Of a stretch of DNA of 37,906 nt, positions 1 through 37,906 are shown one piece after another. The DNA is taken from positions 1 to 37,906 of the forward strand of contig CAYUBD010000002.1 of the NCBI GenBank assembly GCA_964442905.1, given 5' to 3'. The position numbers and the translations under genes were made by a program. The notes under the pieces were generated by a model, which did not search any database, had not been told where the DNA came from, and saw nothing but the letters and a program-made list of their open reading frames with translations. Position 1 is the first letter of the stretch; each line of letters begins with the position of its first letter. The DNA comes from an uncultured archaeon. Its GTDB lineage: Archaea > Aenigmatarchaeota > Aenigmatarchaeia > QMZP01 > JAFGSV01.

Positions 1-2649
1 AGCCCGAAGTTGTCCTCCGCGTACACAACTATCGTGTAGTTGCCCCTCACGGTAGTATTGCCCCACGCTCCAGGATAGAACTCCTGGTATATGTAGGGAT
101 CAGTTCCTCCTATGTAAGTCATATTTCTCTGGTCAGTCTGACCTCCCGGCCTGGTGACATTGAGCATAGTGAAGTTTATGCCCGCTATCCCTGCCTGGTC
201 CGTCACAAAGACCCGTATCTCAGTCGTGTTGAGCTGCGGTAAAATGGAAGGAATCGTGTATATCTCTATCAGGGGCATCACAAACGGCGTAAGCAGTATG
301 CTTATGTTCATGCTTCCGGGCTCACCCAGATAGGCGGTTATATTGTAACTGGCGTTGTAGAATACAAGGGGGTCATCCGTGATGTTGTAATACATCGTTA
401 TAACTGTGCCTGTCTGGTTCTCAAGCTGGAAATTGAGCACGTCCGGCCATGTTTGGTTGTTCTCGTTCGTGCTTGTGGCCGCGGGTGTTATGTCGAACGA
501 CATGTTCACATTGCCCGTGTTGTTGACCGTTATGTTGCAGGCGATGCTGTATTCAGGCGATTCGGGATGCTCGCAGGTACCGGGATTGACAGTCCATGTC
601 CTTGTTTCCGGGACGGTTATGTTGAAGTTTATGGTCTTGAAGCCGGAATTGTTGGTGGTGACATTAACATAGCCGAGGTAAGTACCGTTTGGGTAACTCA
701 GTGGTATGCTTCCCGTTATGTTGACTGTTATTATCTGTCCCGCATAGACAGTGCCCCCCTGCGTTTCTGTGACATTGGGAACTGCCTGGAGATTGAAATT
801 CTGGAAATTGCCGAACTCGTCACCTATTGCTATGCTCACGTTGAGAACCGGGTCGTTGCCCGTTGAATTGAGGGTGAAATTGGTTATGACTCCAGATGTG
901 TCATGGACGAGGCTTCCTGAAATCCAGTCCTCGGGTATGGTAAGGTTTACGTTGGAAAGCACTGTTATGTTTACCGTGCTCGTGTTGTGCCAGATCCCTA
1001 TTGCAGGGTTATACCATTCAACCGTAACGTTCAGTGTGTAGTTTCCCGAGGGCGTTCCGTTTGATACCGCTATGTCAAATGCACCCGAGCAGTTGCCGTC
1101 CGGGAGCATGTCGCCGCAGCTATAGACAGTGTTATTGGTGGTGTTTATGAGCGGGTCTGAGAAAGTCAGTGTCACATTAATGTTGTATCCTGTAACGTTT
1201 CCTGAGTTGGTCGTGTTGAAGCTGAGTGTGAAGCTTTGATTGTTATAATACGTTATATTGTCTGCAGTGAAATTATTGGGGGATATATCTAGCGTGACAT
1301 TGGTCCCTGAAACCGTTACATTCAGTTCAAGCTCCTCGTAGCCGTCATTTCCGCTTGTAACGTTGAGTATCCCGTTATAGAATCCGGTTGAGTAACCGCC
1401 CGCAACCAAAAGCTGAACTTCCACGTCGCTCGAATTGCCTGCCGGGAGGCTTGTAAAGTTTTTGGGAACGAATGTGAACGTGAACTCGTCCGGGAAACCT
1501 GTTGCATTGAATTCGACGTTTGTCAGGGGTGCATTACCGAAGGACCTCACGGTCATGTTTCCTATGTTGTTCTGAACGCCAGGCGCAACGAAACCTGTGA
1601 TATTGTTCTCAAGAACGTCAAGGATGTACGTCGGGTTTACAGTCACGTTCATGGCAGTCTGGTTCTCTTCGTATGATGTGTCCTTGTTGGTCCAGTTCAC
1701 CGTGGCATTGATCGTGAAATTCGCAGACGCCGTGGCAGCAAGCACGGTTATGTTGAAGTCTATTCTGCATGTCTTGGATATCGGTATATCGGGTTTGCCT
1801 TCACCGTCATCACAAAAAAGCGAAGTCCCGTTTGATGTCATATTCACGGGAATCTCTATGCCTATCGAGGCGTTGTAGGCTGTCCCGTTTGCCACGTTTG
1901 TGGCGTTTACCGTGAGTATGAAGCTTTCGTTGTCCAGCCACGTCACGTTGTTTATGTCATAGCTGGTAGGTGTGACAACAATGTCTGCATCTGTCTGGGT
2001 CTCTTCCGCTGTAAAGTCGTAGATGTCAGAACCGTCATTGCCTTCCTTATCTGCGGTGCAGTTAAGTGTGAAAAGACCGAACCAACCGGGTGATGTGAAG
2101 TTTATCCAGTAGCTTCCGTTACCATAATCTGTTATGTTTTCTGAATCCACGTCAAAAAGTTTGGATGTGGTCTGATATACGGAACAGTTCACCTGTGCGT
2201 ACGGATGCCATGTATCCTGCCTGTAGTTCATTACATCCAGAGTGGCATTCATCAGCCTGCCGACATCACCGCCTGGGTTAAGTATGACCGCATCGACGAA
2301 AAGTGACTTTGTCAGAGTGAAATTTTTGGATGAAATGTTCATAATATCAAGGTACTGGTCGAAAAGGCAAGCAGTTGCCGTCCAGGTGCCAGTGTACTCT
2401 GTTGTCGTTATGTTGTAGTAGTTCGTGTATATGTAATCACTCGCGTTCTGGTCCCCGTGAGTTCCGTCGTCGTACATGGTTATGTTTATGTCATCTGAGG
2501 ATGCAGACGTTGCGTTGTTCAGGGTCACGTTTACATATTCAACAAGTCCGTAAGGGTCGTAAGTTACGTTAACCGTTAGTACAACAGTCTCGTTTCTGTT
2601 ATAGTAATCGTGGTCTGTTTCCGTGTATGAAAGCAGAGTCCTCTGTTCG
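1..2649 (-). other. CARDB/NEW3-like and Ig-like beta-sandwich arrays of gene 3 (approximate bounds)
   Basis: Example stretches: SLPAGNSSDVEVQLLVAGGYSTGFYNGILNVTSGNDGYEELELNVTV; NGTPSGNYTLNVTVEWYN; YPNGTYLGYVNVTTNNSGF. The terminal PLIEIYTIPS...VFVTDQAGIAGINFTMLNVTRPGG...RGNYTIVVYAEDNFG parallels domains in the giant's 8.9 to 12.6 kb region. Confidence 0.5.
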
Positions 2650-4247
2650 TATTCATAGTCCGATATTACCTGACCGCTCTTTACCGCATCCCTTACACCG
2701 AAGAATTCCGTCGTAGTGCCTCTACCCATATAAACAAGCGCCTTCTCTATGATAGATTCTCCGGATGGTATTGTTTTGGCATTGAGCTGGATGCCGACCC
2801 TTCCTCTCTGAACAGAGCTGTTCTTTGCGAAGAATTCCGGTGTGTTCTCATTGAGATTTATAAGACCCACAATTTCTGTGCCCTCGCCGAATCCTAAGAC
2901 CCATGAGAATGGATCTGTTTCATTCGAATCATACTGGTGTGGACCATCTGAACCGAGAGGTGCCCAGGTATTGTTCACATCGAAGGCCATTGAACCGGCT
3001 CCCGTGGAATTCCTGGTTATTGCATATCCGGCCAGGTTCGTGAAATTCTGCTCCATCTTTATGATACCGCCAGAGATTTCGGGGCCTGCAATGTTGTATA
3101 TGTAATACTTCTTGACCATCCGGCCTTCACCTGTCTTCTGGCTGACGTTACCGAAGATTATCTCATCACCTTCCTGTATTATGGTCATTCTGACGGGACC
3201 CTCAACTACACTGATATTCTCTCTCAGATCAAAGCTGAAGTTGTATGTTCCGTTTGAATATTCCATGTATTCACCTGTCCTGTTTGCTTCATTATTAATG
3301 ATGAAGAATGGCACATCCTGGTGAAACGTCACGTAATAAAGACCTGATGTGTTCTCGCTTCTGTTGGTATCTATGCGTAAGTCAAGCCTGCTGTTGTTCA
3401 CGTGTATCTCGTCTCCTGTGAACAAGTATGTAAGGTTTGTTGCATAATATGGGGGCGACTTAAGCCCGTTCTCCTCGGTGTCAAAATAAAGGTAGAACGT
3501 TCTGACTGTGCTGCTCCCTGTCGTGCCGTTCAATATGAATATCTCAGTTCCTATGGCATTGTTGGCGGCATCGTACGTATGCAGGTCGGTGTCGAACTGG
3601 CTTGGAAGTTCATGCATAACGCCGCCAGTCTGGTTGTATTCAAACAGCCTCGTGGAATTATCATCGAATGTTCCCGTATCACCCAGCTGCCTCATAACAT
3701 CCGTGAAGTTTATGTCTCTTTCTATGGGCCAGTTTGTGACATCATAATCACCGTTCTCTATTTCCAGCTTTATTCTGTATTCCCATGTATTGTTCCACCA
3801 TTCGTATCTGTAAATCCTGATGTAATCCGTCCCGTTGAGGTCACTGTCATAACCCATTGAAGAACCGTCGCAGAGCACGTTCCAGCTGTAGTTGCCGATG
3901 TCGGCGAAGCTTCCCGTGTGCTCGTAAAGATTGGACGTGCCGTTATAGGACATGCCTGCCGGGCCTGTCCACGAGCCGCTTAAGTTGAACGTTATGTTGC
4001 AGTAGACCCCGCCGCCCGATATGGGAGCACCTGTCGAGCTGTCCGAGAAGTTTGCATAGAAAATCACATCCTTCTCTATGAACGGTGTAATGGAACCGCC
4101 CCCGGTGTCGGCTGAACTCCATATCCCCAGTTCCGAGTTGGTCCCGGAGACGAAGAAGTAATAGCCACTGATTCCGCTTTCGAGAGCTAATGCTGCCGCT
4201 AAGGAAGCAACTATCAGTAGTCCTGTTAACAATCTTGTGCTCAACAT
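1..4247 (-). CDS. Second large secreted, sequon-rich surface protein, 3'-truncated by the window edge (1,415 complete codons visible). It has a signal peptide, an N-terminal globular region and CARDB/NEW3-like beta-sandwich arrays.
   Basis: ATG at 4247..4245, 1 nt after the TAA of the upstream gene. I translated this frame by hand down to position 3 without meeting a stop. It is absent from the ORF track because it has no in-window stop. The N-terminus MLSTRLLTGLLIVASLAAALALESG looks like a signal peptide. The composition (NxT/S, Y, D/E, few K/R) matches the giant ectodomain. Confidence 0.85.
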   Translation of the reverse strand, partial: MLSTRLLTGLLIVASLAAALALESGISGYYFFVSGTNSELGIWSSADTGGGSITPFIEKDVIFYANFSDSSTGAPISGGGVYCNITFNLSGSWTGPAGMSYNGTSNLYEHTGSFADIGNYSWNVLCDGSSMGYDSDLNGTDYIRIYRYEWWNNTWEYRIKLEIENGDYDVTNWPIERDINFTDVMRQLGDTGTFDDNSTRLFEYNQTGGVMHELPSQFDTDLHTYDAANNAIGTEIFILNGTTGSSTVRTFYLYFDTEENGLKSPPYYATNLTYLFTGDEIHVNNSRLDLRIDTNRSENTSGLYYVTFHQDVPFFIINNEANRTGEYMEYSNGTYNFSFDLRENISVVEGPVRMTIIQEGDEIIFGNVSQKTGEGRMVKKYYIYNIAGPEISGGIIKMEQNFTNLAGYAITRNSTGAGSMAFDVNNTWAPLGSDGPHQYDSNETDPFSWVLGFGEGTEIVGLINLNENTPEFFAKNSSVQRGRVGIQLNAKTIPSGESIIEKALVYMGRGTTTEFFGVRDAVKSGQVISDYEYEQRTLLSYTETDHDYYNRNETVVLTVNVTYDPYGLVEYVNVTLNNATSASSDDINITMYDDGTHGDQNASDYIYTNYYNITTTEYTGTWTATACLFDQYLDIMNISSKNFTLTKSLFVDAVILNPGGDVGRLMNATLDVMNYRQDTWHPYAQVNCSVYQTTSKLFDVDSENITDYGNGSYWINFTSPGWFGLFTLNCTADKEGNDGSDIYDFTAEETQTDADIVVTPTSYDINNVTWLDNESFILTVNATNVANGTAYNASIGIEIPVNMTSNGTSLFCDDGEGKPDIPISKTCRIDFNITVLAATASANFTINATVNWTNKDTSYEENQTAMNVTVNPTYILDVLENNITGFVAPGVQNNIGNMTVRSFGNAPLTNVEFNATGFPDEFTFTFVPKNFTSLPAGNSSDVEVQLLVAGGYSTGFYNGILNVTSGNDGYEELELNVTVSGTNVTLDISPNNFTADNITYYNNQSFTLSFNTTNSGNVTGYNINVTLTFSDPLINTTNNTVYSCGDMLPDGNCSGAFDIAVSNGTPSGNYTLNVTVEWYNPAIGIWHNTSTVNITVLSNVNLTIPEDWISGSLVHDTSGVITNFTLNSTGNDPVLNVSIAIGDEFGNFQNFNLQAVPNVTETQGGTVYAGQIITVNITGSIPLSYPNGTYLGYVNVTTNNSGFKTINFNITVPETRTWTVNPGTCEHPESPEYSIACNITVNNTGNVNMSFDITPAATSTNENNQTWPDVLNFQLENQTGTVITMYYNITDDPLVFYNASYNITAYLGEPGSMNISILLTPFVMPLIEIYTIPSILPQLNTTEIRVFVTDQAGIAGINFTMLNVTRPGGQTDQRNMTYIGGTDPYIYQEFYPGAWGNTTVRGNYTIVVYAEDNFG
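2650..4172 (-). other. N-terminal globular region of gene 3, about 500 aa and unlike the giant's modules (approximate bounds)
   Basis: It contains RIYRYEWWNNTWEYRIKLEIENGDYDVTNWPIERDINFTD...FDDNSTRLFEYNQTGGVMHELPSQFD. This is loosely reminiscent of DUF2341- or LamG-type jelly rolls (W-x-YR ... D-x-s-x-R-x-x-E ... P-x-Q). I cannot confirm that by eye. Confidence 0.3.
4173..4247 (-). other. Predicted signal peptide of gene 3
   Basis: MLSTRLLTGLLIVASLAAALALESG has a basic residue, a hydrophobic core and an A-L-A-type site. Confidence 0.65.
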
Positions 4248-4256
4248 CTTATCCTT
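4245..4256 (-). promoter_or_regulatory. Stop/start coupling junction (AAGGA TAA G ATG) between gene 2 and gene 3
   Basis: The minus strand reads AAA AAA GGA TAA g ATG TTG AGC. The TAA ends at 4249 and the ATG begins at 4247. A weak AGGA lies 4 nt upstream of the ATG. This is consistent with translational coupling. Confidence 0.5.
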
Positions 4257-6249
4257 TTTTCAGCAGTAACCTCCTGCTCTTGTCATAAGCTGCCTTGCTC
4301 AGTTCCCCGTTCTCGTATGCTTCCCTGAGCTTGGCGAGCATCATTACCCGTGTATGCTTGTTTTCAGCACTTCCCCCGGAAGGTTTCCCTCCGGCATTTG
4401 CAGGCATTTTTCCGCTGGAAGCCGCCGCTATCTTTTTCTCTGCCTCGGCCAGCTTCAGCATGTTGCTTTCCTTGGCTTTTTTGTATTCCGCCTCAGCTAT
4501 CTCCTTGTTCTTGTAGTTCTCTTCAAGCATTGAAAGAATGGATTCAATCTCCTCCTTTTCTTCACGCATGCCGGCTACCTCAGGCGAGACTTGAACAGCC
4601 TGCGCTTTCTTTGCCTGATCGCGCACGATCTTCAGCTCATCATTGATTGTCGCTATGTCTGTTTTTGTTGCATAGTCGGAAAGCCTGCGGGTAAGCTCTT
4701 CAACGTTCTTCATGATGTCGTCTGCCATTTCTGAAAGCTTGTCCTGCTTGACCTTGTACTCGGTGAATTCGTCCAGCTTCTTCTTCATGTCCACATAGAT
4801 GCCGTCAAGCTTTGATGACGATGCCTTCATCCTCCCCTCTATCTCCTGTATCTTCTCCAGTTTCTCACCGACATGTTTGCTGGCCTTGACGATGTTCTCC
4901 AGGCTGCCTATGTCTGTCATCAGTCCTTTTATCCTGTTCAGGCTGTCCGAAAGCATCTTCTCGCTTCTTTCCATCCTCTCAAGCCTGGTATTCACATCCC
5001 TGAGCTGCTCGTCCCTGGTGGTAAATTCCCTGAGTATCCTGGCCGTATCCACCTGGGAAATGGTGTCCTTGAGCTTATCAATGATGACCTCTTCTTCCTT
5101 GGCCCTGGCCTCTCTCTGGTAGACTATGGACCTGATTTCGGCGAAGTTCTCAGTGGTCCTCTGAAACTTCTCGTCCATTATGTTCTTCGCTTCCTTCACA
5201 CTATCAACCATTGCTTTGATTTTCTCAACATCGGTCTTCATCAGCGTGAACTGTTTGTCATAACCGCCGACAGTCTGTGAGGTCGTGTCAGAAGTCCCTT
5301 TGATGTCCTTTGCAGACCTTTCCACTACGTCGAGCCGCCCTTCAAGCTTCTTCATCCTTTTGTCCGTTATCTCAATGTTGGCTGTGTCTATGACGTTTCT
5401 CAGCTTGTCCTCTATCTTCTCTTCAAGCATCTCTATGACAGCATCCGCCTTCTTTTGTTGTCCTTTCCCGACTTCAGCCGCAGCAGGCTTTCCTGTCGGT
5501 CCGACTTTGGGTGCTGTTTCAACAGGCCTGATTGAATCTGGTTCTGTCGGAGCCGATTGTACAGGCTTTTCAGCTTCTTCCAGTCTTTCCTCTATCTTCT
5601 TCAGTTCTTTGGGCGTAGCAGTCTTCTGCATATTCTTAATCTTCACGTTTACCTCTTCGAGTTTCTTCTCGTTCTTGCTCTTCACCTCATGGTATGTTTT
5701 GTCCGGAAGCGTGGCATCTCTGTAAGAATCCTCTATAGAAGAAAGCAACGCCTCTATCTCCTCTCTCTGCGTGAGCATTTCGTCAAGCGATTCCTCTGGC
5801 GTCTCTTTTTTCATCACATCACCGGATTTCTTTGCATCATTCCCACCGGCCTCAGCCCGGGATTCTTTATCAGCTACCGGCTTTTCATCTTTGGTTTCTT
5901 CCGCGGGTTTCTCTTCAGGTGGCTCGCTGTCTTTCTCTTCTTCGGGAGGTTTCTTTCCGGCATGTTCTTTTCCTTCGGGCTTCTCATGTTTATCCGCACC
6001 GGATTCGGGTGCATTCTCTTCATTGGTGTCTTCTGAATGTGCTTTTCCAGGAGGTTCGCCTGAAGCTGTGGCTTCTTCCTTTCCTAGTTTACTCTCAGAC
6101 TTTCCATCTTTCTTATCCTTTTCTTCACGCATACCGGAATCTTCTGTGTCTTCAAACATTCCCAAAACCTTTGATTCCAGTCTCTTGTGTAGTTCCTCCT
6201 TCTCTTTTTTCACATTCACTTTTTCATCGTTTTCATTACCCTTTGCCAT
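4249..6249 (-). CDS. 666-aa soluble, highly charged coiled-coil protein with an E/K/P-rich disordered N-terminus and three SHOCT-like motifs. Function unknown.
   Basis: ATG at 6249..6247 and TAA at 4249..4251. GGAGGT lies 7 nt upstream of the ATG. There is no hydrophobic segment and no Walker motif, and I count zero N-X-S/T sequons. The long central region is heptad-like and rich in E/K/R/L/I. The C-terminus LAKLREAYENGELSKAAYDKSRRLLLKKG resembles the SHOCT consensus. Confidence 0.9.
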   Translation of the reverse strand: MAKGNENDEKVNVKKEKEELHKRLESKVLGMFEDTEDSGMREEKDKKDGKSESKLGKEEATASGEPPGKAHSEDTNEENAPESGADKHEKPEGKEHAGKKPPEEEKDSEPPEEKPAEETKDEKPVADKESRAEAGGNDAKKSGDVMKKETPEESLDEMLTQREEIEALLSSIEDSYRDATLPDKTYHEVKSKNEKKLEEVNVKIKNMQKTATPKELKKIEERLEEAEKPVQSAPTEPDSIRPVETAPKVGPTGKPAAAEVGKGQQKKADAVIEMLEEKIEDKLRNVIDTANIEITDKRMKKLEGRLDVVERSAKDIKGTSDTTSQTVGGYDKQFTLMKTDVEKIKAMVDSVKEAKNIMDEKFQRTTENFAEIRSIVYQREARAKEEEVIIDKLKDTISQVDTARILREFTTRDEQLRDVNTRLERMERSEKMLSDSLNRIKGLMTDIGSLENIVKASKHVGEKLEKIQEIEGRMKASSSKLDGIYVDMKKKLDEFTEYKVKQDKLSEMADDIMKNVEELTRRLSDYATKTDIATINDELKIVRDQAKKAQAVQVSPEVAGMREEKEEIESILSMLEENYKNKEIAEAEYKKAKESNMLKLAEAEKKIAAASSGKMPANAGGKPSGGSAENKHTRVMMLAKLREAYENGELSKAAYDKSRRLLLKKG
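4252..4350 (-). other. SHOCT-like motif 3 at the extreme C-terminus (RVMMLAKLREAYENGELSKAAYDKSRRLLLKKG)
   Basis: This is the best match of the three to the SHOCT pattern, and it sits at the C-terminus as is typical for SHOCT. Confidence 0.55.
4429..4554 (-). other. SHOCT-like motif 2 (EEIESILSMLEENYKNKEIAEAEYKKAKESNMLKLAEAEKKI)
   Basis: It resembles the SHOCT consensus (L..L..l...G.It.eEf...K..LL) and is an internal repeat of motif 1. Confidence 0.5.
5650..5763 (-). other. SHOCT-like motif 1 (EEIEALLSSIEDSYRDATLPDKTYHEVKSKNEKKLEEV)
   Basis: Its pattern parallels motif 2: EEIE-x-(L/I)LS-x-(I/L)E-(D/E)-x-Y ... Y ... K ... KL. Confidence 0.45.
5764..6249 (-). other. E/K/P/D-rich low-complexity (probably disordered) N-terminal region of the 666-aa protein
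   Basis: MAKGNENDEKVNVKKEKEELHKRLE...KPEGKEHAGKKPPEEEKDSEPPEEKPAEETKDEKPVADKESRAE... It has almost no hydrophobic residues. Confidence 0.7.
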
Positions 6250-6256
6250 ATTCCTT

Positions 6257-6262
6257 ACCTCC
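6257..6262 (-). promoter_or_regulatory. Shine-Dalgarno (GGAGGT) for the 666-aa gene
   Basis: The minus-strand sequence reads ...AGC ATG TAG ttttcactaaacaatccgGGAGGTaaggaat ATG GCA AAG. There is a 7-nt spacer, and the site lies in the 31-nt gap after the giant gene's stop. Confidence 0.8.
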
Positions 6263-6280
6263 CGGATTGTTTAGTGAAAA

Positions 6281-9200
6281 CTACATGCTTTTCATCCTCG
6301 TTTTGACGGATTCCATGTAGCTCTCTGCCATGGTGAACAGACCCTGCTTGAGCTTGTCAAGAGCAAGGTTGAGTTCGACCTCGACGTCCCCCGTGTCTGT
6401 CCCCTTGGTCTTCAACGCCTCAAACTGCTTCTTCAGCGCGTCAGCGTCCTTGCTTATCTTCACGTATTTGTCGAGCTCTTCGGCAGTCAGCCTCTTGGTG
6501 TCGTGAAGCAGCGGCCTGAATGAAACGAACCACGGCTTACCGTTGTTGTACGCCGCATTCTGCATCAGGCCCGTACCCGTGACAAGCTTCGTAATCTTCG
6601 AGGCGTAGTCAGGACCATACTTGGTCTTGACCCTGTTTATGTCACCCTCATACTTCGACCTTAGCTGTATCTCCGTGGATATGTTTGCCCTGATTGCACC
6701 ACGGAAGTCCATAAGGACCTGCGATATCATGAATATGCCGATGCCCCACTTACGGAACTCCCTGCACGCCCTTTCAAGGACCACATAACCACCCTTGCCG
6801 CCGTACTTCGGCAGCAGCCTGTGGACCTCATCGAATATTATCATCATCCTCATCTCCCTTGCCTCCGGCAGCCTCATCTCGAACAGGCTCTCCACTGTCC
6901 TTCTCACGAAGGTGTCCATGTCCTTGTTCGGAAGCTTTTCAGTGACAAGGACTGTCATCTCACCCTTCCTTTCCATTATATCCTTCCATGGAGGAACGAA
7001 ATCTGATGACTCAACGACCATTATGTTGACCTTGAAACCTCTGGCGTCATCTGGCTTCATGCCGAACTGTGGGTACAGGTCAAGCATCGCCGAATCCTTG
7101 CATGCCCTCATGAATCCTGTCCACTGTGCAGTCGGGTCTATGACGACTATCGGAACGCCTCTCTTAAGGAGGTCTTCCGAACAGACCTGTGCAGACACGG
7201 ACTTGCCGGCGCCCGTTGAACCTGCTGCTATGCTGTGCGTGGTAAGGTCGTCAAGGGTCATGTACGCCTTCATATCCGTTTCCGCTATCTTACCAACGAG
7301 CAGCGACCTGTCTCCGGCCTTCGGCAGCTTGTTGACATCCATCGGGAATATGTATCTGGACTTGGACTTTTTCTTCTTCCTGAAGTCTGTGTAGAACCTC
7401 ATGCCGAAATAGTATCCAGGTATAATAGCGAACAGCAATGCGTACGTGATCCAGCTGCTGAACAGTGCCTGTAACATCTTGAGAGGCGGAGCTATGTACA
7501 GCACATCGAAAGAGTCTATTGCGAAGGCCTGCTTCCCACCGCTCCAGTAAGTGACATTTAACTCAAGTGAGTATCTTCCTATGGGCGTGTCCTCGGGCAC
7601 GTATATGCTCCTCTTGAACGTCCTGACGTTCTCCATTCCGAGTGTCTCCTGCTCCCTGAGCACTATCTTCTCTGTGTCCAGATGCCTCATCTCATATGTG
7701 ACGACTATGTCATCTATTTTGGATGTTTCTCCCATATTCAGCAGGGTTACCTCAAGGGAAAGGTTCGTTCCGGGTTCTACTGTCTTGGACAATGCCTTGA
7801 CCTTCACGTCAAGCAGCGGCTCCTTCGGCTTCTGAACCTTGACGGTTATCGGAGTTACATGCGTTATGTTTCTGCCTCTTATACTGGTTATTATGTCTCC
7901 CGTGTAGATGCCTTCCATGGTGCTCGGAAGCGTAAAGACCTTTATCTTGATGGTTCCGGTTGAACTGCCCCTTATGTCGATGCTCGGCTTCTCTATCATC
8001 ACGAGTTCCCATGCGTTGCCCTCGACTTTAACATCGGCAGTTATAGTTCCCGGAAGGTTGTTGTCTATGTCTATGCTGTGTATCTCATGCTCGCCTGGCC
8101 TGAGAGTCACGAATATCAGCCTTGAGTCTATCTTGACAGGTATCCTCGGTGCAGATGGCGCGGATATAGCTCCGGCTCCGCCACCTCCTCCTCCCCCGCC
8201 GCCTCTCTCGGGGGGTGGCTGAGGCTCGGCCGGCTCGCAGTCCTGCGGGCAGTTCGCATTGGATTCGCCGTAATCGGTTTCGCATTCATCGTTTCCGCAT
8301 ATGTATTCAGCGACAGCGTAACCGCCGTCAAGACTTGTCAGGAATGCCGATATGGTCTTATCATGGATGCTCACGTTAGCATTGGCCAGCCTCGTCCAGT
8401 CATCGCTGCAACCGACCCATGGTGTCCACGAGTCGCAATAGTATATACCAAGCAGATTTGTACTTGAAATTTCACTTTCATATGACGAGTAGTTGAATGT
8501 GATTGTCACGTTGTCAAATTCCAGGTCAACCGTCGTGTTTTCATCAACCGTTATGTTGTCATTCGCCTCGAATGTTCTCGCCTCGAACAGTCCTCTGGTG
8601 TTGTAGCCGACAAGGCCCATATCCTTTATCAGCCCGAACAGGAATGGGTCATGGACATGTGTCTGTATGTCTGCGCCACGCATGTCAATGGTCTCGTTCC
8701 ACACATTCATCAGTATGTTATATATGCCGGCATCTATGGTCCTGTTGTAGTAGCCCACGCCGTCTGTGCTGAAGTTGAAGTACCATTCGGCGTCCGTGTA
8801 GAAGAGGCTGAAGTCAACATCCAGTGGTGACTGTGCCGGCAGTTCTTCCTGATCATTAGCTATGCCATGGAAATATACCAGAAGTGAAACAAGGAATGAC
8901 TTCTGGCTGGTGTTGTAGTTGCCGGACATGTCGTAAGCAACAGCATCTATCACATAGGTACCCTTCTCTGAAGTGTTTGTGAACTGGCCGAGGAACGTAT
9001 ATGTGTCCCCGGACCTGCTCATGTAGTTCATGGTCAGATTCTCCGTGACGTTATGGTGTGTTACCGTGACCATGATTTTACTTGTATTGACACCACCAGC
9101 ATCGGTCACATACAGGTGTATGTCGGCAGTCGTGTTGGTGGATACCTTTGAGAAAACATCTATGACGATGTCCGGTGGTGTCGTGTCCTCATATATGACT

Positions 9201-12200
9201 GATTTGTATTCGGTGTCCGACAGGAACAGGCTCGTGTTCGTGCCGTTGATTGTGTAATTCGCCGATACCTTCAGGTCATATGCCCTTCCGAGAGGCAGGT
9301 CTGGCGCGCTGAAATTGAGAATCCAGTGTCCTTCATCGGAAGCGTTTATGCCGTATTTCAGGTATGCGTCATACGTGGCGTTTGCCAGCTGCCCTGTCGA
9401 ATTCATGATTGTGAGGTTTATTGTCTGGTTTCCCGAAATGTTGAAGTCGGCGCCAGCGGAAACCGCATCCACTGTGGCATTGGTGCCGTTAATCACTGAC
9501 TGGTTGTCCGCCACCTGGACACCGTTAACCGTGAGGTTGTAGTATATCACTGTGTCGTTGAGATTGACAAGGGTTATGTTGAAATACGCCATGCTTCCGT
9601 TTCCTGTGACTTCTTCCGTGTGGTTGAAGCCTGTGTCATTTGAAGCGCTGTGTATGAGTCCGCCGGTGTAGTTCTTTATCAGGTGGATGAATGTCGGTGT
9701 CGCATTGACCCAGTATTCGTCAGTGCCGTCTGAGAGCGTGGCATTCCATACAACGCTTTCATTGGACGTTACCGCATACCTTCCGTAGGAAAGGTTGACC
9801 CTTGAAATGATGGTGTCGTTCTCTGTTATGTTTACGAATGGCTGTGCCTCCGTGGGTTCGAGTATTTCAACGAAGTACGGATGCACCGTAAGCCTTAGCT
9901 CAGTTTCCTTCGTTATTTCAGTTCCGCCGCTGTTGTTGTAGGTCCTGTAATATGCTGTCAGGGTTGTCGGGTCATAGATTACGGGTGCGGTGTATTCCAT
10001 GCTTATCTCAACAGGCGTTCCCAGATATACGGGCATTGTTCCTGTCTGTGACGCATTGAAGTAATCGCCGTCACCCGGCATGGGCGATATCCAGCTGTCA
10101 ACTACTGTCGGGTTGACGTTGCCGTCGTTGTTCAGTGTTATGGTTCCCAGGCTTCCGGAGGTCCCCTGCATGGCTTCCTTCTCTAAAAGACCGGGCGTCT
10201 GGGTCCATGAAAGGTTGGTAGGTATCTTGACGAAGATATCTATGATATCGAATATGCCTCCGTCAGCTGAAATTTCCAGAATGCCTGAATAAGTACCTGA
10301 GGGGGTTTCCGGGTCATTCGTGTTGATTTCCACGGTTATGTTTTCCGTATCTCCTGGTTCAATCGCGCCGACTATTTGCGGTACAAAGTTGGAACTGAAA
10401 TTATCACATACATAACCTGAAACGCATGATGTTGTCACGTTTGTTACATTTATGTTTCCGATGGACCTTACTCCCAGTGTCGCATTCCCATAAGTTATGT
10501 TGACTATCCCGACGTACACCGTTATATTTCCAGTCGTGGCTTCCAGTGAAGGATAAGGCACCACTTCTATCGTGACCGTTGTCGTGCTGTTGTCTGTCGT
10601 GTTGTCAATGTTAGTCCAGTCCGCCGTGAAGTTCAGTGTATAATTGCCTGCGAGTGTTCCCTCCGGTACGGTTATGCTTATGTTTTCTGTTTCTGTCCAG
10701 TTCTTATACATTATGCTGTAATTGAAGCTGTCCTGCGATACGTACCATCCACCATAAGGAGTCACATTGACTGTGACGTTATATGCCCTTGCGTATCCGG
10801 CTGTCGTGTTGAAGGTGATCGGGATTGTCGTGCTGTTGTATATGCTGACGTTCTCGGCATAGAAGACTGTCGCATTGGGGACGACTATTACCGTCGTGTT
10901 GGCAACTGCCGTTCCGTTTATATTGACGCATCTTTGGACACCTTCCGTGTCGTTGGCACAAATCTCGAAATTATACAGGCCGGTCGTGTTTGTGGAATAG
11001 TTTATCCAGTAGTATGACTGGTTGTTGCTCATCGGTATTATTGTCCAGTTGCCGTCGGGCTTTGTCACGTTGACCCATGCGAAGTTTACGTCGGTATTGT
11101 CATATATGGTGGCGCTGACAGTCGTGTTCTCGAAATTTATCTCAAAGAATTCAGGCTCCGCTTTGGCATCCTCTATGTATGGTGCCGGGTTCGTTATGTT
11201 CATGGTGAATGTCACTGACTTGGTAGGCGGTACTGCGTCTGTGCTCGTGTCTGTCTCCCACGCTGTTATGACTATCTCTCCGTCGACCTGCCCCGGACTC
11301 ACGGTGCCCGGAAGTTCATAGCCTATATACATCACACCTTCAACCAGCTTCCCTACGTCGACCGGGAAGAATCCGAGAAGTGTGCCGTTAAGCCTTACAT
11401 ACGGTGTCGCCGCCCCGGTTCTGTAGAACGTGAGTGTCAGCTTCACGTTTCCTGTATTGGTGAAGTTTATTATGCCCAGAGTCCCGTTGGTGGACAGCGG
11501 CGTAAGCACTGTGCCGAATGTGTCAGGAACGGCTGCCCAGCTCCTGTTGGTCTCGACTGTAACATTCAGAAGGGCTTCATCGTAAGCGGCATTGCTCGCA
11601 TTGGCCCTGAGCTTTGTCCAGTAGTCTCCTGGTGCCTGTCCATTGGGCACCGTCACTGTCACATCGACCGTGAAGTTGTCACCGTCCTGAACGTAACCCT
11701 GGTAATCAGGCGTCAGGTCAAGCACGCATAGCGGACATCCGGTAAAGAAGTTCCCCCCCACATCGAATACGTATACGTCTATCAATGGGATGTTGCCTGA
11801 CGACACTGCCGTCATGTTGCCTACGTGGGTCTTGAGCCCGTGCTGAACGCTCTTTTCGACCGAATCCTCTATTATTTCCAGGACTGGGTTGGATGACACA
11901 TATACATTCGTTATATCGACTGTTGAGTTGTACGTGTTATCTGGGTCTCTCCATGTGGCGTTCGCGTTTATCTGGATAAGCCCGGGCGGTGTGTCTGTCT
12001 TTATCACCACCGTAACGTTCCACAGGCATGATTCACCAGCTGCCATGTTTCCGCAGGAGATATTTTCCTCTATAGCTAATGTTGTTATGTTCATGTATTC
12101 AACGTTTCCGCTTGAATCGTAGACTGAAAGAACAACTTCATATGCATTCGGAGGCCCGAAGTTCGTGAAGTTTATGGAGAGGTTGAACCTGTGGTCATCC

Positions 12201-15200
12201 GTCTGTGTGATGCCGTCTGCTATCTCAGACTCCGGCGTAGTGTTAATCCAGCCTAGTGTATTTCCCCACACAGTGAAGTTGTAGTATTCTGAAACGTTCA
12301 TGTTGTGCTCGTCGAAGGGGTCCCATGCATGCACCCTTACGAGATACAGTCCGCCTACCGGCGGGGTGTACTGAATCCTGTAATCGTCCTGGCTTATGTT
12401 CGTCATATCAGCATAGAACCATGTACCGTTGGGGTATGTGATGTTGGCCTTGGCTTCGAGCACCTGGTAGTTGTCCGTGACTGTGGCAGTTATATTGGTG
12501 TAGTTCAGGTTGGCCTCTATGCTTGAGTTCGGTATGACGCTGACATTGTATACCTGGGGCGGTTCCGTGTCCTCTATGTAGACCAATGCAGTCTCCTCGT
12601 CCTGTGAAACGTTGTAAAGCAGTGTCTGATTGTCGGTTATGTTACACTTGAACCAGATGTCATCCTTGTTCTCAGGTGCCCATGTATGTGTTATATATCC
12701 GGTGCTGTTTGTGTAATGGGTACCGTTGTAAGTGTATGAAGACGCTCCATCGTAACGGTACCATACATACACCGGGTATTTATCTATACCCATGCCGCCG
12801 TCGTCATCTTCCACGTAACATGTGAAGTTGAAGGGCTCTGGATAGGGCTTGCTGCTAAGGTGCAGTGAAGGTTCTATGTAGACGCTGGCCGCACCTGTTA
12901 CGATTATCGTGACATTCTCCTCGGCGTCATCGTAATAAGACTTCTCTGCAATGGCTGTTATGTTCTGCATGCCCGTACTCATGGGGTCAGGGTCTATGTA
13001 TGAGGCCAAACCTGATGTCCCGACTACAGTCAGGGGCTGCAGGTCCTCATCGTACCACGTGACCGTAAGGCTGTGTGAATAATTGCCGTTCTCATCCCAT
13101 ACTGTCGCATTCGCAATAAACCAGTCGACTGTCTTTGATACAAGCGTTCCGTTTTGGGGCGATGTTATGTTGATATATAGTATGCCCCTGACCTCGACTG
13201 ATGTGGTATTGGTGGATGATGGCTCGTTGGTCGACGGCTTAGTCGCGTTTATGTATATTACGTAATCCTGCGGGTATGTATCATCTTCCGGATTGAAGAG
13301 GAACCAGCAGATGCCCACACTGTCTGTGGTGCAATTGCCCAGGTATCCGGTAGAGTTGTAGAAATGCACTGTCGCATCTTCAGCATACCCGGGAATCAGG
13401 TTCGCATCCCTGACCGTCACCTTTATATGCGTCCTGTTTGGACTGAACGAGTCGTTCCTGTAAATCCATGTGTAGTTCTGCCAGATGGGATACTGTATCC
13501 ACAGCGGTCTGTGGATTATAATATTGGTCTGGTTCATCGCAAATGATGCATTGTAATACAGCGTAGTATTATCAGTTATGTTGCACGAGATGTTGTGGCC
13601 GCCGGCCGTGTCGTATTGGGTATCCCAGACCCATGTCGTGGAGCCATTGGCGTCCGTGCTGTTTGTGTGATTGTAGACACTGTCCTTGTAGAATGTCACG
13701 ACGTAGCCTTCGAGGTCTATGCCGGTGTTAAGGTCAGCGACGTGGCACGTTACGGTTACCGCAGTCCCCGCGGAAAAGTCCGTGTTGTTTTCAGGTAATA
13801 TGGCATCTACCGTACTCCAGCCGTAAACCAGGACGTCTGTCATGTTCGTATTCTCGTCGTAATACTGCCTTGTCGCGTTAAGATGCAGGACCTCTGGCCC
13901 AAGCTCGTAGTTGTATGGCACGTTCCATGTCGTATTGTATCCTGCAGCTATCTGATACCAGCTCTCATTATACCACACGACGCTGGTGTCGTTAATGTAT
14001 GAATCGCAGTCATCTGTCACAGTTGCCGTCAGGCTAACAGCTGTATTCCTGTTTATTATTGAACCGTTTGCCGGCACCTGCGGATTGACATACAGTTGCC
14101 CGTATACCGTGATATCCTCATCCGTAGTGGTATATTCGGTCTCATAGCATACGTCATCCGTCTCTCCCAGCCATTTCTGAATACCGGCAATCGAATCGCA
14201 CGTTGCATTGTACTTAACCTGGCAGTAGCCGCCTGTCGTGGTATTGCATGGAATGCTTATCAGTCCGGGAAGGTAGAAAAGATATGCATTGTATGTCGCA
14301 TTGGATATCTGTCCTGAAGCATCCATTATCGTAAGGTTTATGCTCTGGTATCCGGGAACCGTGAATGAAACCCCTGATGAAACTGCATCGGTCGTTGAGT
14401 TGACACCATCAGCAACGGACTGGCTGTCTGCTATCTGCGCGCCGTTGACTGTGAGGTTGTAGTACATCGTCGTTCCGTTGAGGTTTTCAACGGTTATGTT
14501 GAAGTATGTGACCCCGCCCGTGACTCCAATCTCACTTGTGTAATTGACTCCATGGCTCAAAGCAATGTATTCAAGATGCAGATTGTAGGTAGCATTGGAT
14601 ATATTTCCGCCTGTCTCCATTATTGTAAGGTTTATGCTCTGGTATCCGGGAGCAGTGACTGGGACACCCGAAGATACCGCATCTGTCGTTGAGTTTACAC
14701 CGTCTGCAACGGACTGGTTGCCTGCTATCTGTACACCGTTGACAGTCAGGTTGTAGTATATCGTCGTTCCGTTGAGGTTTTCAACAGTTATGTTGAAGTA
14801 TTCCGGGTATCCTGAAGCGCTTATGTATTCCGTATGGTTGTAACCTGCATCCGGTGAAGCCGTGTGCAGGACCTTTGTCGTGTTGCTCATGCTGTGCACT
14901 GTTTCTGTCACATACTCGTTTCCGTACTGCTTTATCCAGACCTTTCCAGAAGCGTCCACGGGGTATTGATATAAAGAGCTGTCATCATCGCTTATCCTGA
15001 AGGTGATGTTAGCCTCGTTGTCACCCAGCCTTCTTAATGTATCGCTGCTGTTCAGATCGTCGATTGTGTTTGTTACGTTGTCTGTCTGGAATATCAGTTC
15101 CAAAAGGCCGGAGTAGTATTCAAGATAGACAAGATACGTCGCATTGGATATCTGTCCTGAAGCATCCATTATCGTAAGGTTTATGCTCTGGTCACCTGGA

Positions 15201-18200
15201 AGGATGAATGATGTCAGACCGCTTACATCCAACGTGACATCGGTTCCGTCGGAAACCGAACGGTTCGAGTCAACAAGCACACCATTGACGGTGAGGTTGT
15301 AGTACAATGTGGTCCCGTTGCTGTTGTGGAATGTTATGTTGAAATAGTTCATGATGCCTGAGCCTTCTTCCGTTATCGTTTCGGTGTAGTTAAGGCCAGC
15401 ATCGCCAACGGACGCGTTGTGTATGAGTTCTATCGGCTGGAAAATTCCGGTTTCGTCAGTGAAGTCCGAATCGTCAGTGGTATTGAACTTGAAGTAAGCA
15501 AGGGGACCGTCGAGGTAATCCTGGCACATGAATGTTATGTCCATGTGTCCCGAGAAGTACTGCGGGAAGGTATTGGAGCACACGGGCGTACCGGTACTGG
15601 CGAGCGTCCTTCCATGGTATGCCTTAAGTGTCCACGAATCGGTGTCGAAGCTCTTCAGTATGGTTATGTTGTTGAAGTTCTGGTCCTGGTCATCTATGCA
15701 CATGTAGAAATCGTATTCCTCTCCCCACCCGCCTACGTAATGGTCTATTGCCGGATTGTAAAGGTCTGGTATATTTCCCAGGTAGAATGCGTTCGGCTTC
15801 AGCGTGACGTTGGTTTCATAATAATTTTCGCTTATCGTCTGCCTTGCATCATACCATCCTTTGGTGTACGAGCCCAGAGTCTGCCAGGAGCAGTTATACC
15901 AGCCACCGCCTTCCGTTTCATCCGTGCATGTGTACCAGCAGTAAGCCCCGATGCATGCATTTCTCTTGGTAGTTATGGTAAAGCTGTCCGCATTCAGTAC
16001 AGGGTAACCGCACTCTGTCACGTAGGTGCTTATGTTAACCCTTCCGCCCCTCTCGTATGATTCTCCGTCCGGTGCGACTATCTCCACGGCCATGTTGGAA
16101 TTAAGTATCCACGTCTCCACGGTCGAGTTCGTATCGAAATAATAGCTGTCATTGATTATACCTCCAAGCCAGTCATGTTCACCAACGACATAGAATGGTG
16201 TGTCCCCGCACTCGGGATTGAAGCTTATGTTAAGGTATCCGTTATCCGTGCTTAGGTCCCATCCGTCGTTGTAGTTGCTGCCGTTGTGTGTTGACCATAT
16301 CGTTCCGCTTCCTGATGGATCTACGGCCATGTCCCTGTCTGTATCCCATACGAGCAGACTGAAGTTTATCTCCTGCCCGCCGAATCTCCATACCTCGTTG
16401 CTCGGAGCCTCGTAGCCATCGACAACGATGATGGTAACGTTGTCCTTCTCTATCGTGAAGTTTATGGCCTGGGTCTGGTCGCTGTTTCCACACGCATCAT
16501 GGTCGCATTCGCTTTCGGTTGCAGTGAACCTGTATTCCCACACAACCTGCTGGTCCTGGAAAAGTGTCGGAACGTAAAGGGTCATGTTGACCGTGACATT
16601 TACCGGGGATGTCAGGACAGTGGTGTTCCTGGTGTCCCAGTCACCGGGTCCCTCACCGTATAGTCTTATCTGCAGGTTGACAGTGACATTGTCAAGGTCT
16701 TCATCAGTGACATTTACGTGGAAGCTCCACGTCTCTCCCCAGCCGCCTACGTCACCGCCCTGCTCTGAATACAATATCGGGTCTGAAAGCGCCGGGCTGG
16801 TAACTACATAGAAATGATCTGTGTAGTAGGCCGTTCCGTTGTAATAATAGTCTCTTGAGGCCGTTGATGTTGTGTTATACCATCTTGCACTGAGGATGGA
16901 AGTATTTATCTGGTAAAGGTATGTGCCGGTGCCATCTGCTATGGTGTCGTACGTATAGTTTTTCCCGCTCTCATGATTGAGTATAATTGTTATATTGCTG
17001 TATCCCAGCTGTTCGCAGTCATCATAATCGGGTGCGTGACCTGCTATGGTCACATTCTCTCCACGCTTGTAGAAGTACGGATCTAACGCCTCAAGTGTGT
17101 GGTTGAACTCCCCCATAATCAGTACTGTGAAGTTGTTTCCGCCAATCGTTACATTGGCATCCTTGTAGCACTGGTCGCTGTAGGTCCCGCCTTTCCAGTA
17201 CTGTGGTCCTACGGCATAATGCTGACACCAAGGATCGAACTCCAGTATCAGGTACCCCGAAGAGTTTGTAGTGTTCTCGTTGTAATCATGATATGTGTAG
17301 TTCTCACCGTCGGCAGTGACCCAGAATATCCCGTTAACACCTGAAACCACTGACATATTTTCCCGATCCGTGTCGTTTATCCTCACTATAAGCGTTGCGG
17401 TGTTCGTCAGCGCCCTGCTTACGTTCGTGTCATGGCCGTAAACATATGAGATGACGACGTCATCCTTCGTTATGTTGAGTCCGGTCTGGTTGCTGGTGTT
17501 GAACAGGTTAGTGCCGTCGTCTATCTCGAACAGATACCTCGTGTAATTGCTTATGTCTCCGCATGTGAAATCCGTGACCAGGATTGAGCAGTTGCCGACA
17601 CCACCGTAGACCGTTGTGTTGTCCTTCTTCAGCCAGGCCGAGCCGTTGTACACCCAGAGCCTGCATGACACGTTGTCATACTGCGTGTCGTTTATGAATA
17701 CAGTGTAGTTGAAGTCCTCGCCCCAGCCTCCGTCATCGTCGAATGCGACGCTGAATTCGGTAGCCGTTGGTGGTGTGTTGTTCAGGTATGTCCAGTTCAC
17801 CAGTATGCTGTTGTTTTCGTTCCAAAGAGTGCCGTTGTCCGAGAACATCCTGATGCTCCAGTTCCCGCCTATGTGGAAAGATGTATTCCATGAGCAGTTG
17901 TACCAGCCGTCGCCCTCGGCATTGAGCTGCTGGCAGTCTTCCCAGTCATCCTCAGGGGAGCCGAACTGCAATATCACGCTCGTTGCATTCACCAGGCCTT
18001 CATTCGAACAGTCCGTGGTTATGTTGAACCTTACCGTTAATATGTCTCCGACCTGTACGATTGTTCCCTCCGCGGGCTGTTCGATGTTATTGTAAAGCTG
18101 GCCGAATATATACGCATAAACATAAGATCCAGGGAATTCCGTATCCTCGTAGCAGGCATCACCATAAGCACCTGCCCACCAGCCCTGAAGGCCGACAGAG

Positions 18201-21200
18201 AAGCTGCAGTTCGGGTCGAAGTTGTGGTAGAAGCTTCCATTGGAAATGGTATTTGTTATGTTGTATATTATGTAGGTTCCTAGGTCTACAGGATTCGCTG
18301 TTGTCGAAACGCGGAATGCGGACTGCACGTTGCTGCCTACATTAACTTTAGACCGGTCTGTATCGTTTAGGTAAGCTCCTAACAATTTGTAGTCATTGCC
18401 ACTCCTGTTTATACTCGGCTGTAATTTCTCTCCCAAGTAGTGGATAACCAATGTATCATCCCTGAAGATAGTGAACGTGTTATTTGTTTCATTACTGTAG
18501 CCCCATAAATAGCTGGTAGAATTGAATTTATAGTCCTTTGTAGAGCTGGTCTGGCCCTGAAGGTCCGTGCATGTGAAGTTGTGGCTCCTGAACCTTATCC
18601 AGGTTCCAGAAGTGGAAGTGATGTTGGTCGAATTCCTGACCTCGAAAATGTCCGTTACATTTATGAGAAGCGAGACGTTCATCTTGTCGCCGTCGGCATT
18701 CCCCGACCGGACGTTGAACTCCCAGCTCTCTCCCCATCCGCCGTTACCGGCACCTCCTTCCCAAAGAGTGGATATAGCATCCGGAGTTGTCTGGAACTGG
18801 GGTACGGATGCCAGGTAGTATGCATCTTCCTTAAAAGTGTTTGTGCTGTTGTAATAAGACCTGTTGACCTCGCTTGTGATGTTGTGCCAGCCGTAAGACC
18901 AAAGGTCATCCTCAGGTACATTAGCTGGCACTGTGCAGTTATAGTTTCCATCTCCTTCATCATCAGCGAAGCCTGCCTGCGGGCACCTATATTGAGTGCC
19001 TCCTGTCGTGGACCAGAATACCACATCCGAATTGTTGAGAAGCCTGCATTCATCGCTTACGTTGGCCCTTATAAGGATAGGTTCTGTACCTCTCACATAG
19101 GGACCATAATCAGGTAAGGTTATGTTCACGATTAGCGGCTCTGTGACAACAGTCCAGTTGTAAACGTATGAGTATTTGTCCTGATACCATGGATTATCTA
19201 TGAGCCTTGCTCTCCAATAGTGTGGTCCAATCATGAAACTGCAGTTGATTCCATCCGGGTCAAGATCATTGGGGTGCTGTGTAGTAAGCACCCCACTTAC
19301 ATCTGTCTGCCCCGGTGGCAGCGGGGGTGTGGGTATCCTTATCCAGTTGTCATTTGAATCGGTCTTTGTGAACCAGAAGTCACCGAACCTGCTGTTTCCT
19401 ACATTGCCGCCTTTATCCGTATCCAAAAATTTCACCTGCCATGTGAACGCGCCGGAAGCACCCCTCGTGACAATACTGTCATTCCCTGCCACAAGCTCTC
19501 CCTGAACGTCGTCCTTTGTAAGGGTTATGTTGTTTTCCTGTGTTTCTGCATCATAGAAGCTGTCGGTAACGTTGAACTTGTAGTATATGGGATTGTTCTG
19601 CAGGTCGTTGCCGTCGAAATAGCTGACGAGCGTGAATGATACCATGGTCTCCTCTTTTGCATGAACGGAATCGTTGGAATCCGCAAGCACCCATGCGCCC
19701 GTAATGTTCAGCCAAAGATAGACAGTCAGCGTGTCGTTGTCCTCGTCCGTGGTATTGACACTGAACGTGAAATTCTCTCCCCAGCCGAAGGGAACGCCTG
19801 TCGGGTCACCCTGAGACGTGACGTTGGGATACTCTATTAGGGGAAGGGTCTCTATGAAGAAGGATGTGGAAGAGGTGTAAGGAACTGTTATTTCGTTCGG
19901 ATTGTAGTACTGCCTGGACGTGTTGACTATGGTGTCATATCCCATTGTGGGCATGCCTGTGCTGTTGAACGTGCAGTTGTATACGCCGTCGCCTATGTGG
20001 AACGTACCATTGCAGAGGAAGTACTGACCCGTGTTCAGGCTGTGCATCCTTATGGTTATGTTCTCTTCGGTGAGGTCTGTCATGTTGTTCCCGCATGTGT
20101 CGTTGACCTTCACCTGTATGGTGATGTTCTGGCCGCTTCCCCTGAGAAGCCTCTGGCCATTGGGATAAAGCAGATAGTTGGTGAGTGAGCCATTTATATT
20201 TACAGTGAAGTTTTCTGTTGCATTCCTGTCATAATACATGTCCGTTGCTTCAGCGTACCACTTCCTGACACCCGGGGCATACGAGCAGTTAGGCGCGAAG
20301 TTGTATTCGGCGTATCCGCTCGAATTCGTGAGTGTAAGGTTGCTCCAGTCCCAGACGCCTTCACTGAGTTCCGTCCAGAATGTTATATTCATAGTCTCGG
20401 GCTTGCTATGGTTGTCCGTGTCGTTTATCCTGAGTATGAATGTCGTGTATTCGCTGGCATCAGTCGTTATGTTTACCTTTGACCCGTTACCGATTATCTC
20501 AGTTATGGTTATGTTTGCCGGTTCAAGCACAGGACCTGATATTATGCTTGTGTTGTAGGTGTTGTTCTGCTCTATGTCCTCCACGGTGAAGAAGAAATAG
20601 TTGTCCGTGTCATAGCCCGAGCTGAAGTCAAGGTCGGTTTTTCTGAAGTCATCAAGCACTATGTAGCAGGTGCCGTCCCCTTCCGGAAGCGTCATCGTGC
20701 CGTTCATCGTCCAGTTCTGCTGTCCGTCGGTGCTTATCCAGAGCGTGCAGTTGGTCGTGTCGTTTTCAGGGTCAGATATCTGCATGGAGTAGTTGAACCA
20801 CCTCGTCCATCCATCCGAAGACGGCGCCACGGAGGGCGTAGTCTGGTTCTGAGGCTCTATGTTCTCGAGCCAGAACCAGTCCGCGAATTCGGTCTCGTTC
20901 TGGAAGTAAAGGTACTGGAAGCTGTCCGAGGACGTTATGTTTATCGTCCAGTTGCCCTCGTCGTGGTCCGTCGAATCCCAGGTGCAGTTGTAGAACGCCT
21001 GTCCCTCGTAGTTTAGGGGTGTGCACGTATCGTAATCTGTCGGTGAGAACAGTTCCACCTGTTTCGTCAGCTGAAGCTGGTATCCGGGGGATATGTCATC
21101 TATGGTCTCGTCACAGTCCCCGAGTATGCTGAAGTTCAGAAGTACCTGGTCCGTGACGTTGTAATCGGAGTGCTGCACCGGCTCATGAAGATAATTCATG

Positions 21201-24200
21201 AGCTGCCCCTTGACTGTTATTACCTGGTCACCAGTGTCGTTGTAGGCGTAGCAGACGTCGTTTGTTATCGAGAGGTTCCATGACTGCTCACCCGTGGTGT
21301 AGTTGCAGTCCGGATTGAACCTGTACAGGAACTGGCCGCTGGCGTTGGAGGAGGTGAAGTTCACCATATTGACGGTGTTGGTGTCATTCGTGATGAAATA
21401 GCTTGCGTTGGCAGCCGGATCGGAAACCGGTCTCAGCCTGTTCTCGTCGTAGGCGTACACTACGAGGTTCCTGAAATCGGAGCCAACCCTGCTCACGGTC
21501 GCGTCGGAGCCGCTCAGCACGGAAAGCGAGAGGTTGTCCTTGTATAACGTCACGTTGAAAATCTCTGTCTCGTTGTTCTTGCCCCACATGTTTGTGGCGT
21601 TGAACTTCAGGTACACGACGCCGTTCGTCTGGCTGTTGACATAATCATCGCAGCTGAAGTTCACATAGTATTCCAGCGTTGTCCACGTGGTGCTTTCAAC
21701 ATCGTACTGGGTATCCACATCATAGAACGGTCCTGCTTGGTCGTAGGCCTTCCAGAGAGTTATGTTGTCATAGTTTTCTCCTTCCCTGTCCTGGAATGAA
21801 ACGTTGAAGTTGAACTCATGGCCCCATCCTTCCCTGTCAGTGTCATTGACGACTGTCACTAGTTCTGGCCTTCTGACCAGCCTGAAAGCGTTGTCGATAC
21901 CGTCTTCGTCAGGATAGAAGTATTGTCCTATGCCGGCGTTTTGCTTTGTAGCGTTCATGCTCACGTTATACCACCCAAGAGGCAGCGTGGCAGTTGACCA
22001 CGTGCAGTTGTATGTGCCGTTGTTCATATCGTACACGTTTGCCCCTTCACAGAGGAATTCAACACCACCCGTGGCATACTTGACATGGAATGTTACAGAA
22101 GCGCCCGTTATATAGCCGCAGGAAGGATCAAGATCCTGCACAGTCGTATAGAGTTTGACTTCTTCCTCGTCCTTTATTATGTAAAGCTGCGGGGGGTTCA
22201 ACGTCGTGTTGAGTATGGACTCTACCGTCACGTTGTAGTAATCCGAGTATGCGTCGTAGTATCTTTCAGAACCGTTTACCTGGCCTCTCCACAACTGCCT
22301 CATCACATCGTAGCTGCAGTCGGGATTGAAGTTGGCAAACATGTAACCGGCACCGGTCACCACCATCTGGTAATAGAAGCTGAAATTTTCCAAGTCCTTT
22401 GTGACATAGAAAGCCCCCGGCACGTCGAGGAATCCGCTCAATGGTGGGCTTCCCGTGTAGTTGTCGTAGACCCTCAGCCTGAAATAGGTCTGGTTGCCGA
22501 AGGTCCTGTTGACATAGCTGTCGCTTCCGTTAAGGACAGTGAAGGTCAGGTTCCTCTTCGTCACGTTGAACGTGAAATTCCCAGGGTCCGCAAGGCTGTG
22601 GTTCCTGCCGTACTTGTCAGTCGCATTGACCATCCAGTAATAAGTGCCTATGTCGTTCCATGATGTGTATGTGTGTGTGAACGTCATAGTGTCGTTGTTG
22701 CAGTCAACGCAGTACTGGGGAGAACTGGATACCTGATACCATGGGCCGGAAGAGGACGCGTTCGAATGCCAGACCCTGACCGTGACATTGTCGTCGTCGT
22801 CCGTTACATTAACGTAGAACGTTATCCTCGATTTTGCTGCATTGGTTCCCCATTGTATGGATTTCTTGTCATTATATGCACCTGAAAGTACCGGGTCAAC
22901 CTCGTGGAAGAATGATTGTCTCAGTTCTATGTCTGGATTGTAGAGTGTCTTGTTAGAGCTTATCGTAACGTTGTACCATCCTGATGGGTTGCTTGATATG
23001 TTCCACGTGCAGTTGTATATGCCTCCGGTCCAGTTGAATACCGGCGTGCAGTATTCCTCGAATCCATTGTGGCTTATCTTCAGGCTGACATTGGCGTCGC
23101 TTATGTTGAACTCGCAGTCATTGCCGGTAACCTCATCGTTGACAGCGAATGTGACAGTTACGTTATCATCGGTGAGATAGATGTTGCTGTAATCTGTTCC
23201 GTTCGGTGTTATGAGCGTGTTGTTGAGCCATCCTATGACAGTGAACGTGTAGTTGACAGAATGGTTGTCCTTGTAGCATTTATTGCCTGTGCTTCCGCCG
23301 TACCACAGCTGGGTTCCTACATCGTGTGTGCAGTTGGGGGTAAAGAAGTAGTTGAGGTAGCTGTCGCTGTCCGTGGTGTTCTTTGTTCCGGAGTCGAAAT
23401 CGGACCCGTTATAGGTTACCCGGATAGTCCCGTTTATGCCGGATGAAACGTTATCCCCGCTGTCCGTGTCATACATCCAGAGTCTCAGATGGATTATTTC
23501 GGTCCTGTTAACCTCCGTGGAATTACCATAACCACCGTATCCTATGTCGACATCGTCCTTCTCTACTGTGAAGTTGAATGAAGGCCTGTCCGTAGTGTTA
23601 TGCGGGTCCGTGGCATTGAACTTGAAGTATCTGTATTGTCCTGTATCTGTTATGTTTTCGCATGTGAAGTTCTTGTAGAAGAACTGCATCTCACTTTCTG
23701 CAAGGCATTCCACGCATGTCTGGTTCTCTATCCATGTCCAGTTGATGTCTTCAGGCGAAAGCCAGAACTGGATGGTCACGTTCTCGGCATCTATATCTGT
23801 CACGTTCACAGTAAATGTGAAGTTCTCACCCCATCCACCACCGCTCTCGAAAATCACGCTCTCGTTCTTCAGGATTGGTGGTGAGAACTCATAAGGTATT
23901 ATCTTGAATGCGTGATATTTCGTCCTGCTGCCGTTGTTGAAGAAGCTTACGTTGCTGGCATTCATCTCTATGTTGAACCATCCGAAGCCGTCGCCTTCTA
24001 TCTGATCACCTGTCTGGCCATAGTTCCAGGTGCAGTTGTACGTGCCGTTGCCCTGATTGGTTATCGTTGATGTGCACCAGTACCTGAAGATTGGGTTGGC
24101 ATCGTTTATTATGGTGAAGTTTACGACAGAGACGTTTATGTATTCATCCATGCATTCACTGAGCACGTCACCGGATATGTTCAGGACGTTCTCTGCCGGG

Positions 24201-27200
24201 AAGATGCTGTATTCATATTCCGTGCCATTGGGCCATGTCACGTTCGGGTAAAGCTGACCGTTTACTGTCAGGTTGTACATTTCAGAGTTTGCGGCGAAGT
24301 AGCACTGCTCGGTCTTTATGTATGCAAACCACACCTGTTCCCCTTCGTCGTATGTGCATGCCGGATCGAAATCGTAGTTTATATGCCCTGTAGAGTTGGT
24401 CCTGTTGTAACCGTCATAGTTGTAGTCGCTGCCGTTCACAGTCACGTTGAAGTAAACTATCGGTAAGTCCTGCCCGGTGGTGTAGTACGCAGGCTGATTA
24501 TTGTTCGTGTCGTTGAGGTAAAGTATGAACCTTGAGAAATAGTCACCACCGACACTGTCATTCCTGCTGACATTGCTGTCGTTACCCAGTACATGTATGA
24601 ATTCGAGCGTATCCCTCGTGACCGTGAAGGTGCCTACCGGGGTCTGGGATTTCCCCTTGTCGTAGATGTCCACAGCATTGAACTTGAACCACCACGGTCC
24701 CCTGTCGTCACATGTGTAAGTCTCGTTGAAGTATATCATTTTGGTGTCTGAACTGAGTGTCACGTTCTGGCAGTTTGAATCATCATAAGATACGAAGTTG
24801 TCGTCAGAGATGTTAAGGCAGACGGTTACGTTGGTGTAGTGGCTCACATTTACGCTGAAATCGAATACATCTCCCCACCCGCCGCTGTCGGGAGTGACGT
24901 CCTCATCCTGAAGTGCTACCGGTGCCACGACGAAAATCCCGTAGTTGGTATCGCTGTCATTGTTGTGATAGTCCTTGTAAGAGAACATTGTGATGTTATA
25001 GTATCCTGAAGGTGCCGCTGAAGAGTTCCATACGCATTCATAGTAGTTACCGGTCGTATTGGTAACGAATGCAGCCGGAGACGGGCAGTAGAACGTAGAG
25101 CCGCTGCCTGTCGAGTTTATCATGAACCTGATGCTCGCATTCGCAAGGTCGTTGCTGCAGTCGTCGACAATAGTCCCGTTTAATGTCACGTTCTCTGACT
25201 GGTCGTAGTTCTGAAGTTCTGTCGGATTTGTCAGCGTGCTTACGACATCCCCGAATATCGTTATGGGGAAGTTTTCTGTCTCATAATCTATGTAGCATGG
25301 TGATGATATGTTGACCTTCCAGTTCCTCTTCCCTGGAACGTAAGAGCATGAAGCATTGAAATCATAATAGTAATGCGTCGTGTTGTTTATTTCGTTCACT
25401 GTCTGCCAGTCATCGGTATCCTTTTCTATCCTCGTGAAGACCTCTGTTGCATTGTTCAGTGCCACTGTGGTCTGGTTCTTTATGGTATCCCATATCTGGA
25501 AGGCGAGTTGTATTTCATGATATGTATTCAAATCTGACCTGTTTATCGCGGTGTCGTTTCCTCCAGTGACGTTTATCGTTATGTTCTCCTTCATGACTTC
25601 GAACTGCTCTGTGAGATTGTATGAGAAGCCTGCGGAGTCGTCGGCCATGAACATGACGTCCCAGTCGCCTATCTCGCCGCATGTGAAGTTCCTTGAGAAC
25701 TCTATGGGCTGTGTCCTGTTGCAGTCCGTGCAGACCGAGTAGTTGTAGAGCTGCCATGCCCCTCCGGTGTATGTGGAGTTGAGGTACATCGTCACGTTGA
25801 CCGTGTTATTGTCGTCATCGCTCACGTTCAGGGTGAAGTTGAACGGAGACTGGCCCCAGCATCCTGATGTGCCGGGCTCTATCCCTATCGCAGTGAGGTC
25901 TGGTATGCTGGCGAGGAAGAATGCGTTCTCAAGGAAGTAGGTGCCGTTCCAGTAGTCGTCTATATAGCTTCCTCCCGTGTATGCCAGCATGGTTACGTTG
26001 TACCATCCGAGTGGTGCTGAGCCGTCCGGGTTCCAGTTGTAGGTGTAGTAGTTTCCTGTCGTTGATCCCACCACCAGGGTATCGGAGTATGCACCGCTTT
26101 CGGCCGTGAACGAAACCGGGAAGTTGGTTATGCTTGACTTGTAGTCGGAGCAGTCGTCTGTGGATGTGCCGTTGAGTGTTATGGTGTAATTGGCTGACGG
26201 GCCCAGATCTGCTCTCGTGTAGTTCCTGGTAGTGTCAGGCGTTATCATGTCAGGGTGCAATGAGCCCATGAGCCAGAACGGTATGGCGTTGTACGGGTCA
26301 GGTTCCGTTATGTTGTCCTTGTAGCATGTTGCTGACAGGATGCCTCCCTTCCAGTAGTTCTGGCCGAGGTGGAATGTTCCTGTGGAGCCGGACCAGCCCT
26401 TGCACCAGTGGGTGGTGTCGTTGATCATCTCGTATATTATGTAGCCGGTGGAGTTGACCGGAGTAACGGGATAGTAGTTTTCATAGGTTTCATTGTTACC
26501 GGTCTTGGATACGCCTATGAAGGTCTCCCTGTAGTTGAGGGCATTGGGCACTGTCTGGTTGTCCGTGTCGTTGGCGAGGAGGGTGAAGTTGTATGGCTGC
26601 GACCTGTTCACGGTGATGTTCCAGGACGGGGTTATGTTGAAGACGTCGACGTCGTCCTGCTCTATGTTGTATATGTACTCGCTGGTGTTCAGGCTTCCGT
26701 CCGAGTTATTGGCACTGAAAAGATACTTCCATTCGCCTATGTCACCGCAGACATAGTCGTATGTCATGTTGACCTGTGTCCACGGAAGGCAGTCGACACA
26801 AAGGTATGTATCCACCAGGCTGTATGCGGCTGCGCCCTTCTTGTGATAAAGGTCTGTCGTGACATTCCTCCCGAACCTGTCCCTTACCATGACAGAGAAG
26901 TTCCATGGCTCACCCCAGCCTCCGAGCACATCCGGTTGGGTATCTATGGTCTCATTTTCTATCAACGGGAGATACTTGAAGACCCTAACCTTTGTGAATA
27001 GTTCCTGGGTCTCATTGAAAAGTTTGCCGTAATTCCACGTGTAGTTTATCATGTTAACGGCAACGCTGCTCTGAGGGGAATGCGTTGCATCAGCATGGCT
27101 GTTCAGGCTTATGGTCTGCGTTGTTCCCGTGAATGATTCCCATTCACCAACACTGTAATTCGACCATATCTCATCCTGGAAATCATCGAATTCGTGGTTC

Positions 27201-30200
27201 TGGCTTATTACATGGGCAGTTCCTTCATCATCCGTTATGTTGACGTATGATTCACCTATTGTCAGGTTTGTCCCTGAGTATGAGTAGTTGAGCCTGAACC
27301 TCATTTCACTGAGTTCCTGGTAGGGTTCGGAAGGTGAATCAAAGTTATAATCCTGAGAAGAGTGTATGTTAACAGTATCCTCGTAGGATGTTGAGTTTCT
27401 GGTTTCCTTTTCTGCATTCGGATAGAATATCTTCTTTCCTGTTGCTGTGCAATTGAGAGTAAAGTTGAGCCATGATGTCTCTCTTGAGGCTATGGACGGC
27501 AGCAGCCAGCTTATCGTGCTTTCAGATGGGCTGTATACTCCTGAGCTGTAGGCATGTGTCGCATTGCAGTCTGCAGGTATAACAACTGTTATGTTCCAGT
27601 CATTATTCTGCGTGGTTATGTCTCCTATATTGGTGACCTTGAGGCTGTGGTTATACTCCATATTCGGGAGTATGCTCCTTGGCTCGTACCATGGATATTC
27701 GCTCCTTTCATGAACATCGATGTCAAATTCAAGGTGGCTTTCACTGCTGTAGTTCATCGTGTAAAGTTGGAAAGGCTCATTCTCCTGGCTCTCTTTGAAT
27801 GAAATGCTGTCGTGCCACGAGAGGTTCCACCTGAACTCGCCCGGATTAGAAAGGTCTGTGGGTGCCTTTATCTTGTAGGTTGCAACTGCGTATTCGTTCT
27901 CGGTTACGGATGACTGGTTTGTGCCAAGGCTGGTATCTATGTACCATGTTATCGTGTTATAAGCTGGGTTTTCGAGATCCGTGCTTGCTGTATAGCTTAT
28001 TGAGCTTCCTTCGATCTGCGGGTTGAAGGGAATCCAGTCTGAAGGCATAACGTCTATAAGTGTTATCATTCCTTCCGCTATGCCGCAGCCCCCGTTGTGT
28101 ATAACGAGCGCAGACTCGAAGACCTTCCCGCCACCTATGACCTGAGGCGTCTCCCTTATTATCTCAAGGACAGATATCTGGTTTCCGTTCTCGAGGATCT
28201 CGCTCTCATTCACGGTCTGCTGTATGATTCCCGGATAGGTGTAGTTGGCCGTGACGTTAATCGTCATGTTCTCGTTGTTCTGTGAAGAGTTCAGCGTGAA
28301 TGTGACAGTCCGGTAACCTGGAGAATACATAGTTATCTCCTGATACGTGCTGTCCAGAATCCAGCCCGCTGAAACTTCCACGGATATGTTGTATGCGACT
28401 GTGTCATAGAATGGATGATAAAGCTCTACATCGAATGTTTTCTGGGTGCCGTTGCACCAGTAGTTGGGCAGAGTCAGTGAAATTTCTGGCGTGCCGTAAA
28501 CGAATGGTTCGCTTAGCATGTGGTCAGGTAGCTGGGAGTCGATATAGGCGTTCAGGCTGTACATTCCCTCGGGGTGACCGCTAAGGTTTATTGATGTGAA
28601 ATTCTCGTAATGCGTCGAGTTGTAGTTTATGACCACTCCTGTTCTTGTTGTTGAGTTTATGGCATCCCCAGATGAGTTGGTTACATTCAGCGTGATGTCT
28701 GCCGTGTATGAGACGTTTATCGGATTATCTATCCCTACTGAAACATTGAAAATGCTGTCGGAAGGCCGGGTTCCCTTCGTAGCATAACCATTTACCTCAG
28801 GCATTATGTCTATTACCTTCATCGTGGGCCTGTAGTAGGCCTCAAATTCCATGGAATTGACTGTCACATTGGAGCCGTCGGCGCTCAATCTCGCCAGGCA
28901 GAATCCCGTGCCGTTCGGCGCGACCTGTGCTTTTAGCAGGGATATGTCGATGTTCTCGGTTCCGCTCACCAGCCTGCTGTGCACCACGTCTATCCATGCG
29001 GTCGAGTTGTAAACTTCAACCATTGCGGTGCCTCCGGAAGAGGTCCAGCCAACGCTGATGTTGCCGACCCTGTAGTCCCCGGCTTCGCACGGGAAGCTGA
29101 AAACATTGGGCGAACCGGGTGTCACGTTCACGGGTGTTGTTTCTACAGCGCTCACGCTCTCCAGCAGCTTGTATATTATCAGGGATGTCTGGTTATCGTC
29201 GGTATAATTGTAGTGCGGGGCCGGCGCCGAGGTGTTTGCGCTGACATTTATGTCGAATGGATAAAGGTAGGGTACTACGTCTGTGGCGTTGACGTTCCAG
29301 TATACATACTCGAATGATGTAGAACCGACACCGGAACTTATGGTCCCGACATACTGGACTGAACCTTCAGCAGTCTCCCATCCATGCGTCAGAAGAGTGG
29401 CATTCACGTTCGTGGCGCTCCTGTCTTTCACCTGTATCGTCGCGTTAAGACCAAACCACCTGTACTGGAAGGCCTCTCCTGGTGTATAGAGGGTGGTGAC
29501 ATTGAACTCCGGACACTGCATCTGAAGTGTCACATTGTAAACAGAAGAATATGAACTCTGATAGTACGGATCTGAAGGGCCTGCAATCACCCTCCACTTC
29601 TGCTTCCCTGGATCGTAAACGCAGGATGCCAGGAACTCGTAATTCACATAGCCTGTCGTGTTTGTCCAGTTGGAGCCATCCACCAGATAACTGTCATCGT
29701 TTTCGGTGACCTCGAACTGTATGGTCGCATTCGGTATTGATGACGAGAGAATCTCTCCACTGTCTGTATCATTCACGAGTATTATGAAAGTTGTGGGTGC
29801 AGTCTTGTTGGTCGTTGTTTCATTTCCGTAAACGTATATGAACTCGACATCGTCTTTTTCAACATAGAATGTCTCATTGTCATCCACGTAATCATTAGCC
29901 GACGTTATGTTCGTGGTGTAGTTATTTCCTTCAGTATCCGTTGCATTGAACTTGAAATACCATAGATCAACATCATCATAGTTGAATTCATAAGTCCAGT
30001 TAAGCTGAACGTTGTTGCAGCTCTTGCATTCCTGTGAACTACTGACTTCATTCCATACGGAAGTACCGTTCTTGAGTATCCACATTCTTACAGTCGCGTT
30101 GTCACCAAGATCTGTGACGTTTACCGTGAATGTCTTGTTGATGGACCATCCCTCATTTCTGGGCGTGACGTTTGAATACTGAAGCCTTGGTATCATGGTG

Positions 30201-33200
30201 AGCGAGAACGCGTTCTCCTTGGTGTAGGTATCGTTGTTGTAGAATGATTTGTATGACAGCATTGTTATGTTGTAAGCGCCTGAAAGCGAGCCCCAGGAAG
30301 ACCAGTTGCATGTGTACACGTTTCCTGTATCATTCATTACCCATCCCGTGGCGTTGGGGCAGTAACCTGAGCTTGTGCCGTTTACTATGAACCTCACATT
30401 AGCGCCTGATATGGGATTTCCGCAGGAGTCCGTTATATTGCCTGTGATTGTTACGTTTGTCCCGGCATCGAAAACCTCTCCGTTGGGCTCTGATATCTGG
30501 TTGTTCAGGTATCCCAGTATGATGAGTTCGAATATGTCCGTTTCATTGTCCTTGTAGCAGGGCTGATCGCTTATGTTCATCTTCCACGAACTCGTGTGGG
30601 GTGTATAGTTGCATGTAGCATTGAAGTCATGTGCATATATGCCTGAACCGGGTGTGACCACAGTCCCGTTATCCCAGTCCGTGCTGTTTTCCATGACATA
30701 CAGGATGACCTCCGGCTGTGTGGTATTGGCCTGGGCATCAAAGTCATAGACGTATGATGACAGCGTCACAAGCGAGGATATGTTGACCGTGCCTCCGTCA
30801 CCGGAAAGGTGTGTGATGTTCACTGTGTCTTTCGTAATCGTGTGGCTGTTTTCCTGTGAGCTGGCGTTGTTGTCGTGCGTGTCAGTGGAGTTGAAGAAGA
30901 ACTGCCATGTAGTGAGGTTGCTGGAATCACCTGCGGTGCACGCATACATTTTCTGGAAACTGACAGTCGTGTTGTCGCAGTCCGTGCACTGGTCATTTGT
31001 CTGGAATTCCCAGCCGGATGTGACGGTAGAATTCAGGTAGAAGTTTACAGTGACCGTATCGTTGTCTTCATCTGTAATGTTAATCGTGTAGTTGTATGTC
31101 CTGTTCCAGCCTCCGCTGCTGGGTATGACTGCCGGATACTGCAGGATCGGAGCAGATGAAAGGAAGAAATAGCTGTAGTCCGTATCATGGTTGTAATAGC
31201 TCCTGTTGGTATACACGGTTGCGTTGTAGTCTCCCACGAGCATTCCTGTTGTCGAGTATGTGCAGTTGTACCATCCGTATCCCTCTTCATTTATGGATGC
31301 ACACTGGTAATTCTGTCCTGTTTCATGTGTCAGGTTGAAGTATATTTCGCTGCTGCTGTACTGGAGCCCTGTTACGTTTTCTCCGCACTCGTCTTCCACG
31401 TGCACCCTGAGGAATATGTCTTCCTGTCCTACCGTGTAGTTGGTATTGCCGTCTGGATTCGTGAGATTTGCGTCAATATCGCCCCATATGTAAACCGTGA
31501 ACTCCTGTGACTCGTTGTCCGTGTAGCACGTGTCGCCGCTGACATTGAACTTCCAGTTCCTGACTCCCGGTTCGTATGCACAGCCGGGATTGAACGTGTT
31601 ATAGTAGAAGTTCGTTGTATTCAGAACAGGTGTCTCCTCGTTCCAGGAACTGCCAGAAGTCTCGGCCCATGAATGAACGTTCGAGGTGCTTATGCCTGTT
31701 ATTGTCTCGTCGAGTATAGTGTCATTTATCATAACCGAGAGATTATGTCTGTATCCCTCTTTGGTGTCGGACCTGTTTATATCCGCTCCGTCGCCATCAT
31801 AAAGATTTATCGTTATGTTCTCCTTCATGACTTCGAACTGCTCTGTGAGATTGTATGAGAAGCCTGCGGAGTCGTCGGCCATGAACATGACGTCCCAGTC
31901 GCCTATCTCGCCGCATGTGAAGTTCCTTGAGAACTCTATGGGCTGTGTCCTGTTGCAGTCCGTGCAGACCGAGTAGTTGTAGAGCTGCCATGCCCCTCCG
32001 GTGTATGTGGAGTTGAGGTACATCGTCACGTTGACCGTGTTATTGTCGTCATCGCTCACGTTCAGGGTGAAGTTGAACGGAGACTGGCCCCAGCATCCTG
32101 ATGTGCCGGGCTCTATCCCTATCGCAGTGAGGTCTGGTATGCTGGCGAGGAAGAATGCGTTCTCAAGGAAGTAGGTGCCGTTCCAGTAGTCGTCTATATA
32201 GCTTCCTCCCGTGTATGCCAGCATGGTTACGTTGTACCATCCGAGTGGTGCTGAGCCGTCCGGGTTCCAGTTGTAGGTGTAGTAGTTTCCTGTCGTTGAT
32301 CCCACCACCAGGGTATCGGAGTATGCACCGCTTTCGGCCGTGAACGAAACCGGGAAGTTGGTTATGCTTGACTTGTAGTCGGAGCAGTCGTCTGTGGATG
32401 TGCCGTTGAGTGTTATGGTGTAATTGGCTGACGGGCCCAGATCTGCTCTCGTGTAGTTCCTGGTAGTGTCAGGCGTTATCATGTCAGGGTGCAATGAGCC
32501 CATGAGCCAGAACGGTATGGCGTTGTACGGGTCAGGTTCCGTTATGTTGTCCTTGTAGCATGTTGCTGACAGGATGCCTCCCTTCCAGTAGTTCTGGCCG
32601 AGGTGGAATGTTCCTGTGGAGCCGGACCAGCCCTTGCACCAGTGGGTGGTGTCGTTGATCATCTCGTATATTATGTAGCCGGTGGAGTTGACCGGAGTAA
32701 CGGGATAGTAGTTTTCATAGGTTTCATTGTTACCGGTCTTGGATACGCCTATGAAGGTCTCCCTGTAGTTGAGGGCATTGGGCACTGTCTGGTTGTCCGT
32801 GTCGTTGGCGAGGAGGGTGAAGTTGTATGGCTGCGACCTGTTCACGGTGATGTTCCAGGACGGGGTTATGTTGAAGACGTCGACGTCGTCCTGCTCAATC
32901 AGATAATCGTCGTCTGTTACATAGTCCCCGTTTCCTGTTGTCGTCTCTGTTGTATAGTTCCCGTCCTCAATGACAGTCATGTTGAACTTGTATTCCCATA
33001 TTCCCTTGTCGTTGCAATCGTGTGTATATGAGAAATTTATCTGGGTCCAGTCAGTGCAGGGAGAACATGTGAAAGAGCTTATACTCTGATAGCTTCCGAG
33101 AGGCGGCTTAAGCCAAAGGCTGACGTTTACATCCCTTGAGAACCTATCCATCGTTTCTACCGAGAAGTTCCAGTCCTCACCCCAGCCGCCTGTCTCCCTT

Positions 33201-36200
33201 GTCATATTGGCGTTCCTTACGAGCGGGTTGAACTGGTACTGCTTTACTTTTGCAAACAGTTCCTGGGTCTCTTCGAACAGGTTCCCGTAATCCCATGTGT
33301 AGTTGATCTGGTTTATGGTAACATTTCCAATTGGATTCTGCGTGCCGTCTGCATGCGCGTAAAGGTTTATCGGCCTTACGTTGCTTACAAAACCGGCTGA
33401 TGGATAGTATAACACCGAATGGGAACCGCTGGTATCCCCTGCGCTGTGGTTATACCATGTGTATCTCTCCGTACTGTCATCGTCAACCATGTAGGCATAG
33501 CCTTCGCCTATCGTGAGGTTTGTCGCTGAGAAATCATAAAGTATGCTGAGGTTTATGTTCGAAAGCCTCTCATAAGGCTGTGACGGGTCCGTGAAAACCG
33601 GGTTGACGGTCGTGCTGCACTCCTCGCCTGAACATGTGTAGTAAACGTCGTCACTGTAGCTTGACTGGTTGGTGGTATCCCGTGTTGCCGTGACGTAGAA
33701 CATCTGCTTCTCGGTCTGGGTGCAGTTTACCGTGACATTATGCCTTATGATGCTTCTGCTGCCGAGTCCTGACACGTTCCATCTCACGGTGTTTGAAACG
33801 GCATTATAAACTCCGTCGTCATAAACTGCCAGTATCTCACATGCATGTGGCACTGAAAGGTTGACGCTCCAGTTGTTCGCTGCAATATCTCCTATGTTCG
33901 TTATCTTCAGGCTGAAGTTGTAGCTGTGATTTGCCTGGACCGTCTTGGGCTCCGGCCACGGGAATTCTGATCTCTGATTGGCCTCGAGAAGGAACTCGAG
34001 GTGGGATTCGCCTGTGTAGTTGGCTGTCTGGAAATCATGCTCTTCATACTCCGAAAGTTCCTTGTCGCTGTCGTAAGTGAGGTTCCATAAGGCATAACCG
34101 GTCTCGCCGCTTCCGGGCGGTGCCTTTATCTGGTAAGTGAGAAGCGCGTATTGGTTTTCGTCTATGGTGCCAAGCACCCATTCCAGTATGTTCTCTTCAA
34201 GGTCCACGCTGGATGATACGAGTTCCACATCGCCGCTTAGTCCGGGGTTCGCCGGAGTCCATCCTGATTTTATGTTATCCTGAATTGCCACGCCGCTTAT
34301 CTGCGCACAGCCCTTGTTGTGTATCGTTATGGCTCCCTCGAATACCTTGCTGCTCGACACGTATACCGGTGTCTCCCTTATGACCTCGAGCACGCCGTGG
34401 TTGTCGTTTTCTATGTTTATGCTCGTATTTTCACTGTACTGCTTGTGCGGAAGCTGGTAAACCACTGAAACGTTTATGGTTCCGTCTTCCGTTGATAATG
34501 GAGACGTCACATTGAACTCTGCTGCGTATGAAGTTATCCCGGTGGCGCTTATGGTCCTCTGGGAAGGCTGGTATGACCATCCAGATGGCACCTCAAGCGT
34601 GACGTTGTACTCAACATCCTCATCATACTGGTTGGATAAAACCACGTAAACGTCGTCTGTATCCTCCGGGCATATGAAGGGGTTGTACCATGTCTCATAG
34701 CTTATGTTCTCCTTTGTCAGGCTTTCATTAATCACGCTGACGTTACCGTCGTAAGAAAGATACGCCATTATGGTATACGTCCCGTCCCAGGAAACGATGT
34801 CTATGTTCTCTATGCTCTCCGTAGAGAATGAATCCGCTCCTATTGAAGGCTGTATGTATGTGGAATTGACCACGGTGCCGCTTTCATCAGTTATGTTCAC
34901 CCATAGATCCGGATTTATTGTGTGATTATGGGAATTCAGTACGGTCACATTGACATTAAGCGAGGTGTCATAGCCGTCAAGGCTGTATGTCTCGGTTGAT
35001 GATATGTAGGGCATTATTCCGAGCACATACGCTTTACTTTCAAGATAGCTCGTCATGTTGGCAGAGTTCACGGTTATGGTGCTGTCGCCTATGTTCTCGA
35101 ACTTGAGTATGCACAGTCCGCTGCCGTTGGGAGTGACATGCTGTCCTGGAATTCTTAGCTCTCTGTAGAGGTTCCCATTTATGATTTCGTAGTTGAGTAT
35201 CTCGTTGAAGGATGTGGAATTGTATGCGTAAATCCTGAAAGCGCTTTCGGAACCTGAATCCATGCTGATTGAGAATGTCTCAAGCCTGTAGTCTCCGGAC
35301 ATGCAGGGGAAGGTGAGGTCTGAAGAATCGCCTGAAGCTACTGGTATGGGGAATGGGTTCGTAGACTGTGACCAGTTATACTTGTAGTTCGTGGTGATGA
35401 AATCCACAGTGTCTTCAGTCCCGTAAGAGTTGTTTGCCTTTATGGTGACATTGAACGTGCCTTCTGTCGTGCCGTTCACGGTCCATGTTACGGTCTCGGG
35501 TGAACCAAGGTTAACGGTTCCAAGATACCTGACCCTGTCGTCGACGTCCCATTCTGGAGGGACATCGAGCGTGGCGTACACGTCGCTCGAATCTCCGATG
35601 TACGTTGCGATTGTAGCTTTTATAGTGAAGTTGTCATACTGAAGAGTCTCATCCGGATGGTAGTAGAAATCAATGGAGGGATTGGCCTGGCAGTTAGAAA
35701 GGTCCAGCGTTATCGTGAGGTTCTCTGATTCATTGTAGTTGTACGCATCATCCGTGGCGGATATCCTTGCGCGCCATATCTGCTGGCCGTCGACATAGTC
35801 GCATGATGGAAGGAAGAGTATCTCCGCCTTTCCGTCCGGGTCAGTCTGGGCGGTGCCTATCTCCTTGCTCCCACCGCTATAACCACTGTCAAGCACCTCG
35901 AATACCACATCTGCAGGCGTGCTGTGATTGTAGGTCTGGGCTATCAGGTCATAAACCCTTACTGAAAGGTTGACGGATACGGAAGTCGATGGATTGGTAT
36001 CGTTCCCTGAATGGTATTCAACAGAGACGTTGTCCTTCGTTATCGTGAACGTGTCGAAGCCGCCCGTTGCTTCAGAGGATAGCTCGTACTTGTAGAACCA
36101 GTTGCCCACATCATCGTAACTGAAGTTGTTGTACCAGTATATTGTCTCGTTTATGCAGTCCGGATAAGCGCAGGATACAATGGTCTGGTTTACGCATGTG

Positions 36201-37906
36201 GTGCATTCGGTATAGCCTGTCGGTGAAGTCTTGGCCATCATTATGTCCACATCGTATGGGTCAGTGTCACCGCTTGATGCTCTTACTGTGAAGTTCCAGT
36301 TTGAATAGCCCCAGCCGTGAGTAGTAGGCGTTACATTGGCATACTCCAGCTTGTAGATAGGGAAGAGGTAGAAAACTCCGGGATCCGATGTTTTCTGTGT
36401 GAAGTTCGGGTAATACCCGACTGCCCCGGCGCCCATGCTGGTGTTATACCACCCCTTCGGTATGGTTATGTTCGTGGCCCAGTCGCATGTGAAGGAGTTC
36501 GCACCGACCTGGTCCACAGGGCTGCACGTGAAAGAGCTGGAAGACTGGTTCGCGAAGAATGACACGGTCGTGGTCACGGGATCTCCGCAGTCGTCCCACG
36601 TTGCGCCAAGGAACGGGACTTTCAGCTCCTGCGTGTAGTTGGTGTCACCGTCGGGCTTTACGAACTCAAGTTCTATGTCTCCCGTCACATTCAGCGTGAG
36701 ATAGTAGTTATTTTCCGTGTTGTTGTTCTTGTAGCATGTGTCATCCTCAATCCTCGCCCTCCACTTCTGGACGTCGACCTGGTATTTCGGGCTGCAGCCG
36801 GCAAGGAAATCATACCTGCCATAACCCGTGCTGTTTGTATAATTCACTGTTCCTGAATCCCATGTCGACCCATCAAGGGTTACATAGAAGTTGAGTGTCA
36901 GGTTCTCTATGAGAGAACCGTTCATGTCCGTGGCCGTAACAAAAAGTGAGGTGGGGAAGCTGTTCCTTCTGGTTTCGGTGTTGTTCCCGCTGTAATAGTT
37001 CAGGTACACCGTGTCCTTCTCGACAGTGAATGCCTGCACGGTTGTCTGGTTCGTTGTCCCCTGCGTGTCATTTGCGAAGATGTAGAAGAATCTGCTGCCT
37101 ATCTCGCCGCACTCCGGGTCCCTTGTGAAGTTTGCCGTCTGCCACTGGTCCGTAATATTGAGTGTGACGTTGCCCATATCATCCCACGGGCCGCTTGTGG
37201 AATTCGAGATGTAAAGAATGAATGTCACGTTGTATGGGGAATCTGTCTGGGCCGTGACGTTGAATGAGAAATTGAATCCCCATTCACCGGAACCCGGGTC
37301 AACTGTGGTGTCCACAAGGTCTATTGTCCTGACTTTCTGGATAGTTACGTTGAACACGCCGCTCTCGTTGTAATTGTAGCATATTTCCGTGTTGTCAACG
37401 AACCCCGCCCAGTTCTGTTTTCCCTCATCGTAACTGCTGTCCGGCGTGAAGGTGAATGGCACGTGGCCTGTGCTGTTTGATTGTGCGGTTCCTGCTTTCT
37501 TGTAGGTGCCGCTTCCCTCCCCGTCGGTCGTTACGTTGTATGCCAGTGTAATCGCATCCTGAAGGTCGTACGTTCCAAGAAGCGTGTCATAAACCCGCAG
37601 GGTCAGTGTAGTTGGAATGGACGATGAAGCCTGGGTCTCGTTTCCGGAATAATATTCTATCGTTACGTTGTGCGTGTCTATGTAGAACGTGTCGTCATTG
37701 TCCACATAGTCACCGGGGTTCAGAACGTCTGTAGTCACAATGTAACTCTCGTTATCTACTGCAGTAAACCTGAACTTCATGTACTGTCCTGCATAGCCCG
37801 TGCAGGGGAGGATGACATTGGTCCAGTTCAGCTGAGTATATCCCTGTGCGTTGTCCGAGCAGTTCTCACAGCTCCTGTTCTCATAGTCCTCCCATGTGCC
37901 TCCAAG
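6281..37906 (-). CDS. Giant cell-surface protein, at least 10,541 codons in the window and 5'-truncated by the window edge. It has a sequon-rich multi-domain beta-sandwich ectodomain, one C-terminal TM helix and a cytoplasmic HerA/DUF87-type P-loop ATPase domain.
   Basis: The ORF track gives an uninterrupted frame over 6281..37780 (10,499 aa). I translated 37781..37906 in the same frame and found no stop: LGGTWEDYENRSCENCSDNAQGYTQLNWTNVILPCTGYAGQY, then MKFRF. The ORF therefore continues past the right edge. The stop is TAG at 6281..6283. A regular domain periodicity of about 1 kb and a sharp ectodomain/cytoplasm composition split argue for a real gene. Confidence 0.93.
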   Translation of the reverse strand, partial: LGGTWEDYENRSCENCSDNAQGYTQLNWTNVILPCTGYAGQYMKFRFTAVDNESYIVTTDVLNPGDYVDNDDTFYIDTHNVTIEYYSGNETQASSSIPTTLTLRVYDTLLGTYDLQDAITLAYNVTTDGEGSGTYKKAGTAQSNSTGHVPFTFTPDSSYDEGKQNWAGFVDNTEICYNYNESGVFNVTIQKVRTIDLVDTTVDPGSGEWGFNFSFNVTAQTDSPYNVTFILYISNSTSGPWDDMGNVTLNITDQWQTANFTRDPECGEIGSRFFYIFANDTQGTTNQTTVQAFTVEKDTVYLNYYSGNNTETRRNSFPTSLFVTATDMNGSLIENLTLNFYVTLDGSTWDSGTVNYTNSTGYGRYDFLAGCSPKYQVDVQKWRARIEDDTCYKNNNTENNYYLTLNVTGDIELEFVKPDGDTNYTQELKVPFLGATWDDCGDPVTTTVSFFANQSSSSFTCSPVDQVGANSFTCDWATNITIPKGWYNTSMGAGAVGYYPNFTQKTSDPGVFYLFPIYKLEYANVTPTTHGWGYSNWNFTVRASSGDTDPYDVDIMMAKTSPTGYTECTTCVNQTIVSCAYPDCINETIYWYNNFSYDDVGNWFYKYELSSEATGGFDTFTITKDNVSVEYHSGNDTNPSTSVSVNLSVRVYDLIAQTYNHSTPADVVFEVLDSGYSGGSKEIGTAQTDPDGKAEILFLPSCDYVDGQQIWRARISATDDAYNYNESENLTITLDLSNCQANPSIDFYYHPDETLQYDNFTIKATIATYIGDSSDVYATLDVPPEWDVDDRVRYLGTVNLGSPETVTWTVNGTTEGTFNVTIKANNSYGTEDTVDFITTNYKYNWSQSTNPFPIPVASGDSSDLTFPCMSGDYRLETFSISMDSGSESAFRIYAYNSTSFNEILNYEIINGNLYRELRIPGQHVTPNGSGLCILKFENIGDSTITVNSANMTSYLESKAYVLGIMPYISSTETYSLDGYDTSLNVNVTVLNSHNHTINPDLWVNITDESGTVVNSTYIQPSIGADSFSTESIENIDIVSWDGTYTIMAYLSYDGNVSVINESLTKENISYETWYNPFICPEDTDDVYVVLSNQYDEDVEYNVTLEVPSGWSYQPSQRTISATGITSYAAEFNVTSPLSTEDGTINVSVVYQLPHKQYSENTSINIENDNHGVLEVIRETPVYVSSSKVFEGAITIHNKGCAQISGVAIQDNIKSGWTPANPGLSGDVELVSSSVDLEENILEWVLGTIDENQYALLTYQIKAPPGSGETGYALWNLTYDSDKELSEYEEHDFQTANYTGESHLEFLLEANQRSEFPWPEPKTVQANHSYNFSLKITNIGDIAANNWSVNLSVPHACEILAVYDDGVYNAVSNTVRWNVSGLGSRSIIRHNVTVNCTQTEKQMFYVTATRDTTNQSSYSDDVYYTCSGEECSTTVNPVFTDPSQPYERLSNINLSILYDFSATNLTIGEGYAYMVDDDSTERYTWYNHSAGDTSGSHSVLYYPSAGFVSNVRPINLYAHADGTQNPIGNVTINQINYTWDYGNLFEETQELFAKVKQYQFNPLVRNANMTRETGGWGEDWNFSVETMDRFSRDVNVSLWLKPPLGSYQSISSFTCSPCTDWTQINFSYTHDCNDKGIWEYKFNMTVIEDGNYTTETTTGNGDYVTDDDYLIEQDDVDVFNITPSWNITVNRSQPYNFTLLANDTDNQTVPNALNYRETFIGVSKTGNNETYENYYPVTPVNSTGYIIYEMINDTTHWCKGWSGSTGTFHLGQNYWKGGILSATCYKDNITEPDPYNAIPFWLMGSLHPDMITPDTTRNYTRADLGPSANYTITLNGTSTDDCSDYKSSITNFPVSFTAESGAYSDTLVVGSTTGNYYTYNWNPDGSAPLGWYNVTMLAYTGGSYIDDYWNGTYFLENAFFLASIPDLTAIGIEPGTSGCWGQSPFNFTLNVSDDDNNTVNVTMYLNSTYTGGAWQLYNYSVCTDCNRTQPIEFSRNFTCGEIGDWDVMFMADDSAGFSYNLTEQFEVMKENITINLYDGDGADINRSDTKEGYRHNLSVMINDTILDETITGISTSNVHSWAETSGSSWNEETPVLNTTNFYYNTFNPGCAYEPGVRNWKFNVSGDTCYTDNESQEFTVYIWGDIDANLTNPDGNTNYTVGQEDIFLRVHVEDECGENVTGLQYSSSEIYFNLTHETGQNYQCASINEEGYGWYNCTYSTTGMLVGDYNATVYTNRSYYNHDTDYSYFFLSSAPILQYPAVIPSSGGWNRTYNYTINITDEDNDTVTVNFYLNSTVTSGWEFQTNDQCTDCDNTTVSFQKMYACTAGDSSNLTTWQFFFNSTDTHDNNASSQENSHTITKDTVNITHLSGDGGTVNISSLVTLSSYVYDFDAQANTTQPEVILYVMENSTDWDNGTVVTPGSGIYAHDFNATCNYTPHTSSWKMNISDQPCYKDNETDIFELIILGYLNNQISEPNGEVFDAGTNVTITGNITDSCGNPISGANVRFIVNGTSSGYCPNATGWVMNDTGNVYTCNWSSWGSLSGAYNITMLSYKSFYNNDTYTKENAFSLTMIPRLQYSNVTPRNEGWSINKTFTVNVTDLGDNATVRMWILKNGTSVWNEVSSSQECKSCNNVQLNWTYEFNYDDVDLWYFKFNATDTEGNNYTTNITSANDYVDDNETFYVEKDDVEFIYVYGNETTTNKTAPTTFIILVNDTDSGEILSSSIPNATIQFEVTENDDSYLVDGSNWTNTTGYVNYEFLASCVYDPGKQKWRVIAGPSDPYYQSSYSSVYNVTLQMQCPEFNVTTLYTPGEAFQYRWFGLNATIQVKDRSATNVNATLLTHGWETAEGSVQYVGTISSGVGSTSFEYVYWNVNATDVVPYLYPFDINVSANTSAPAPHYNYTDDNQTSLIIYKLLESVSAVETTPVNVTPGSPNVFSFPCEAGDYRVGNISVGWTSSGGTAMVEVYNSTAWIDVVHSRLVSGTENIDISLLKAQVAPNGTGFCLARLSADGSNVTVNSMEFEAYYRPTMKVIDIMPEVNGYATKGTRPSDSIFNVSVGIDNPINVSYTADITLNVTNSSGDAINSTTRTGVVINYNSTHYENFTSINLSGHPEGMYSLNAYIDSQLPDHMLSEPFVYGTPEISLTLPNYWCNGTQKTFDVELYHPFYDTVAYNISVEVSAGWILDSTYQEITMYSPGYRTVTFTLNSSQNNENMTINVTANYTYPGIIQQTVNESEILENGNQISVLEIIRETPQVIGGGKVFESALVIHNGGCGIAEGMITLIDVMPSDWIPFNPQIEGSSISYTASTDLENPAYNTITWYIDTSLGTNQSSVTENEYAVATYKIKAPTDLSNPGEFRWNLSWHDSISFKESQENEPFQLYTMNYSSESHLEFDIDVHERSEYPWYEPRSILPNMEYNHSLKVTNIGDITTQNNDWNITVVIPADCNATHAYSSGVYSPSESTISWLLPSIASRETSWLNFTLNCTATGKKIFYPNAEKETRNSTSYEDTVNIHSSQDYNFDSPSEPYQELSEMRFRLNYSYSGTNLTIGESYVNITDDEGTAHVISQNHEFDDFQDEIWSNYSVGEWESFTGTTQTISLNSHADATHSPQSSVAVNMINYTWNYGKLFNETQELFTKVRVFKYLPLIENETIDTQPDVLGGWGEPWNFSVMVRDRFGRNVTTDLYHKKGAAAYSLVDTYLCVDCLPWTQVNMTYDYVCGDIGEWKYLFSANNSDGSLNTSEYIYNIEQDDVDVFNITPSWNITVNRSQPYNFTLLANDTDNQTVPNALNYRETFIGVSKTGNNETYENYYPVTPVNSTGYIIYEMINDTTHWCKGWSGSTGTFHLGQNYWKGGILSATCYKDNITEPDPYNAIPFWLMGSLHPDMITPDTTRNYTRADLGPSANYTITLNGTSTDDCSDYKSSITNFPVSFTAESGAYSDTLVVGSTTGNYYTYNWNPDGSAPLGWYNVTMLAYTGGSYIDDYWNGTYFLENAFFLASIPDLTAIGIEPGTSGCWGQSPFNFTLNVSDDDNNTVNVTMYLNSTYTGGAWQLYNYSVCTDCNRTQPIEFSRNFTCGEIGDWDVMFMADDSAGFSYNLTEQFEVMKENITINVTGGNDTAINRSDLNTYHEIQLAFQIWDTIKNQTTVALNNATEVFTRIEKDTDDWQTVNEINNTTHYYYDFNASCSYVPGKRNWKVNISSPCYIDYETENFPITIFGDVVSTLTNPTELQNYDQSENVTLNGTIVDDCSNDLANASIRFMINSTGSGSTFYCPSPAAFVTNTTGNYYECVWNSSAAPSGYYNITMFSYKDYHNNDSDTNYGIFVVAPVALQDEDVTPDSGGWGDVFDFSVNVSHYTNVTVCLNISDDNFVSYDDSNCQNVTLSSDTKMIYFNETYTCDDRGPWWFKFNAVDIYDKGKSQTPVGTFTVTRDTLEFIHVLGNDSNVSRNDSVGGDYFSRFILYLNDTNNNQPAYYTTGQDLPIVYFNVTVNGSDYNYDGYNRTNSTGHINYDFDPACTYDEGEQVWFAYIKTEQCYFAANSEMYNLTVNGQLYPNVTWPNGTEYEYSIFPAENVLNISGDVLSECMDEYINVSVVNFTIINDANPIFRYWCTSTITNQGNGTYNCTWNYGQTGDQIEGDGFGWFNIEMNASNVSFFNNGSRTKYHAFKIIPYEFSPPILKNESVIFESGGGWGENFTFTVNVTDIDAENVTIQFWLSPEDINWTWIENQTCVECLAESEMQFFYKNFTCENITDTGQYRYFKFNATDPHNTTDRPSFNFTVEKDDVDIGYGGYGNSTEVNRTEIIHLRLWMYDTDSGDNVSSGINGTIRVTYNGSDFDSGTKNTTDSDSYLNYFFTPNCTHDVGTQLWYGGSTGNKCYKDNHSVNYTFTVIGWLNNTLITPNGTDYSNIYLTDDNVTVTFAVNDEVTGNDCEFNISDANVSLKISHNGFEEYCTPVFNWTGGIYNCTWNISSNPSGWYNVTISSNKTLYNPDIELRQSFFHEVDPVLSGAYNDKKSIQWGTNAAKSRITFYVNVTDDDDNVTVRVWHSNASSSGPWYQVSSSPQYCVDCNNDTMTFTHTYTSWNDIGTYYWMVNATDKYGRNHSLADPGNFTFNVTKRNLTFTVLNGSDSYVNRTFGNQTYFRLRVYDNYTGSPPLSGFLDVPGAFYVTKDLENFSFYYQMVVTGAGYMFANFNPDCSYDVMRQLWRGQVNGSERYYDAYSDYYNVTVESILNTTLNPPQLYIIKDEEEVKLYTTVQDLDPSCGYITGASVTFHVKYATGGVEFLCEGANVYDMNNGTYNCTWSTATLPLGWYNVSMNATKQNAGIGQYFYPDEDGIDNAFRLVRRPELVTVVNDTDREGWGHEFNFNVSFQDREGENYDNITLWKAYDQAGPFYDVDTQYDVESTTWTTLEYYVNFSCDDYVNSQTNGVVYLKFNATNMWGKNNETEIFNVTLYKDNLSLSVLSGSDATVSRVGSDFRNLVVYAYDENRLRPVSDPAANASYFITNDTNTVNMVNFTSSNASGQFLYRFNPDCNYTTGEQSWNLSITNDVCYAYNDTGDQVITVKGQLMNYLHEPVQHSDYNVTDQVLLNFSILGDCDETIDDISPGYQLQLTKQVELFSPTDYDTCTPLNYEGQAFYNCTWDSTDHDEGNWTINITSSDSFQYLYFQNETEFADWFWLENIEPQNQTTPSVAPSSDGWTRWFNYSMQISDPENDTTNCTLWISTDGQQNWTMNGTMTLPEGDGTCYIVLDDFRKTDLDFSSGYDTDNYFFFTVEDIEQNNTYNTSIISGPVLEPANITITEIIGNGSKVNITTDASEYTTFILRINDTDNHSKPETMNITFWTELSEGVWDWSNLTLTNSSGYAEYNFAPNCSYAPGVRKWYAEATDMYYDRNATENFTVNINGSLTNYLLYPNGQRLLRGSGQNITIQVKVNDTCGNNMTDLTEENITIRMHSLNTGQYFLCNGTFHIGDGVYNCTFNSTGMPTMGYDTIVNTSRQYYNPNEITVPYTSSTSFFIETLPLIEYPNVTSQGDPTGVPFGWGENFTFSVNTTDEDNDTLTVYLWLNITGAWVLADSNDSVHAKEETMVSFTLVSYFDGNDLQNNPIYYKFNVTDSFYDAETQENNITLTKDDVQGELVAGNDSIVTRGASGAFTWQVKFLDTDKGGNVGNSRFGDFWFTKTDSNDNWIRIPTPPLPPGQTDVSGVLTTQHPNDLDPDGINCSFMIGPHYWRARLIDNPWYQDKYSYVYNWTVVTEPLIVNITLPDYGPYVRGTEPILIRANVSDECRLLNNSDVVFWSTTGGTQYRCPQAGFADDEGDGNYNCTVPANVPEDDLWSYGWHNITSEVNRSYYNSTNTFKEDAYYLASVPQFQTTPDAISTLWEGGAGNGGWGESWEFNVRSGNADGDKMNVSLLINVTDIFEVRNSTNITSTSGTWIRFRSHNFTCTDLQGQTSSTKDYKFNSTSYLWGYSNETNNTFTIFRDDTLVIHYLGEKLQPSINRSGNDYKLLGAYLNDTDRSKVNVGSNVQSAFRVSTTANPVDLGTYIIYNITNTISNGSFYHNFDPNCSFSVGLQGWWAGAYGDACYEDTEFPGSYVYAYIFGQLYNNIEQPAEGTIVQVGDILTVRFNITTDCSNEGLVNATSVILQFGSPEDDWEDCQQLNAEGDGWYNCSWNTSFHIGGNWSIRMFSDNGTLWNENNSILVNWTYLNNTPPTATEFSVAFDDDGGWGEDFNYTVFINDTQYDNVSCRLWVYNGSAWLKKDNTTVYGGVGNCSILVTDFTCGDISNYTRYLFEIDDGTNLFNTSNQTGLNITKDDVVISYVYGHDTNVSRALTNTATLIVRINDTDRENMSVVSGVNGIFWVTADGENYTYHDYNENTTNSSGYLILEFDPWCQHYAVGPQYWKGGTYSDQCYKDANVTIGGNNFTVLIMGEFNHTLEALDPYFYKRGENVTIAGHAPDYDDCEQLGYSNITIILNHESGKNYTYDTIADGTGTYLYQINTSILSARWYNTTSTASRDYYYNGTAYYTDHFYVVTSPALSDPILYSEQGGDVGGWGETWSFHVNVTDEDLDNVTVNLQIRLYGEGPGDWDTRNTTVLTSPVNVTVNMTLYVPTLFQDQQVVWEYRFTATESECDHDACGNSDQTQAINFTIEKDNVTIIVVDGYEAPSNEVWRFGGQEINFSLLVWDTDRDMAVDPSGSGTIWSTHNGSNYNDGWDLSTDNGYLNISFNPECGDTPFYVVGEHDWLGGIINDSYYFDTNSTVETWILNSNMAVEIVAPDGESYERGGRVNISTYVTECGYPVLNADSFTITTKRNACIGAYCWYTCTDETEGGGWYNCSWQTLGSYTKGWYDARQTISENYYETNVTLKPNAFYLGNIPDLYNPAIDHYVGGWGEEYDFYMCIDDQDQNFNNITILKSFDTDSWTLKAYHGRTLASTGTPVCSNTFPQYFSGHMDITFMCQDYLDGPLAYFKFNTTDDSDFTDETGIFQPIELIHNASVGDAGLNYTETITEEGSGIMNYFNITFHNSNGTTLYYNLTVNGVLVDSNRSVSDGTDVTLDVSGLTSFILPGDQSINLTIMDASGQISNATYLVYLEYYSGLLELIFQTDNVTNTIDDLNSSDTLRRLGDNEANITFRISDDDSSLYQYPVDASGKVWIKQYGNEYVTETVHSMSNTTKVLHTASPDAGYNHTEYISASGYPEYFNITVENLNGTTIYYNLTVNGVQIAGNQSVADGVNSTTDAVSSGVPVTAPGYQSINLTIMETGGNISNATYNLHLEYIALSHGVNYTSEIGVTGGVTYFNITVENLNGTTMYYNLTVNGAQIADSQSVADGVNSTTDAVSSGVSFTVPGYQSINLTIMDASGQISNATYNAYLFYLPGLISIPCNTTTGGYCQVKYNATCDSIAGIQKWLGETDDVCYETEYTTTDEDITVYGQLYVNPQVPANGSIINRNTAVSLTATVTDDCDSYINDTSVVWYNESWYQIAAGYNTTWNVPYNYELGPEVLHLNATRQYYDENTNMTDVLVYGWSTVDAILPENNTDFSAGTAVTVTCHVADLNTGIDLEGYVVTFYKDSVYNHTNSTDANGSTTWVWDTQYDTAGGHNISCNITDNTTLYYNASFAMNQTNIIIHRPLWIQYPIWQNYTWIYRNDSFSPNRTHIKVTVRDANLIPGYAEDATVHFYNSTGYLGNCTTDSVGICWFLFNPEDDTYPQDYVIYINATKPSTNEPSSTNTTSVEVRGILYINITSPQNGTLVSKTVDWFIANATVWDENGNYSHSLTVTWYDEDLQPLTVVGTSGLASYIDPDPMSTGMQNITAIAEKSYYDDAEENVTIIVTGAASVYIEPSLHLSSKPYPEPFNFTCYVEDDDGGMGIDKYPVYVWYRYDGASSYTYNGTHYTNSTGYITHTWAPENKDDIWFKCNITDNQTLLYNVSQDEETALVYIEDTEPPQVYNVSVIPNSSIEANLNYTNITATVTDNYQVLEAKANITYPNGTWFYADMTNISQDDYRIQYTPPVGGLYLVRVHAWDPFDEHNMNVSEYYNFTVWGNTLGWINTTPESEIADGITQTDDHRFNLSINFTNFGPPNAYEVVLSVYDSSGNVEYMNITTLAIEENISCGNMAAGESCLWNVTVVIKTDTPPGLIQINANATWRDPDNTYNSTVDITNVYVSSNPVLEIIEDSVEKSVQHGLKTHVGNMTAVSSGNIPLIDVYVFDVGGNFFTGCPLCVLDLTPDYQGYVQDGDNFTVDVTVTVPNGQAPGDYWTKLRANASNAAYDEALLNVTVETNRSWAAVPDTFGTVLTPLSTNGTLGIINFTNTGNVKLTLTFYRTGAATPYVRLNGTLLGFFPVDVGKLVEGVMYIGYELPGTVSPGQVDGEIVITAWETDTSTDAVPPTKSVTFTMNITNPAPYIEDAKAEPEFFEINFENTTVSATIYDNTDVNFAWVNVTKPDGNWTIIPMSNNQSYYWINYSTNTTGLYNFEICANDTEGVQRCVNINGTAVANTTVIVVPNATVFYAENVSIYNSTTIPITFNTTAGYARAYNVTVNVTPYGGWYVSQDSFNYSIMYKNWTETENISITVPEGTLAGNYTLNFTADWTNIDNTTDNSTTTVTIEVVPYPSLEATTGNITVYVGIVNITYGNATLGVRSIGNINVTNVTTSCVSGYVCDNFSSNFVPQIVGAIEPGDTENITVEINTNDPETPSGTYSGILEISADGGIFDIIDIFVKIPTNLSWTQTPGLLEKEAMQGTSGSLGTITLNNDGNVNPTVVDSWISPMPGDGDYFNASQTGTMPVYLGTPVEISMEYTAPVIYDPTTLTAYYRTYNNSGGTEITKETELRLTVHPYFVEILEPTEAQPFVNITENDTIISRVNLSYGRYAVTSNESVVWNATLSDGTDEYWVNATPTFIHLIKNYTGGLIHSASNDTGFNHTEEVTGNGSMAYFNITLVNLNDTVIYYNLTVNGVQVADNQSVINGTNATVDAVSAGADFNISGNQTINLTIMNSTGQLANATYDAYLKYGINASDEGHWILNFSAPDLPLGRAYDLKVSANYTINGTNTSLFLSDTEYKSVIYEDTTPPDIVIDVFSKVSTNTTADIHLYVTDAGGVNTSKIMVTVTHHNVTENLTMNYMSRSGDTYTFLGQFTNTSEKGTYVIDAVAYDMSGNYNTSQKSFLVSLLVYFHGIANDQEELPAQSPLDVDFSLFYTDAEWYFNFSTDGVGYYNRTIDAGIYNILMNVWNETIDMRGADIQTHVHDPFLFGLIKDMGLVGYNTRGLFEARTFEANDNITVDENTTVDLEFDNVTITFNYSSYESEISSTNLLGIYYCDSWTPWVGCSDDWTRLANANVSIHDKTISAFLTSLDGGYAVAEYICGNDECETDYGESNANCPQDCEPAEPQPPPERGGGGGGGGGAGAISAPSAPRIPVKIDSRLIFVTLRPGEHEIHSIDIDNNLPGTITADVKVEGNAWELVMIEKPSIDIRGSSTGTIKIKVFTLPSTMEGIYTGDIITSIRGRNITHVTPITVKVQKPKEPLLDVKVKALSKTVEPGTNLSLEVTLLNMGETSKIDDIVVTYEMRHLDTEKIVLREQETLGMENVRTFKRSIYVPEDTPIGRYSLELNVTYWSGGKQAFAIDSFDVLYIAPPLKMLQALFSSWITYALLFAIIPGYYFGMRFYTDFRKKKKSKSRYIFPMDVNKLPKAGDRSLLVGKIAETDMKAYMTLDDLTTHSIAAGSTGAGKSVSAQVCSEDLLKRGVPIVVIDPTAQWTGFMRACKDSAMLDLYPQFGMKPDDARGFKVNIMVVESSDFVPPWKDIMERKGEMTVLVTEKLPNKDMDTFVRRTVESLFEMRLPEAREMRMMIIFDEVHRLLPKYGGKGGYVVLERACREFRKWGIGIFMISQVLMDFRGAIRANISTEIQLRSKYEGDINRVKTKYGPDYASKITKLVTGTGLMQNAAYNNGKPWFVSFRPLLHDTKRLTAEELDKYVKISKDADALKKQFEALKTKGTDTGDVEVELNLALDKLKQGLFTMAESYMESVKTRMKSM
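6284..6502 (-). other. C-terminal charged, coiled-coil-like tail of the ATPase domain
   Basis: DTKRLTAEELDKYVKISKDADALKKQFEALKTKGTDTGDVEVELNLALDKLKQGLFTMAESYMESVKTRMKSM. It is helical and amphipathic in character. Confidence 0.5.
6827..6847 (-). other. Walker B motif (MMIIFDE, followed by VH)
   Basis: Codons ATG ATG ATA ATA TTC GAT GAG: a hydrophobic strand ending in D-E. Confidence 0.8.
7199..7222 (-). other. Walker A motif (GSTGAGKS)
   Basis: Codons GGT TCA ACG GGC GCC GGC AAG TCC, read in the giant ORF's frame. Confidence 0.9.
7400..7477 (-). other. Single transmembrane helix of the giant protein (type I topology)
   Basis: The segment MLQALFSSWITYALLFAIIPGYYFGM is followed directly by RFYTDFRKKKKSKSR, a positive-inside cluster. 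It is the only long hydrophobic segment I saw in the visible protein. Confidence 0.8.
7478..8176 (-). other. Two membrane-proximal, sequon-poor, K/E-rich beta-sandwich (CARDB-like) domains
   Basis: The region runs from RIPVKIDSRLIFVTLRPGEHEIHSIDIDNNLPGTITADVKVEG to EPGTNLSLEVTLLNMGETSKIDDIVVTYEM to GRYSLELNVTYW. I count only 3 sequons in about 230 aa, against about 1 per 15 aa further out. Confidence 0.55.
8177..8236 (-). other. Pro-rich plus poly-Gly hinge (EPAEPQPPPER then a Gly run)
   Basis: I read nine consecutive Gly codons at 8177..8203 (GGC GGC GGG GGA GGA GGA GGT GGC GGA). They are preceded by a P/E-rich stretch at 8204..8236. Confidence 0.85.
8237..8299 (-). other. Small Cys-rich knot (CGNDECETDYGESNANCPQDC)
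   Basis: Four Cys in 21 residues immediately before the hinge. The first Cys codon is at 8299..8297 and the last at 8239..8237. Confidence 0.7.
8300..14261 (-). other. Heterogeneous array of Ig-like, carboxypeptidase-regulatory-like and CARDB/NEW3-like beta-sandwich domains (approximate bounds)
   Basis: Example motifs: AGTAVTVTCHVADLNTGIDLEGYVVTFYKD...TDANGSTTWVWD; VTVTVPNGQAPGDYWTKLRANASN; PEGTLAGNYTLNFTADWTN; PSGTYSGILEISADGG. There are also three PPxI...A.D..GN Ig-like domains at about 12300..12575, 10930..11200 and 8920..9200. Confidence 0.5.
9358..9652 (-). repeat. YYNLTVNG-type domain, copy 4, an isolated copy about 4.6 kb downstream (approximate bounds)
   Basis: HSASNDTGFNHTEEVTGNGSMAYFNITLVNLNDTVIYYNLTVNGVQVADNQSVINGTNATVDAVSAGADFNISGNQTINLTIMNSTGQLANATYDAYLKY. 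Confidence 0.7.
14262..14559 (-). repeat. YYNLTVNG-type domain, copy 3, in tandem with copy 2 at a 300-nt period (approximate bounds)
   Basis: SHGVNYTSEIGVTGGVTYFNITVENLNGTTMYYNLTVNGAQIADSQSVADGVNSTTDAVSSGVSFTVPGYQSINLTIMDASGQISNATYNAYLFY. Confidence 0.7.
14560..14870 (-). repeat. YYNLTVNG-type domain, copy 2 (approximate bounds)
   Basis: HTASPDAGYNHTEYISASGYPEYFNITVENLNGTTIYYNLTVNGVQIAGNQSVADGVNSTTDAVSSGVPVTAPGYQSINLTIMETGGNISNATYNLHLEY. Confidence 0.7.
15105..15425 (-). repeat. YYNLTVNG-type domain of about 100 aa, copy 1 (approximate bounds)
   Basis: HNASVGDAGLNYTETITEEGSGIMNYFNITFHNSNGTTLYYNLTVNGVLVDSNRSVSDGTDVTLDVSGLTSFILPGDQSINLTIMDASGQISNATYLVYLEY. Confidence 0.7.
15430..26975 (-). 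repeat. Array of 12 consecutive tri-domain (a-b-c) modules, each about 1 kb (approximate bounds)
   Basis: The Trp codon of the conserved G-W-G/GGWG motif recurs at 26917, 25858, 24877, 23833, 22852, 21826, 20809, 19783, 18736, 17725, 16741 and 15727. Spacings are 981 to 1,059 nt. Confidence 0.8.
25572..26662 (-). repeat. Perfect 1,091-bp direct repeat, copy A (one complete b-c-a module, 364 aa)
   Basis: My line-by-line comparison found it identical to 31806..32896. Mismatches flank it at 25571/31805 and 26663/32897. Identical antisense ORFs in the track (25921..26109 = 32155..32343; 26369.. = 32603..) confirm an offset of 6,234. Confidence 0.9.
26976..29527 (-). other. Insert block 2, a diverged paralogue of block 1 (LQMQCPEFNVTT ... 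NYTWNYGKLFNETQELFTKVR)
   Basis: It shares collinear landmarks with block 1: FPCxxGDYR, VAPNGTGFC/VTPNGSGLC, VLE(V/I)IRETP, SESHLEF, EYPWxEP, NLTIGE and NYTWxYGxLF. Confidence 0.6.
29528..33230 (-). repeat. Array of 4 tri-domain modules between the two insert blocks (approximate bounds)
   Basis: Motif Trp codons lie at 33184, 32092, 31108 and 30148, with spacings of 960 to 1,092 nt. Confidence 0.75.
31806..32896 (-). repeat. Perfect 1,091-bp direct repeat, copy B
   Basis: Same evidence as copy A. The offset of 6,234 nt equals 3 x 2,078, so the copies are in phase. Confidence 0.9.
33231..35707 (-). other. Insert block 1, a non-module domain set of about 825 aa (LDLSNCQANPS ... NYTWDYGNLFEETQELFAKVK)
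   Basis: It interrupts the 1-kb periodicity. It contains DUF11/CARDB-like stretches such as VLEVIRETPVYVSSSKVFEGAITIHNKGCAQISGVAIQDNIKSGWTP, and is collinear with block 2. Confidence 0.6.
35708..37906 (-). repeat. N-terminal-most visible modules: two complete a-domains and one cut by the window edge
   Basis: Motif Trp codons lie at 37282 and 36313. The a-domain tail SCENCSDNAQGYTQLNWTNVILPCTGYAGQYMKFRFTAVDNESY spans the listed Met. Confidence 0.7.

Follow-up and report, generated by a model that had tools for sequence, protein, structure and literature searches.

A giant SPEARE-family ATPase protein and its conserved partner genes in a DPANN archaeal gene cluster

The archaeal DNA analyzed here, a stretch of 37,906 nt that we call the window, is best read as the middle of a conserved DPANN gene cluster of the Aenigmatarchaeota type, which would encode a cell-surface machine of the SPEARE kind in a tiny symbiotic archaeon. 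Judged by its sequence, gene 1 belongs to a family of DPANN giants already described under the name SPEARE: its cytoplasmic tail matches the intracellular domain of the Ca. Nanohaloarchaeum antarcticus SPEARE protein with 41% identity over 365 aa (E=2e-100, BLASTP, with the reference sequence taken from SI Fig. S18 of Hamm et al., PMC6642349). SPEARE giants were reported in Nanohaloarchaeota by Hamm et al. 2019 (PMC6642349), who described DPANN ectosymbiosis, detected one SPEARE protein by proteomics, and pointed out that intracellular regions of a similar kind occur in Aenigmarchaeota, Woesearchaeota, Micrarchaeota, and Altiarchaeales; the proteins were re-annotated by Reva et al. 2023 (PMC10266531), and a role in host interaction has been proposed for them in cultured nanohaloarchaea (PMC6642349; PMC10266531). 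A first-pass annotation of the window had not recognized the gene combination as a described system. This does not hold for gene 1, which is of the known SPEARE kind, but it does for the linkage to its partners, as we found no account of this cluster in the literature on DPANN/Aenigmarchaeota giant proteins and HerA/DUF87 ATPases.

Layout and conservation of the cluster

Three open reading frames, all on the minus strand, cover 99.9% of the window (Table 1), in agreement with the first-pass annotation, which had described an entirely minus-strand coding stretch with gaps of 31 nt (containing GGAGGT) and 1 nt, the latter at the TAA-g-ATG junction of genes 2 and 3. The window clips both outer genes, gene 1 at its 5' end and gene 3 at its 3' end; because there is no stop upstream of ATG 37780, the N terminus of gene 1 lies outside the window, and the protein is at least 10,541 aa long. 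The earlier description of a three-gene operon captures the tight same-strand spacing, but the count of three is set by the window, and relatives add same-strand genes that include a ParA/MinD-like ATPase. We infer co-transcription of genes 1–3 from their spacing only. A promoter and terminator scan of the window, using bacterial consensus patterns that are not applicable to archaea, gave no enrichment over shuffled sequences, and no Rfam families or tRNAs were found within it.

Table 1. Features of the window, with positions counted from its first nucleotide
Feature	Position	Strand	Remarks
Gene 1 (SPEARE-family giant protein)	6281..37906	-	at least 10,541 aa; 10,541 open codons; stop TAG 6281-6283
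Gene 1 ectodomain, N-terminal part (aa 1 to ~7,900)	14207..37906	-	diverged repeated modules, densely sequon-studded
Exact direct repeat, copy B	31806..32896	-	1,091 nt, inside gene 1
Exact direct repeat, copy A	25572..26662	-	1,091 nt, inside gene 1
Gene 1 ectodomain, mostly unique part (aa 7,901-9,869)	8300..14206	-	colinear across DPANN phyla
Gene 1 modules of gene 3 type (aa 8,500-9,400)	9707..12409	-	BLASTP 24-30% identity
Border of giant extension and membrane-proximal core module	8177..8299	-	Cys-rich motif, Pro-rich linker, G9 run
Cys-rich motif CGNDECETDYGESNANCPQDC	8237-8299	-	gene 1
G9 run	8177-8203	-	gene 1, after Pro-rich linker
Two CARDB/NPCBM_assoc-like beta-sandwich domains (aa 9,922-10,140)	7487..8143	-	Pfam NPCBM_assoc E=1.5e-7
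Membrane segment LFSSWITYALLFAIIPGYYFGM	7400-7465	-	gene 1; region 7355..7465
Cluster RKKKKSKSR	7355-7381	-	gene 1, after membrane segment
HerA-class P-loop ATPase, cytoplasmic	6491..7357	-	gene 1; Pfam HerA_C and DUF87
Walker A AGSTGAGKS	7199-7225	-	gene 1 ATPase
Walker B MIIFDEVH	6821-6844	-	gene 1 ATPase
REFRKWG..ISQ motif	6719-6763	-	gene 1 ATPase
C-terminal helical region of gene 1	6284..6490	-	69 aa, three helices
Gene 1/gene 2 spacer	6250..6280	-	31 nt; GGAGGT at 6257-6262
Gene 2 (cytoplasmic, very highly charged, all-helical)	4249..6249	-	666 aa
Gene 2 SHOCT-like helix-turn-helix unit 1 (aa 155-207)	5629..5787	-	pLDDT 86-91
Gene 2 conserved coiled-coil core (aa 268-550)	4600..5448	-	homolog alignment
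Gene 2 GSL invariant, EN nearly so	4894-4908	-	homolog alignment
Gene 2 SHOCT-like unit 2 (aa 556-609)	4423..4584	-	sole Pfam match a weak GvpG
Gene 2 SHOCT-like unit 3 (aa 632-666, C terminus)	4252..4356	-	Pfam SHOCT E=1.9e-4, sub-threshold
Gene 3 (glycoprotein, first 1,415 aa)	1..4247	-	3' end clipped by window
Gene 3 signal peptide	4185-4247	-	
Gene 3 conserved N-terminal domain (aa 141-565; WWN.SW.YR)	2553..3827	-	best-conserved part of gene 3

Conservation of the gene neighborhood had been set as a check on the original description, and we observed it widely. Of 86 related loci in DPANN, 83 have a coiled-coil gene resembling gene 2 after the ATPase gene (median gap 31 nt), and 56 have a gene 3 homolog after gene 2 (median gap 17 nt). 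The series of ATPase giant, coiled-coil protein, and large glycoprotein recurs on one strand and with tiny gaps in dozens of DPANN species-level genomes, at protein identities of 25–60%, which supports the earlier proposal that the three products act together; from this conservation, we consider that they very probably do. A reverse look-up from two distant gene 2 homologs led to giants of 11,894 and 12,781 aa as their neighbors. The ATPase and gene-2-like pair also occurs with small family members, and another DPANN locus (L091) carries a tandem small ATPase paralog. A ParA/MinD-like ATPase gene lies near the cluster in 31 loci and recurs just beyond the window in relatives. Neighborhoods differ in Micrarchaeota, Woesearchaeota, and Nanoarchaeota loci, as do those of nanohaloarchaea (PMC10266531).

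It is very unlikely that the three genes lack a joint function and are neighbors through shared ancestry and compact genomes, with gene 2 a generic coiled coil and gene 3 an independent surface protein. Such a reading could draw on the gene density of DPANN genomes, in which short gaps are common, on the extra genes that separate genes 2 and 3 in many loci, and on the chance of spurious coiled-coil similarity, exemplified by a candidate gene 2 homolog (P0152, E=1e-4) that sits among ribosomal genes and that we rejected as coiled-coil noise. Order and strand are nevertheless kept where the proteins are only 25–35% identical, and wherever the surroundings of gene 2 homologs at E of 1.6e-37 or better were examined, the giant was next to them and no homolog was found elsewhere. 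There are 29 homologs at this level, none of which carries a functional family name from its source. Also against independence are the motifs AEIRS..Y.RE and GSLEN, conserved in the gene-2-like partner of small family members, and a SHOCT-like unit common to gene 2 and the gene 3 tail.

Ectodomain and ATPase of the giant protein

The ATPase-module family numbers at least 594 loci in species-representative genomes and 469 clusters at E 1e-30 or better; in most of 150 listed proteins, of up to 7,878 aa, the core module is C-terminal. Some genomes hold several paralogs. Small versions have only two ectodomains, and they begin with a hydrophobic signal-like segment. In members of ~650–700 aa, the Cys motif of gene 1 stands right after the signal peptide, and the beta-sandwich pair of gene 1 aligns with the entire ectodomain of small members.

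In gene 1, 10,147 residues precede the membrane segment, beyond which sequon density collapses. The ectodomain holds 625 sequons against 184 +/- 11 expected from composition, a 3.4-fold excess, with 21–43 per 500 aa in its N-terminal part, whereas the cytoplasmic tail shows no excess (1 sequon against 1.0 expected). Repeats of 25–60% identity make up 68% of gene 1 (106 off-diagonal pairs in chunked BLAST), including a segmental duplication of aa 1251–2744 and 3337–4499. Over all 10,541 aa in the window, Pfam matches in the ectodomain were limited to Big_7, NPCBM_assoc, and weak DUFs, with Big_7 and a weak NPCBM_assoc alone in aa 1 to ~7,900; none of the serine protease, laminin-G/adhesion, or restriction-endonuclease domains of the original SPEARE name was found, nor was any toxin domain, and Reva et al. 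(PMC10266531) also dispute the protease, laminin-G, and restriction-endonuclease assignments.

The two copies of the 1,091-nt repeat are identical, in frame, and 6,234 nt apart, with identity falling abruptly to background at each border, and they reflect either gene conversion or an assembly artifact. This repeat and the repeat-built N-terminal 7,900 aa raise the prospect that the extreme length of gene 1 stems partly from mis-assembly through repeats, which we judge most improbable. The frame is intact over 31.6 kb, orthologs of 8,615 aa and of the two lengths given above were called in independent assemblies, and several independent contigs align colinearly with the last ~2,700 aa; an error would, moreover, alter the length of gene 1 and not its nature. 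The open reading frame spans the entire available upstream flank in 73 of the 86 related loci. Archaeal proteins of 10,500–12,800 aa are documented here, exceeding those given as the largest in the SPEARE literature consulted (8,553 and 9,409 aa; PMC6642349; PMC10266531).

The mostly unique part of the ectodomain aligns colinearly with other loci, at 60–71% identity over ~2,700 aa in the closest, 33% over 1,513 aa in a Micrarchaeia locus, and 36% over 1,530 aa in a Woesearchaeota locus. A fixed structural role would account for such colinearity across phyla better than adhesion to particular hosts would. Part of this region (aa 8,500–9,400) matches gene 3 aa 700–1415 and full-length gene 3 homologs (BLASTP, E down to 3e-23), and NPCBM_assoc/CARDB-like domains occur in both proteins, bearing out the earlier observation that genes 1 and 3 have ectodomain domain types in common.

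These features would also suit a structural envelope, in which the giant and gene 3 are fixed DPANN envelope parts (coat, stalk, or spacer) that the ATPase, the coiled-coil protein, and the ParA/MinD-like protein insert, space, tension, or turn over, with no transport. Colinearity of ~1,500 aa across phyla sets the ectodomain apart from adhesins, which evolve fast, members of the family are found very widely among DPANN genomes, and the dense glycosylation sequons of gene 1 are typical of archaeal envelope proteins; ParA/MinD-type ATPases, such as the one encoded at these loci, position cellular structures. We nonetheless regard a purely structural envelope as unlikely, in that S-layer proteins offer no known precedent for a fused ring translocase-type ATPase, some genomes carry several paralogs, small versions have only two ectodomains, and the role proposed for SPEARE in nanohaloarchaea is host interaction.

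The membrane segment is a conserved hydrophobic block in the family alignment and a long helix in the AlphaFold2 model. It is moderately hydrophobic, below the Kyte-Doolittle cut-off of 1.8 (19-residue mean ~1.3, calculated by hand), and one such segment per chain offers little on which to build a channel. The HerA-like tail that the first-pass annotation had named was recovered above the Pfam cut-offs for HerA_C (34.9 bits against 22) and DUF87 (31 against 23.2), with the ATPase motif residues, including GSTGAGKS and DEVH, invariant in 22 sequences. Foldseek comparison of the ATPase model (AlphaFold2, pLDDT 90.3) placed HerA DNA translocases first (identity only 13–18%), with Sulfolobus HerA 4d2i the best match (E=1.3e-12), followed by the TcpA coupling protein and VirB4. 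The gene 1 ATPase is thus closest to HerA, not VirB4, in both sequence and structure; no DNA-binding domain was found. Three C-terminal helices (tail residues 335–360, 366–380, and 384–400; pLDDT 85–95, AlphaFold2) form a region conserved in the family.

Membrane-anchored FtsK/HerA-class ATPases include protein exporters, and with VirB4 and TcpA among the structural neighbors of gene 1, secretion has to be considered. Reva et al. 2023 (PMC10266531) proposed for the nanohaloarchaeal homologs a type IV-like "straw," in which a VirB4/TraG-like ATPase pushes effectors through a conduit of Ig-like chains into the host. For the cluster studied here, this is improbable: HerA ranks above VirB4 and TraG in sequence and structure, AAA_10 stays below its cut-off (26.1 against 27.5 bits), the VirB4 N-terminal domain PF03135 is not among the Pfam hits, and a chain of beta-sandwich domains gives no obvious tube. 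Membership of VirB4/type IV secretion was rejected on the same scores, together with TraC and TraD NCBIfam scores of 22–26 bits against 366–567. There is no second VirB4-like ATPase or Pfam-recognizable type IV secretion component in the window or the neighborhoods examined, and no Pfam-recognizable conjugation gene in the flanks examined. Two further assignments were set aside. Matches to HerA anti-phage defense were generic HerA/mad8 only (PADLOC, E 1e-13 to 5e-4), with no SIR2, DUF4297, or other partners, and a phage origin was rejected with a single HerA match, at 25% identity, among 50,697 phage records.

The coiled-coil protein and the second glycoprotein

Gene 2 has no N-x-S/T sequons and no hydrophobic segments, and the two negative scans uphold its earlier description as free of both. 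All-helical, very highly charged, and sequon-free, it is plausible as the cytoplasmic scaffold that the first reading had suggested. Its AlphaFold2 model (pTM 0.22) contains helices only, with disorder at residues 35–151, 228–261, and 614–628, and gave no Foldseek match with E below 1; no sequence relatives were found in the PDB, nor any match in an exact sequence look-up. In other DPANN, small members of the ATPase family are followed by a gene that matches the conserved core (hhalign probability 97–98%).

On either side of this core, gene 2 carries SHOCT-like units whose helix-turn-helix shape is predicted at pLDDT 85–93 (AlphaFold2). Unit 1 has no Pfam match and contains the invariant residues L168, L169, E173, Y176, A179, Y186, N193, and L197. 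With the full gene 2 protein, Pfam SHOCT gave E=0.028, and the call for unit 3 is sub-threshold because the isolated C-terminal peptide scores 21.5 bits against a cut-off of 27. By Pfam, the initial SHOCT label is therefore a sub-threshold assignment.

Gene 3 contains 100 sequons against 28.6 expected. Complete homologs measure 1,430–2,103 aa, most of them ~2,000–2,100 aa, and 37 of the 38 end in a membrane segment and a 70–90-aa cytoplasmic SHOCT-like tail, which contradicts the idea of a secreted, free tip. The tails match Pfam SHOCT at E=0.0036 to 0.57, below the gathering score, and GvpG scores similarly. The N-terminal domain is 33–64% identical in 48 loci; it has no PDB relatives and no consistent Pfam match, and a homolog search with it returned only 4 short proteins.

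The SHOCT-like motif is present once in the tail of gene 3 homologs and three times in gene 2, and this short cytoplasmic motif common to the partners suggests how they tie together. It points to gene 2 touching the tail of gene 3 at least as strongly as to the putative contact of gene 2 with the C-terminal helices of the ATPase.

Proposed mechanism and relation to known systems

We tentatively interpret the cluster as a surface machine for host contact, with a membrane motor of the HerA class as its base and a scaffold in the cytoplasm. By analogy with HerA/FtsK-class enzymes, the gene 1 ATPase would form a ring, which would lie directly beneath the membrane because the ATPase domain, as delimited, starts only ~15 residues after the membrane segment. 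The ring could gather six giant ectodomains into a fiber or hub extending to the host cell. With its coiled coil and SHOCT-like units, gene 2 may tie the intracellular ends of the gene 1 and gene 3 products to each other, and the ParA/MinD-like protein would position the assembly. Least secure is the final step, in which ATP hydrolysis would drive a polymer through the membrane of the symbiont where it touches the host; by homology, this polymer would most likely be DNA, taken up as a source of nucleotides or genes. It is possible, if doubtful, that the giant, gene 2, gene 3, and the ParA/MinD-like ATPase constitute a new DPANN-wide surface nanomachine, with a HerA-type ring motor fused to a megadalton glycoprotein fiber, which would span the distance to the host and carry DNA or another polymer between cells. 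Such a machine would differ mechanistically from type IV secretion, Ced/Ted, and archaeal pili.

SPEARE proteins are among the few molecular candidates for DPANN host attachment and resource uptake. Our results indicate that SPEARE-type ATPase modules form a large family of ancient origin in DPANN, which comes with a fixed partner set in Aenigmatarchaeota-type genomes, and they make the components and their contact surfaces concrete and testable.

The hexameric DNA translocase HerA (Sulfolobus, PDB 4d2i) and gene 1 both contain Walker A, Walker B, and an RK.G.G...SQ motif. Unlike HerA, the gene 1 ATPase is membrane-anchored and fused to an ectodomain; it lacks the N-terminal HAS-barrel, with ~60 residues and two short strands between the membrane segment and the P-loop in the AlphaFold2 model, and a nearby NurA partner, as no NurA-like nuclease gene was found in any neighborhood examined. 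Membrane-anchored FtsK/HerA-superfamily motors (the conjugative coupling proteins TcpA and VirD4/TraG, as well as VirB4, FtsK/SpoIIIE, and Streptomyces TraB) resemble gene 1 in having a membrane segment N-terminal to a cytoplasmic ATPase, and they are ring ATPases that move DNA or protein across a membrane, but they score below HerA against gene 1 and none is known to have a giant ectodomain. The Ced system of Sulfolobales imports DNA between archaeal cells using HerA/VirB4-like ATPases (CedB/CedD; PMC11823120). CedD is the best NCBIfam match of the gene 1 tail, in the P-loop region only; membership was rejected at 33.3 bits against a cut-off of 600, and neither CedA-type channel nor pilin families are among the Pfam hits in the neighborhoods examined.

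SHOCT domains (PF09851/PF20612) are short helix-turn-helix units, often at the cytoplasmic C terminus of membrane proteins, and have been proposed to mediate oligomerization or nucleic-acid binding (Eberhardt et al. 2013, PMC3581485). The units of gene 2 resemble them, as does the gene 3 tail, although all matches here fall below the gathering score, and three copies in one coiled-coil protein are unusual.

The closest parallel to gene 1 is SPEARE itself, with thousands of extracellular Ig/beta-sandwich residues, a single membrane segment near the C terminus, a conserved P-loop ATPase in the cytoplasm, and a coiled coil at the end. The last of these, the "coiled-coil at the tip" of Reva et al. 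(PMC10266531), corresponds to the helices in the last 69 aa of gene 1. Gene 1, with at least 10,541 aa, and a relative of 12,781 aa are longer than the SPEARE proteins reported, and the gene 1 ectodomain is colinear across phyla, whereas SPEARE ectodomains were described as variable (Hamm et al., PMC6642349). Directly downstream, nanohaloarchaeal SPEARE loci carry a second VirB4/TraG-family ATPase (PMC10266531), where this cluster has the coiled-coil gene 2, without a P-loop; unlike the SPEARE description, it also includes a partner glycoprotein with a SHOCT-like cytoplasmic tail and a ParA/MinD-like gene.

Layout and conserved linkage of the gene cluster

An ORF listing with translation showed that three minus-strand frames span all but 32 of the 37,906 bases of the window, and the junctions described in the first-pass annotation were confirmed: a 31-nt spacer with GGAGGT (6257-6262) between genes 1 and 2, and TAA-g-ATG between genes 2 and 3. 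No stop codon precedes the ATG at 37780 in the gene 1 frame, which stays open as far as the window edge, so the window lacks the N-terminus of a protein of at least 10,541 aa. We detected no Rfam families or tRNAs in the window, and bacterial-type promoter and terminator patterns were no more frequent than in shuffles, in a scan that does not cover archaeal promoters.

Features of the window and of related loci
Feature	Coordinates	Strand	Basis and remarks
Gene 1	6281..37906	minus	ORF listing, translation; at least 10,541 aa
Gene 2	4249..6249	minus	ORF listing, translation; 666 aa
Gene 3	1..4247	minus	ORF listing, translation; C-terminus beyond window
Exact 1,091-nt direct repeat, two copies	25572-26662 = 31806-32896		Inside gene 1, within the segmental duplication
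Giant-extension/core border	8177-8299		Cys motif CGNDECETDYGESNANCPQDC and G9 run
Gene 3 N-domain	2553-3827 (aa 141-565)		Motif WWN.SW.YR; best-conserved extracellular domain of the cluster
Largest giant orthologues	L087 1-9931 (JGI 3300028917 Ga0310070_1000072) and L088		Gene calls of 12,781 and 11,894 aa
Same-strand genes beyond gene 3, closest relatives	L086 18675-22136; L083 16580-20081		~210-aa protein, ParA/MinD-like ATPase, 90-aa protein, coiled-coil protein

The first-pass annotation had read the triad as a tightly coupled operon and named a lack of conserved co-occurrence in related genomes as grounds against its view; a tblastn and BLASTP survey of 86 loci found the triad conserved. 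A gene-2-like ORF lies downstream of gene 1 on the same strand in 83 of the 86, with a median gap of 31 nt (100 nt or less in 67 of 83), and in 56 loci gene 2 is in turn followed by a gene 3 homologue, with a median gap of 17 nt (100 nt or less in 33 of 56; the other 23 have 0.1–7 kb of inserted genes). Because pairwise identities at most loci are low (24–35% for gene 2, 31–40% for gene 3), the gene order is kept by selection rather than by recency. In the reverse direction, we found 29 gene 2 homologues at an E-value of 1.6e-37 or better, none of which its source assigns to a named functional family, and in every context examined gene 2 homologues directly follow an ATPase giant, including two distant ones (29–31% identity). 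A marginal match (E=1e-4) among ribosomal genes was rejected as coiled-coil noise. The pairing of ATPase and gene-2-like protein extends beyond the giants: on two further DPANN contigs, the gene that comes after small family members fits the profile of the gene 2 core (hhalign probability 97–98%) and contains AEIRS..RE and SLEN-type motifs.

In the closest relatives, the cluster runs on past gene 3 on the same strand. The ~210-aa protein there has no family assignment, the ATPase is of the ParA/MinD/CbiA type (Pfam AAA_31 4.6e-18, ParA 2.1e-16), the 90-aa protein has a hydrophobic segment at its N-terminus, and the last product is a second K/E-rich coiled-coil protein of ~650 aa with no relation to gene 2 detectable by BLAST. 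The ParA/MinD-like gene is present in 31 of the 86 loci, where it lies downstream of gene 3 or in the interval separating gene 2 from gene 3. Neighbourhoods differ in the loci of Micrarchaeota, Woesearchaeota and Nanoarchaeota, and so do those of nanohaloarchaea, for which a second VirB4/TraG-like ATPase has been reported downstream (PMC10266531).

Gene 1 and the SPEARE family

Homologues of the gene 1 tail are DPANN proteins, the best from Aenigmarchaeota at 62% identity. Hamm et al. (2019, PMC6642349) described SPEARE proteins as up to 8,553 aa long and mostly extracytoplasmic, the membrane segment lying close to the C-terminus and the intracellular domain being conserved, and noted similar intracellular regions in Woesearchaeota, Aenigmarchaeota, Micrarchaeota and Altiarchaeales. 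They were later re-annotated as comprising a signal peptide, ~75 Ig-like domains, a membrane segment, a "VirB4/TraG-like ATPase" and a terminal coiled coil, and a secretion "straw" was proposed (Reva et al. 2023, PMC10266531). Direct alignment of the window tail with the C-terminus of the Ca. Nanohaloarchaeum antarcticus SPEARE protein, taken from the supplement of Hamm et al. (PMC6642349), showed 41% identity across a stretch of 365 residues (E=2e-100), which establishes that gene 1 is a member of the SPEARE family.

Using two family-specific peptides as query, we found at least 594 loci of the ATPase family among species-representative genomes. A full HMM scan with the 619-position core module, which comprises two CARDB-like domains, the membrane segment and the ATPase, returned 469 clusters at an E-value of 1e-30 or better; the module is C-terminal in most of the 150 proteins listed, whose lengths range from <600 to 7,878 aa, and small members of ~550–700 aa consist of a signal-like segment and the core alone. 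No protein longer than ~770 aa is listed by the word-indexed protein search, which leaves out full-length giants and gene 3 homologues; the representative library contains both. At 73 of the 86 related loci the ORF is open across the entire available upstream flank, up to 10 kb, and orthologous giants in other assemblies have gene calls of 8,615, 11,894 and 12,781 aa. The window protein (at least 10,541 aa) and a relative (12,781 aa) exceed the sizes reported for SPEARE proteins (8,553–9,409 aa; PMC6642349, PMC10266531) and for halomucin (~9,000 aa, as quoted by Hamm et al., PMC6642349). At L091 (1-14734), a giant of at least 3,904 aa with an ATPase core is directly followed by a 552-aa small family member, as tandem paralogues, and then by a gene-2-like coiled-coil protein of 1,005 aa whose sequence contains long internal repeats. 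At L092 (18511-21869), on a 477-kb DPANN contig, a small ATPase family member is separated by 6.6 kb from a distinct gene of 9,544 aa downstream of it.

The last 401 residues of gene 1 match Pfam HerA_C and DUF87 above cut-offs, and the Walker A (GSTGAGKS), Walker B (DEVH) and REFRKWG..SQ motif residues are invariant in a 22-sequence alignment. The AlphaFold2 model of the ATPase is confident (pLDDT 90.3), and among PDB structures it is closest to the HerA hexameric DNA translocases (Sulfolobus HerA 4d2i, E=1.3e-12); HerA-NurA and SIR2-HerA come next, ahead of the coupling protein TcpA and of VirB4. A profile search of PDB sequences agrees with this HerA-first ranking. Unlike HerA, which has an N-terminal barrel, the gene 1 ATPase is without one, and no NurA gene lies nearby. 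Among other candidates, AAA_10 fell below its cut-off, the NCBIfam models for CedD, TraC and TraD fell far below theirs, and PADLOC returned generic HerA matches only. Phage genomes yielded one match to the ATPase, at 25% identity. The gene 1 ATPase belongs to the HerA clade, is anchored in the membrane and is not demonstrable as a VirB4, Ced or defence ATPase.

Ectodomain, topology and partner proteins

The gene 1 ectodomain carries 625 N-x-S/T sequons where composition predicts 184 ± 11, and the last 366 residues carry 1 where 1.0 is expected. A conserved hydrophobic block (7400-7465), of only moderate strength (mean ~1.3 by hand calculation, below the strict Kyte-Doolittle cut-off of 1.8), is followed by RKKKKSKSR. 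From the block, RKKKKSKSR and the sequon pattern together, most of gene 1 is assigned to the cell exterior and the ATPase to the cytoplasm. Gene 2 has no sequons, and gene 3 has 100 against 28.6 expected.

By chunked comparison, ~68% of gene 1 (roughly aa 1–7,900, window 14207-37906) consists of diverged repeated modules with 25–60% identity, including a segmental duplication of ~2,078 aa; whole-protein self-BLAST hides these repeats because contained hits are culled. Within the duplication, the two copies of an exact 1,091-nt repeat lie in frame, 6,234 nt (2,078 codons) apart, with abrupt borders and flanks only 41–48% identical at the protein level, which reflects recent gene conversion or else an artefact of the assembly. 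The final ~2,600 residues are mostly unique. From ~aa 6,340 onward the ectodomain is colinear with close relatives (60–71% identity over ~2,700 aa), and the region 6800-18880 is colinear with loci of Micrarchaeia and Woesearchaeota (L031, L068; 33–36% identity over ~1,500 aa). This colinearity, seen in alignment, argues against a rapidly diversifying adhesin and is unexpected for a presumed host-specific one; it favours a purely structural role in the envelope, an alternative with some support.

A Cys-rich motif, C.N..CE.GE...NCPQDC (8237-8299), marks both the giant/core border and the start of small family members, where it directly follows the signal peptide in two ATPase-family proteins (P0083 and P0103). 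A disulfide-stabilised hinge and a processing site are both possible roles for it; SPEARE ecto and cytoplasmic parts have been found in different size fractions (Hamm et al., PMC6642349).

In the family alignment, gene 2 begins with a short N-terminal motif, followed by a variable low-complexity region, a first SHOCT-like unit, a Pro/Ala linker, a ~280-residue core (GSL invariant, EN nearly invariant) and two terminal SHOCT-like units. AlphaFold2 predicts helices only, with disordered linkers, long core helices interrupted at GSLEN, and SHOCT-like units as helix-turn-helix hairpins (pLDDT 85–93); at a pTM of 0.22, the overall arrangement is unreliable. The Pfam SHOCT match is sub-threshold, and we found no PDB relative by sequence or fold.

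Gene 3 starts with a signal peptide and a well-conserved N-domain of ~425 aa, for which we found neither PDB relatives nor any consistent Pfam match. Centrally, gene 3 carries modules of the kind present at aa 8,500–9,400 of gene 1, in agreement with the first-pass annotation that the two genes share domain types. Complete homologues are 1,430–2,103 aa long (mostly 1,910–2,100), and 37 of 38 have a strongly hydrophobic segment near the end, then a 70–90-residue cytoplasmic tail with the motif ..VL.LLEREFKEGIIS..AY..LK.RN.EKL. The tail unit is of the same kind as that of gene 2, with weak matches to SHOCT, SHOCT_2 and GvpG. Gene 3 had been called secreted; because its homologues end in this way, it is instead predicted to be an anchored partner.

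Proposed mechanism and comparison with described systems

Our analysis shows the composition and topology of the cluster, its intact ATPase motifs, its conserved linkage and a common cytoplasmic motif. By analogy with HerA/FtsK-class enzymes, six tails would form a ring directly beneath the membrane, bundling six ectodomains. Gene 2 would act as a cytoplasmic cross-linker that forms a single assembly with the tail of gene 3 and perhaps also with the C-terminal helices of gene 1 (SHOCT has been proposed as an oligomerisation module, PMC3581485); the ParA/MinD-like protein would position this assembly. The motor would move a polymer at the host contact, with DNA the likeliest polymer by homology. 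We hold this mechanism as a whole (ring, cross-linker, positioning and polymer translocation at host contact) tentatively, at slightly below an even chance, and DNA specifically as the polymer would be less probable still. Secretion of effectors, which has been proposed for the nanohaloarchaeal homologues (PMC10266531), has some support as an alternative to polymer translocation.

In the literature searched, we found no description of the fixed partnership with a coiled-coil protein (small family members included), of the anchored glycoprotein whose cytoplasmic motif matches, of the recurrent ParA/MinD-like gene, of the ATPase being closer to HerA than to VirB4, or of the deep colinear conservation of the ectodomain. 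The first-pass view that this is not a described system thus stands for the partnership within the cluster but not for gene 1, which is of a type already published and whose Aenigmarchaeota relatives, at the intracellular domain, were noted by Hamm et al. (PMC6642349).

What the first reader, a model, noticed from the sequence alone, without database searches (positions are those of the whole stretch)
6284..8299. Giant ectodomain of about 10,000 aa fused through one TM helix to a cytoplasmic HerA/FtsK-type ATPase
What the sequence shows:
- There is no stop between the ectodomain and the ATPase.
- The order is Cys knot, Pro/Gly hinge, two sequon-poor domains, the TM helix ALFSSWITYALLFAIIPGYYFGM, the basic cluster RKKKKSKSR, and then the ATPase.
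- The ATPase carries Walker A GSTGAGKS, Walker B MMIIFDEVH and REFRKWGIGIFMISQ.

Established knowledge: FtsK-HerA superfamily ATPases (FtsK, HerA, VirB4/TrbE, archaeal CedB) are ring translocases, usually hexameric, that pump DNA or secretion substrates.

Inference:
- I know of no described adhesin or S-layer-type giant protein with such an ATPase as its cytoplasmic tail.
- A hexameric ring would bundle six giant glycosylated chains into one fibre and couple ATP hydrolysis to it.
- Possible roles are self-export or extrusion, force or signal transmission, or DNA/cargo transfer at cell-cell contacts.
Basis: partly seen in the sequence, partly recalled or inferred. Interest (0 to 1): 0.92.

Follow-up and report, generated by a model that had tools for sequence, protein, structure and literature searches.

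The report
Giant SPEARE-type archaeal surface protein
This is a real cell-surface protein of more than 10,500 residues from a tiny symbiotic (DPANN) archaeon, with a HerA-type ring ATPase as its cytoplasmic tail, but the design is already published as the 'SPEARE' giant proteins, so it is a new member of a known family whose function is still unproven.

Summary
One uninterrupted minus-strand frame runs from the window's right edge (37906) to a stop at 6281, at least 10,541 aa with the N-terminus missing. It ends in a Cys knot, a Pro/Gly hinge, two beta-sandwich domains, one TM helix, a basic cluster, a P-loop ATPase and a helical tip. Pfam, PDB profile search and Foldseek all place the ATPase in the HerA clade of the FtsK-HerA superfamily.

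The novelty claim is wrong. This is the SPEARE family of DPANN archaea (Hamm 2019; Reva 2023). The last 621 residues align end to end with the C-terminus of the published 9,409-aa SVXNc_0300 (34% identity, E 9e-124).

The fusion is not an artefact. In 72 of 80 related genome loci the frame upstream of the module stays open to the edge of the available DNA. The closest relative is collinear over 2,728 aa. Half of the 150 best library representatives exceed 2,000 aa.

Points that refine the literature:
- The ATPase is HerA-clade rather than VirB4/TraG.
- A conserved cassette follows it: a coiled-coil protein, a ~2,000-aa second surface protein and a MinD/ParA ATPase.
- No type IV secretion partners were seen.

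The function (host attachment plus ATP-driven translocation) remains an inference.

The parts
6281..37906 (-). Giant ORF of at least 10,541 aa plus stop. It is incomplete at its 5' end because the frame is open to the window edge.
   Evidence: It is collinear at 68% identity with the 2,728 aa available in the closest relative, L002.
8312..37906 (-). Variable, heavily sequon-rich ectodomain made of beta-sandwich-type repeats.
   Evidence: 622 sequons against 183 +/- 12 in shuffles. The only Pfam hits are Big_7 and NPCBM_assoc; no LamG, protease or toxin domain was found.
8231..8311 (-). Cys knot (ICGNDECETDYGESNANCPQDCEP), conserved at the same place in relatives.
   Evidence: The same motif sits before the hinge in P0001, P0017 and P0041.
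8168..8230 (-). Pro/Gly-rich hinge.
   Evidence: pLDDT is below 50 in the model. A comparable P/G linker follows the Cys-rich domain in the short homologues.
7502..8143 (-). Two conserved membrane-proximal beta-sandwich domains, the start of the conserved module.
   Evidence: AlphaFold model strands at residues 32-132 and 140-243, pLDDT 80-90. Conserved in 28 aligned relatives. Foldseek finds tandem Ig-like folds.
7400..7468 (-). Single transmembrane helix, followed by the basic cluster at 7355-7381.
   Evidence: The model shows a long helix at residues 248-290. Sequons are absent on the C-terminal side.
6485..7354 (-). HerA-clade P-loop ATPase core: Walker A 7199-7222, Walker B 6821-6847, REFRKWG...SQ 6719-6763.
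   Evidence: Pfam DUF87, HerA_C and AAA_10 above cut-off. The PDB profile search finds only HerA-type chains, best 4d2i at 4.3e-11. Foldseek top hit is HerA 4d2i at 1.8e-13. The Walker A Lys, Walker B Asp-Glu and three Arg are invariant in 28 relatives.
6284..6484 (-). C-terminal three-helix (coiled-coil) tip.
   Evidence: Model helices at 583-608, 614-628 and 632-648. It aligns with the coiled-coil tip of SVXNc_0300, which is described in PMC10266531.
4249..6249 (-). Second gene of the operon: a 666-aa charged coiled-coil protein with a SHOCT-like (Pfam 'short C-terminal domain') C-terminal motif. It starts 31 nt after the giant gene's stop and has a GGAGGT upstream.
   Evidence: A homologue lies downstream of the module gene in 70 of 74 loci that have enough downstream sequence; across all 80 loci, 69 start within 1 kb on the same strand.
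1..4247 (-). Third gene: a second large surface protein (at least 1,415 aa in the window) with a signal peptide. It runs off the left edge. Its ATG is 1 nt after the stop of gene 2.
   Evidence: Full-length relatives are about 1,950-2,100 aa with a C-terminal TM helix and a short cytoplasmic tail.
25571..26665 (-). Copy 2 of a near-identical 1,095-nt internal duplication. Copy 1 is at 31805-32899.
   Evidence: 2 mismatches in 1,095 nt, offset 6,234 nt. Partly seen.

Best explanation
SHOWN
- The window carries most of a SPEARE-family gene from a DPANN archaeon. Its closest relatives are Candidatus Aenigmatarchaeota.
- The product is a type I membrane protein.
- Its hypervariable, heavily N-glycosylated ectodomain of about 9,900 or more residues is built from beta-sandwich repeats.
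- That ectodomain is joined through a conserved Cys knot and a Pro/Gly hinge to a conserved 620-residue module.
- The module consists of two Ig-like domains, one TM helix, a catalytically intact HerA-clade ATPase and a helical tip.
- The gene heads a conserved operon: a cytoplasmic coiled-coil protein, then a second surface protein of about 2,000 aa. In relatives a 222-aa protein and a MinD/ParA-type ATPase follow.

INFERRED (probability about 0.4-0.45)
- The ATPase tails assemble into a ring under the membrane, as HerA-type ATPases do.
- This clusters several giant adhesin chains at a host-contact site.
- ATP hydrolysis is then used to move a polymer (DNA or an unfolded protein) across the symbiont membrane at that contact.
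- The coiled-coil and MinD/ParA partners would organise or position the assembly.
- On this reading it is a HerA-based apparatus in its own right, not a canonical type IV secretion system.

The confidence figure of 0.75 is for identity plus architecture. The mechanistic part alone is about 0.4.
For: Identity:
- The 649-aa tail aligns over 621 residues with the C-terminus of the published giant protein SVXNc_0300 (34% identity, E 9e-124). The locus was fetched.
- The papers describe the same architecture.

The fusion is real:
- There is no stop in the frame.
- 72 of 80 related loci keep the frame open to the edge of the available DNA. This holds for 37 of the 40 loci with a full 10 kb upstream, so those proteins are at least 3,940 aa.
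- L002 is collinear over 2,728 aa at 68% identity.
- 77 of the 150 best representatives are at least 2,000 aa long (up to 7,878 aa), and most carry the module at the C-terminal end.

ATPase clade and integrity.

Topology: the sequon distribution and the model.

Cassette. Tight gene spacing.

Cellular rather than viral: no relative among the viral contigs.

A family member is synthesised as protein (proteomics in PMC6642349).
Against: - No experiment addresses function in any member.
- Each chain has a single TM helix, and the operon has no conserved polytopic membrane protein, so there is no obvious channel for cargo.
- No VirB6, VirB3, VirD4 or relaxase-like genes lie in the window. None were recognised among the recurrent gene clusters within 10 kb downstream in the 80 loci.
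- Hexamer formation was not modelled.
- In Ca. Nanohaloarchaeum antarcticus, peptides of the ectodomain and of the TM+cytoplasmic part ran in different size fractions. The two parts may therefore be separated after synthesis.
- This ectodomain lacks the LamG, protease and toxin domains of the original SPEARE description.
- The N-terminus is outside the window.
Confidence: 0.75

Rival explanations
1. Artefact. Two separate genes (a giant adhesin and a stand-alone TM-ATPase) were fused by a lost stop codon, a frameshift or a misassembly.
For: Stand-alone copies of the whole module exist. L064 and L065 encode ~730-aa proteins with their own signal peptide. P0145 follows the giant gene in Ca. Nanohalococcus occultus SVXNc with a 4-nt overlap. 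The gene holds a 1.1-kb near-identical repeat that could confuse an assembler.
Against: The same continuous frame appears in 72 of 80 independent assemblies from several phyla. It also appears in two closed genomes of cultured organisms. The Cys knot and hinge junction is conserved. The module in the window has no signal peptide of its own. The internal repeat lies about 18 kb from the junction.
Confidence: 0.02
2. Canonical type IV secretion component. The tail is a VirB4/TraG ATPase and the giant protein is a 'straw' through which effectors are injected into the host (the proposal of Reva et al. 2023).
For: This is the published interpretation. There are weak Pfam hits to T4SS-DNA_transf (20 of 28 members), TrwB_AAD_bind (6 of 28) and FtsK_SpoIIIE (21 of 28), and weak NCBIfam hits to TraC, TraD and CedD.
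Against: The VirB4 N-terminal domain PF03135 is absent in all 28 aligned members. The profile search of PDB returns only HerA-type chains at E <= 0.01, with no VirB4, TrwB or FtsK. The ATPase-type matches among the 50 listed Foldseek hits are all HerA; the other listed hits are beta-sandwich proteins. NCBIfam T4SS scores are 13-28 bits against cut-offs of 325-800. No other T4SS genes are in the window or were recognised within 10 kb downstream in relatives. Beta-sandwich repeat strings are not known to form conduits.
Confidence: 0.15
3. Anchor and positioning device without cargo. The ATPase ring, the coiled-coil partner and the MinD/ParA ATPase cluster, place or tension the giant adhesins at the host-contact pole, or signal contact inward. 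Nothing is pumped.
For: There is one TM helix per chain and no channel protein. The partners consistently found are a long cytoplasmic coiled-coil protein and a MinD/ParA-type positioning ATPase. SHOCT-like motifs are shared by the cytoplasmic ends of the coiled-coil protein and the second surface protein.
Against: Characterised HerA-type ATPases translocate nucleic acid through a ring (established knowledge; structures found). Strict conservation of the catalytic residues argues for a working motor. No precedent is known to me.
Confidence: 0.25
4. The original SPEARE model (Hamm et al. 2019). The cytoplasmic part is a type III restriction enzyme that degrades incoming host DNA, and the ectodomain carries protease and toxin domains for invasion.
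For: The paper makes this proposal. A weak ResIII hit occurs in 20 of 28 members, and at E = 0.078 in the window's tail.
Against: ResIII is the helicase/ATPase subunit family, not a nuclease, and the hit is below its cut-off. No nuclease domain was found. DUF87 and HerA_C score better in all members. Reva et al. reached the same conclusion. No protease, LamG or toxin domain is in this ectodomain.
Confidence: 0.03

Closest known systems
SPEARE proteins of Nanohaloarchaeota (Ca. Nanohaloarchaeum antarcticus NAR1_1133, 5,998 aa; Ca. Nanopetramus SG9, 8,553 aa) - Hamm et al. 2019, PMC6642349
   Same: Very long extracytoplasmic part, a TM helix near the C-terminus and a conserved cytoplasmic P-loop portion. 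DPANN hosts, with relatives already noted in Aenigmarchaeota.
   Different: This ectodomain has no LamG, protease or toxin-like domain detectable with Pfam. It is longer (at least 10,541 aa). The organism is an Aenigmatarchaeota-like archaeon, not a halophile. I could not fetch these two sequences for a direct comparison.
Giant surface proteins SVXNc_0300 (9,409 aa) and BNXNv_0298 (8,880 aa) - Reva et al. 2023, PMC10266531
   Same: The order is the same: Ig-like repeat ectodomain, TM helix, ATPase, coiled-coil tip. Direct alignment of the last 621 residues gives 34% identity, E 9e-124. A coiled-coil gene also lies downstream there.
   Different: In SVXNc the giant gene is followed by a stand-alone 623-aa copy of the module. 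In the window the next gene is the coiled-coil protein, followed by a second ~2,000-aa surface protein. The authors call the ATPase VirB4/TraG-like, whereas my tests place it with HerA.
HerA DNA translocase/helicase (e.g. Sulfolobus solfataricus HerA, PDB 4d2i; the HerA subunits of the bacterial anti-phage SIR2-HerA and DUF4297-HerA defence complexes)
   Same: Best sequence-profile and fold matches for the RecA-like core. Walker A/B and conserved arginines are present.
   Different: There is no N-terminal HAS barrel (the beta-barrel domain of true HerA); only about 45 residues separate the TM helix from the P-loop strand. There is no NurA, Mre11 or Rad50 neighbour, nor any defence partner. It is membrane-anchored with an ectodomain. 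NCBIfam HerA equivalog scores are 23-24 bits against 800-970.
Membrane-anchored FtsK-family translocases that act with few or no partners: Streptomyces conjugation protein TraB, FtsK/SpoIIIE, and the EssC/EccC motor of type VII secretion (from my own knowledge)
   Same: A ring ATPase of the same superfamily, tethered to the membrane by N-terminal TM helices, that moves DNA or protein across or at a membrane.
   Different: Those proteins have several TM helices per chain and no giant ectodomain. The sequence relation is only at superfamily level (plasmid_TraB 13 bits; FtsK_SpoIIIE weak).
Halomucin of Haloquadratum walsbyi (about 9,000 aa) and other giant archaeal or bacterial adhesins
   Same: Giant repetitive extracellular protein (cited).
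   Different: From my own knowledge, halomucin has no cytoplasmic ATPase tail; the papers read here cite it only for its size.

Membership tests
SPEARE / giant membrane-anchored DPANN surface proteins | Most of a very long chain is extracytoplasmic and built of adhesion-type repeats. | tested here: met
   9,892-aa sequon-rich part with Big_7 and NPCBM_assoc hits.
SPEARE / giant membrane-anchored DPANN surface proteins | A single TM helix near the C-terminus, with the C-terminal region in the cytoplasm. | tested here: met
   TM helix at residues 10147-10169 of 10,541, a basic cluster after it, and only 1 sequon in the last 419 aa.
SPEARE / giant membrane-anchored DPANN surface proteins | The conserved intracellular portion is homologous to that of named members (P-loop ATPase plus coiled-coil tip). 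| tested here: met
   34% identity over 621 aa, E 9e-124, against the C-terminus of SVXNc_0300. That protein is equated with the SPEARE proteins in PMC10266531.
SPEARE / giant membrane-anchored DPANN surface proteins | Encoded by DPANN archaea. | tested here: met
   Nearest loci are Ca. Aenigmatarchaeota MAGs (83% identity in the module). Of the 47 best loci whose record titles name a taxon, 45 name a DPANN lineage; the other 33 say only 'uncultured archaeon'. No viral relatives were found. The window's own organism is inferred from these relatives.
SPEARE / giant membrane-anchored DPANN surface proteins | Serine protease, laminin-G adhesion and toxin-like domains in the ectodomain (the origin of the acronym; disputed by Reva et al.). 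| tested here: not met
   Pfam scan of 9,892 aa finds only Big_7, NPCBM_assoc and a weak DUF7382 hit.
SPEARE / giant membrane-anchored DPANN surface proteins | N-terminal Sec signal peptide. | not testable with these tools
   The frame is open at the window edge, so the N-terminus is absent. L079, a complete 3,589-aa relative, has one.
FtsK-HerA superfamily of P-loop ATPases | Walker A, Walker B and conserved arginine/glutamine motifs, with profile matches above curated cut-offs. | tested here: met
   Pfam HerA_C, DUF87 and AAA_10 above gathering scores. DUF87 in 28 of 28 and HerA_C in 27 of 28 relatives. Invariant K343, D467, E468, R471, R490, R493 and Q504.
FtsK-HerA superfamily of P-loop ATPases | RecA-like fold of the HerA type. 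| tested here: met
   Model pLDDT 85.9. Foldseek top hits are HerA 4d2i, 9x1m and 8woc at E 1e-13 to 1e-10.
FtsK-HerA superfamily of P-loop ATPases | Hexameric ring assembly. | not testable with these tools
   Only monomer prediction was available.
HerA proper (the HerA-NurA end-resection helicase) | N-terminal HAS barrel, a NurA/Mre11/Rad50 gene neighbourhood, and an equivalog-level score. | tested here: not met
   Only a short hairpin lies between the TM helix and the P-loop. The neighbours are a coiled-coil protein and a surface protein. NCBIfam scores are 23-24 bits against 800-970.
VirB4/TraG-type type IV secretion ATPase | VirB4 N-terminal domain (PF03135), or best match to VirB4/VirD4 structures. 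| tested here: not met
   PF03135 is absent in 28 of 28 members. No VirB4, TrwB or VirD4 chain appears at E <= 0.01 in the PDB profile search. DotL is at E = 0.078 only.
VirB4/TraG-type type IV secretion ATPase | Co-located T4SS channel or coupling genes. | tested here: inconclusive
   None are in the window. None were recognised among the recurrent downstream clusters of the 80 loci. Several small membrane proteins of unknown family were not resolved, and upstream regions are occupied by the giant gene itself.
Ced DNA-import system ATPase | Equivalog-level match to the Ced ATPase. | tested here: not met
   NF053655 CedD scores 35 bits against a cut-off of 600, over a local 56-residue P-loop match only.

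The most novel reading that the evidence does not exclude
The SPEARE tail is not a stray T4SS part. On this reading it is the motor of a DPANN-wide apparatus of its own kind that has not been described. The apparatus would be a membrane-anchored HerA-clade ring that bundles giant adhesin chains. It would work with a conserved cytoplasmic coiled-coil protein, a second ~2,000-aa type I surface protein and a MinD/ParA ATPase. Together they would take up or deliver DNA or protein at the host contact. Most genomes would carry a giant cassette and a short paralogous cassette.
Probability: 0.3. Interest if true: 0.75.

Novelty: new member of a known kind. Interest (0 to 1): 0.3.

Why it matters
DPANN archaea are obligate symbionts with tiny genomes, yet they spend about 3% of their genome on a single gene of this family (3.37% for the 12,127-aa example in PMC8470020). 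How they attach to hosts and extract material from them is an open question.

This window adds a very long Aenigmatarchaeota member. The comparative work done here also sharpens the picture for the whole family:
- The giant fusion is the rule, not the exception.
- The motor is HerA-clade.
- It travels with a conserved coiled-coil, second-adhesin and MinD/ParA cassette rather than with type IV secretion genes.

That gives concrete partners and mutants to test in the cultured nanohaloarchaeal systems. The headline claim of an unprecedented architecture does not hold.

Tried and rejected
- Exact-sequence look-up of the window's coiled-coil protein, to recover the source contig and the missing ends: not on record.
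- Literature leads on DPANN attachment organelles and nanotubes gave no link to this gene. In the Microcaldus ARM-1 (DPANN symbiont) / Metallosphaera AS-7 (host) co-culture the nanotubes come from the host.
- The archaeal 'dark matter' and type IV pili papers mention only other HerA-like groups.
- Iyer et al. 2004 is not held in the library.
- The bacterial-type promoter/terminator scan around the junction gave counts no different from shuffles, and it is unsuited to archaea.
- Self-BLAST of the giant protein to map super-repeats returned only the self-hit. The duplication was instead found by exact-word diagonals.
- Viral origin is rejected: no relative in 2.9 million viral contigs.
- Separate translation of the module from an internal start is considered unlikely. 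The module has no signal peptide of its own, whereas the true stand-alone homologues do.
- The word-index protein database lists only fragments of 1,103 aa or less for this family. It therefore wrongly suggested at first that the family is typically 700-1,100 aa. ORF tracing in genome loci and the representative library corrected this.
Full report
**What is in the window.**
- The window holds three genes, all on the minus strand.
- One reading frame runs without a stop from the last base of the window (37906) to a TAG at 6281-6283.
- The ORF finder reported 10,499 aa from the first ATG. The frame is open upstream of that ATG, so the protein is at least 10,541 aa and its N-terminus lies outside the window.
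- A 666-aa, highly charged coiled-coil protein starts 31 nt downstream (6249-4249) and is preceded by GGAGGT.
- One nucleotide after its stop, a third gene begins (ATG at 4247). It has a clear signal peptide and runs off the left edge after 1,415 codons.
- This arrangement looks like an operon.

**Check of the observation.**
- The order is: Cys knot 8311-8231, Pro/Gly hinge 8230-8168, two domains, TM helix 7468-7400, basic cluster 7381-7355, Walker A 7222-7199, Walker B 6847-6821, REFRKWG...SQ 6763-6719.
- The ectodomain carries 622 N-x-S/T sequons (N-glycosylation sites) against 183 +/- 12 expected from shuffles.
- The two membrane-proximal domains carry 3 sequons and the 419 residues after the TM region carry 1. 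This fits an outside/inside topology.
- Pfam places the tail in HerA_C, DUF87 and AAA_10, all above their gathering scores.
- A single-sequence search and a 28-sequence profile search of PDB sequences return only HerA-type chains. The best is S. solfataricus HerA 4d2i at 4.3e-11.
- An AlphaFold model of the last 649 residues (mean pLDDT 85.9) shows two beta-sandwich domains, one long helix, a RecA-like core and a three-helix tip.
- The best Foldseek matches of that model are HerA hexamer structures.

**What it is.**
- A homologue search with the last 649 residues found 635 proteins, almost all from DPANN archaea. Alignments cover about 95% of the query, that is the two sandwich domains, the TM helix and the ATPase together.
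- Complete short members (~725 aa) have a signal peptide, a small Cys-rich domain, a P/G linker and then this module. Longer members carry the same 'ICGxxxCExxYGESxxxCPxDC' knot and hinge as the window.
- The database lengths were misleading. The 969-aa entry P0041 is in fact the end of an ORF of at least 3,079 aa that the gene caller had cut.
- A scan of one genome per species found 492 relatives.
- In 72 of the 80 best loci, the frame upstream of the module stays open to the edge of the available DNA. This includes 37 of the 40 loci with a full 10 kb upstream, so those proteins are at least 3,940 aa.
- Five of the eight that 'end' earlier lack a signal peptide and look like interrupted giants. 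Only L064, L065 (~730 aa) and L079 (3,589 aa) have true N-termini.
- An exhaustive profile search of 1.84 billion representatives gave 766 clusters at E <= 1e-30. Of the best 150, 77 are at least 2,000 aa (up to 7,878 aa), and most have the module at the C-terminal end.
- The closest relative (L002, an Aenigmatarchaeota MAG) is collinear with the window protein over all 2,728 available residues. Identity is 68% overall and 83% in the module.
- The fusion is therefore the normal state of a large family, not a lost stop codon.

**Comparison with the literature.**
- Hamm et al. 2019 (PMC6642349) described 'SPEARE' proteins of Nanohaloarchaeota, up to 8,553 aa.
  - They are mostly extracytoplasmic, with a TM helix near the C-terminus and a conserved cytoplasmic part.
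  - The authors read the cytoplasmic part as a type III restriction enzyme.
  - They noted relatives in Woesearchaeota, Aenigmarchaeota, Micrarchaeota and Altiarchaeales.
  - They showed by proteomics that the protein is made.
- Reva et al. 2023 (PMC10266531) described SVXNc_0300 (9,409 aa) and BNXNv_0298 (8,880 aa) as Ig-repeat ectodomain + TM + VirB4/TraG-like ATPase + coiled-coil tip. They re-annotated the SPEARE tails in the same way.
- I fetched the SVXNc locus and aligned the window's tail with the C-terminus of SVXNc_0300. The result is 34% identity over 621 residues, E 9e-124, spanning both sandwich domains, the TM helix, the ATPase and the tip.
- A 12,127-aa SPEARE has been reported in another DPANN lineage (PMC8470020).
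- The window protein is therefore a new, very long, Aenigmatarchaeota-type member of a published family.

**Where my results refine the published picture.**
1. The ATPase clade.
   - DUF87 hits 28 of 28 aligned relatives and HerA_C hits 27 of 28.
   - The VirB4 N-terminal domain PF03135 is absent from all of them.
   - A weak ResIII hit in 20 of 28 explains the original 'restriction endonuclease' label.
   - No VirB4, TrwB or FtsK structure is matched at E <= 0.01. NCBIfam T4SS and Ced models score 13-35 bits against cut-offs of 325-800.
   - It is also not HerA proper. There is no HAS barrel (the N-terminal beta-barrel of true HerA) between the TM helix and the P-loop, no NurA neighbour, and equivalog scores are far below threshold.
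   - The catalytic Lys, Asp-Glu and three arginines are invariant, so the motor is probably active.
2. The gene neighbourhood.
   - A homologue of the coiled-coil protein lies downstream of the module gene in 70 of 74 loci with enough sequence.
   - A homologue of the third gene (about 1,950-2,100 aa) is present in 30 of 51 loci with at least 9 kb downstream.
   - That third protein has a signal peptide, a C-terminal TM helix and a cytoplasmic tail. The tail carries the same SHOCT-like motif as the coiled-coil protein.
   - It is often followed by a 222-aa protein with no Pfam hit and by a MinD/ParA-type ATPase (27 loci).
   - No type IV secretion channel or coupling genes were recognised.
   - Some MAGs carry both a giant cassette and a short paralogous one: L032 with L064, and L022 with L065.
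3. The family has no relatives on viral contigs.

**How it most likely works.**
- Shown: the topology, the conserved module, an intact HerA-clade motor and the conserved partners.
- Inferred from what HerA-type ATPases do (ring translocases of nucleic acid): the tails form a ring beneath the membrane. This gathers several giant adhesin chains at a host contact. ATP is then used to move a polymer across the symbiont envelope, and the coiled-coil and MinD/ParA proteins organise the site.
- I put this at about 0.4-0.45.
- Three points argue against it. Each chain has a single TM helix, there is no conserved channel protein, and the proteomic data show ectodomain and tail in different size fractions.
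- The main rival, at about 0.25, is a clustering, positioning or mechanical role without cargo.
- The published 'T4SS straw' idea, at about 0.15, is weakened by the failed VirB4 membership tests.
- The restriction-enzyme idea (0.03) and the artefact explanation (0.02) are effectively excluded.
- Self-export of the ectodomain by a domain that is translated last is implausible.

**Verdict.**
- The feature is real and correctly described, but already known. It is a new member of a known kind, with interest of about 0.3.
- The residual value lies in the family-wide observations: giant fusion as the rule, HerA clade, and a conserved cassette with MinD/ParA. It also lies in the unsolved function.
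- The most novel reading not excluded is that this cassette is a distinct DPANN host-contact translocation apparatus (probability about 0.3).

Noticed in passing
window 37781-37906: The giant ORF's frame is open upstream of the first ATG, right to the window edge. The real protein is longer than 10,541 aa, and the start with any signal peptide is missing.
   Followed up: partly
window 31805-32899 and 25571-26665: A 1,095-nt segment occurs twice inside the gene with only 2 mismatches, 6,234 nt apart, while the flanks have diverged. It is either recent duplication or gene conversion within a ~2,078-aa super-repeat, or an assembly risk.
   Followed up: partly
window 1-4247 (-); L002:10090-16401: The third gene encodes a second large surface protein, about 2,100 aa in relatives. 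It has a signal peptide, NPCBM_assoc-type domains, a C-terminal TM helix and a cytoplasmic tail. It is conserved next to the SPEARE gene across DPANN phyla. I found no description of it in the papers read.
   Followed up: partly
window 4249-6249 (-); L002:8220-10082 and the tail of L002:10090-16401: A SHOCT-like motif (…ELSKAAYDKSRRLL… / …IISENAYNELRKKN…) ends both the cytoplasmic coiled-coil protein and the cytoplasmic tail of the second surface protein. A similar motif ends the 331-aa membrane protein of the short cassette in L001. This may be a shared docking element.
   Followed up: no
L002:17297-18070 and 26 other loci (cluster C1): A MinD/ParA-type ATPase of about 256 aa recurs a few genes downstream of the SPEARE gene, in both the giant and the short cassettes. 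In 10 loci a conserved 222-aa protein with no Pfam hit also occurs, directly upstream of it in L002.
   Followed up: partly
L064, L065, L001 versus L032, L022: The same MAGs hold a giant cassette and a short paralogous one. The short one has a ~730-aa module protein with its own signal peptide and Cys-rich domain, then a coiled-coil protein, a ~330-aa protein (signal peptide, CARDB-like domain, TM helix) and MinD.
   Followed up: partly
L082:1-11872 (Ca. Nanohalococcus occultus CP104395.1): The published giant gene SVXNc_0300 overlaps by 4 nt a stand-alone 623-aa copy of the whole module (two sandwich domains, TM helix, ATPase, tip). That copy is 36% identical to the window's module. The paper describes this neighbour as a VirB4/TraG ATPase with a PF03135 N-domain. 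The precomputed Pfam hits list DUF87, HerA_C, AAA_10 and ResIII instead.
   Followed up: partly
L001:51-9290; protein hits: Gene callers and the 90%-clustered protein database systematically truncate these genes. P0041 is annotated as 969 aa, but the ORF is at least 3,079 aa with a Ser/Thr-rich ~35-residue repeat ectodomain. No hit or 43 exceeds 1,103 aa, although genome loci show ORFs of more than 3,900 aa.
   Followed up: yes
L008, L042, L048, L053, L055: ORFs that appear to end within the locus start without a signal peptide in mid-domain sequence. This suggests giant genes interrupted by a stop or frameshift, through sequencing error, pseudogenisation or possibly programmed events.
   Followed up: no
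L071 (Heimdallarchaeota MAG, 3.5-kb contig), L075 (Halanaerobiaceae MAG, 3.9-kb contig), P0034: Family members binned into non-DPANN genomes sit on very short contigs. They are probably binning errors rather than lateral transfer.
   Followed up: no

What the first reader, a model, noticed from the sequence alone, without database searches (positions are those of the whole stretch)
6281..37906. An ORF of 31.6 kb or more (at least 10,541 codons) that is still incomplete, placing it among the largest prokaryotic genes
What the sequence shows: one uninterrupted frame covers 83% of the window and is open at the right edge.

Established knowledge: prokaryotic genes over 30 kb are rare. Halomucin and the giant adhesins are the usual comparators.

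Inference:
- At about 100 aa per beta-sandwich domain, this is on the order of 100 domains.
- If extended at a typical few nm per Ig-like domain, the fibre would be hundreds of nm long, comparable to the cell size of small archaea. This is a rough estimate, not a measurement.
Basis: partly seen in the sequence, partly recalled or inferred. Interest (0 to 1): 0.75.

Follow-up and report, generated by a model that had tools for sequence, protein, structure and literature searches.

The report
Giant DPANN surface protein with ATPase
The 31.6-kb open reading frame is real. It encodes the longest member seen so far (at least 10,541 amino acids, start still missing) of the already described 'SPEARE' family of giant membrane-anchored surface proteins, which tiny symbiotic DPANN archaea are thought to use to contact their host cells.

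Summary
On the minus strand, one frame is open from the right edge (37906) to a TAG at 6281-6283, giving 10,541 sense codons with the 5' end missing.

It is not an orphan. Its last ~620 residues form a conserved module of two beta-sandwich domains, one TM helix, a cytoplasmic HerA/VirB4-type P-loop ATPase and a coiled coil. This module aligns end to end with the C-terminus of the published Ca. Nanohaloarchaeum antarcticus SPEARE protein (34% identity, E 2e-117). It also matches hundreds of DPANN proteins, closest in Aenigmatarchaeota (83-86%).

The ~10,140 residues before the TM helix are extracellular:
- 625 N-glycosylation sequons against 184 expected;
- 158 cysteines;
- tandem ~100-residue Ig-like domains, including about 18 copies of a 335-residue three-domain super-repeat.

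An independent Aenigmarchaeota protein of 4,735 aa is collinear with the C-terminal 45% at 69% identity.

The published family maximum is 9,409 aa, so this is a record-length new member of a known kind.

The N-terminal half lacks independent support. A 1,094-nt near-identical internal repeat leaves some assembly risk.

Extra finding: a coiled-coil gene, a second ~2,000-aa anchored surface protein and often a MinD-type ATPase follow the gene across DPANN.

The parts
6281..37906 (-). Giant ORF: 10,541 sense codons plus the TAG stop (6281-6283). The 5' end runs off the right edge. At least 1.18 MDa, pI 4.2.
7487..37906 (-). Extracellular part (residues 1-10,140). It is rich in T/N/S/D/Y, carries 625 NxS/T sequons (184 +/- 12 expected) and 158 Cys, and consists of tandem ~100-residue Ig-like beta-sandwich domains.
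15530..26731 (-). Uninterrupted run of 11 copies of a ~335-residue three-domain (A-B-C) super-repeat (residues 3726-7459). Further copies lie at residues ~55-704 (35795-37744) and ~1527-2764 (29615-33328). Mean pairwise identity is about 25%, with conserved Cys and Trp.
25572..26665 (.). Copy 1 of the 1,094-nt near-identical direct repeat (1 mismatch). It forms the core of an old ~2,000-residue segmental duplication (residues ~880-2830 against ~2950-4900, otherwise 18-54% identical).
31806..32899 (.). Copy 2 of the 1,094-nt near-identical direct repeat.
7487..8143 (-). Two membrane-proximal NEW3/CARDB-like beta-sandwich domains. These form the first part of the family-wide conserved C-terminal module.
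7397..7477 (-). The single transmembrane helix (MLQALFSSWITYALLFAIIPGYYFGMR), followed by KKKKSKSR (positive inside).
6506..7333 (-). Cytoplasmic FtsK-HerA-superfamily P-loop ATPase domain. Walker A GSTGAGKS lies at 7199-7222 and Walker B IIFDEVH at 6821-6841. The catalytic residues are invariant in 66 homologues.
6284..6481 (-). C-terminal helical/coiled-coil tail of the module.
4249..6249 (-). Downstream gene of 666 aa: a cytoplasmic, highly charged coiled-coil protein with no TM helix and no P-loop. A GGAGGT lies 7 nt before its ATG. Its central ~200 residues are conserved directly downstream of the module gene in 62 of 67 related loci.
1..4247 (-). Second surface-protein gene. It has a signal peptide (MLSTRLLTGLLIVASLAAALA), encodes at least 1,415 aa and runs off the left edge. 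Its ATG lies 1 nt after the previous stop. Relatives are 1,994-2,103 aa with a C-terminal TM anchor.

Best explanation
The ORF encodes a SPEARE-family 'giant membrane-anchored extracellular protein' of an Aenigmatarchaeota (DPANN) archaeon.

Shown:
- A stalk of at least 10,140 residues, heavily N-glycosylated and Cys-rich, lies outside the cell. It is made of roughly 95 tandem Ig-like beta-sandwich domains.
- It is tethered by one TM helix to a cytoplasmic P-loop ATPase of the FtsK-HerA superfamily with intact catalytic motifs, and ends in a coiled coil.
- The gene heads a tightly packed operon with a cytoplasmic coiled-coil protein and a second large anchored surface protein.

Inferred:
- The missing N-terminus carries a Sec signal peptide, and perhaps only ~150-250 residues are missing.
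- The stalk reaches out a few hundred nm and binds the host cell surface.
- Like its HerA/VirB4/FtsK relatives, the ATPase works as a ring (hexamer). This would bundle several chains at the membrane and use ATP to move a macromolecule (DNA or protein effectors) across the symbiont membrane at the contact site. The conserved coiled-coil partner would help.

I put the family assignment and architecture at about 0.9. I put the translocation role of the ATPase at about 0.4.
For: Family and architecture:
- The module aligns end to end with ~725-aa DPANN proteins (46% identity).
- It aligns with the Ca. Nha. antarcticus SPEARE C-terminus taken from SI Fig. S18 of PMC6642349 (34% identity over 638 columns, E 2e-117).
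- It aligns with nanohaloarchaeal 7,878-aa proteins.
- 524 relatives were found in GTDB genomes, and the top 80 are nearly all DPANN.
- In about 70 of those 80 loci the ORF is open across the entire 10-kb upstream flank.
- Library members reach 7,878 aa, with the module nearly always C-terminal.
- P0276 (MCD6496517.1, Aenigmarchaeota) is collinear with residues 5793-10541 at 69% identity in one HSP.

Topology:
- There is a single hydrophobic segment.
- Sequons number 625 outside against 1 inside, and Cys 158 against 3.
- The AF2 model of the module has pLDDT 91.7.

ATPase:
- Pfam gives HerA_C, DUF87 and AAA_10.
- PDB sequence hits are to HerA.
- The top Foldseek hit is the HerA hexameric DNA translocase 4d2i (E 3e-13).
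- NCBIfam gives weak CedD, TraC, HerA and TraD hits.
- Walker A and B and further motifs are invariant in 66 sequences.

Ig-like stalk.

Operon and synteny.

Literature:
- The SPEARE protein of Nha. antarcticus is synthesised, and topology was predicted from sequence (PMC6642349).
- A reanalysis describes a Sec signal, about 75 Ig-like domains, a TM helix, a VirB4/TraG-like ATPase and a coiled coil (PMC10266531).
Against: - The 5' end is missing, so no signal peptide has been seen.
- No read data are available, and the 1,094-nt near-identical repeat could hide a mis-join.
- Residues 1-5,792 have no collinear orthologue in any other assembly I could reach. Only repeat-level matches of ~30% and one N-terminal fragment at 37-50% were found.
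- No laminin-G, protease or nuclease domain was detected by Pfam. Hamm et al. reported these for nanohaloarchaeal members, and Reva et al. dispute the protease and nuclease.
- Nothing shows what the ATPase translocates, or that it translocates anything.
- No T4SS components were found in the two downstream regions scanned.
- There is no expression evidence for this gene.
Confidence: 0.8

Rival explanations
1. Structural adhesin or sheath only. The giant protein is a passive, glycosylated surface fibre or S-layer-like coat. The cytoplasmic ATPase serves its own biogenesis, anchoring, clustering or turnover (for example positioning with the MinD-type ATPase and the coiled-coil protein) and does not translocate DNA or effectors.
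For: - The bulk of the protein is Ig-like repeats with no detectable enzymatic or pore-forming domain.
- A second anchored ~2,000-aa surface protein is a conserved neighbour in 32 of 50 loci with at least 9 kb downstream, and a MinD-type positioning ATPase in 24 of 50.
- No T4SS channel components were seen in the downstream genes scanned.
- There is a single TM helix per chain, which is a poor channel on its own.
Against: - The ATPase belongs to a superfamily whose characterised members pump DNA or protein substrates (FtsK, HerA, VirB4, TraG/VirD4; established knowledge). Its nearest solved structures are HerA translocases.
- ~725-aa versions keep the module and the coiled-coil partner without any long stalk. 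The conserved core is therefore the membrane ATPase, not the fibre.
Confidence: 0.3
2. Assembly artefact. The 31.6-kb frame is inflated or chimeric. For example, two paralogous giant genes or strains were joined through the 1,094-nt identical segment, or repeats were collapsed or expanded, so the true gene differs by thousands of codons.
For: - There is a 1,094-nt repeat with one mismatch, spaced exactly 6,234 nt, with sharp boundaries inside a 27-54% identical duplication.
- Contigs of the closest relatives all break inside this gene (L001, L002, L003, L004).
- Some MAGs carry two paralogues.
- The source contig was not found in the searched collections.
Against: - The two copies have different, diverged flanks on all four sides. 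A-R-B-R-C is therefore the only linear path that uses each flank once (inference).
- The frame is kept through both junctions.
- Codon usage and GC3 are uniform along the ORF.
- The C-terminal 4,750 residues are independently confirmed as one ORF in another assembly.
- ORFs of at least 3,950 aa are the norm in about 70 related loci.
- Complete members of 7,600-9,400 aa exist (PMC10266531).
Confidence: 0.1
3. Decaying or unexpressed gene. This would be a giant relic ORF no longer made into protein.
For: A related locus (L083) shows 218-, 670- and 406-aa ORF fragments directly before a 5,752-aa ORF, so such genes can break.
Against: - 10,541 codons carry no stop.
- ATPase motifs are invariant.
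- A strong excess of sequons is confined to the outside part.
- The gene sits in a tightly coupled operon with SD-like sites.
- A family member is detected by proteomics (PMC6642349).
Confidence: 0.03

Closest known systems
SPEARE proteins / 'giant membrane-anchored extracellular proteins' of Nanohaloarchaeota (Ca. Nanohaloarchaeum antarcticus NAR1_1133, 5,998 aa; Ca. Nanopetramus SG9 AOV94740.1, 8,553 aa; Ca. Nanohalococcus occultus SVXNc_0300, 9,409 aa)
   Same: The C-terminal module is homologous: two beta-sandwich domains, TM helix, P-loop ATPase and coiled coil (34% identity, E 2e-117). The topology is the same, the bulk is made of tandem Ig-like domains, and short (~655-730 aa) paralogues exist. 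The authors already noted homologues in Aenigmarchaeota, Woesearchaeota, Micrarchaeota and Altiarchaeales.
   Different: - The phylum differs, and this protein is not an acidic halophile protein.
- It is longer (at least 10,541 aa against a published maximum of 9,409 aa).
- The distal stalk is made of a lineage-specific 335-residue three-domain super-repeat. The WD40/PQQ propellers, laminin-G, beta-helix or 'toxin-like' regions described or seen in other members are absent.
- The immediate downstream gene is a P-loop-less coiled-coil protein. In nanohaloarchaea a VirB4/TraG-family ATPase is reported there (PMC10266531); I did not check this on those genomes.
HerA hexameric DNA translocase/helicase (e.g. 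Sulfolobus solfataricus HerA, PDB 4d2i) and HerA of Sir2-HerA / DUF4297-HerA defence systems
   Same: It is the best structural and sequence match for the cytoplasmic domain. It shares the RecA-like core with Walker A/B and the Pfam HerA_C/DUF87 signatures.
   Different: There is no N-terminal HAS barrel: only ~45 residues separate the TM helix from Walker A. No NurA or Sir2 partner was seen. The domain is membrane-tethered, and sequence similarity is only marginal (E about 1e-7).
VirB4 / TraG-VirD4 ATPases of type IV secretion and conjugation; CedB-type ATPases of the crenarchaeal Ced DNA-import system
   Same: They belong to the same FtsK-HerA superfamily. They are membrane-associated ATPases that energise transfer of macromolecules between cells. 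There are weak hits to AAA_10, TraC, TraD and CedD models, and this is the interpretation given in PMC10266531.
   Different: No VirB4 N-terminal domain (PF03135) was detected. No other T4SS or Ced components occur in the window or in the two downstream regions scanned. All hits fall far below the family cut-offs.
Giant repetitive adhesins and halomucin (e.g. Marinomonas MpIBP, 1.5 MDa; Haloquadratum halomucin, ~9,000 aa)
   Same: They share a very long extracellular chain of tandem Ig-like domains. MpIBP RII domains are among the fold matches (5irb, 4p99). The size class is comparable.
   Different: Those proteins have no cytoplasmic ATPase. MpIBP is secreted by T1SS and anchored in the outer membrane. 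Halomucin was not compared by sequence here.

Membership tests
SPEARE / giant membrane-anchored extracellular proteins of DPANN | Conserved C-terminal ('intracellular') region homologous to that of the type proteins. This is the region Hamm et al. used for the family tree. | tested here: met
   BLASTP against the Ca. Nha. antarcticus SPEARE C-terminus transcribed from SI Fig. S18 gives 34% identity over 638 columns, E 2e-117, end to end. Nanohaloarchaeal 7,878- and 7,852-aa proteins match at E about 1e-110.
SPEARE / giant membrane-anchored extracellular proteins of DPANN | Most of the length is extracytoplasmic, with one TM helix near the C-terminus and a cytoplasmic C-terminal region. | tested here: met
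   There is one hydrophobic segment at residues 10,144-10,170, followed by KKKKSKSR. Sequons number 625 before it and 1 after it; Cys number 158 against 3. The AF2 model shows a TM helix.
SPEARE / giant membrane-anchored extracellular proteins of DPANN | Cytoplasmic P-loop ATPase (VirB4/TraG/HerA-like) followed by a coiled coil. | tested here: met
   Pfam HerA_C, DUF87 and AAA_10. HerA is the top fold match. Walker A/B are invariant in 66 sequences. C-terminal helices span module residues 554-619.
SPEARE / giant membrane-anchored extracellular proteins of DPANN | The bulk is made of tandem Ig-like/adhesion domains. | tested here: met
   At least ~65 recognisable ~100-residue domains. There are weak Big_7, Big_1, DUF11, NEW3 and Filamin Pfam hits. 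The AF2 unit is all-beta and matches filamin, titin and MG domains.
SPEARE / giant membrane-anchored extracellular proteins of DPANN | N-terminal Sec signal peptide. | not testable with these tools
   The 5' end lies beyond the window, and the source contig was not found. A partial relative collinear with residues 201-698 does start with a signal peptide (P0278).
SPEARE / giant membrane-anchored extracellular proteins of DPANN | At least one laminin-G domain in the ectodomain (Hamm et al.'s description of the nanohaloarchaeal members). | tested here: not met
   No Laminin_G family appears at E <= 0.5 in any 1,000-residue slice or in the 5,000-residue scans. The test is Pfam only, and the N-terminal end is missing. 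This feature describes nanohaloarchaeal ectodomains, which vary between lineages. It is not what delimits the family.
SPEARE / giant membrane-anchored extracellular proteins of DPANN | [quoted passage not shown] | tested here: not met
   Neither was detected. Reva et al. (PMC10266531) also found neither in the type proteins and regard the name as a misnomer.
HerA helicase (sensu stricto) | An N-terminal HAS beta-barrel before the RecA-like core, and a NurA nuclease partner. | tested here: not met
   Only ~45 residues separate the TM helix (module 231-261) from Walker A (module 308-315). No NurA is present among the window genes or the downstream genes scanned. The domain is therefore HerA-like but not a HerA orthologue.
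Type IV secretion VirB4/TraG ATPase | The VirB4 N-terminal domain (PF03135) or TraG/VirD4 signature above threshold, together with neighbouring T4SS channel genes. | tested here: not met
   There are only sub-threshold AAA_10, TraC and TraD hits. Downstream genes in the window, L001 and L009 are a coiled-coil protein, a surface protein, a 222-aa unknown and MinD. Upstream regions were not available.

The most novel reading that the evidence does not exclude
The giant protein may be only the outermost part of a DPANN-wide, so far undescribed cell-contact machine. The conserved core would be the TM-anchored HerA-like ATPase module plus the cytoplasmic SMC-like coiled-coil protein encoded directly downstream. 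That gene is present in 62 of 67 related loci and also accompanies the ~725-aa versions. A MinD-type ATPase and a second ~2,000-aa TM-anchored surface protein, whose cytoplasmic tail carries the same SHOCT-like motif as the coiled-coil protein, often accompany them. In this reading the ATPase forms a hexameric ring that bundles six megadalton stalks into a conduit a few hundred nm long, through which DNA or proteins pass between symbiont and host. This would be a translocation apparatus distinct from T4SS and Ced.
Probability: 0.12. Interest if true: 0.8.

Novelty: new member of a known kind. Interest (0 to 1): 0.4.

Why it matters
DPANN archaea depend on physical contact with host cells, and the molecules that make that contact are barely known. 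SPEARE-type proteins are the main candidates. This window extends the family's size range beyond 10,500 residues, above the published 9,409-aa maximum and above halomucin. It does so in a non-halophilic phylum.

The related loci show that the giant architecture is the rule across DPANN: about 70 of 80 loci have at least 3,950 open codons.

The work also gives testable leads. A conserved coiled-coil partner gene and a recurring MinD-type ATPase accompany the membrane ATPase whatever the stalk length. This points to where the mechanism should be sought.

For genome annotation, it is a reminder that such genes routinely break short-read assemblies and are deposited as 'DUF87 domain-containing protein, partial'.

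Tried and rejected
- I looked for the source contig and the missing 5' end. An exact look-up of the 666-aa neighbour found nothing. A metagenome-contig scan with the first 400 residues also found nothing.
- The search for homologous proteins with the C-terminal 420 aa returned only proteins of 733 aa or less. This first suggested that the giant might be an aberrant fusion of a surface protein with a ~725-aa ATPase gene. I rejected that idea: the genome scan and the representative library showed giant ORFs with the same C-terminus to be the norm.
- Pfam on the ectodomain gave almost nothing, with no protease, nuclease, laminin-G, toxin or dockerin domains.
- The 666-aa coiled-coil protein has no PDB sequence match. 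It has only sub-threshold DUF7365 and SMC/Rad50 coiled-coil hits, so its function was not resolved.
- There are no tRNAs and no meaningful tandem DNA repeats.
- I considered the restriction-enzyme reading of the cytoplasmic domain (Hamm et al.). I rejected it in favour of a HerA/VirB4-like ATPase, in agreement with Reva et al..
- I considered a chimeric assembly. It is not excluded, but diverged flanks, a preserved frame, uniform codon usage and orthologue collinearity make it unlikely.
Full report
OBSERVATION

The window holds one minus-strand frame that is open from its right edge (base 37906) down to a TAG at 6283-6281. That is 10,541 sense codons. The ORF listing shows it only from the first in-window ATG at 37780, but the 42 codons above that ATG are also open.

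The other two minus-strand frames carry 507 and 770 stops, so chance is excluded. The sequence has no N's. GC, GC3 and codon usage are uniform along the ORF: each 1,000-codon block of the ectodomain correlates at r = 0.94-0.98 with the whole.

WHAT THE PROTEIN LOOKS LIKE

The product is at least 1.18 MDa, with pI 4.2, and is rich in T, N, S, D and Y. It has exactly one strongly hydrophobic segment, at residues 10,144-10,170, followed by KKKKSKSR.

Upstream of that segment there are 625 NxS/T sequons, where composition-preserving shuffles give 184 +/- 12. There are also 158 cysteines. The 366 residues downstream have 1 sequon and 3 cysteines. This is the signature of a type-I topology: a huge glycosylated, disulfide-bonded ectodomain and a small cytoplasmic domain.

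Pfam sees almost nothing in the ectodomain. It finds only weak Big_7, Big_1, DUF11, NEW3 and Filamin hits.

Internal comparison is more informative. It shows a ~335-residue unit made of three ~100-residue domains (A-B-C). The unit recurs about 18 times, including 11 consecutive copies at residues 3726-7459. Mean pairwise identity is about 25%, with conserved Cys and Trp. In total at least ~65 domains of ~100 residues are recognisable, covering 68% of the protein.

An AlphaFold2 model of one unit, built on the 14 internal copies, is all-beta. Its mean pLDDT is 78, with the first two domains near 90. Its best PDB fold matches are tandem Ig-like/FN3/macroglobulin domains: filamin rod, titin Z1Z2, alpha-2-macroglobulin MG domains and the MpIBP ice adhesin.

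The fibre length of a few hundred nm remains an inference from typical Ig-domain dimensions.

THE C-TERMINAL MODULE AND FAMILY ASSIGNMENT

The last 620 residues are the informative part. Pfam finds HerA_C, DUF87 and AAA_10. A PDB sequence search finds HerA proteins at E about 1e-7.

An AlphaFold2 model on 66 homologues has mean pLDDT 91.7. It shows two beta-sandwich domains, a long TM helix, an alpha/beta P-loop domain and C-terminal helices. Its top fold match is the HerA hexameric DNA translocase 4d2i (E 3e-13), followed by other HerA structures. Walker A (GSTGAGKS), Walker B (IIFDEVH) and many further positions are invariant in the 66 sequences.

The module aligns end to end with ~725-aa DPANN proteins that consist of a signal peptide, a short Cys-rich stretch and this same module.

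A scan of GTDB species genomes found 524 relatives. The best 80 are almost all DPANN: mostly Aenigmatarchaeota, plus Micrarchaeota, Nanoarchaeia, Woesearchaeota, Parvarchaeota, Altiarchaeota and Nanohalarchaeota. The closest module identities are 83%, 81% and 77%. In about 70 of the 80 loci the ORF is open across the whole 10-kb upstream flank, which is at least 3,950 codons.

An exhaustive search of 1.84 billion representatives gave 372 proteins at E <= 1e-30. Lengths in the top 150 reach 7,878 aa, and the module is nearly always at the C-terminus.

The literature identifies this family. Hamm et al. 2019 (PMC6642349) named the nanohaloarchaeal members SPEARE proteins (5,998 and 8,553 aa, plus 655- and 717-aa versions). 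They described the same topology and found the intracellular part to be the most conserved. They noted homologues in Aenigmarchaeota, Woesearchaeota, Micrarchaeota and Altiarchaeales, and detected the protein by proteomics.

I transcribed the C-terminus of their protein from SI Fig. S18 and compared it directly. The result is 34% identity over 638 columns, E 2e-117, covering both beta-sandwiches, the TM helix, the ATPase and the coiled coil.

Reva et al. 2023 (PMC10266531) re-analysed the family. They describe a Sec signal, about 75 Ig-like domains, a TM helix, a VirB4/TraG-like ATPase and a coiled coil. They reject the protease and nuclease assignments and report the longest member at 9,409 aa.

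My results agree with their reanalysis. I would describe the ATPase more cautiously, as a distinct family of the FtsK-HerA superfamily. Its nearest solved structures are HerA, and it has only sub-threshold hits to CedD, TraC, HerA and TraD models.

IS THE 31.6-KB FRAME A TRUE SINGLE GENE?

Evidence for:
- P0276 (MCD6496517.1, an Aenigmarchaeota MAG; 4,735 aa, itself truncated) aligns with residues 5793-10541 in a single HSP at 69% identity. This independently confirms the C-terminal 45%.
- P0132 from a 1.3-Mb Micrarchaeia contig is collinear with residues ~4830-10541 at about 30% identity.
- Composition is uniform along the ORF.

Evidence of risk:
- A 1,094-nt direct repeat with one mismatch lies at 25572-26665 and 31806-32899.
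- It is the sharply bounded core of an old ~2,000-residue segmental duplication that is otherwise 18-54% identical.

All four flanks of the repeat differ and the frame is kept. The order flank-repeat-middle-repeat-flank is therefore the only linear path, and recent gene conversion is the simplest reading. Only reads can settle this.

Residues 1-5,792 have no collinear orthologue in the data I could reach.

The first 700 residues do match P0278, an N-terminal fragment from a Nanoarchaeota MAG that starts with a signal peptide. Window residues 201-698 correspond to its residues 346-855 at 37% identity. If the two are collinear, only about 150-250 residues are missing here.

GENOMIC CONTEXT

The giant gene is followed after 31 nt by a 666-aa gene, with a GGAGGT 7 nt before its ATG. 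This gene encodes a highly charged cytoplasmic coiled-coil protein without a P-loop.

One nucleotide after its stop, a second gene starts. It encodes a signal-peptide surface protein of at least 1,415 aa that runs off the left edge.

Across the 80 related loci:
- The coiled-coil gene lies directly downstream on the same strand in 62 of 67 loci with at least 3 kb of downstream sequence.
- Among the 50 loci with at least 9 kb downstream, the second surface protein is present in 32 and an archaeal MinD-type ATPase in 24.

The cluster also accompanies the ~728-aa versions (L069, L075, L078). In relatives the second surface protein is 1,994-2,103 aa and has a C-terminal TM anchor. Its cytoplasmic tail carries a SHOCT-like motif, and the coiled-coil protein carries motifs of the same type.

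I did not find this cluster described in the papers I read. Reva et al. report a VirB4/TraG-family ATPase downstream in nanohaloarchaea, which I could not check.

MECHANISM

Shown: the architecture, topology, intact ATPase motifs, family membership and operon.

Inferred: the stalk binds host surfaces. The ATPase acts as a ring, as its relatives do, and therefore clusters several chains. It energises transfer of DNA or proteins at the contact site.

The main rival is a purely structural adhesin or sheath whose ATPase serves its own positioning or assembly. The absence of any detectable channel or T4SS component keeps this rival alive. Neither reading is testable with sequence alone.

VERDICT

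This is a new, record-length member of a known kind. It exceeds the published family maximum of 9,409 aa and halomucin. It is well short of the bacterial record of 85,804 aa. West-Roberts et al. already note a few archaeal proteins above 10,000 aa.

Interest is moderate (0.4).

Noticed in passing
window 4249-6249 (-); L001-L080: The 666-aa cytoplasmic coiled-coil protein encoded 31 nt downstream of the giant gene is a near-obligate neighbour of the SPEARE-type module. Its central ~200 residues are found directly downstream on the same strand in 62 of 67 related loci, including loci with only ~728-aa versions. It has no P-loop, no TM helix and no PDB match. It gives only a sub-threshold DUF7365 hit and carries three SHOCT-like motifs.
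   Followed up: partly
window 1-4247 (-); L001 10090-16401; L009 13511-19495: The second large surface protein (at least 1,415 aa here, cut by the left edge) is conserved over more than 1,280 residues at 32-60% identity in 32 of 50 loci. In relatives it is 1,994-2,103 aa. It has an N-terminal signal peptide, a C-terminal TM helix and a short cytoplasmic tail bearing a SHOCT-like motif similar to those in the coiled-coil protein.
   Followed up: partly
L001 17297-18070, L009 20342-21118 and 22 further loci: An archaeal MinD-type ATPase (TIGR01969, above its cut-off) recurs within 10 kb downstream of the module gene in 24 of 50 loci. It lies either after the second surface protein or between that protein and the coiled-coil gene. 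A conserved 222-aa protein of unknown function precedes it in 11 loci.
   Followed up: partly
window 25572-26665 and 31806-32899: A 1,094-nt direct repeat with one mismatch has sharp boundaries inside an old ~2,000-residue segmental duplication that is otherwise 18-54% identical. It is either recent gene conversion or a point where the assembly could be wrong.
   Followed up: partly
L035/L075, L023/L078, L062/L073, L043/L076: Single MAGs carry two paralogues of the module gene. Sometimes one is giant (at least 3,950 aa) and the other ~728 aa. This parallels the four versions reported for Ca. Nanopetramus SG9.
   Followed up: no
L081 3942-9024 (P0278): In a Nanoarchaeota MAG, a gene collinear with the window protein's N-terminal region starts with a signal peptide. 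Two translationally coupled genes of unknown function (250 and 437 aa) precede it. These may be upstream members of the operon that the window cannot show.
   Followed up: no
L083 6760-21221: A JGI contig shows ORF fragments of 218, 670 and 406 aa directly before a 5,752-aa ORF. The 406-aa piece is 50% identical to window residues ~230-570. This is either a giant gene broken by mutations or sequencing errors in that assembly.
   Followed up: no
one search compared: The word-indexed protein search returned only hits of 733 aa or less for the C-terminal module, although most relatives are giant. Giant proteins appear to be under-represented, or not reached by their C-termini, in that index. This could mislead similar analyses.
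   Followed up: no

Follow-up and report, generated by a model that had tools for sequence, protein, structure and literature searches.

The locus studied here raises the question of how two modules of one gene, 5,143 nt of unique sequence apart, came to be identical at every nucleotide. In the window (the whole 37,906-nt stretch of DNA that was analyzed), direct string comparison of positions 25572-26662 and 31806-32896 gives 1,091 nt with 0 mismatches, and the exact match cannot be extended by even 1 base on either side. Both copies lie in one minus-strand ORF, 6281..37780, each beginning at codon position 1, and they are offset by 6,234 nt (3 x 2,078). An earlier note on this DNA had claimed both the perfect 1,091-bp identity and an offset of 3 x 2,078 nt, which we recovered, and the peptide ends it reported (EQDDVDVFNITPS ... 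FEVMKENITIN) are right for the minus-strand translation. The pair is probably the product of gene conversion that acted episodically, within the gene for a giant surface glycoprotein of the Aenigmarchaeota (DPANN), on two positional paralogues of ancient origin.

A giant surface protein with an identical pair of modules

The features of the gene are given below. The aa numbers are counted from position 37780 and are relative only, since the gene continues beyond the window end.

6281..37906, minus strand: giant ORF, not closed at the right end, with at least 10,541 codons in the window; 6281..37780 gives at least 10,499 aa
32897..36013, minus strand: upstream paralogous block 1, a split module with a large insert before the N-proximal copy, aa 590-1628
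31806..32896, minus strand: N-proximal copy, aa 1629-1992, exact match to 25572-26662, one HMM module period
26663..31805, minus strand: inter-copy interval, 5,143 nt, unique, with module tiling; spanned in frame by the orthologue on contig L002 of a related genome
26663..29833, minus strand: upstream paralogous block 2, a split module with a large insert before the C-proximal copy, aa 2650-3706
25572..26662, minus strand: C-proximal copy, aa 3707-4070, exact match to 31806-32896
7391..7474, minus strand: single transmembrane segment followed by RKKKKSK, aa ~10102-10130, the highest Kyte-Doolittle window of the protein
6551..7303, minus strand: cytoplasmic C-terminal HerA-like P-loop ATPase domain, with Pfam and PDB matches

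Positions 37781-37906 hold no stop codon in the frame of the giant ORF, which thus leaves the window and has its N-terminus beyond it. The window codes for three proteins only: the giant ORF product, a coiled-coil protein, and another surface protein. One of the proteins neighboring the giant ORF is 666 aa long. The ectodomain of the giant protein has 622 N-x-S/T sequons against 186 +/- 12 expected from shuffles, and contains about 20 tandem modules with three beta-sandwich domains apiece. A module HMM made from the protein itself tiles aa 263-7499 into these modules. The AF2 model of a copy has the three beta-sandwich domains (mean pLDDT 84.7), and Foldseek matches the modules to MG, Ig, FN3, and cadherin arrays. 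The C-terminal domain scores 31.3 bits with Pfam HerA_C (cutoff 22) and 29.1 bits with DUF87 (cutoff 23.2), and matches HerA structures in the PDB with E values of 5e-7 to 4e-3. The product is best explained as a putative giant surface protein, anchored in the membrane and heavily N-glycosylated, of an Aenigmarchaeota-like (DPANN) archaeon.

By the HMM, modules end at precisely aa 1992 and aa 4070 and begin about 7-9 aa past the start of the repeat, so the claim that each copy encodes exactly one module holds to within a few residues. All other pairs among the 15 complete modules are 17-35% identical in aa sequence (median 24%), and adjacent modules are 23-35% identical. Because no other module pair exceeds that 17-35% background, a chance origin of the identity is excluded.

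The repeat ends abruptly in anciently diverged sequence

The flanks of the two copies had been described as homologous but clearly diverged, as they are: upstream they share 23-45% aa identity and downstream 26-42%, with dS saturated on both sides. Ungapped nucleotide identity at the offset falls to 19-41% within 150 nt of each copy end. The step from 100% identity to dS-saturated paralogous flanks takes at most one codon. We looked in the flanks for a dS gradient toward the tract and found none, with saturation right up to the edge. The repeat is thus a discrete segment within anciently diverged sequence, and its 3' edge is kept within 7 nt in three lineages.

The interval 26663..31805 comprises two ordinary modules and the second split module with its insert of about 800 aa. 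The two blocks that precede the copies, aa 590-1628 and aa 2650-3706, are 23-45% identical with dS saturated. A 2,078-aa super-repeat was considered and rejected, as specific paralogy is confined to the block with the insert that lies upstream of each copy; downstream of the copies, the modules (aa 1994 vs aa 4072) are 29% identical, no closer than random module pairs.

Both positions are older than the divergence of the compared genomes

Comparison with orthologues, to which the earlier note had pointed as a check, found that relatives share both positions, the orthologous flanks, and the same 3' boundary. One of them is PL23a_bin.95, a related MAG (MEGAHIT, k99) with 72-76% nucleotide identity to the window and dS > 1. 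Three of its contigs are collinear with the window across both positions:

L003: matches window positions 37906..32628
L002: matches window positions 31906..26394
L004: matches window positions 25672..14607

L003 and L002 have an exact 99-nt suffix in common, and L002 shares an exact 99-nt prefix with L004. Such 99-mers are the branch points that a k=99 graph is expected to have if exact sequence is common to both positions in PL23a; they demonstrate exact sharing over at least 99 nt at each module end only. The PL23a copies are 80-84% identical to the window over the matching stretches. L002 keeps the 5,513-nt span that the window has between equivalent points, in frame, so the two-copy layout is conserved; this conserved layout and spacing argue that the full-length form is probably the one maintained. 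In their first 170 nt the PL23a copies are 71% identical to each other, while directly upstream identity is about 40% and the sequences are unalignable. This step indicates that the 5' edge is ancestral and that homogenization has been partial and recurrent. PL23a has independently homogenized the same module pair.

The contig L001 from another MAG, CAZXIU (SPAdes), stops at R1084, 7 nt short of the shared 3' boundary, which agrees within 7 nt among the window, PL23a, and CAZXIU. L001 covers the context of the N-proximal position, and that of the C-proximal position is covered by L002 (end), L004 (start), L007, and L010. With orthologous flanks at each, both paralogous positions are older than the divergence of the compared genomes. 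The window copies are 100% identical to each other and 75-81% identical to L001, L007, and L010; paralogues within the genome are closer than either is to orthologues elsewhere, as in concerted evolution. Assignment of modules to an N type or a C type by four-taxon comparison gave a weak and mosaic signal, and the 5' variants EQDDVD and EKDDTD are spread mosaically over positions and species.

L007 (JAGLVE) is the closest relative. Its 3' flank is 90-96% identical to the window with a dS of 0.32, while the module is 59-87% identical (mean about 80%) with a dS of 0.73, which puts a conversion after the split of the window and L007 lineages. This step in identity and the mosaic 5' variants hint at actual transfers between positions. 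The earlier note had proposed very recent conversion or duplication. Recent conversion stands as the best reading, but a duplication in a single event does not suffice, with both positions present in relatives at dS > 1 and PL23a homogenized on its own.

Against distant relatives the module is more conserved than its surroundings (dN 0.16-0.17, compared to 0.21-0.33 for the flanks). Homogenization does not appear to be universal among relatives. The L007 and L010 contigs cross the module boundaries without a break, consistent with modules that have not been homogenized. The 22 kb examined of a homologue on L011, a 160-kb long-read-style contig, contained no long repeat, which also speaks against a universal phenomenon. 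A search with the module returned no near-identical protein, and a metagenome scan found distant homologues only.

Elevated GC3 and a second identical module pair

The module has a GC content of 0.535 and a GC3 of 0.752. The mean GC3 of the gene is 0.621 +/- 0.044, and only 1% of same-size windows in the gene reach the value of the module. Orthologues of the module are also GC3-rich (L001, 0.719; L007, 0.717) relative to flanks at 0.57-0.65. The non-repeated module at aa 5422-5760 has a GC3 equal to that of the repeat in the window, though not in its PL23a orthologue. Codon or amino-acid preferences could account for the excess; GC-biased conversion is its likely cause.

A similar case was found in L005, a homologue with 35% aa identity and a GC content of 38%. 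It has a perfect 963-nt in-frame repeat with copies 3,096 nt apart. The repeat involves a different module pair from that in the window, its edges are equally sharp at domain linkers, and its GC3 is the highest of 128 windows. L005 is an independent analogue of the window pair.

A model for recurrent conversion

We propose that each copy represents the module following one of two ancient blocks, each composed of a split module and an insert. A module-sized unit with fixed boundaries would have been shared by both positions before the sampled lineages split. Later re-homogenization would have been episodic, through intragenic non-allelic gene conversion with varying tracts and directions, in which homologous-recombination repair used the other copy as template. 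In the window lineage the latest event would have been very recent and have spanned the whole 1,091 nt. The recombination is presumably of the RadA type, and crossovers between the copies probably can also occur. Flanks as diverged as these would not support heteroduplex, which would keep the boundaries sharp; indels are found in the linker beside the 5' edge. A point against conversion is that the copies may have been about 20% diverged when it acted.

If the copies crossed over with each other, the interval 26663..31805 and one copy would be lost or doubled together, 2,078 aa in frame. This is a sound prediction, and length variation arising by such deletion or duplication is plausible. Crossover products make no new junction.

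Alternative explanations

The pair could instead be a selected recombination cassette, in which crossover toggles the fiber length by 2,078 aa in frame, with length or phase variation in the population as the result, or both positions need an identical binding surface. Homologous recombination deletes or duplicates sequence efficiently between direct repeats of 1.1 kb. The lower dN of the module relative to its flanks and the second, independent perfect repeat in L005 also speak for this reading, as do the blocks of Ig-like domains by which giant proteins of related DPANN archaea differ; in the passages available of PMC10266531, two nanohaloarchaeal proteins differ by a 529-aa stretch, for instance. 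We nevertheless consider a selected cassette quite unlikely: no length variant was observed (junctions alone cannot reveal one), the two-copy layout and spacing are conserved across species, L007 and L010 are apparently not homogenized, and neutral self-sustaining conversion accounts for the data without selection. A wider version of the idea is that DPANN attachment proteins actively keep non-adjacent modules identical, by the recurrent, boundary-respecting, GC-biased process suggested by the window and L005, as in-frame cassettes that vary the host-contact fiber. It is unlikely to be right. If true, the fiber with which a symbiont population contacts its host could change in length or composition, and the two loci would be the first locus-level evidence of GC-biased gene conversion in DPANN archaea.

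An assembly artifact could take the form of one true copy with a false 6.2-kb loop, or of differing copies printed as identical after bubble collapse. Short-read resolution of a path A-R-B-R-C prints one edge two times, which keeps 100% identity from counting as independent evidence, and the MEGAHIT and SPAdes assemblies of relatives break here, as expected of a repeat that is hard to assemble. However, all four junctions are in frame and in module register. Segment B is joined to R at both ends, which leaves A-R-B-R-C as the sole linear path using B, and in independent assemblies of relatives the orthologues of the four junction contexts follow one another as in the window and keep the 5,513-nt span. 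With those assemblies branching at the same places, it is very unlikely that the repeat itself is the artifact that the earlier note had allowed for. What survives is only a weak form, with near-identical copies in place of identical ones: the exact identity could be a consensus collapse, with a few real SNPs masked by one graph edge traversed twice. The biology would be unchanged.

A single recent event with no ongoing process, by which one position received the module from the other a single time through duplication or replacement shortly before sampling, agrees with the absence of differences between the copies, the razor-sharp edges at domain linkers, and a module further than its flank from the closest relative. 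It is highly improbable given that in PL23a (dS > 1) the homology of the two positions begins and ends at the same boundaries, that PL23a has exact tracts of its own, that CAZXIU branches at the identical 3' boundary, and that orthologues share the raised GC3, unexpected from a one-off recent copy.

A diversity-generating retroelement was rejected, its TR/VR pair being short (~100-150 nt) and differing at adenines compared to 1,091 nt with 0 mismatches here, and no reverse-transcriptase Pfam match was found in the scanned window proteins; a mobile element or inverted-repeat origin was rejected as well, with no inverted repeats or extra ORFs found.

Comparison with known systems

Recurrent gene conversion between the two positions, which we favor, would be a clean and datable case of non-allelic conversion in a lineage of uncultured archaea with reduced genomes, where very little is known of recombination. 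It suggests that in the module arrays of host-contact proteins most modules diverge freely and an occasional pair is repeatedly overwritten. It also bears on assembly, as these giant genes fragment in short-read MAGs because the repeat is precisely where contigs stop. The paired GC3 signal makes biased gene conversion in archaea open to testing, and variants differing in length by 2,078 aa in frame are predicted from the 1.1-kb direct repeat.

The protein itself resembles the giant membrane-anchored SPEARE-type proteins of Nanohaloarchaeota (8,880-9,409 aa), for which the passages available of PMC10266531 propose a role in host attachment. As described there, these share with the window protein a DPANN host, a membrane anchor, a linked ATPase domain of the HerA/FtsK/VirB4 superfamily, and tandem Ig/FN3-like domains that make up an ectodomain of about 9-10 thousand aa. 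We found the same combination in the window: a very large tandem Ig-like ectodomain, an anchor, and an ATPase domain of that superfamily. The likeness is drawn from descriptions in those passages. Unlike the proteins they describe, the window protein is from an Aenigmarchaeota-like phylum and its ATPase fits HerA models, not VirB4/TraG. A perfect internal module repeat is not mentioned in those passages.

GC-biased gene conversion in prokaryotes was reported by Lassalle et al. 2015 (PMC4450053). As there, a segment with a recombination history has a GC3 above its surroundings, seen twice independently here (the window and L005). The published evidence is for allelic recombination in bacterial genomes, whereas the present case would be non-allelic, intragenic, and archaeal, and its support consists of two loci.

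Intragenic homogenization of repeats is also a feature of bacterial adhesins of the alpha-C/Rib and Aap/SasG types. Long repeats of the spidroins AcSp1 and MaSp are homogenized within the gene as well (PMC3563967, PMC3933166, PMC9779670). Common to both groups and the window are units near-identical in nucleotide sequence, with lengths of several hundred bp or about 1 kb, their place in a very long gene whose product is extracellular and either structural or adhesive, and the capacity of recombination between units to alter length. In spidroins and adhesins, however, whole tandem arrays of adjacent units are homogenized. The window has no adjacent head-to-tail identical units; its array is diverged (17-35% aa identity) and holds one identical pair 6.2 kb apart.

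Concerted evolution by gene conversion is also known for tuf genes and rRNA operons. Recurrent or long-lasting concerted evolution by this means was described for prokaryotic paralogues by Wang & Chen 2018 (PMC6053082), and archaeal mtrA duplicates also undergo gene conversion (PMC4632066, which has no text on tract boundaries or GC). The window pair shares with prokaryotic paralogue conversion copies that are identical within the genome and about 20% diverged from orthologues, positions that predate speciation, sharp tract edges, and homogenization that recurs in separate lineages. Unlike those separate genes, it consists of two non-adjacent modules of one ORF. It affects 1 of about 20 module positions, its host is a DPANN archaeon, and conversion seems to come in episodes that let the copies drift to about 20-30% divergence, and not continuously. 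Against this background the window pair is a clear instance of intragenic concerted evolution, though one with precedents.

Two distant modules of one gene are identical

Direct string comparison of 25572-26662 with 31806-32896 found 0 mismatches over 1,091 nt as assembled, at an offset of 6,234 nt, as the earlier note had claimed. The match is not extendable by even one base at either edge. Only one long open reading frame (ORF) covers both copies, each of which begins in it at codon position 1, and the peptide ends quoted previously are correct in that minus-strand frame.

6281..37780, minus strand: the ORF, 10,499 aa
31806-32896, minus strand: N copy of the repeat, aa 1629-1992
25572-26662, minus strand: C copy of the repeat, aa 3707-4070
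6284-7474, minus strand: TM helix and cytoplasmic HerA-like P-loop ATPase (Walker A AGSTGAGKS; Walker B IIFDEVH)

With an iterative self-built HMM, aa 263-7499 resolve into ~20 contiguous modules of ~320-360 aa each, two of them split by ~800-aa inserts (aa 590-1635 and aa 2650-3714). The HMM-defined modules end exactly at aa 1992 and 4070 and start 7-9 aa past the repeat start; the tract therefore spans a single module period, and one module per copy holds exactly at the ends but not at the starts. Pairs among the 15 complete modules share 17-35% protein identity (median 24%), the sole exception being this pair at 100%.

The flanks had been described as homologous but diverged. This is right. 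The blocks upstream of both copies (split module plus insert) are specific paralogues with 23-45% aa identity; the downstream modules resemble each other no more than any two modules do. NG86 dS stays at or above 1.1, or cannot be calculated, in both flanks as far as the boundary itself, and shows no gradient. A multi-codon indel distinguishes the two contexts at the 5' edge, where they are unalignable; nucleotide identity drops at the 3' edge to roughly 45%.

The gene encodes a giant surface protein

The minus strand of 37781-37906 has no in-frame stop, leaving the ORF open upstream of the listed ATG, and the first residues align to a module end, a mid-module start without a signal peptide. 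In L001 (L001:1-5291), a SPAdes contig from a CAZXIU relative covering the N context, the orthologous ORF stays open upstream for another 1,763 codons or more. The gene therefore runs off the window and is longer than seen here; the real protein may exceed 12,000 aa.

The first 10,100 aa contain 622 N-x-S/T sequons, where shuffles give 186 +/- 12, and the last 370 aa, the cytoplasmic tail, contain just one, implying that N-glycosylation of the predicted ectodomain (aa 1-10100) would be extremely dense. The single strongly hydrophobic segment (aa ~10102-10126) is followed by RKKKKSK. The C-terminal 370 aa score above Pfam cutoffs for HerA_C and DUF87 and also match solved HerA ATPases, so a ~10,000-aa ectodomain is fused to a motor-type ATPase. 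AlphaFold models the repeated module as three beta-sandwich domains (mean pLDDT 84.7). Foldseek matches this model to macroglobulin, Ig, FN3 and cadherin-type arrays and to a bacterial giant adhesin. Among named relatives, proteins from Candidatus Aenigmarchaeota MAGs come nearest.

Another domain of ~100 aa (…YFNITVENLNGTT.YYNLTVNG…) occurs in four copies, three clustered and the fourth ~1,600 aa downstream, with 51-75% aa identity and up to 82-90% nt identity over 70-238 nt. It is a second, less extreme group of unusually similar units.

14262-15346 and 9350-9587, minus strand: ~100-aa domain, aa ~7450-7850 and 9375-9480

A nine-glycine run, PPPERGGGGGGGGGAGAIS, seen in translation alone, separates the last ectodomain repeats from the membrane-proximal region (aa ~9858-9870, window ~8171-8209, minus strand). 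Two minus-strand genes, 2-4259 and 4249-6249, follow the giant gene. One product is an acidic coiled-coil protein of 666 aa that is rich in lysine and glutamate and weakly matches DUF7365; the other is a further large surface protein, also rich in sequons, of at least 1,419 aa, cut by the window's left end, with an N-terminal hydrophobic signal-like segment.

A related genome also shares sequence between the two positions

Orthologous contigs were taken from a scan of species-representative genomes. Three come from PL23a_bin.95, assembled with MEGAHIT (contig names k99). L003 corresponds to window 37906..32628 and stops 269 nt inside the N copy. L002 begins 100 nt before the N-copy end, covers the full inter-copy interval, and stops after the first 269 nt of the C copy. 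L004 begins 100 nt before the C-copy end. L003 and L002 end in one identical 99-nt suffix; L002 and L004 start with one identical 99-nt prefix. Where a k=99 de Bruijn graph branches, it leaves overlaps of this kind. Despite only 72-76% identity to the window and a between-species dS >1, PL23a too has sequence that agrees exactly between these two positions. From N-copy position 991 to C-copy position 269 is 5,513 nt in both genomes, and their 3' boundaries lie 2 nt apart. In PL23a, homology between the copies sets in at the codon where it does in the window; over the first 170 nt the PL23a copies are 71% identical, and directly upstream identity is ~40%. L001 also ends within the module, at position 1084/1091. 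EQDDVD, EKDDTD and similar variants recur as a mosaic across positions and species.

An assembler walking one collapsed edge twice would print identical copies. However, independent assemblies support the existence of two copies, their order and their in-frame junctions, and an assembly artefact therefore survives only in a weak form, in which the printed copies are identical though the true ones may differ.

Because the gene fragments at its repeats, short contigs of the family are scattered over several MAGs. L010 (JBQSHS010000059.1; P0005), a C-context orthologue, was deposited under a 'Candidatus Thorarchaeota' MAG, while its closest relatives are Aenigmarchaeota proteins; the label is probably a binning or labelling issue.

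The module and its flank have different histories

L007 (JAGLVE010000536.1), a 1,265-nt contig from the Aenigmarchaeota MAG GCA_023134045.1, covers C-copy module positions 157-1091 and 333 nt of C-context flank. Compared with the window, its flank is 90-96% identical (dS 0.32) and its module 59-87%, mean ~80% (dS 0.73). Vertical descent predicts equal similarity, so the excess would mean that after the window/L007 split the C copy of at least one lineage was replaced by a ~20%-diverged paralogue. Against the distant relatives L001 and L010, module dN (0.16-0.17) is lower than flank dN (0.21-0.33). The four-sequence comparison within the module is star-like with a weak mosaic signal. Together these patterns fit episodic conversion, varying in extent and direction, rather than continuous homogenisation or a single event.

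Base composition and a second locus

The module has a GC of 0.535 and a GC3 of 0.752, a value reached by just 1% of the gene's 290 other in-frame windows of equal size (mean 0.621 +/- 0.044). Orthologous modules are similar (L001 0.719, L007 0.717, versus 0.57-0.65 in flanks). The one other high-GC3 module in the window has a PL23a counterpart without high GC3.

A 35%-identical homologue, L005, on a 135-kb metagenome contig (GC 38%), likewise carries a perfect in-frame repeat, 963 nt long (321 codons; 15682-16644 and 18778-19740, spacing 3,096 nt), with flanks at random-level identity. It involves another module pair in another register, running from a domain-2/domain-3 linker to the next such linker; the L005 modules at window-equivalent positions are 27% identical. 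Repeat GC3 (0.410) exceeds that of all 127 other windows (mean 0.340 +/- 0.028). GC-biased conversion (PMC4450053) would produce such an excess, as seen at these two loci, and its retention in orthologues is possibly the footprint of this process in an archaeon. The third homologous locus, L011, had no long repeat within the 22 kb examined.

Recurrent conversion as the best explanation

The best explanation is that two ancient positional paralogues have undergone recurrent, non-allelic intragenic gene conversion, with the last such event in the window's lineage probably very recent. The earlier note offered recent conversion or duplication, or an artefact. Very recent conversion stands, but the episodic pattern argues against a single event and the independent assemblies against all but the weak artefact. 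Tract edges at domain linkers could arise because linker indels stop heteroduplex extension or because selection removes chimeric domains; both fit.

The predicted deletion or duplication variants of 2,078 aa are mechanistically reasonable and would leave no novel junction. As the two-copy layout is conserved, it may be the full-length form that is maintained.

The repeat is real, and adds a well-supported new case to an evolutionary process already known. What is unusual is the setting, non-adjacent modules within a giant (>10,500 aa) surface protein of a DPANN archaeon. The pattern is classical for concerted evolution (PMC6053082), of which PMC4632066 gives an archaeal example. In architecture the protein is like the giant, membrane-anchored SPEARE proteins of Nanohaloarchaeota, which likewise combine Ig-like arrays with an ATPase of the same superfamily (PMC10266531). 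A secretion role has been proposed for SPEARE proteins. Intragenic homogenisation in other giant fibre genes parallels the window pair (PMC3563967, PMC3933166).
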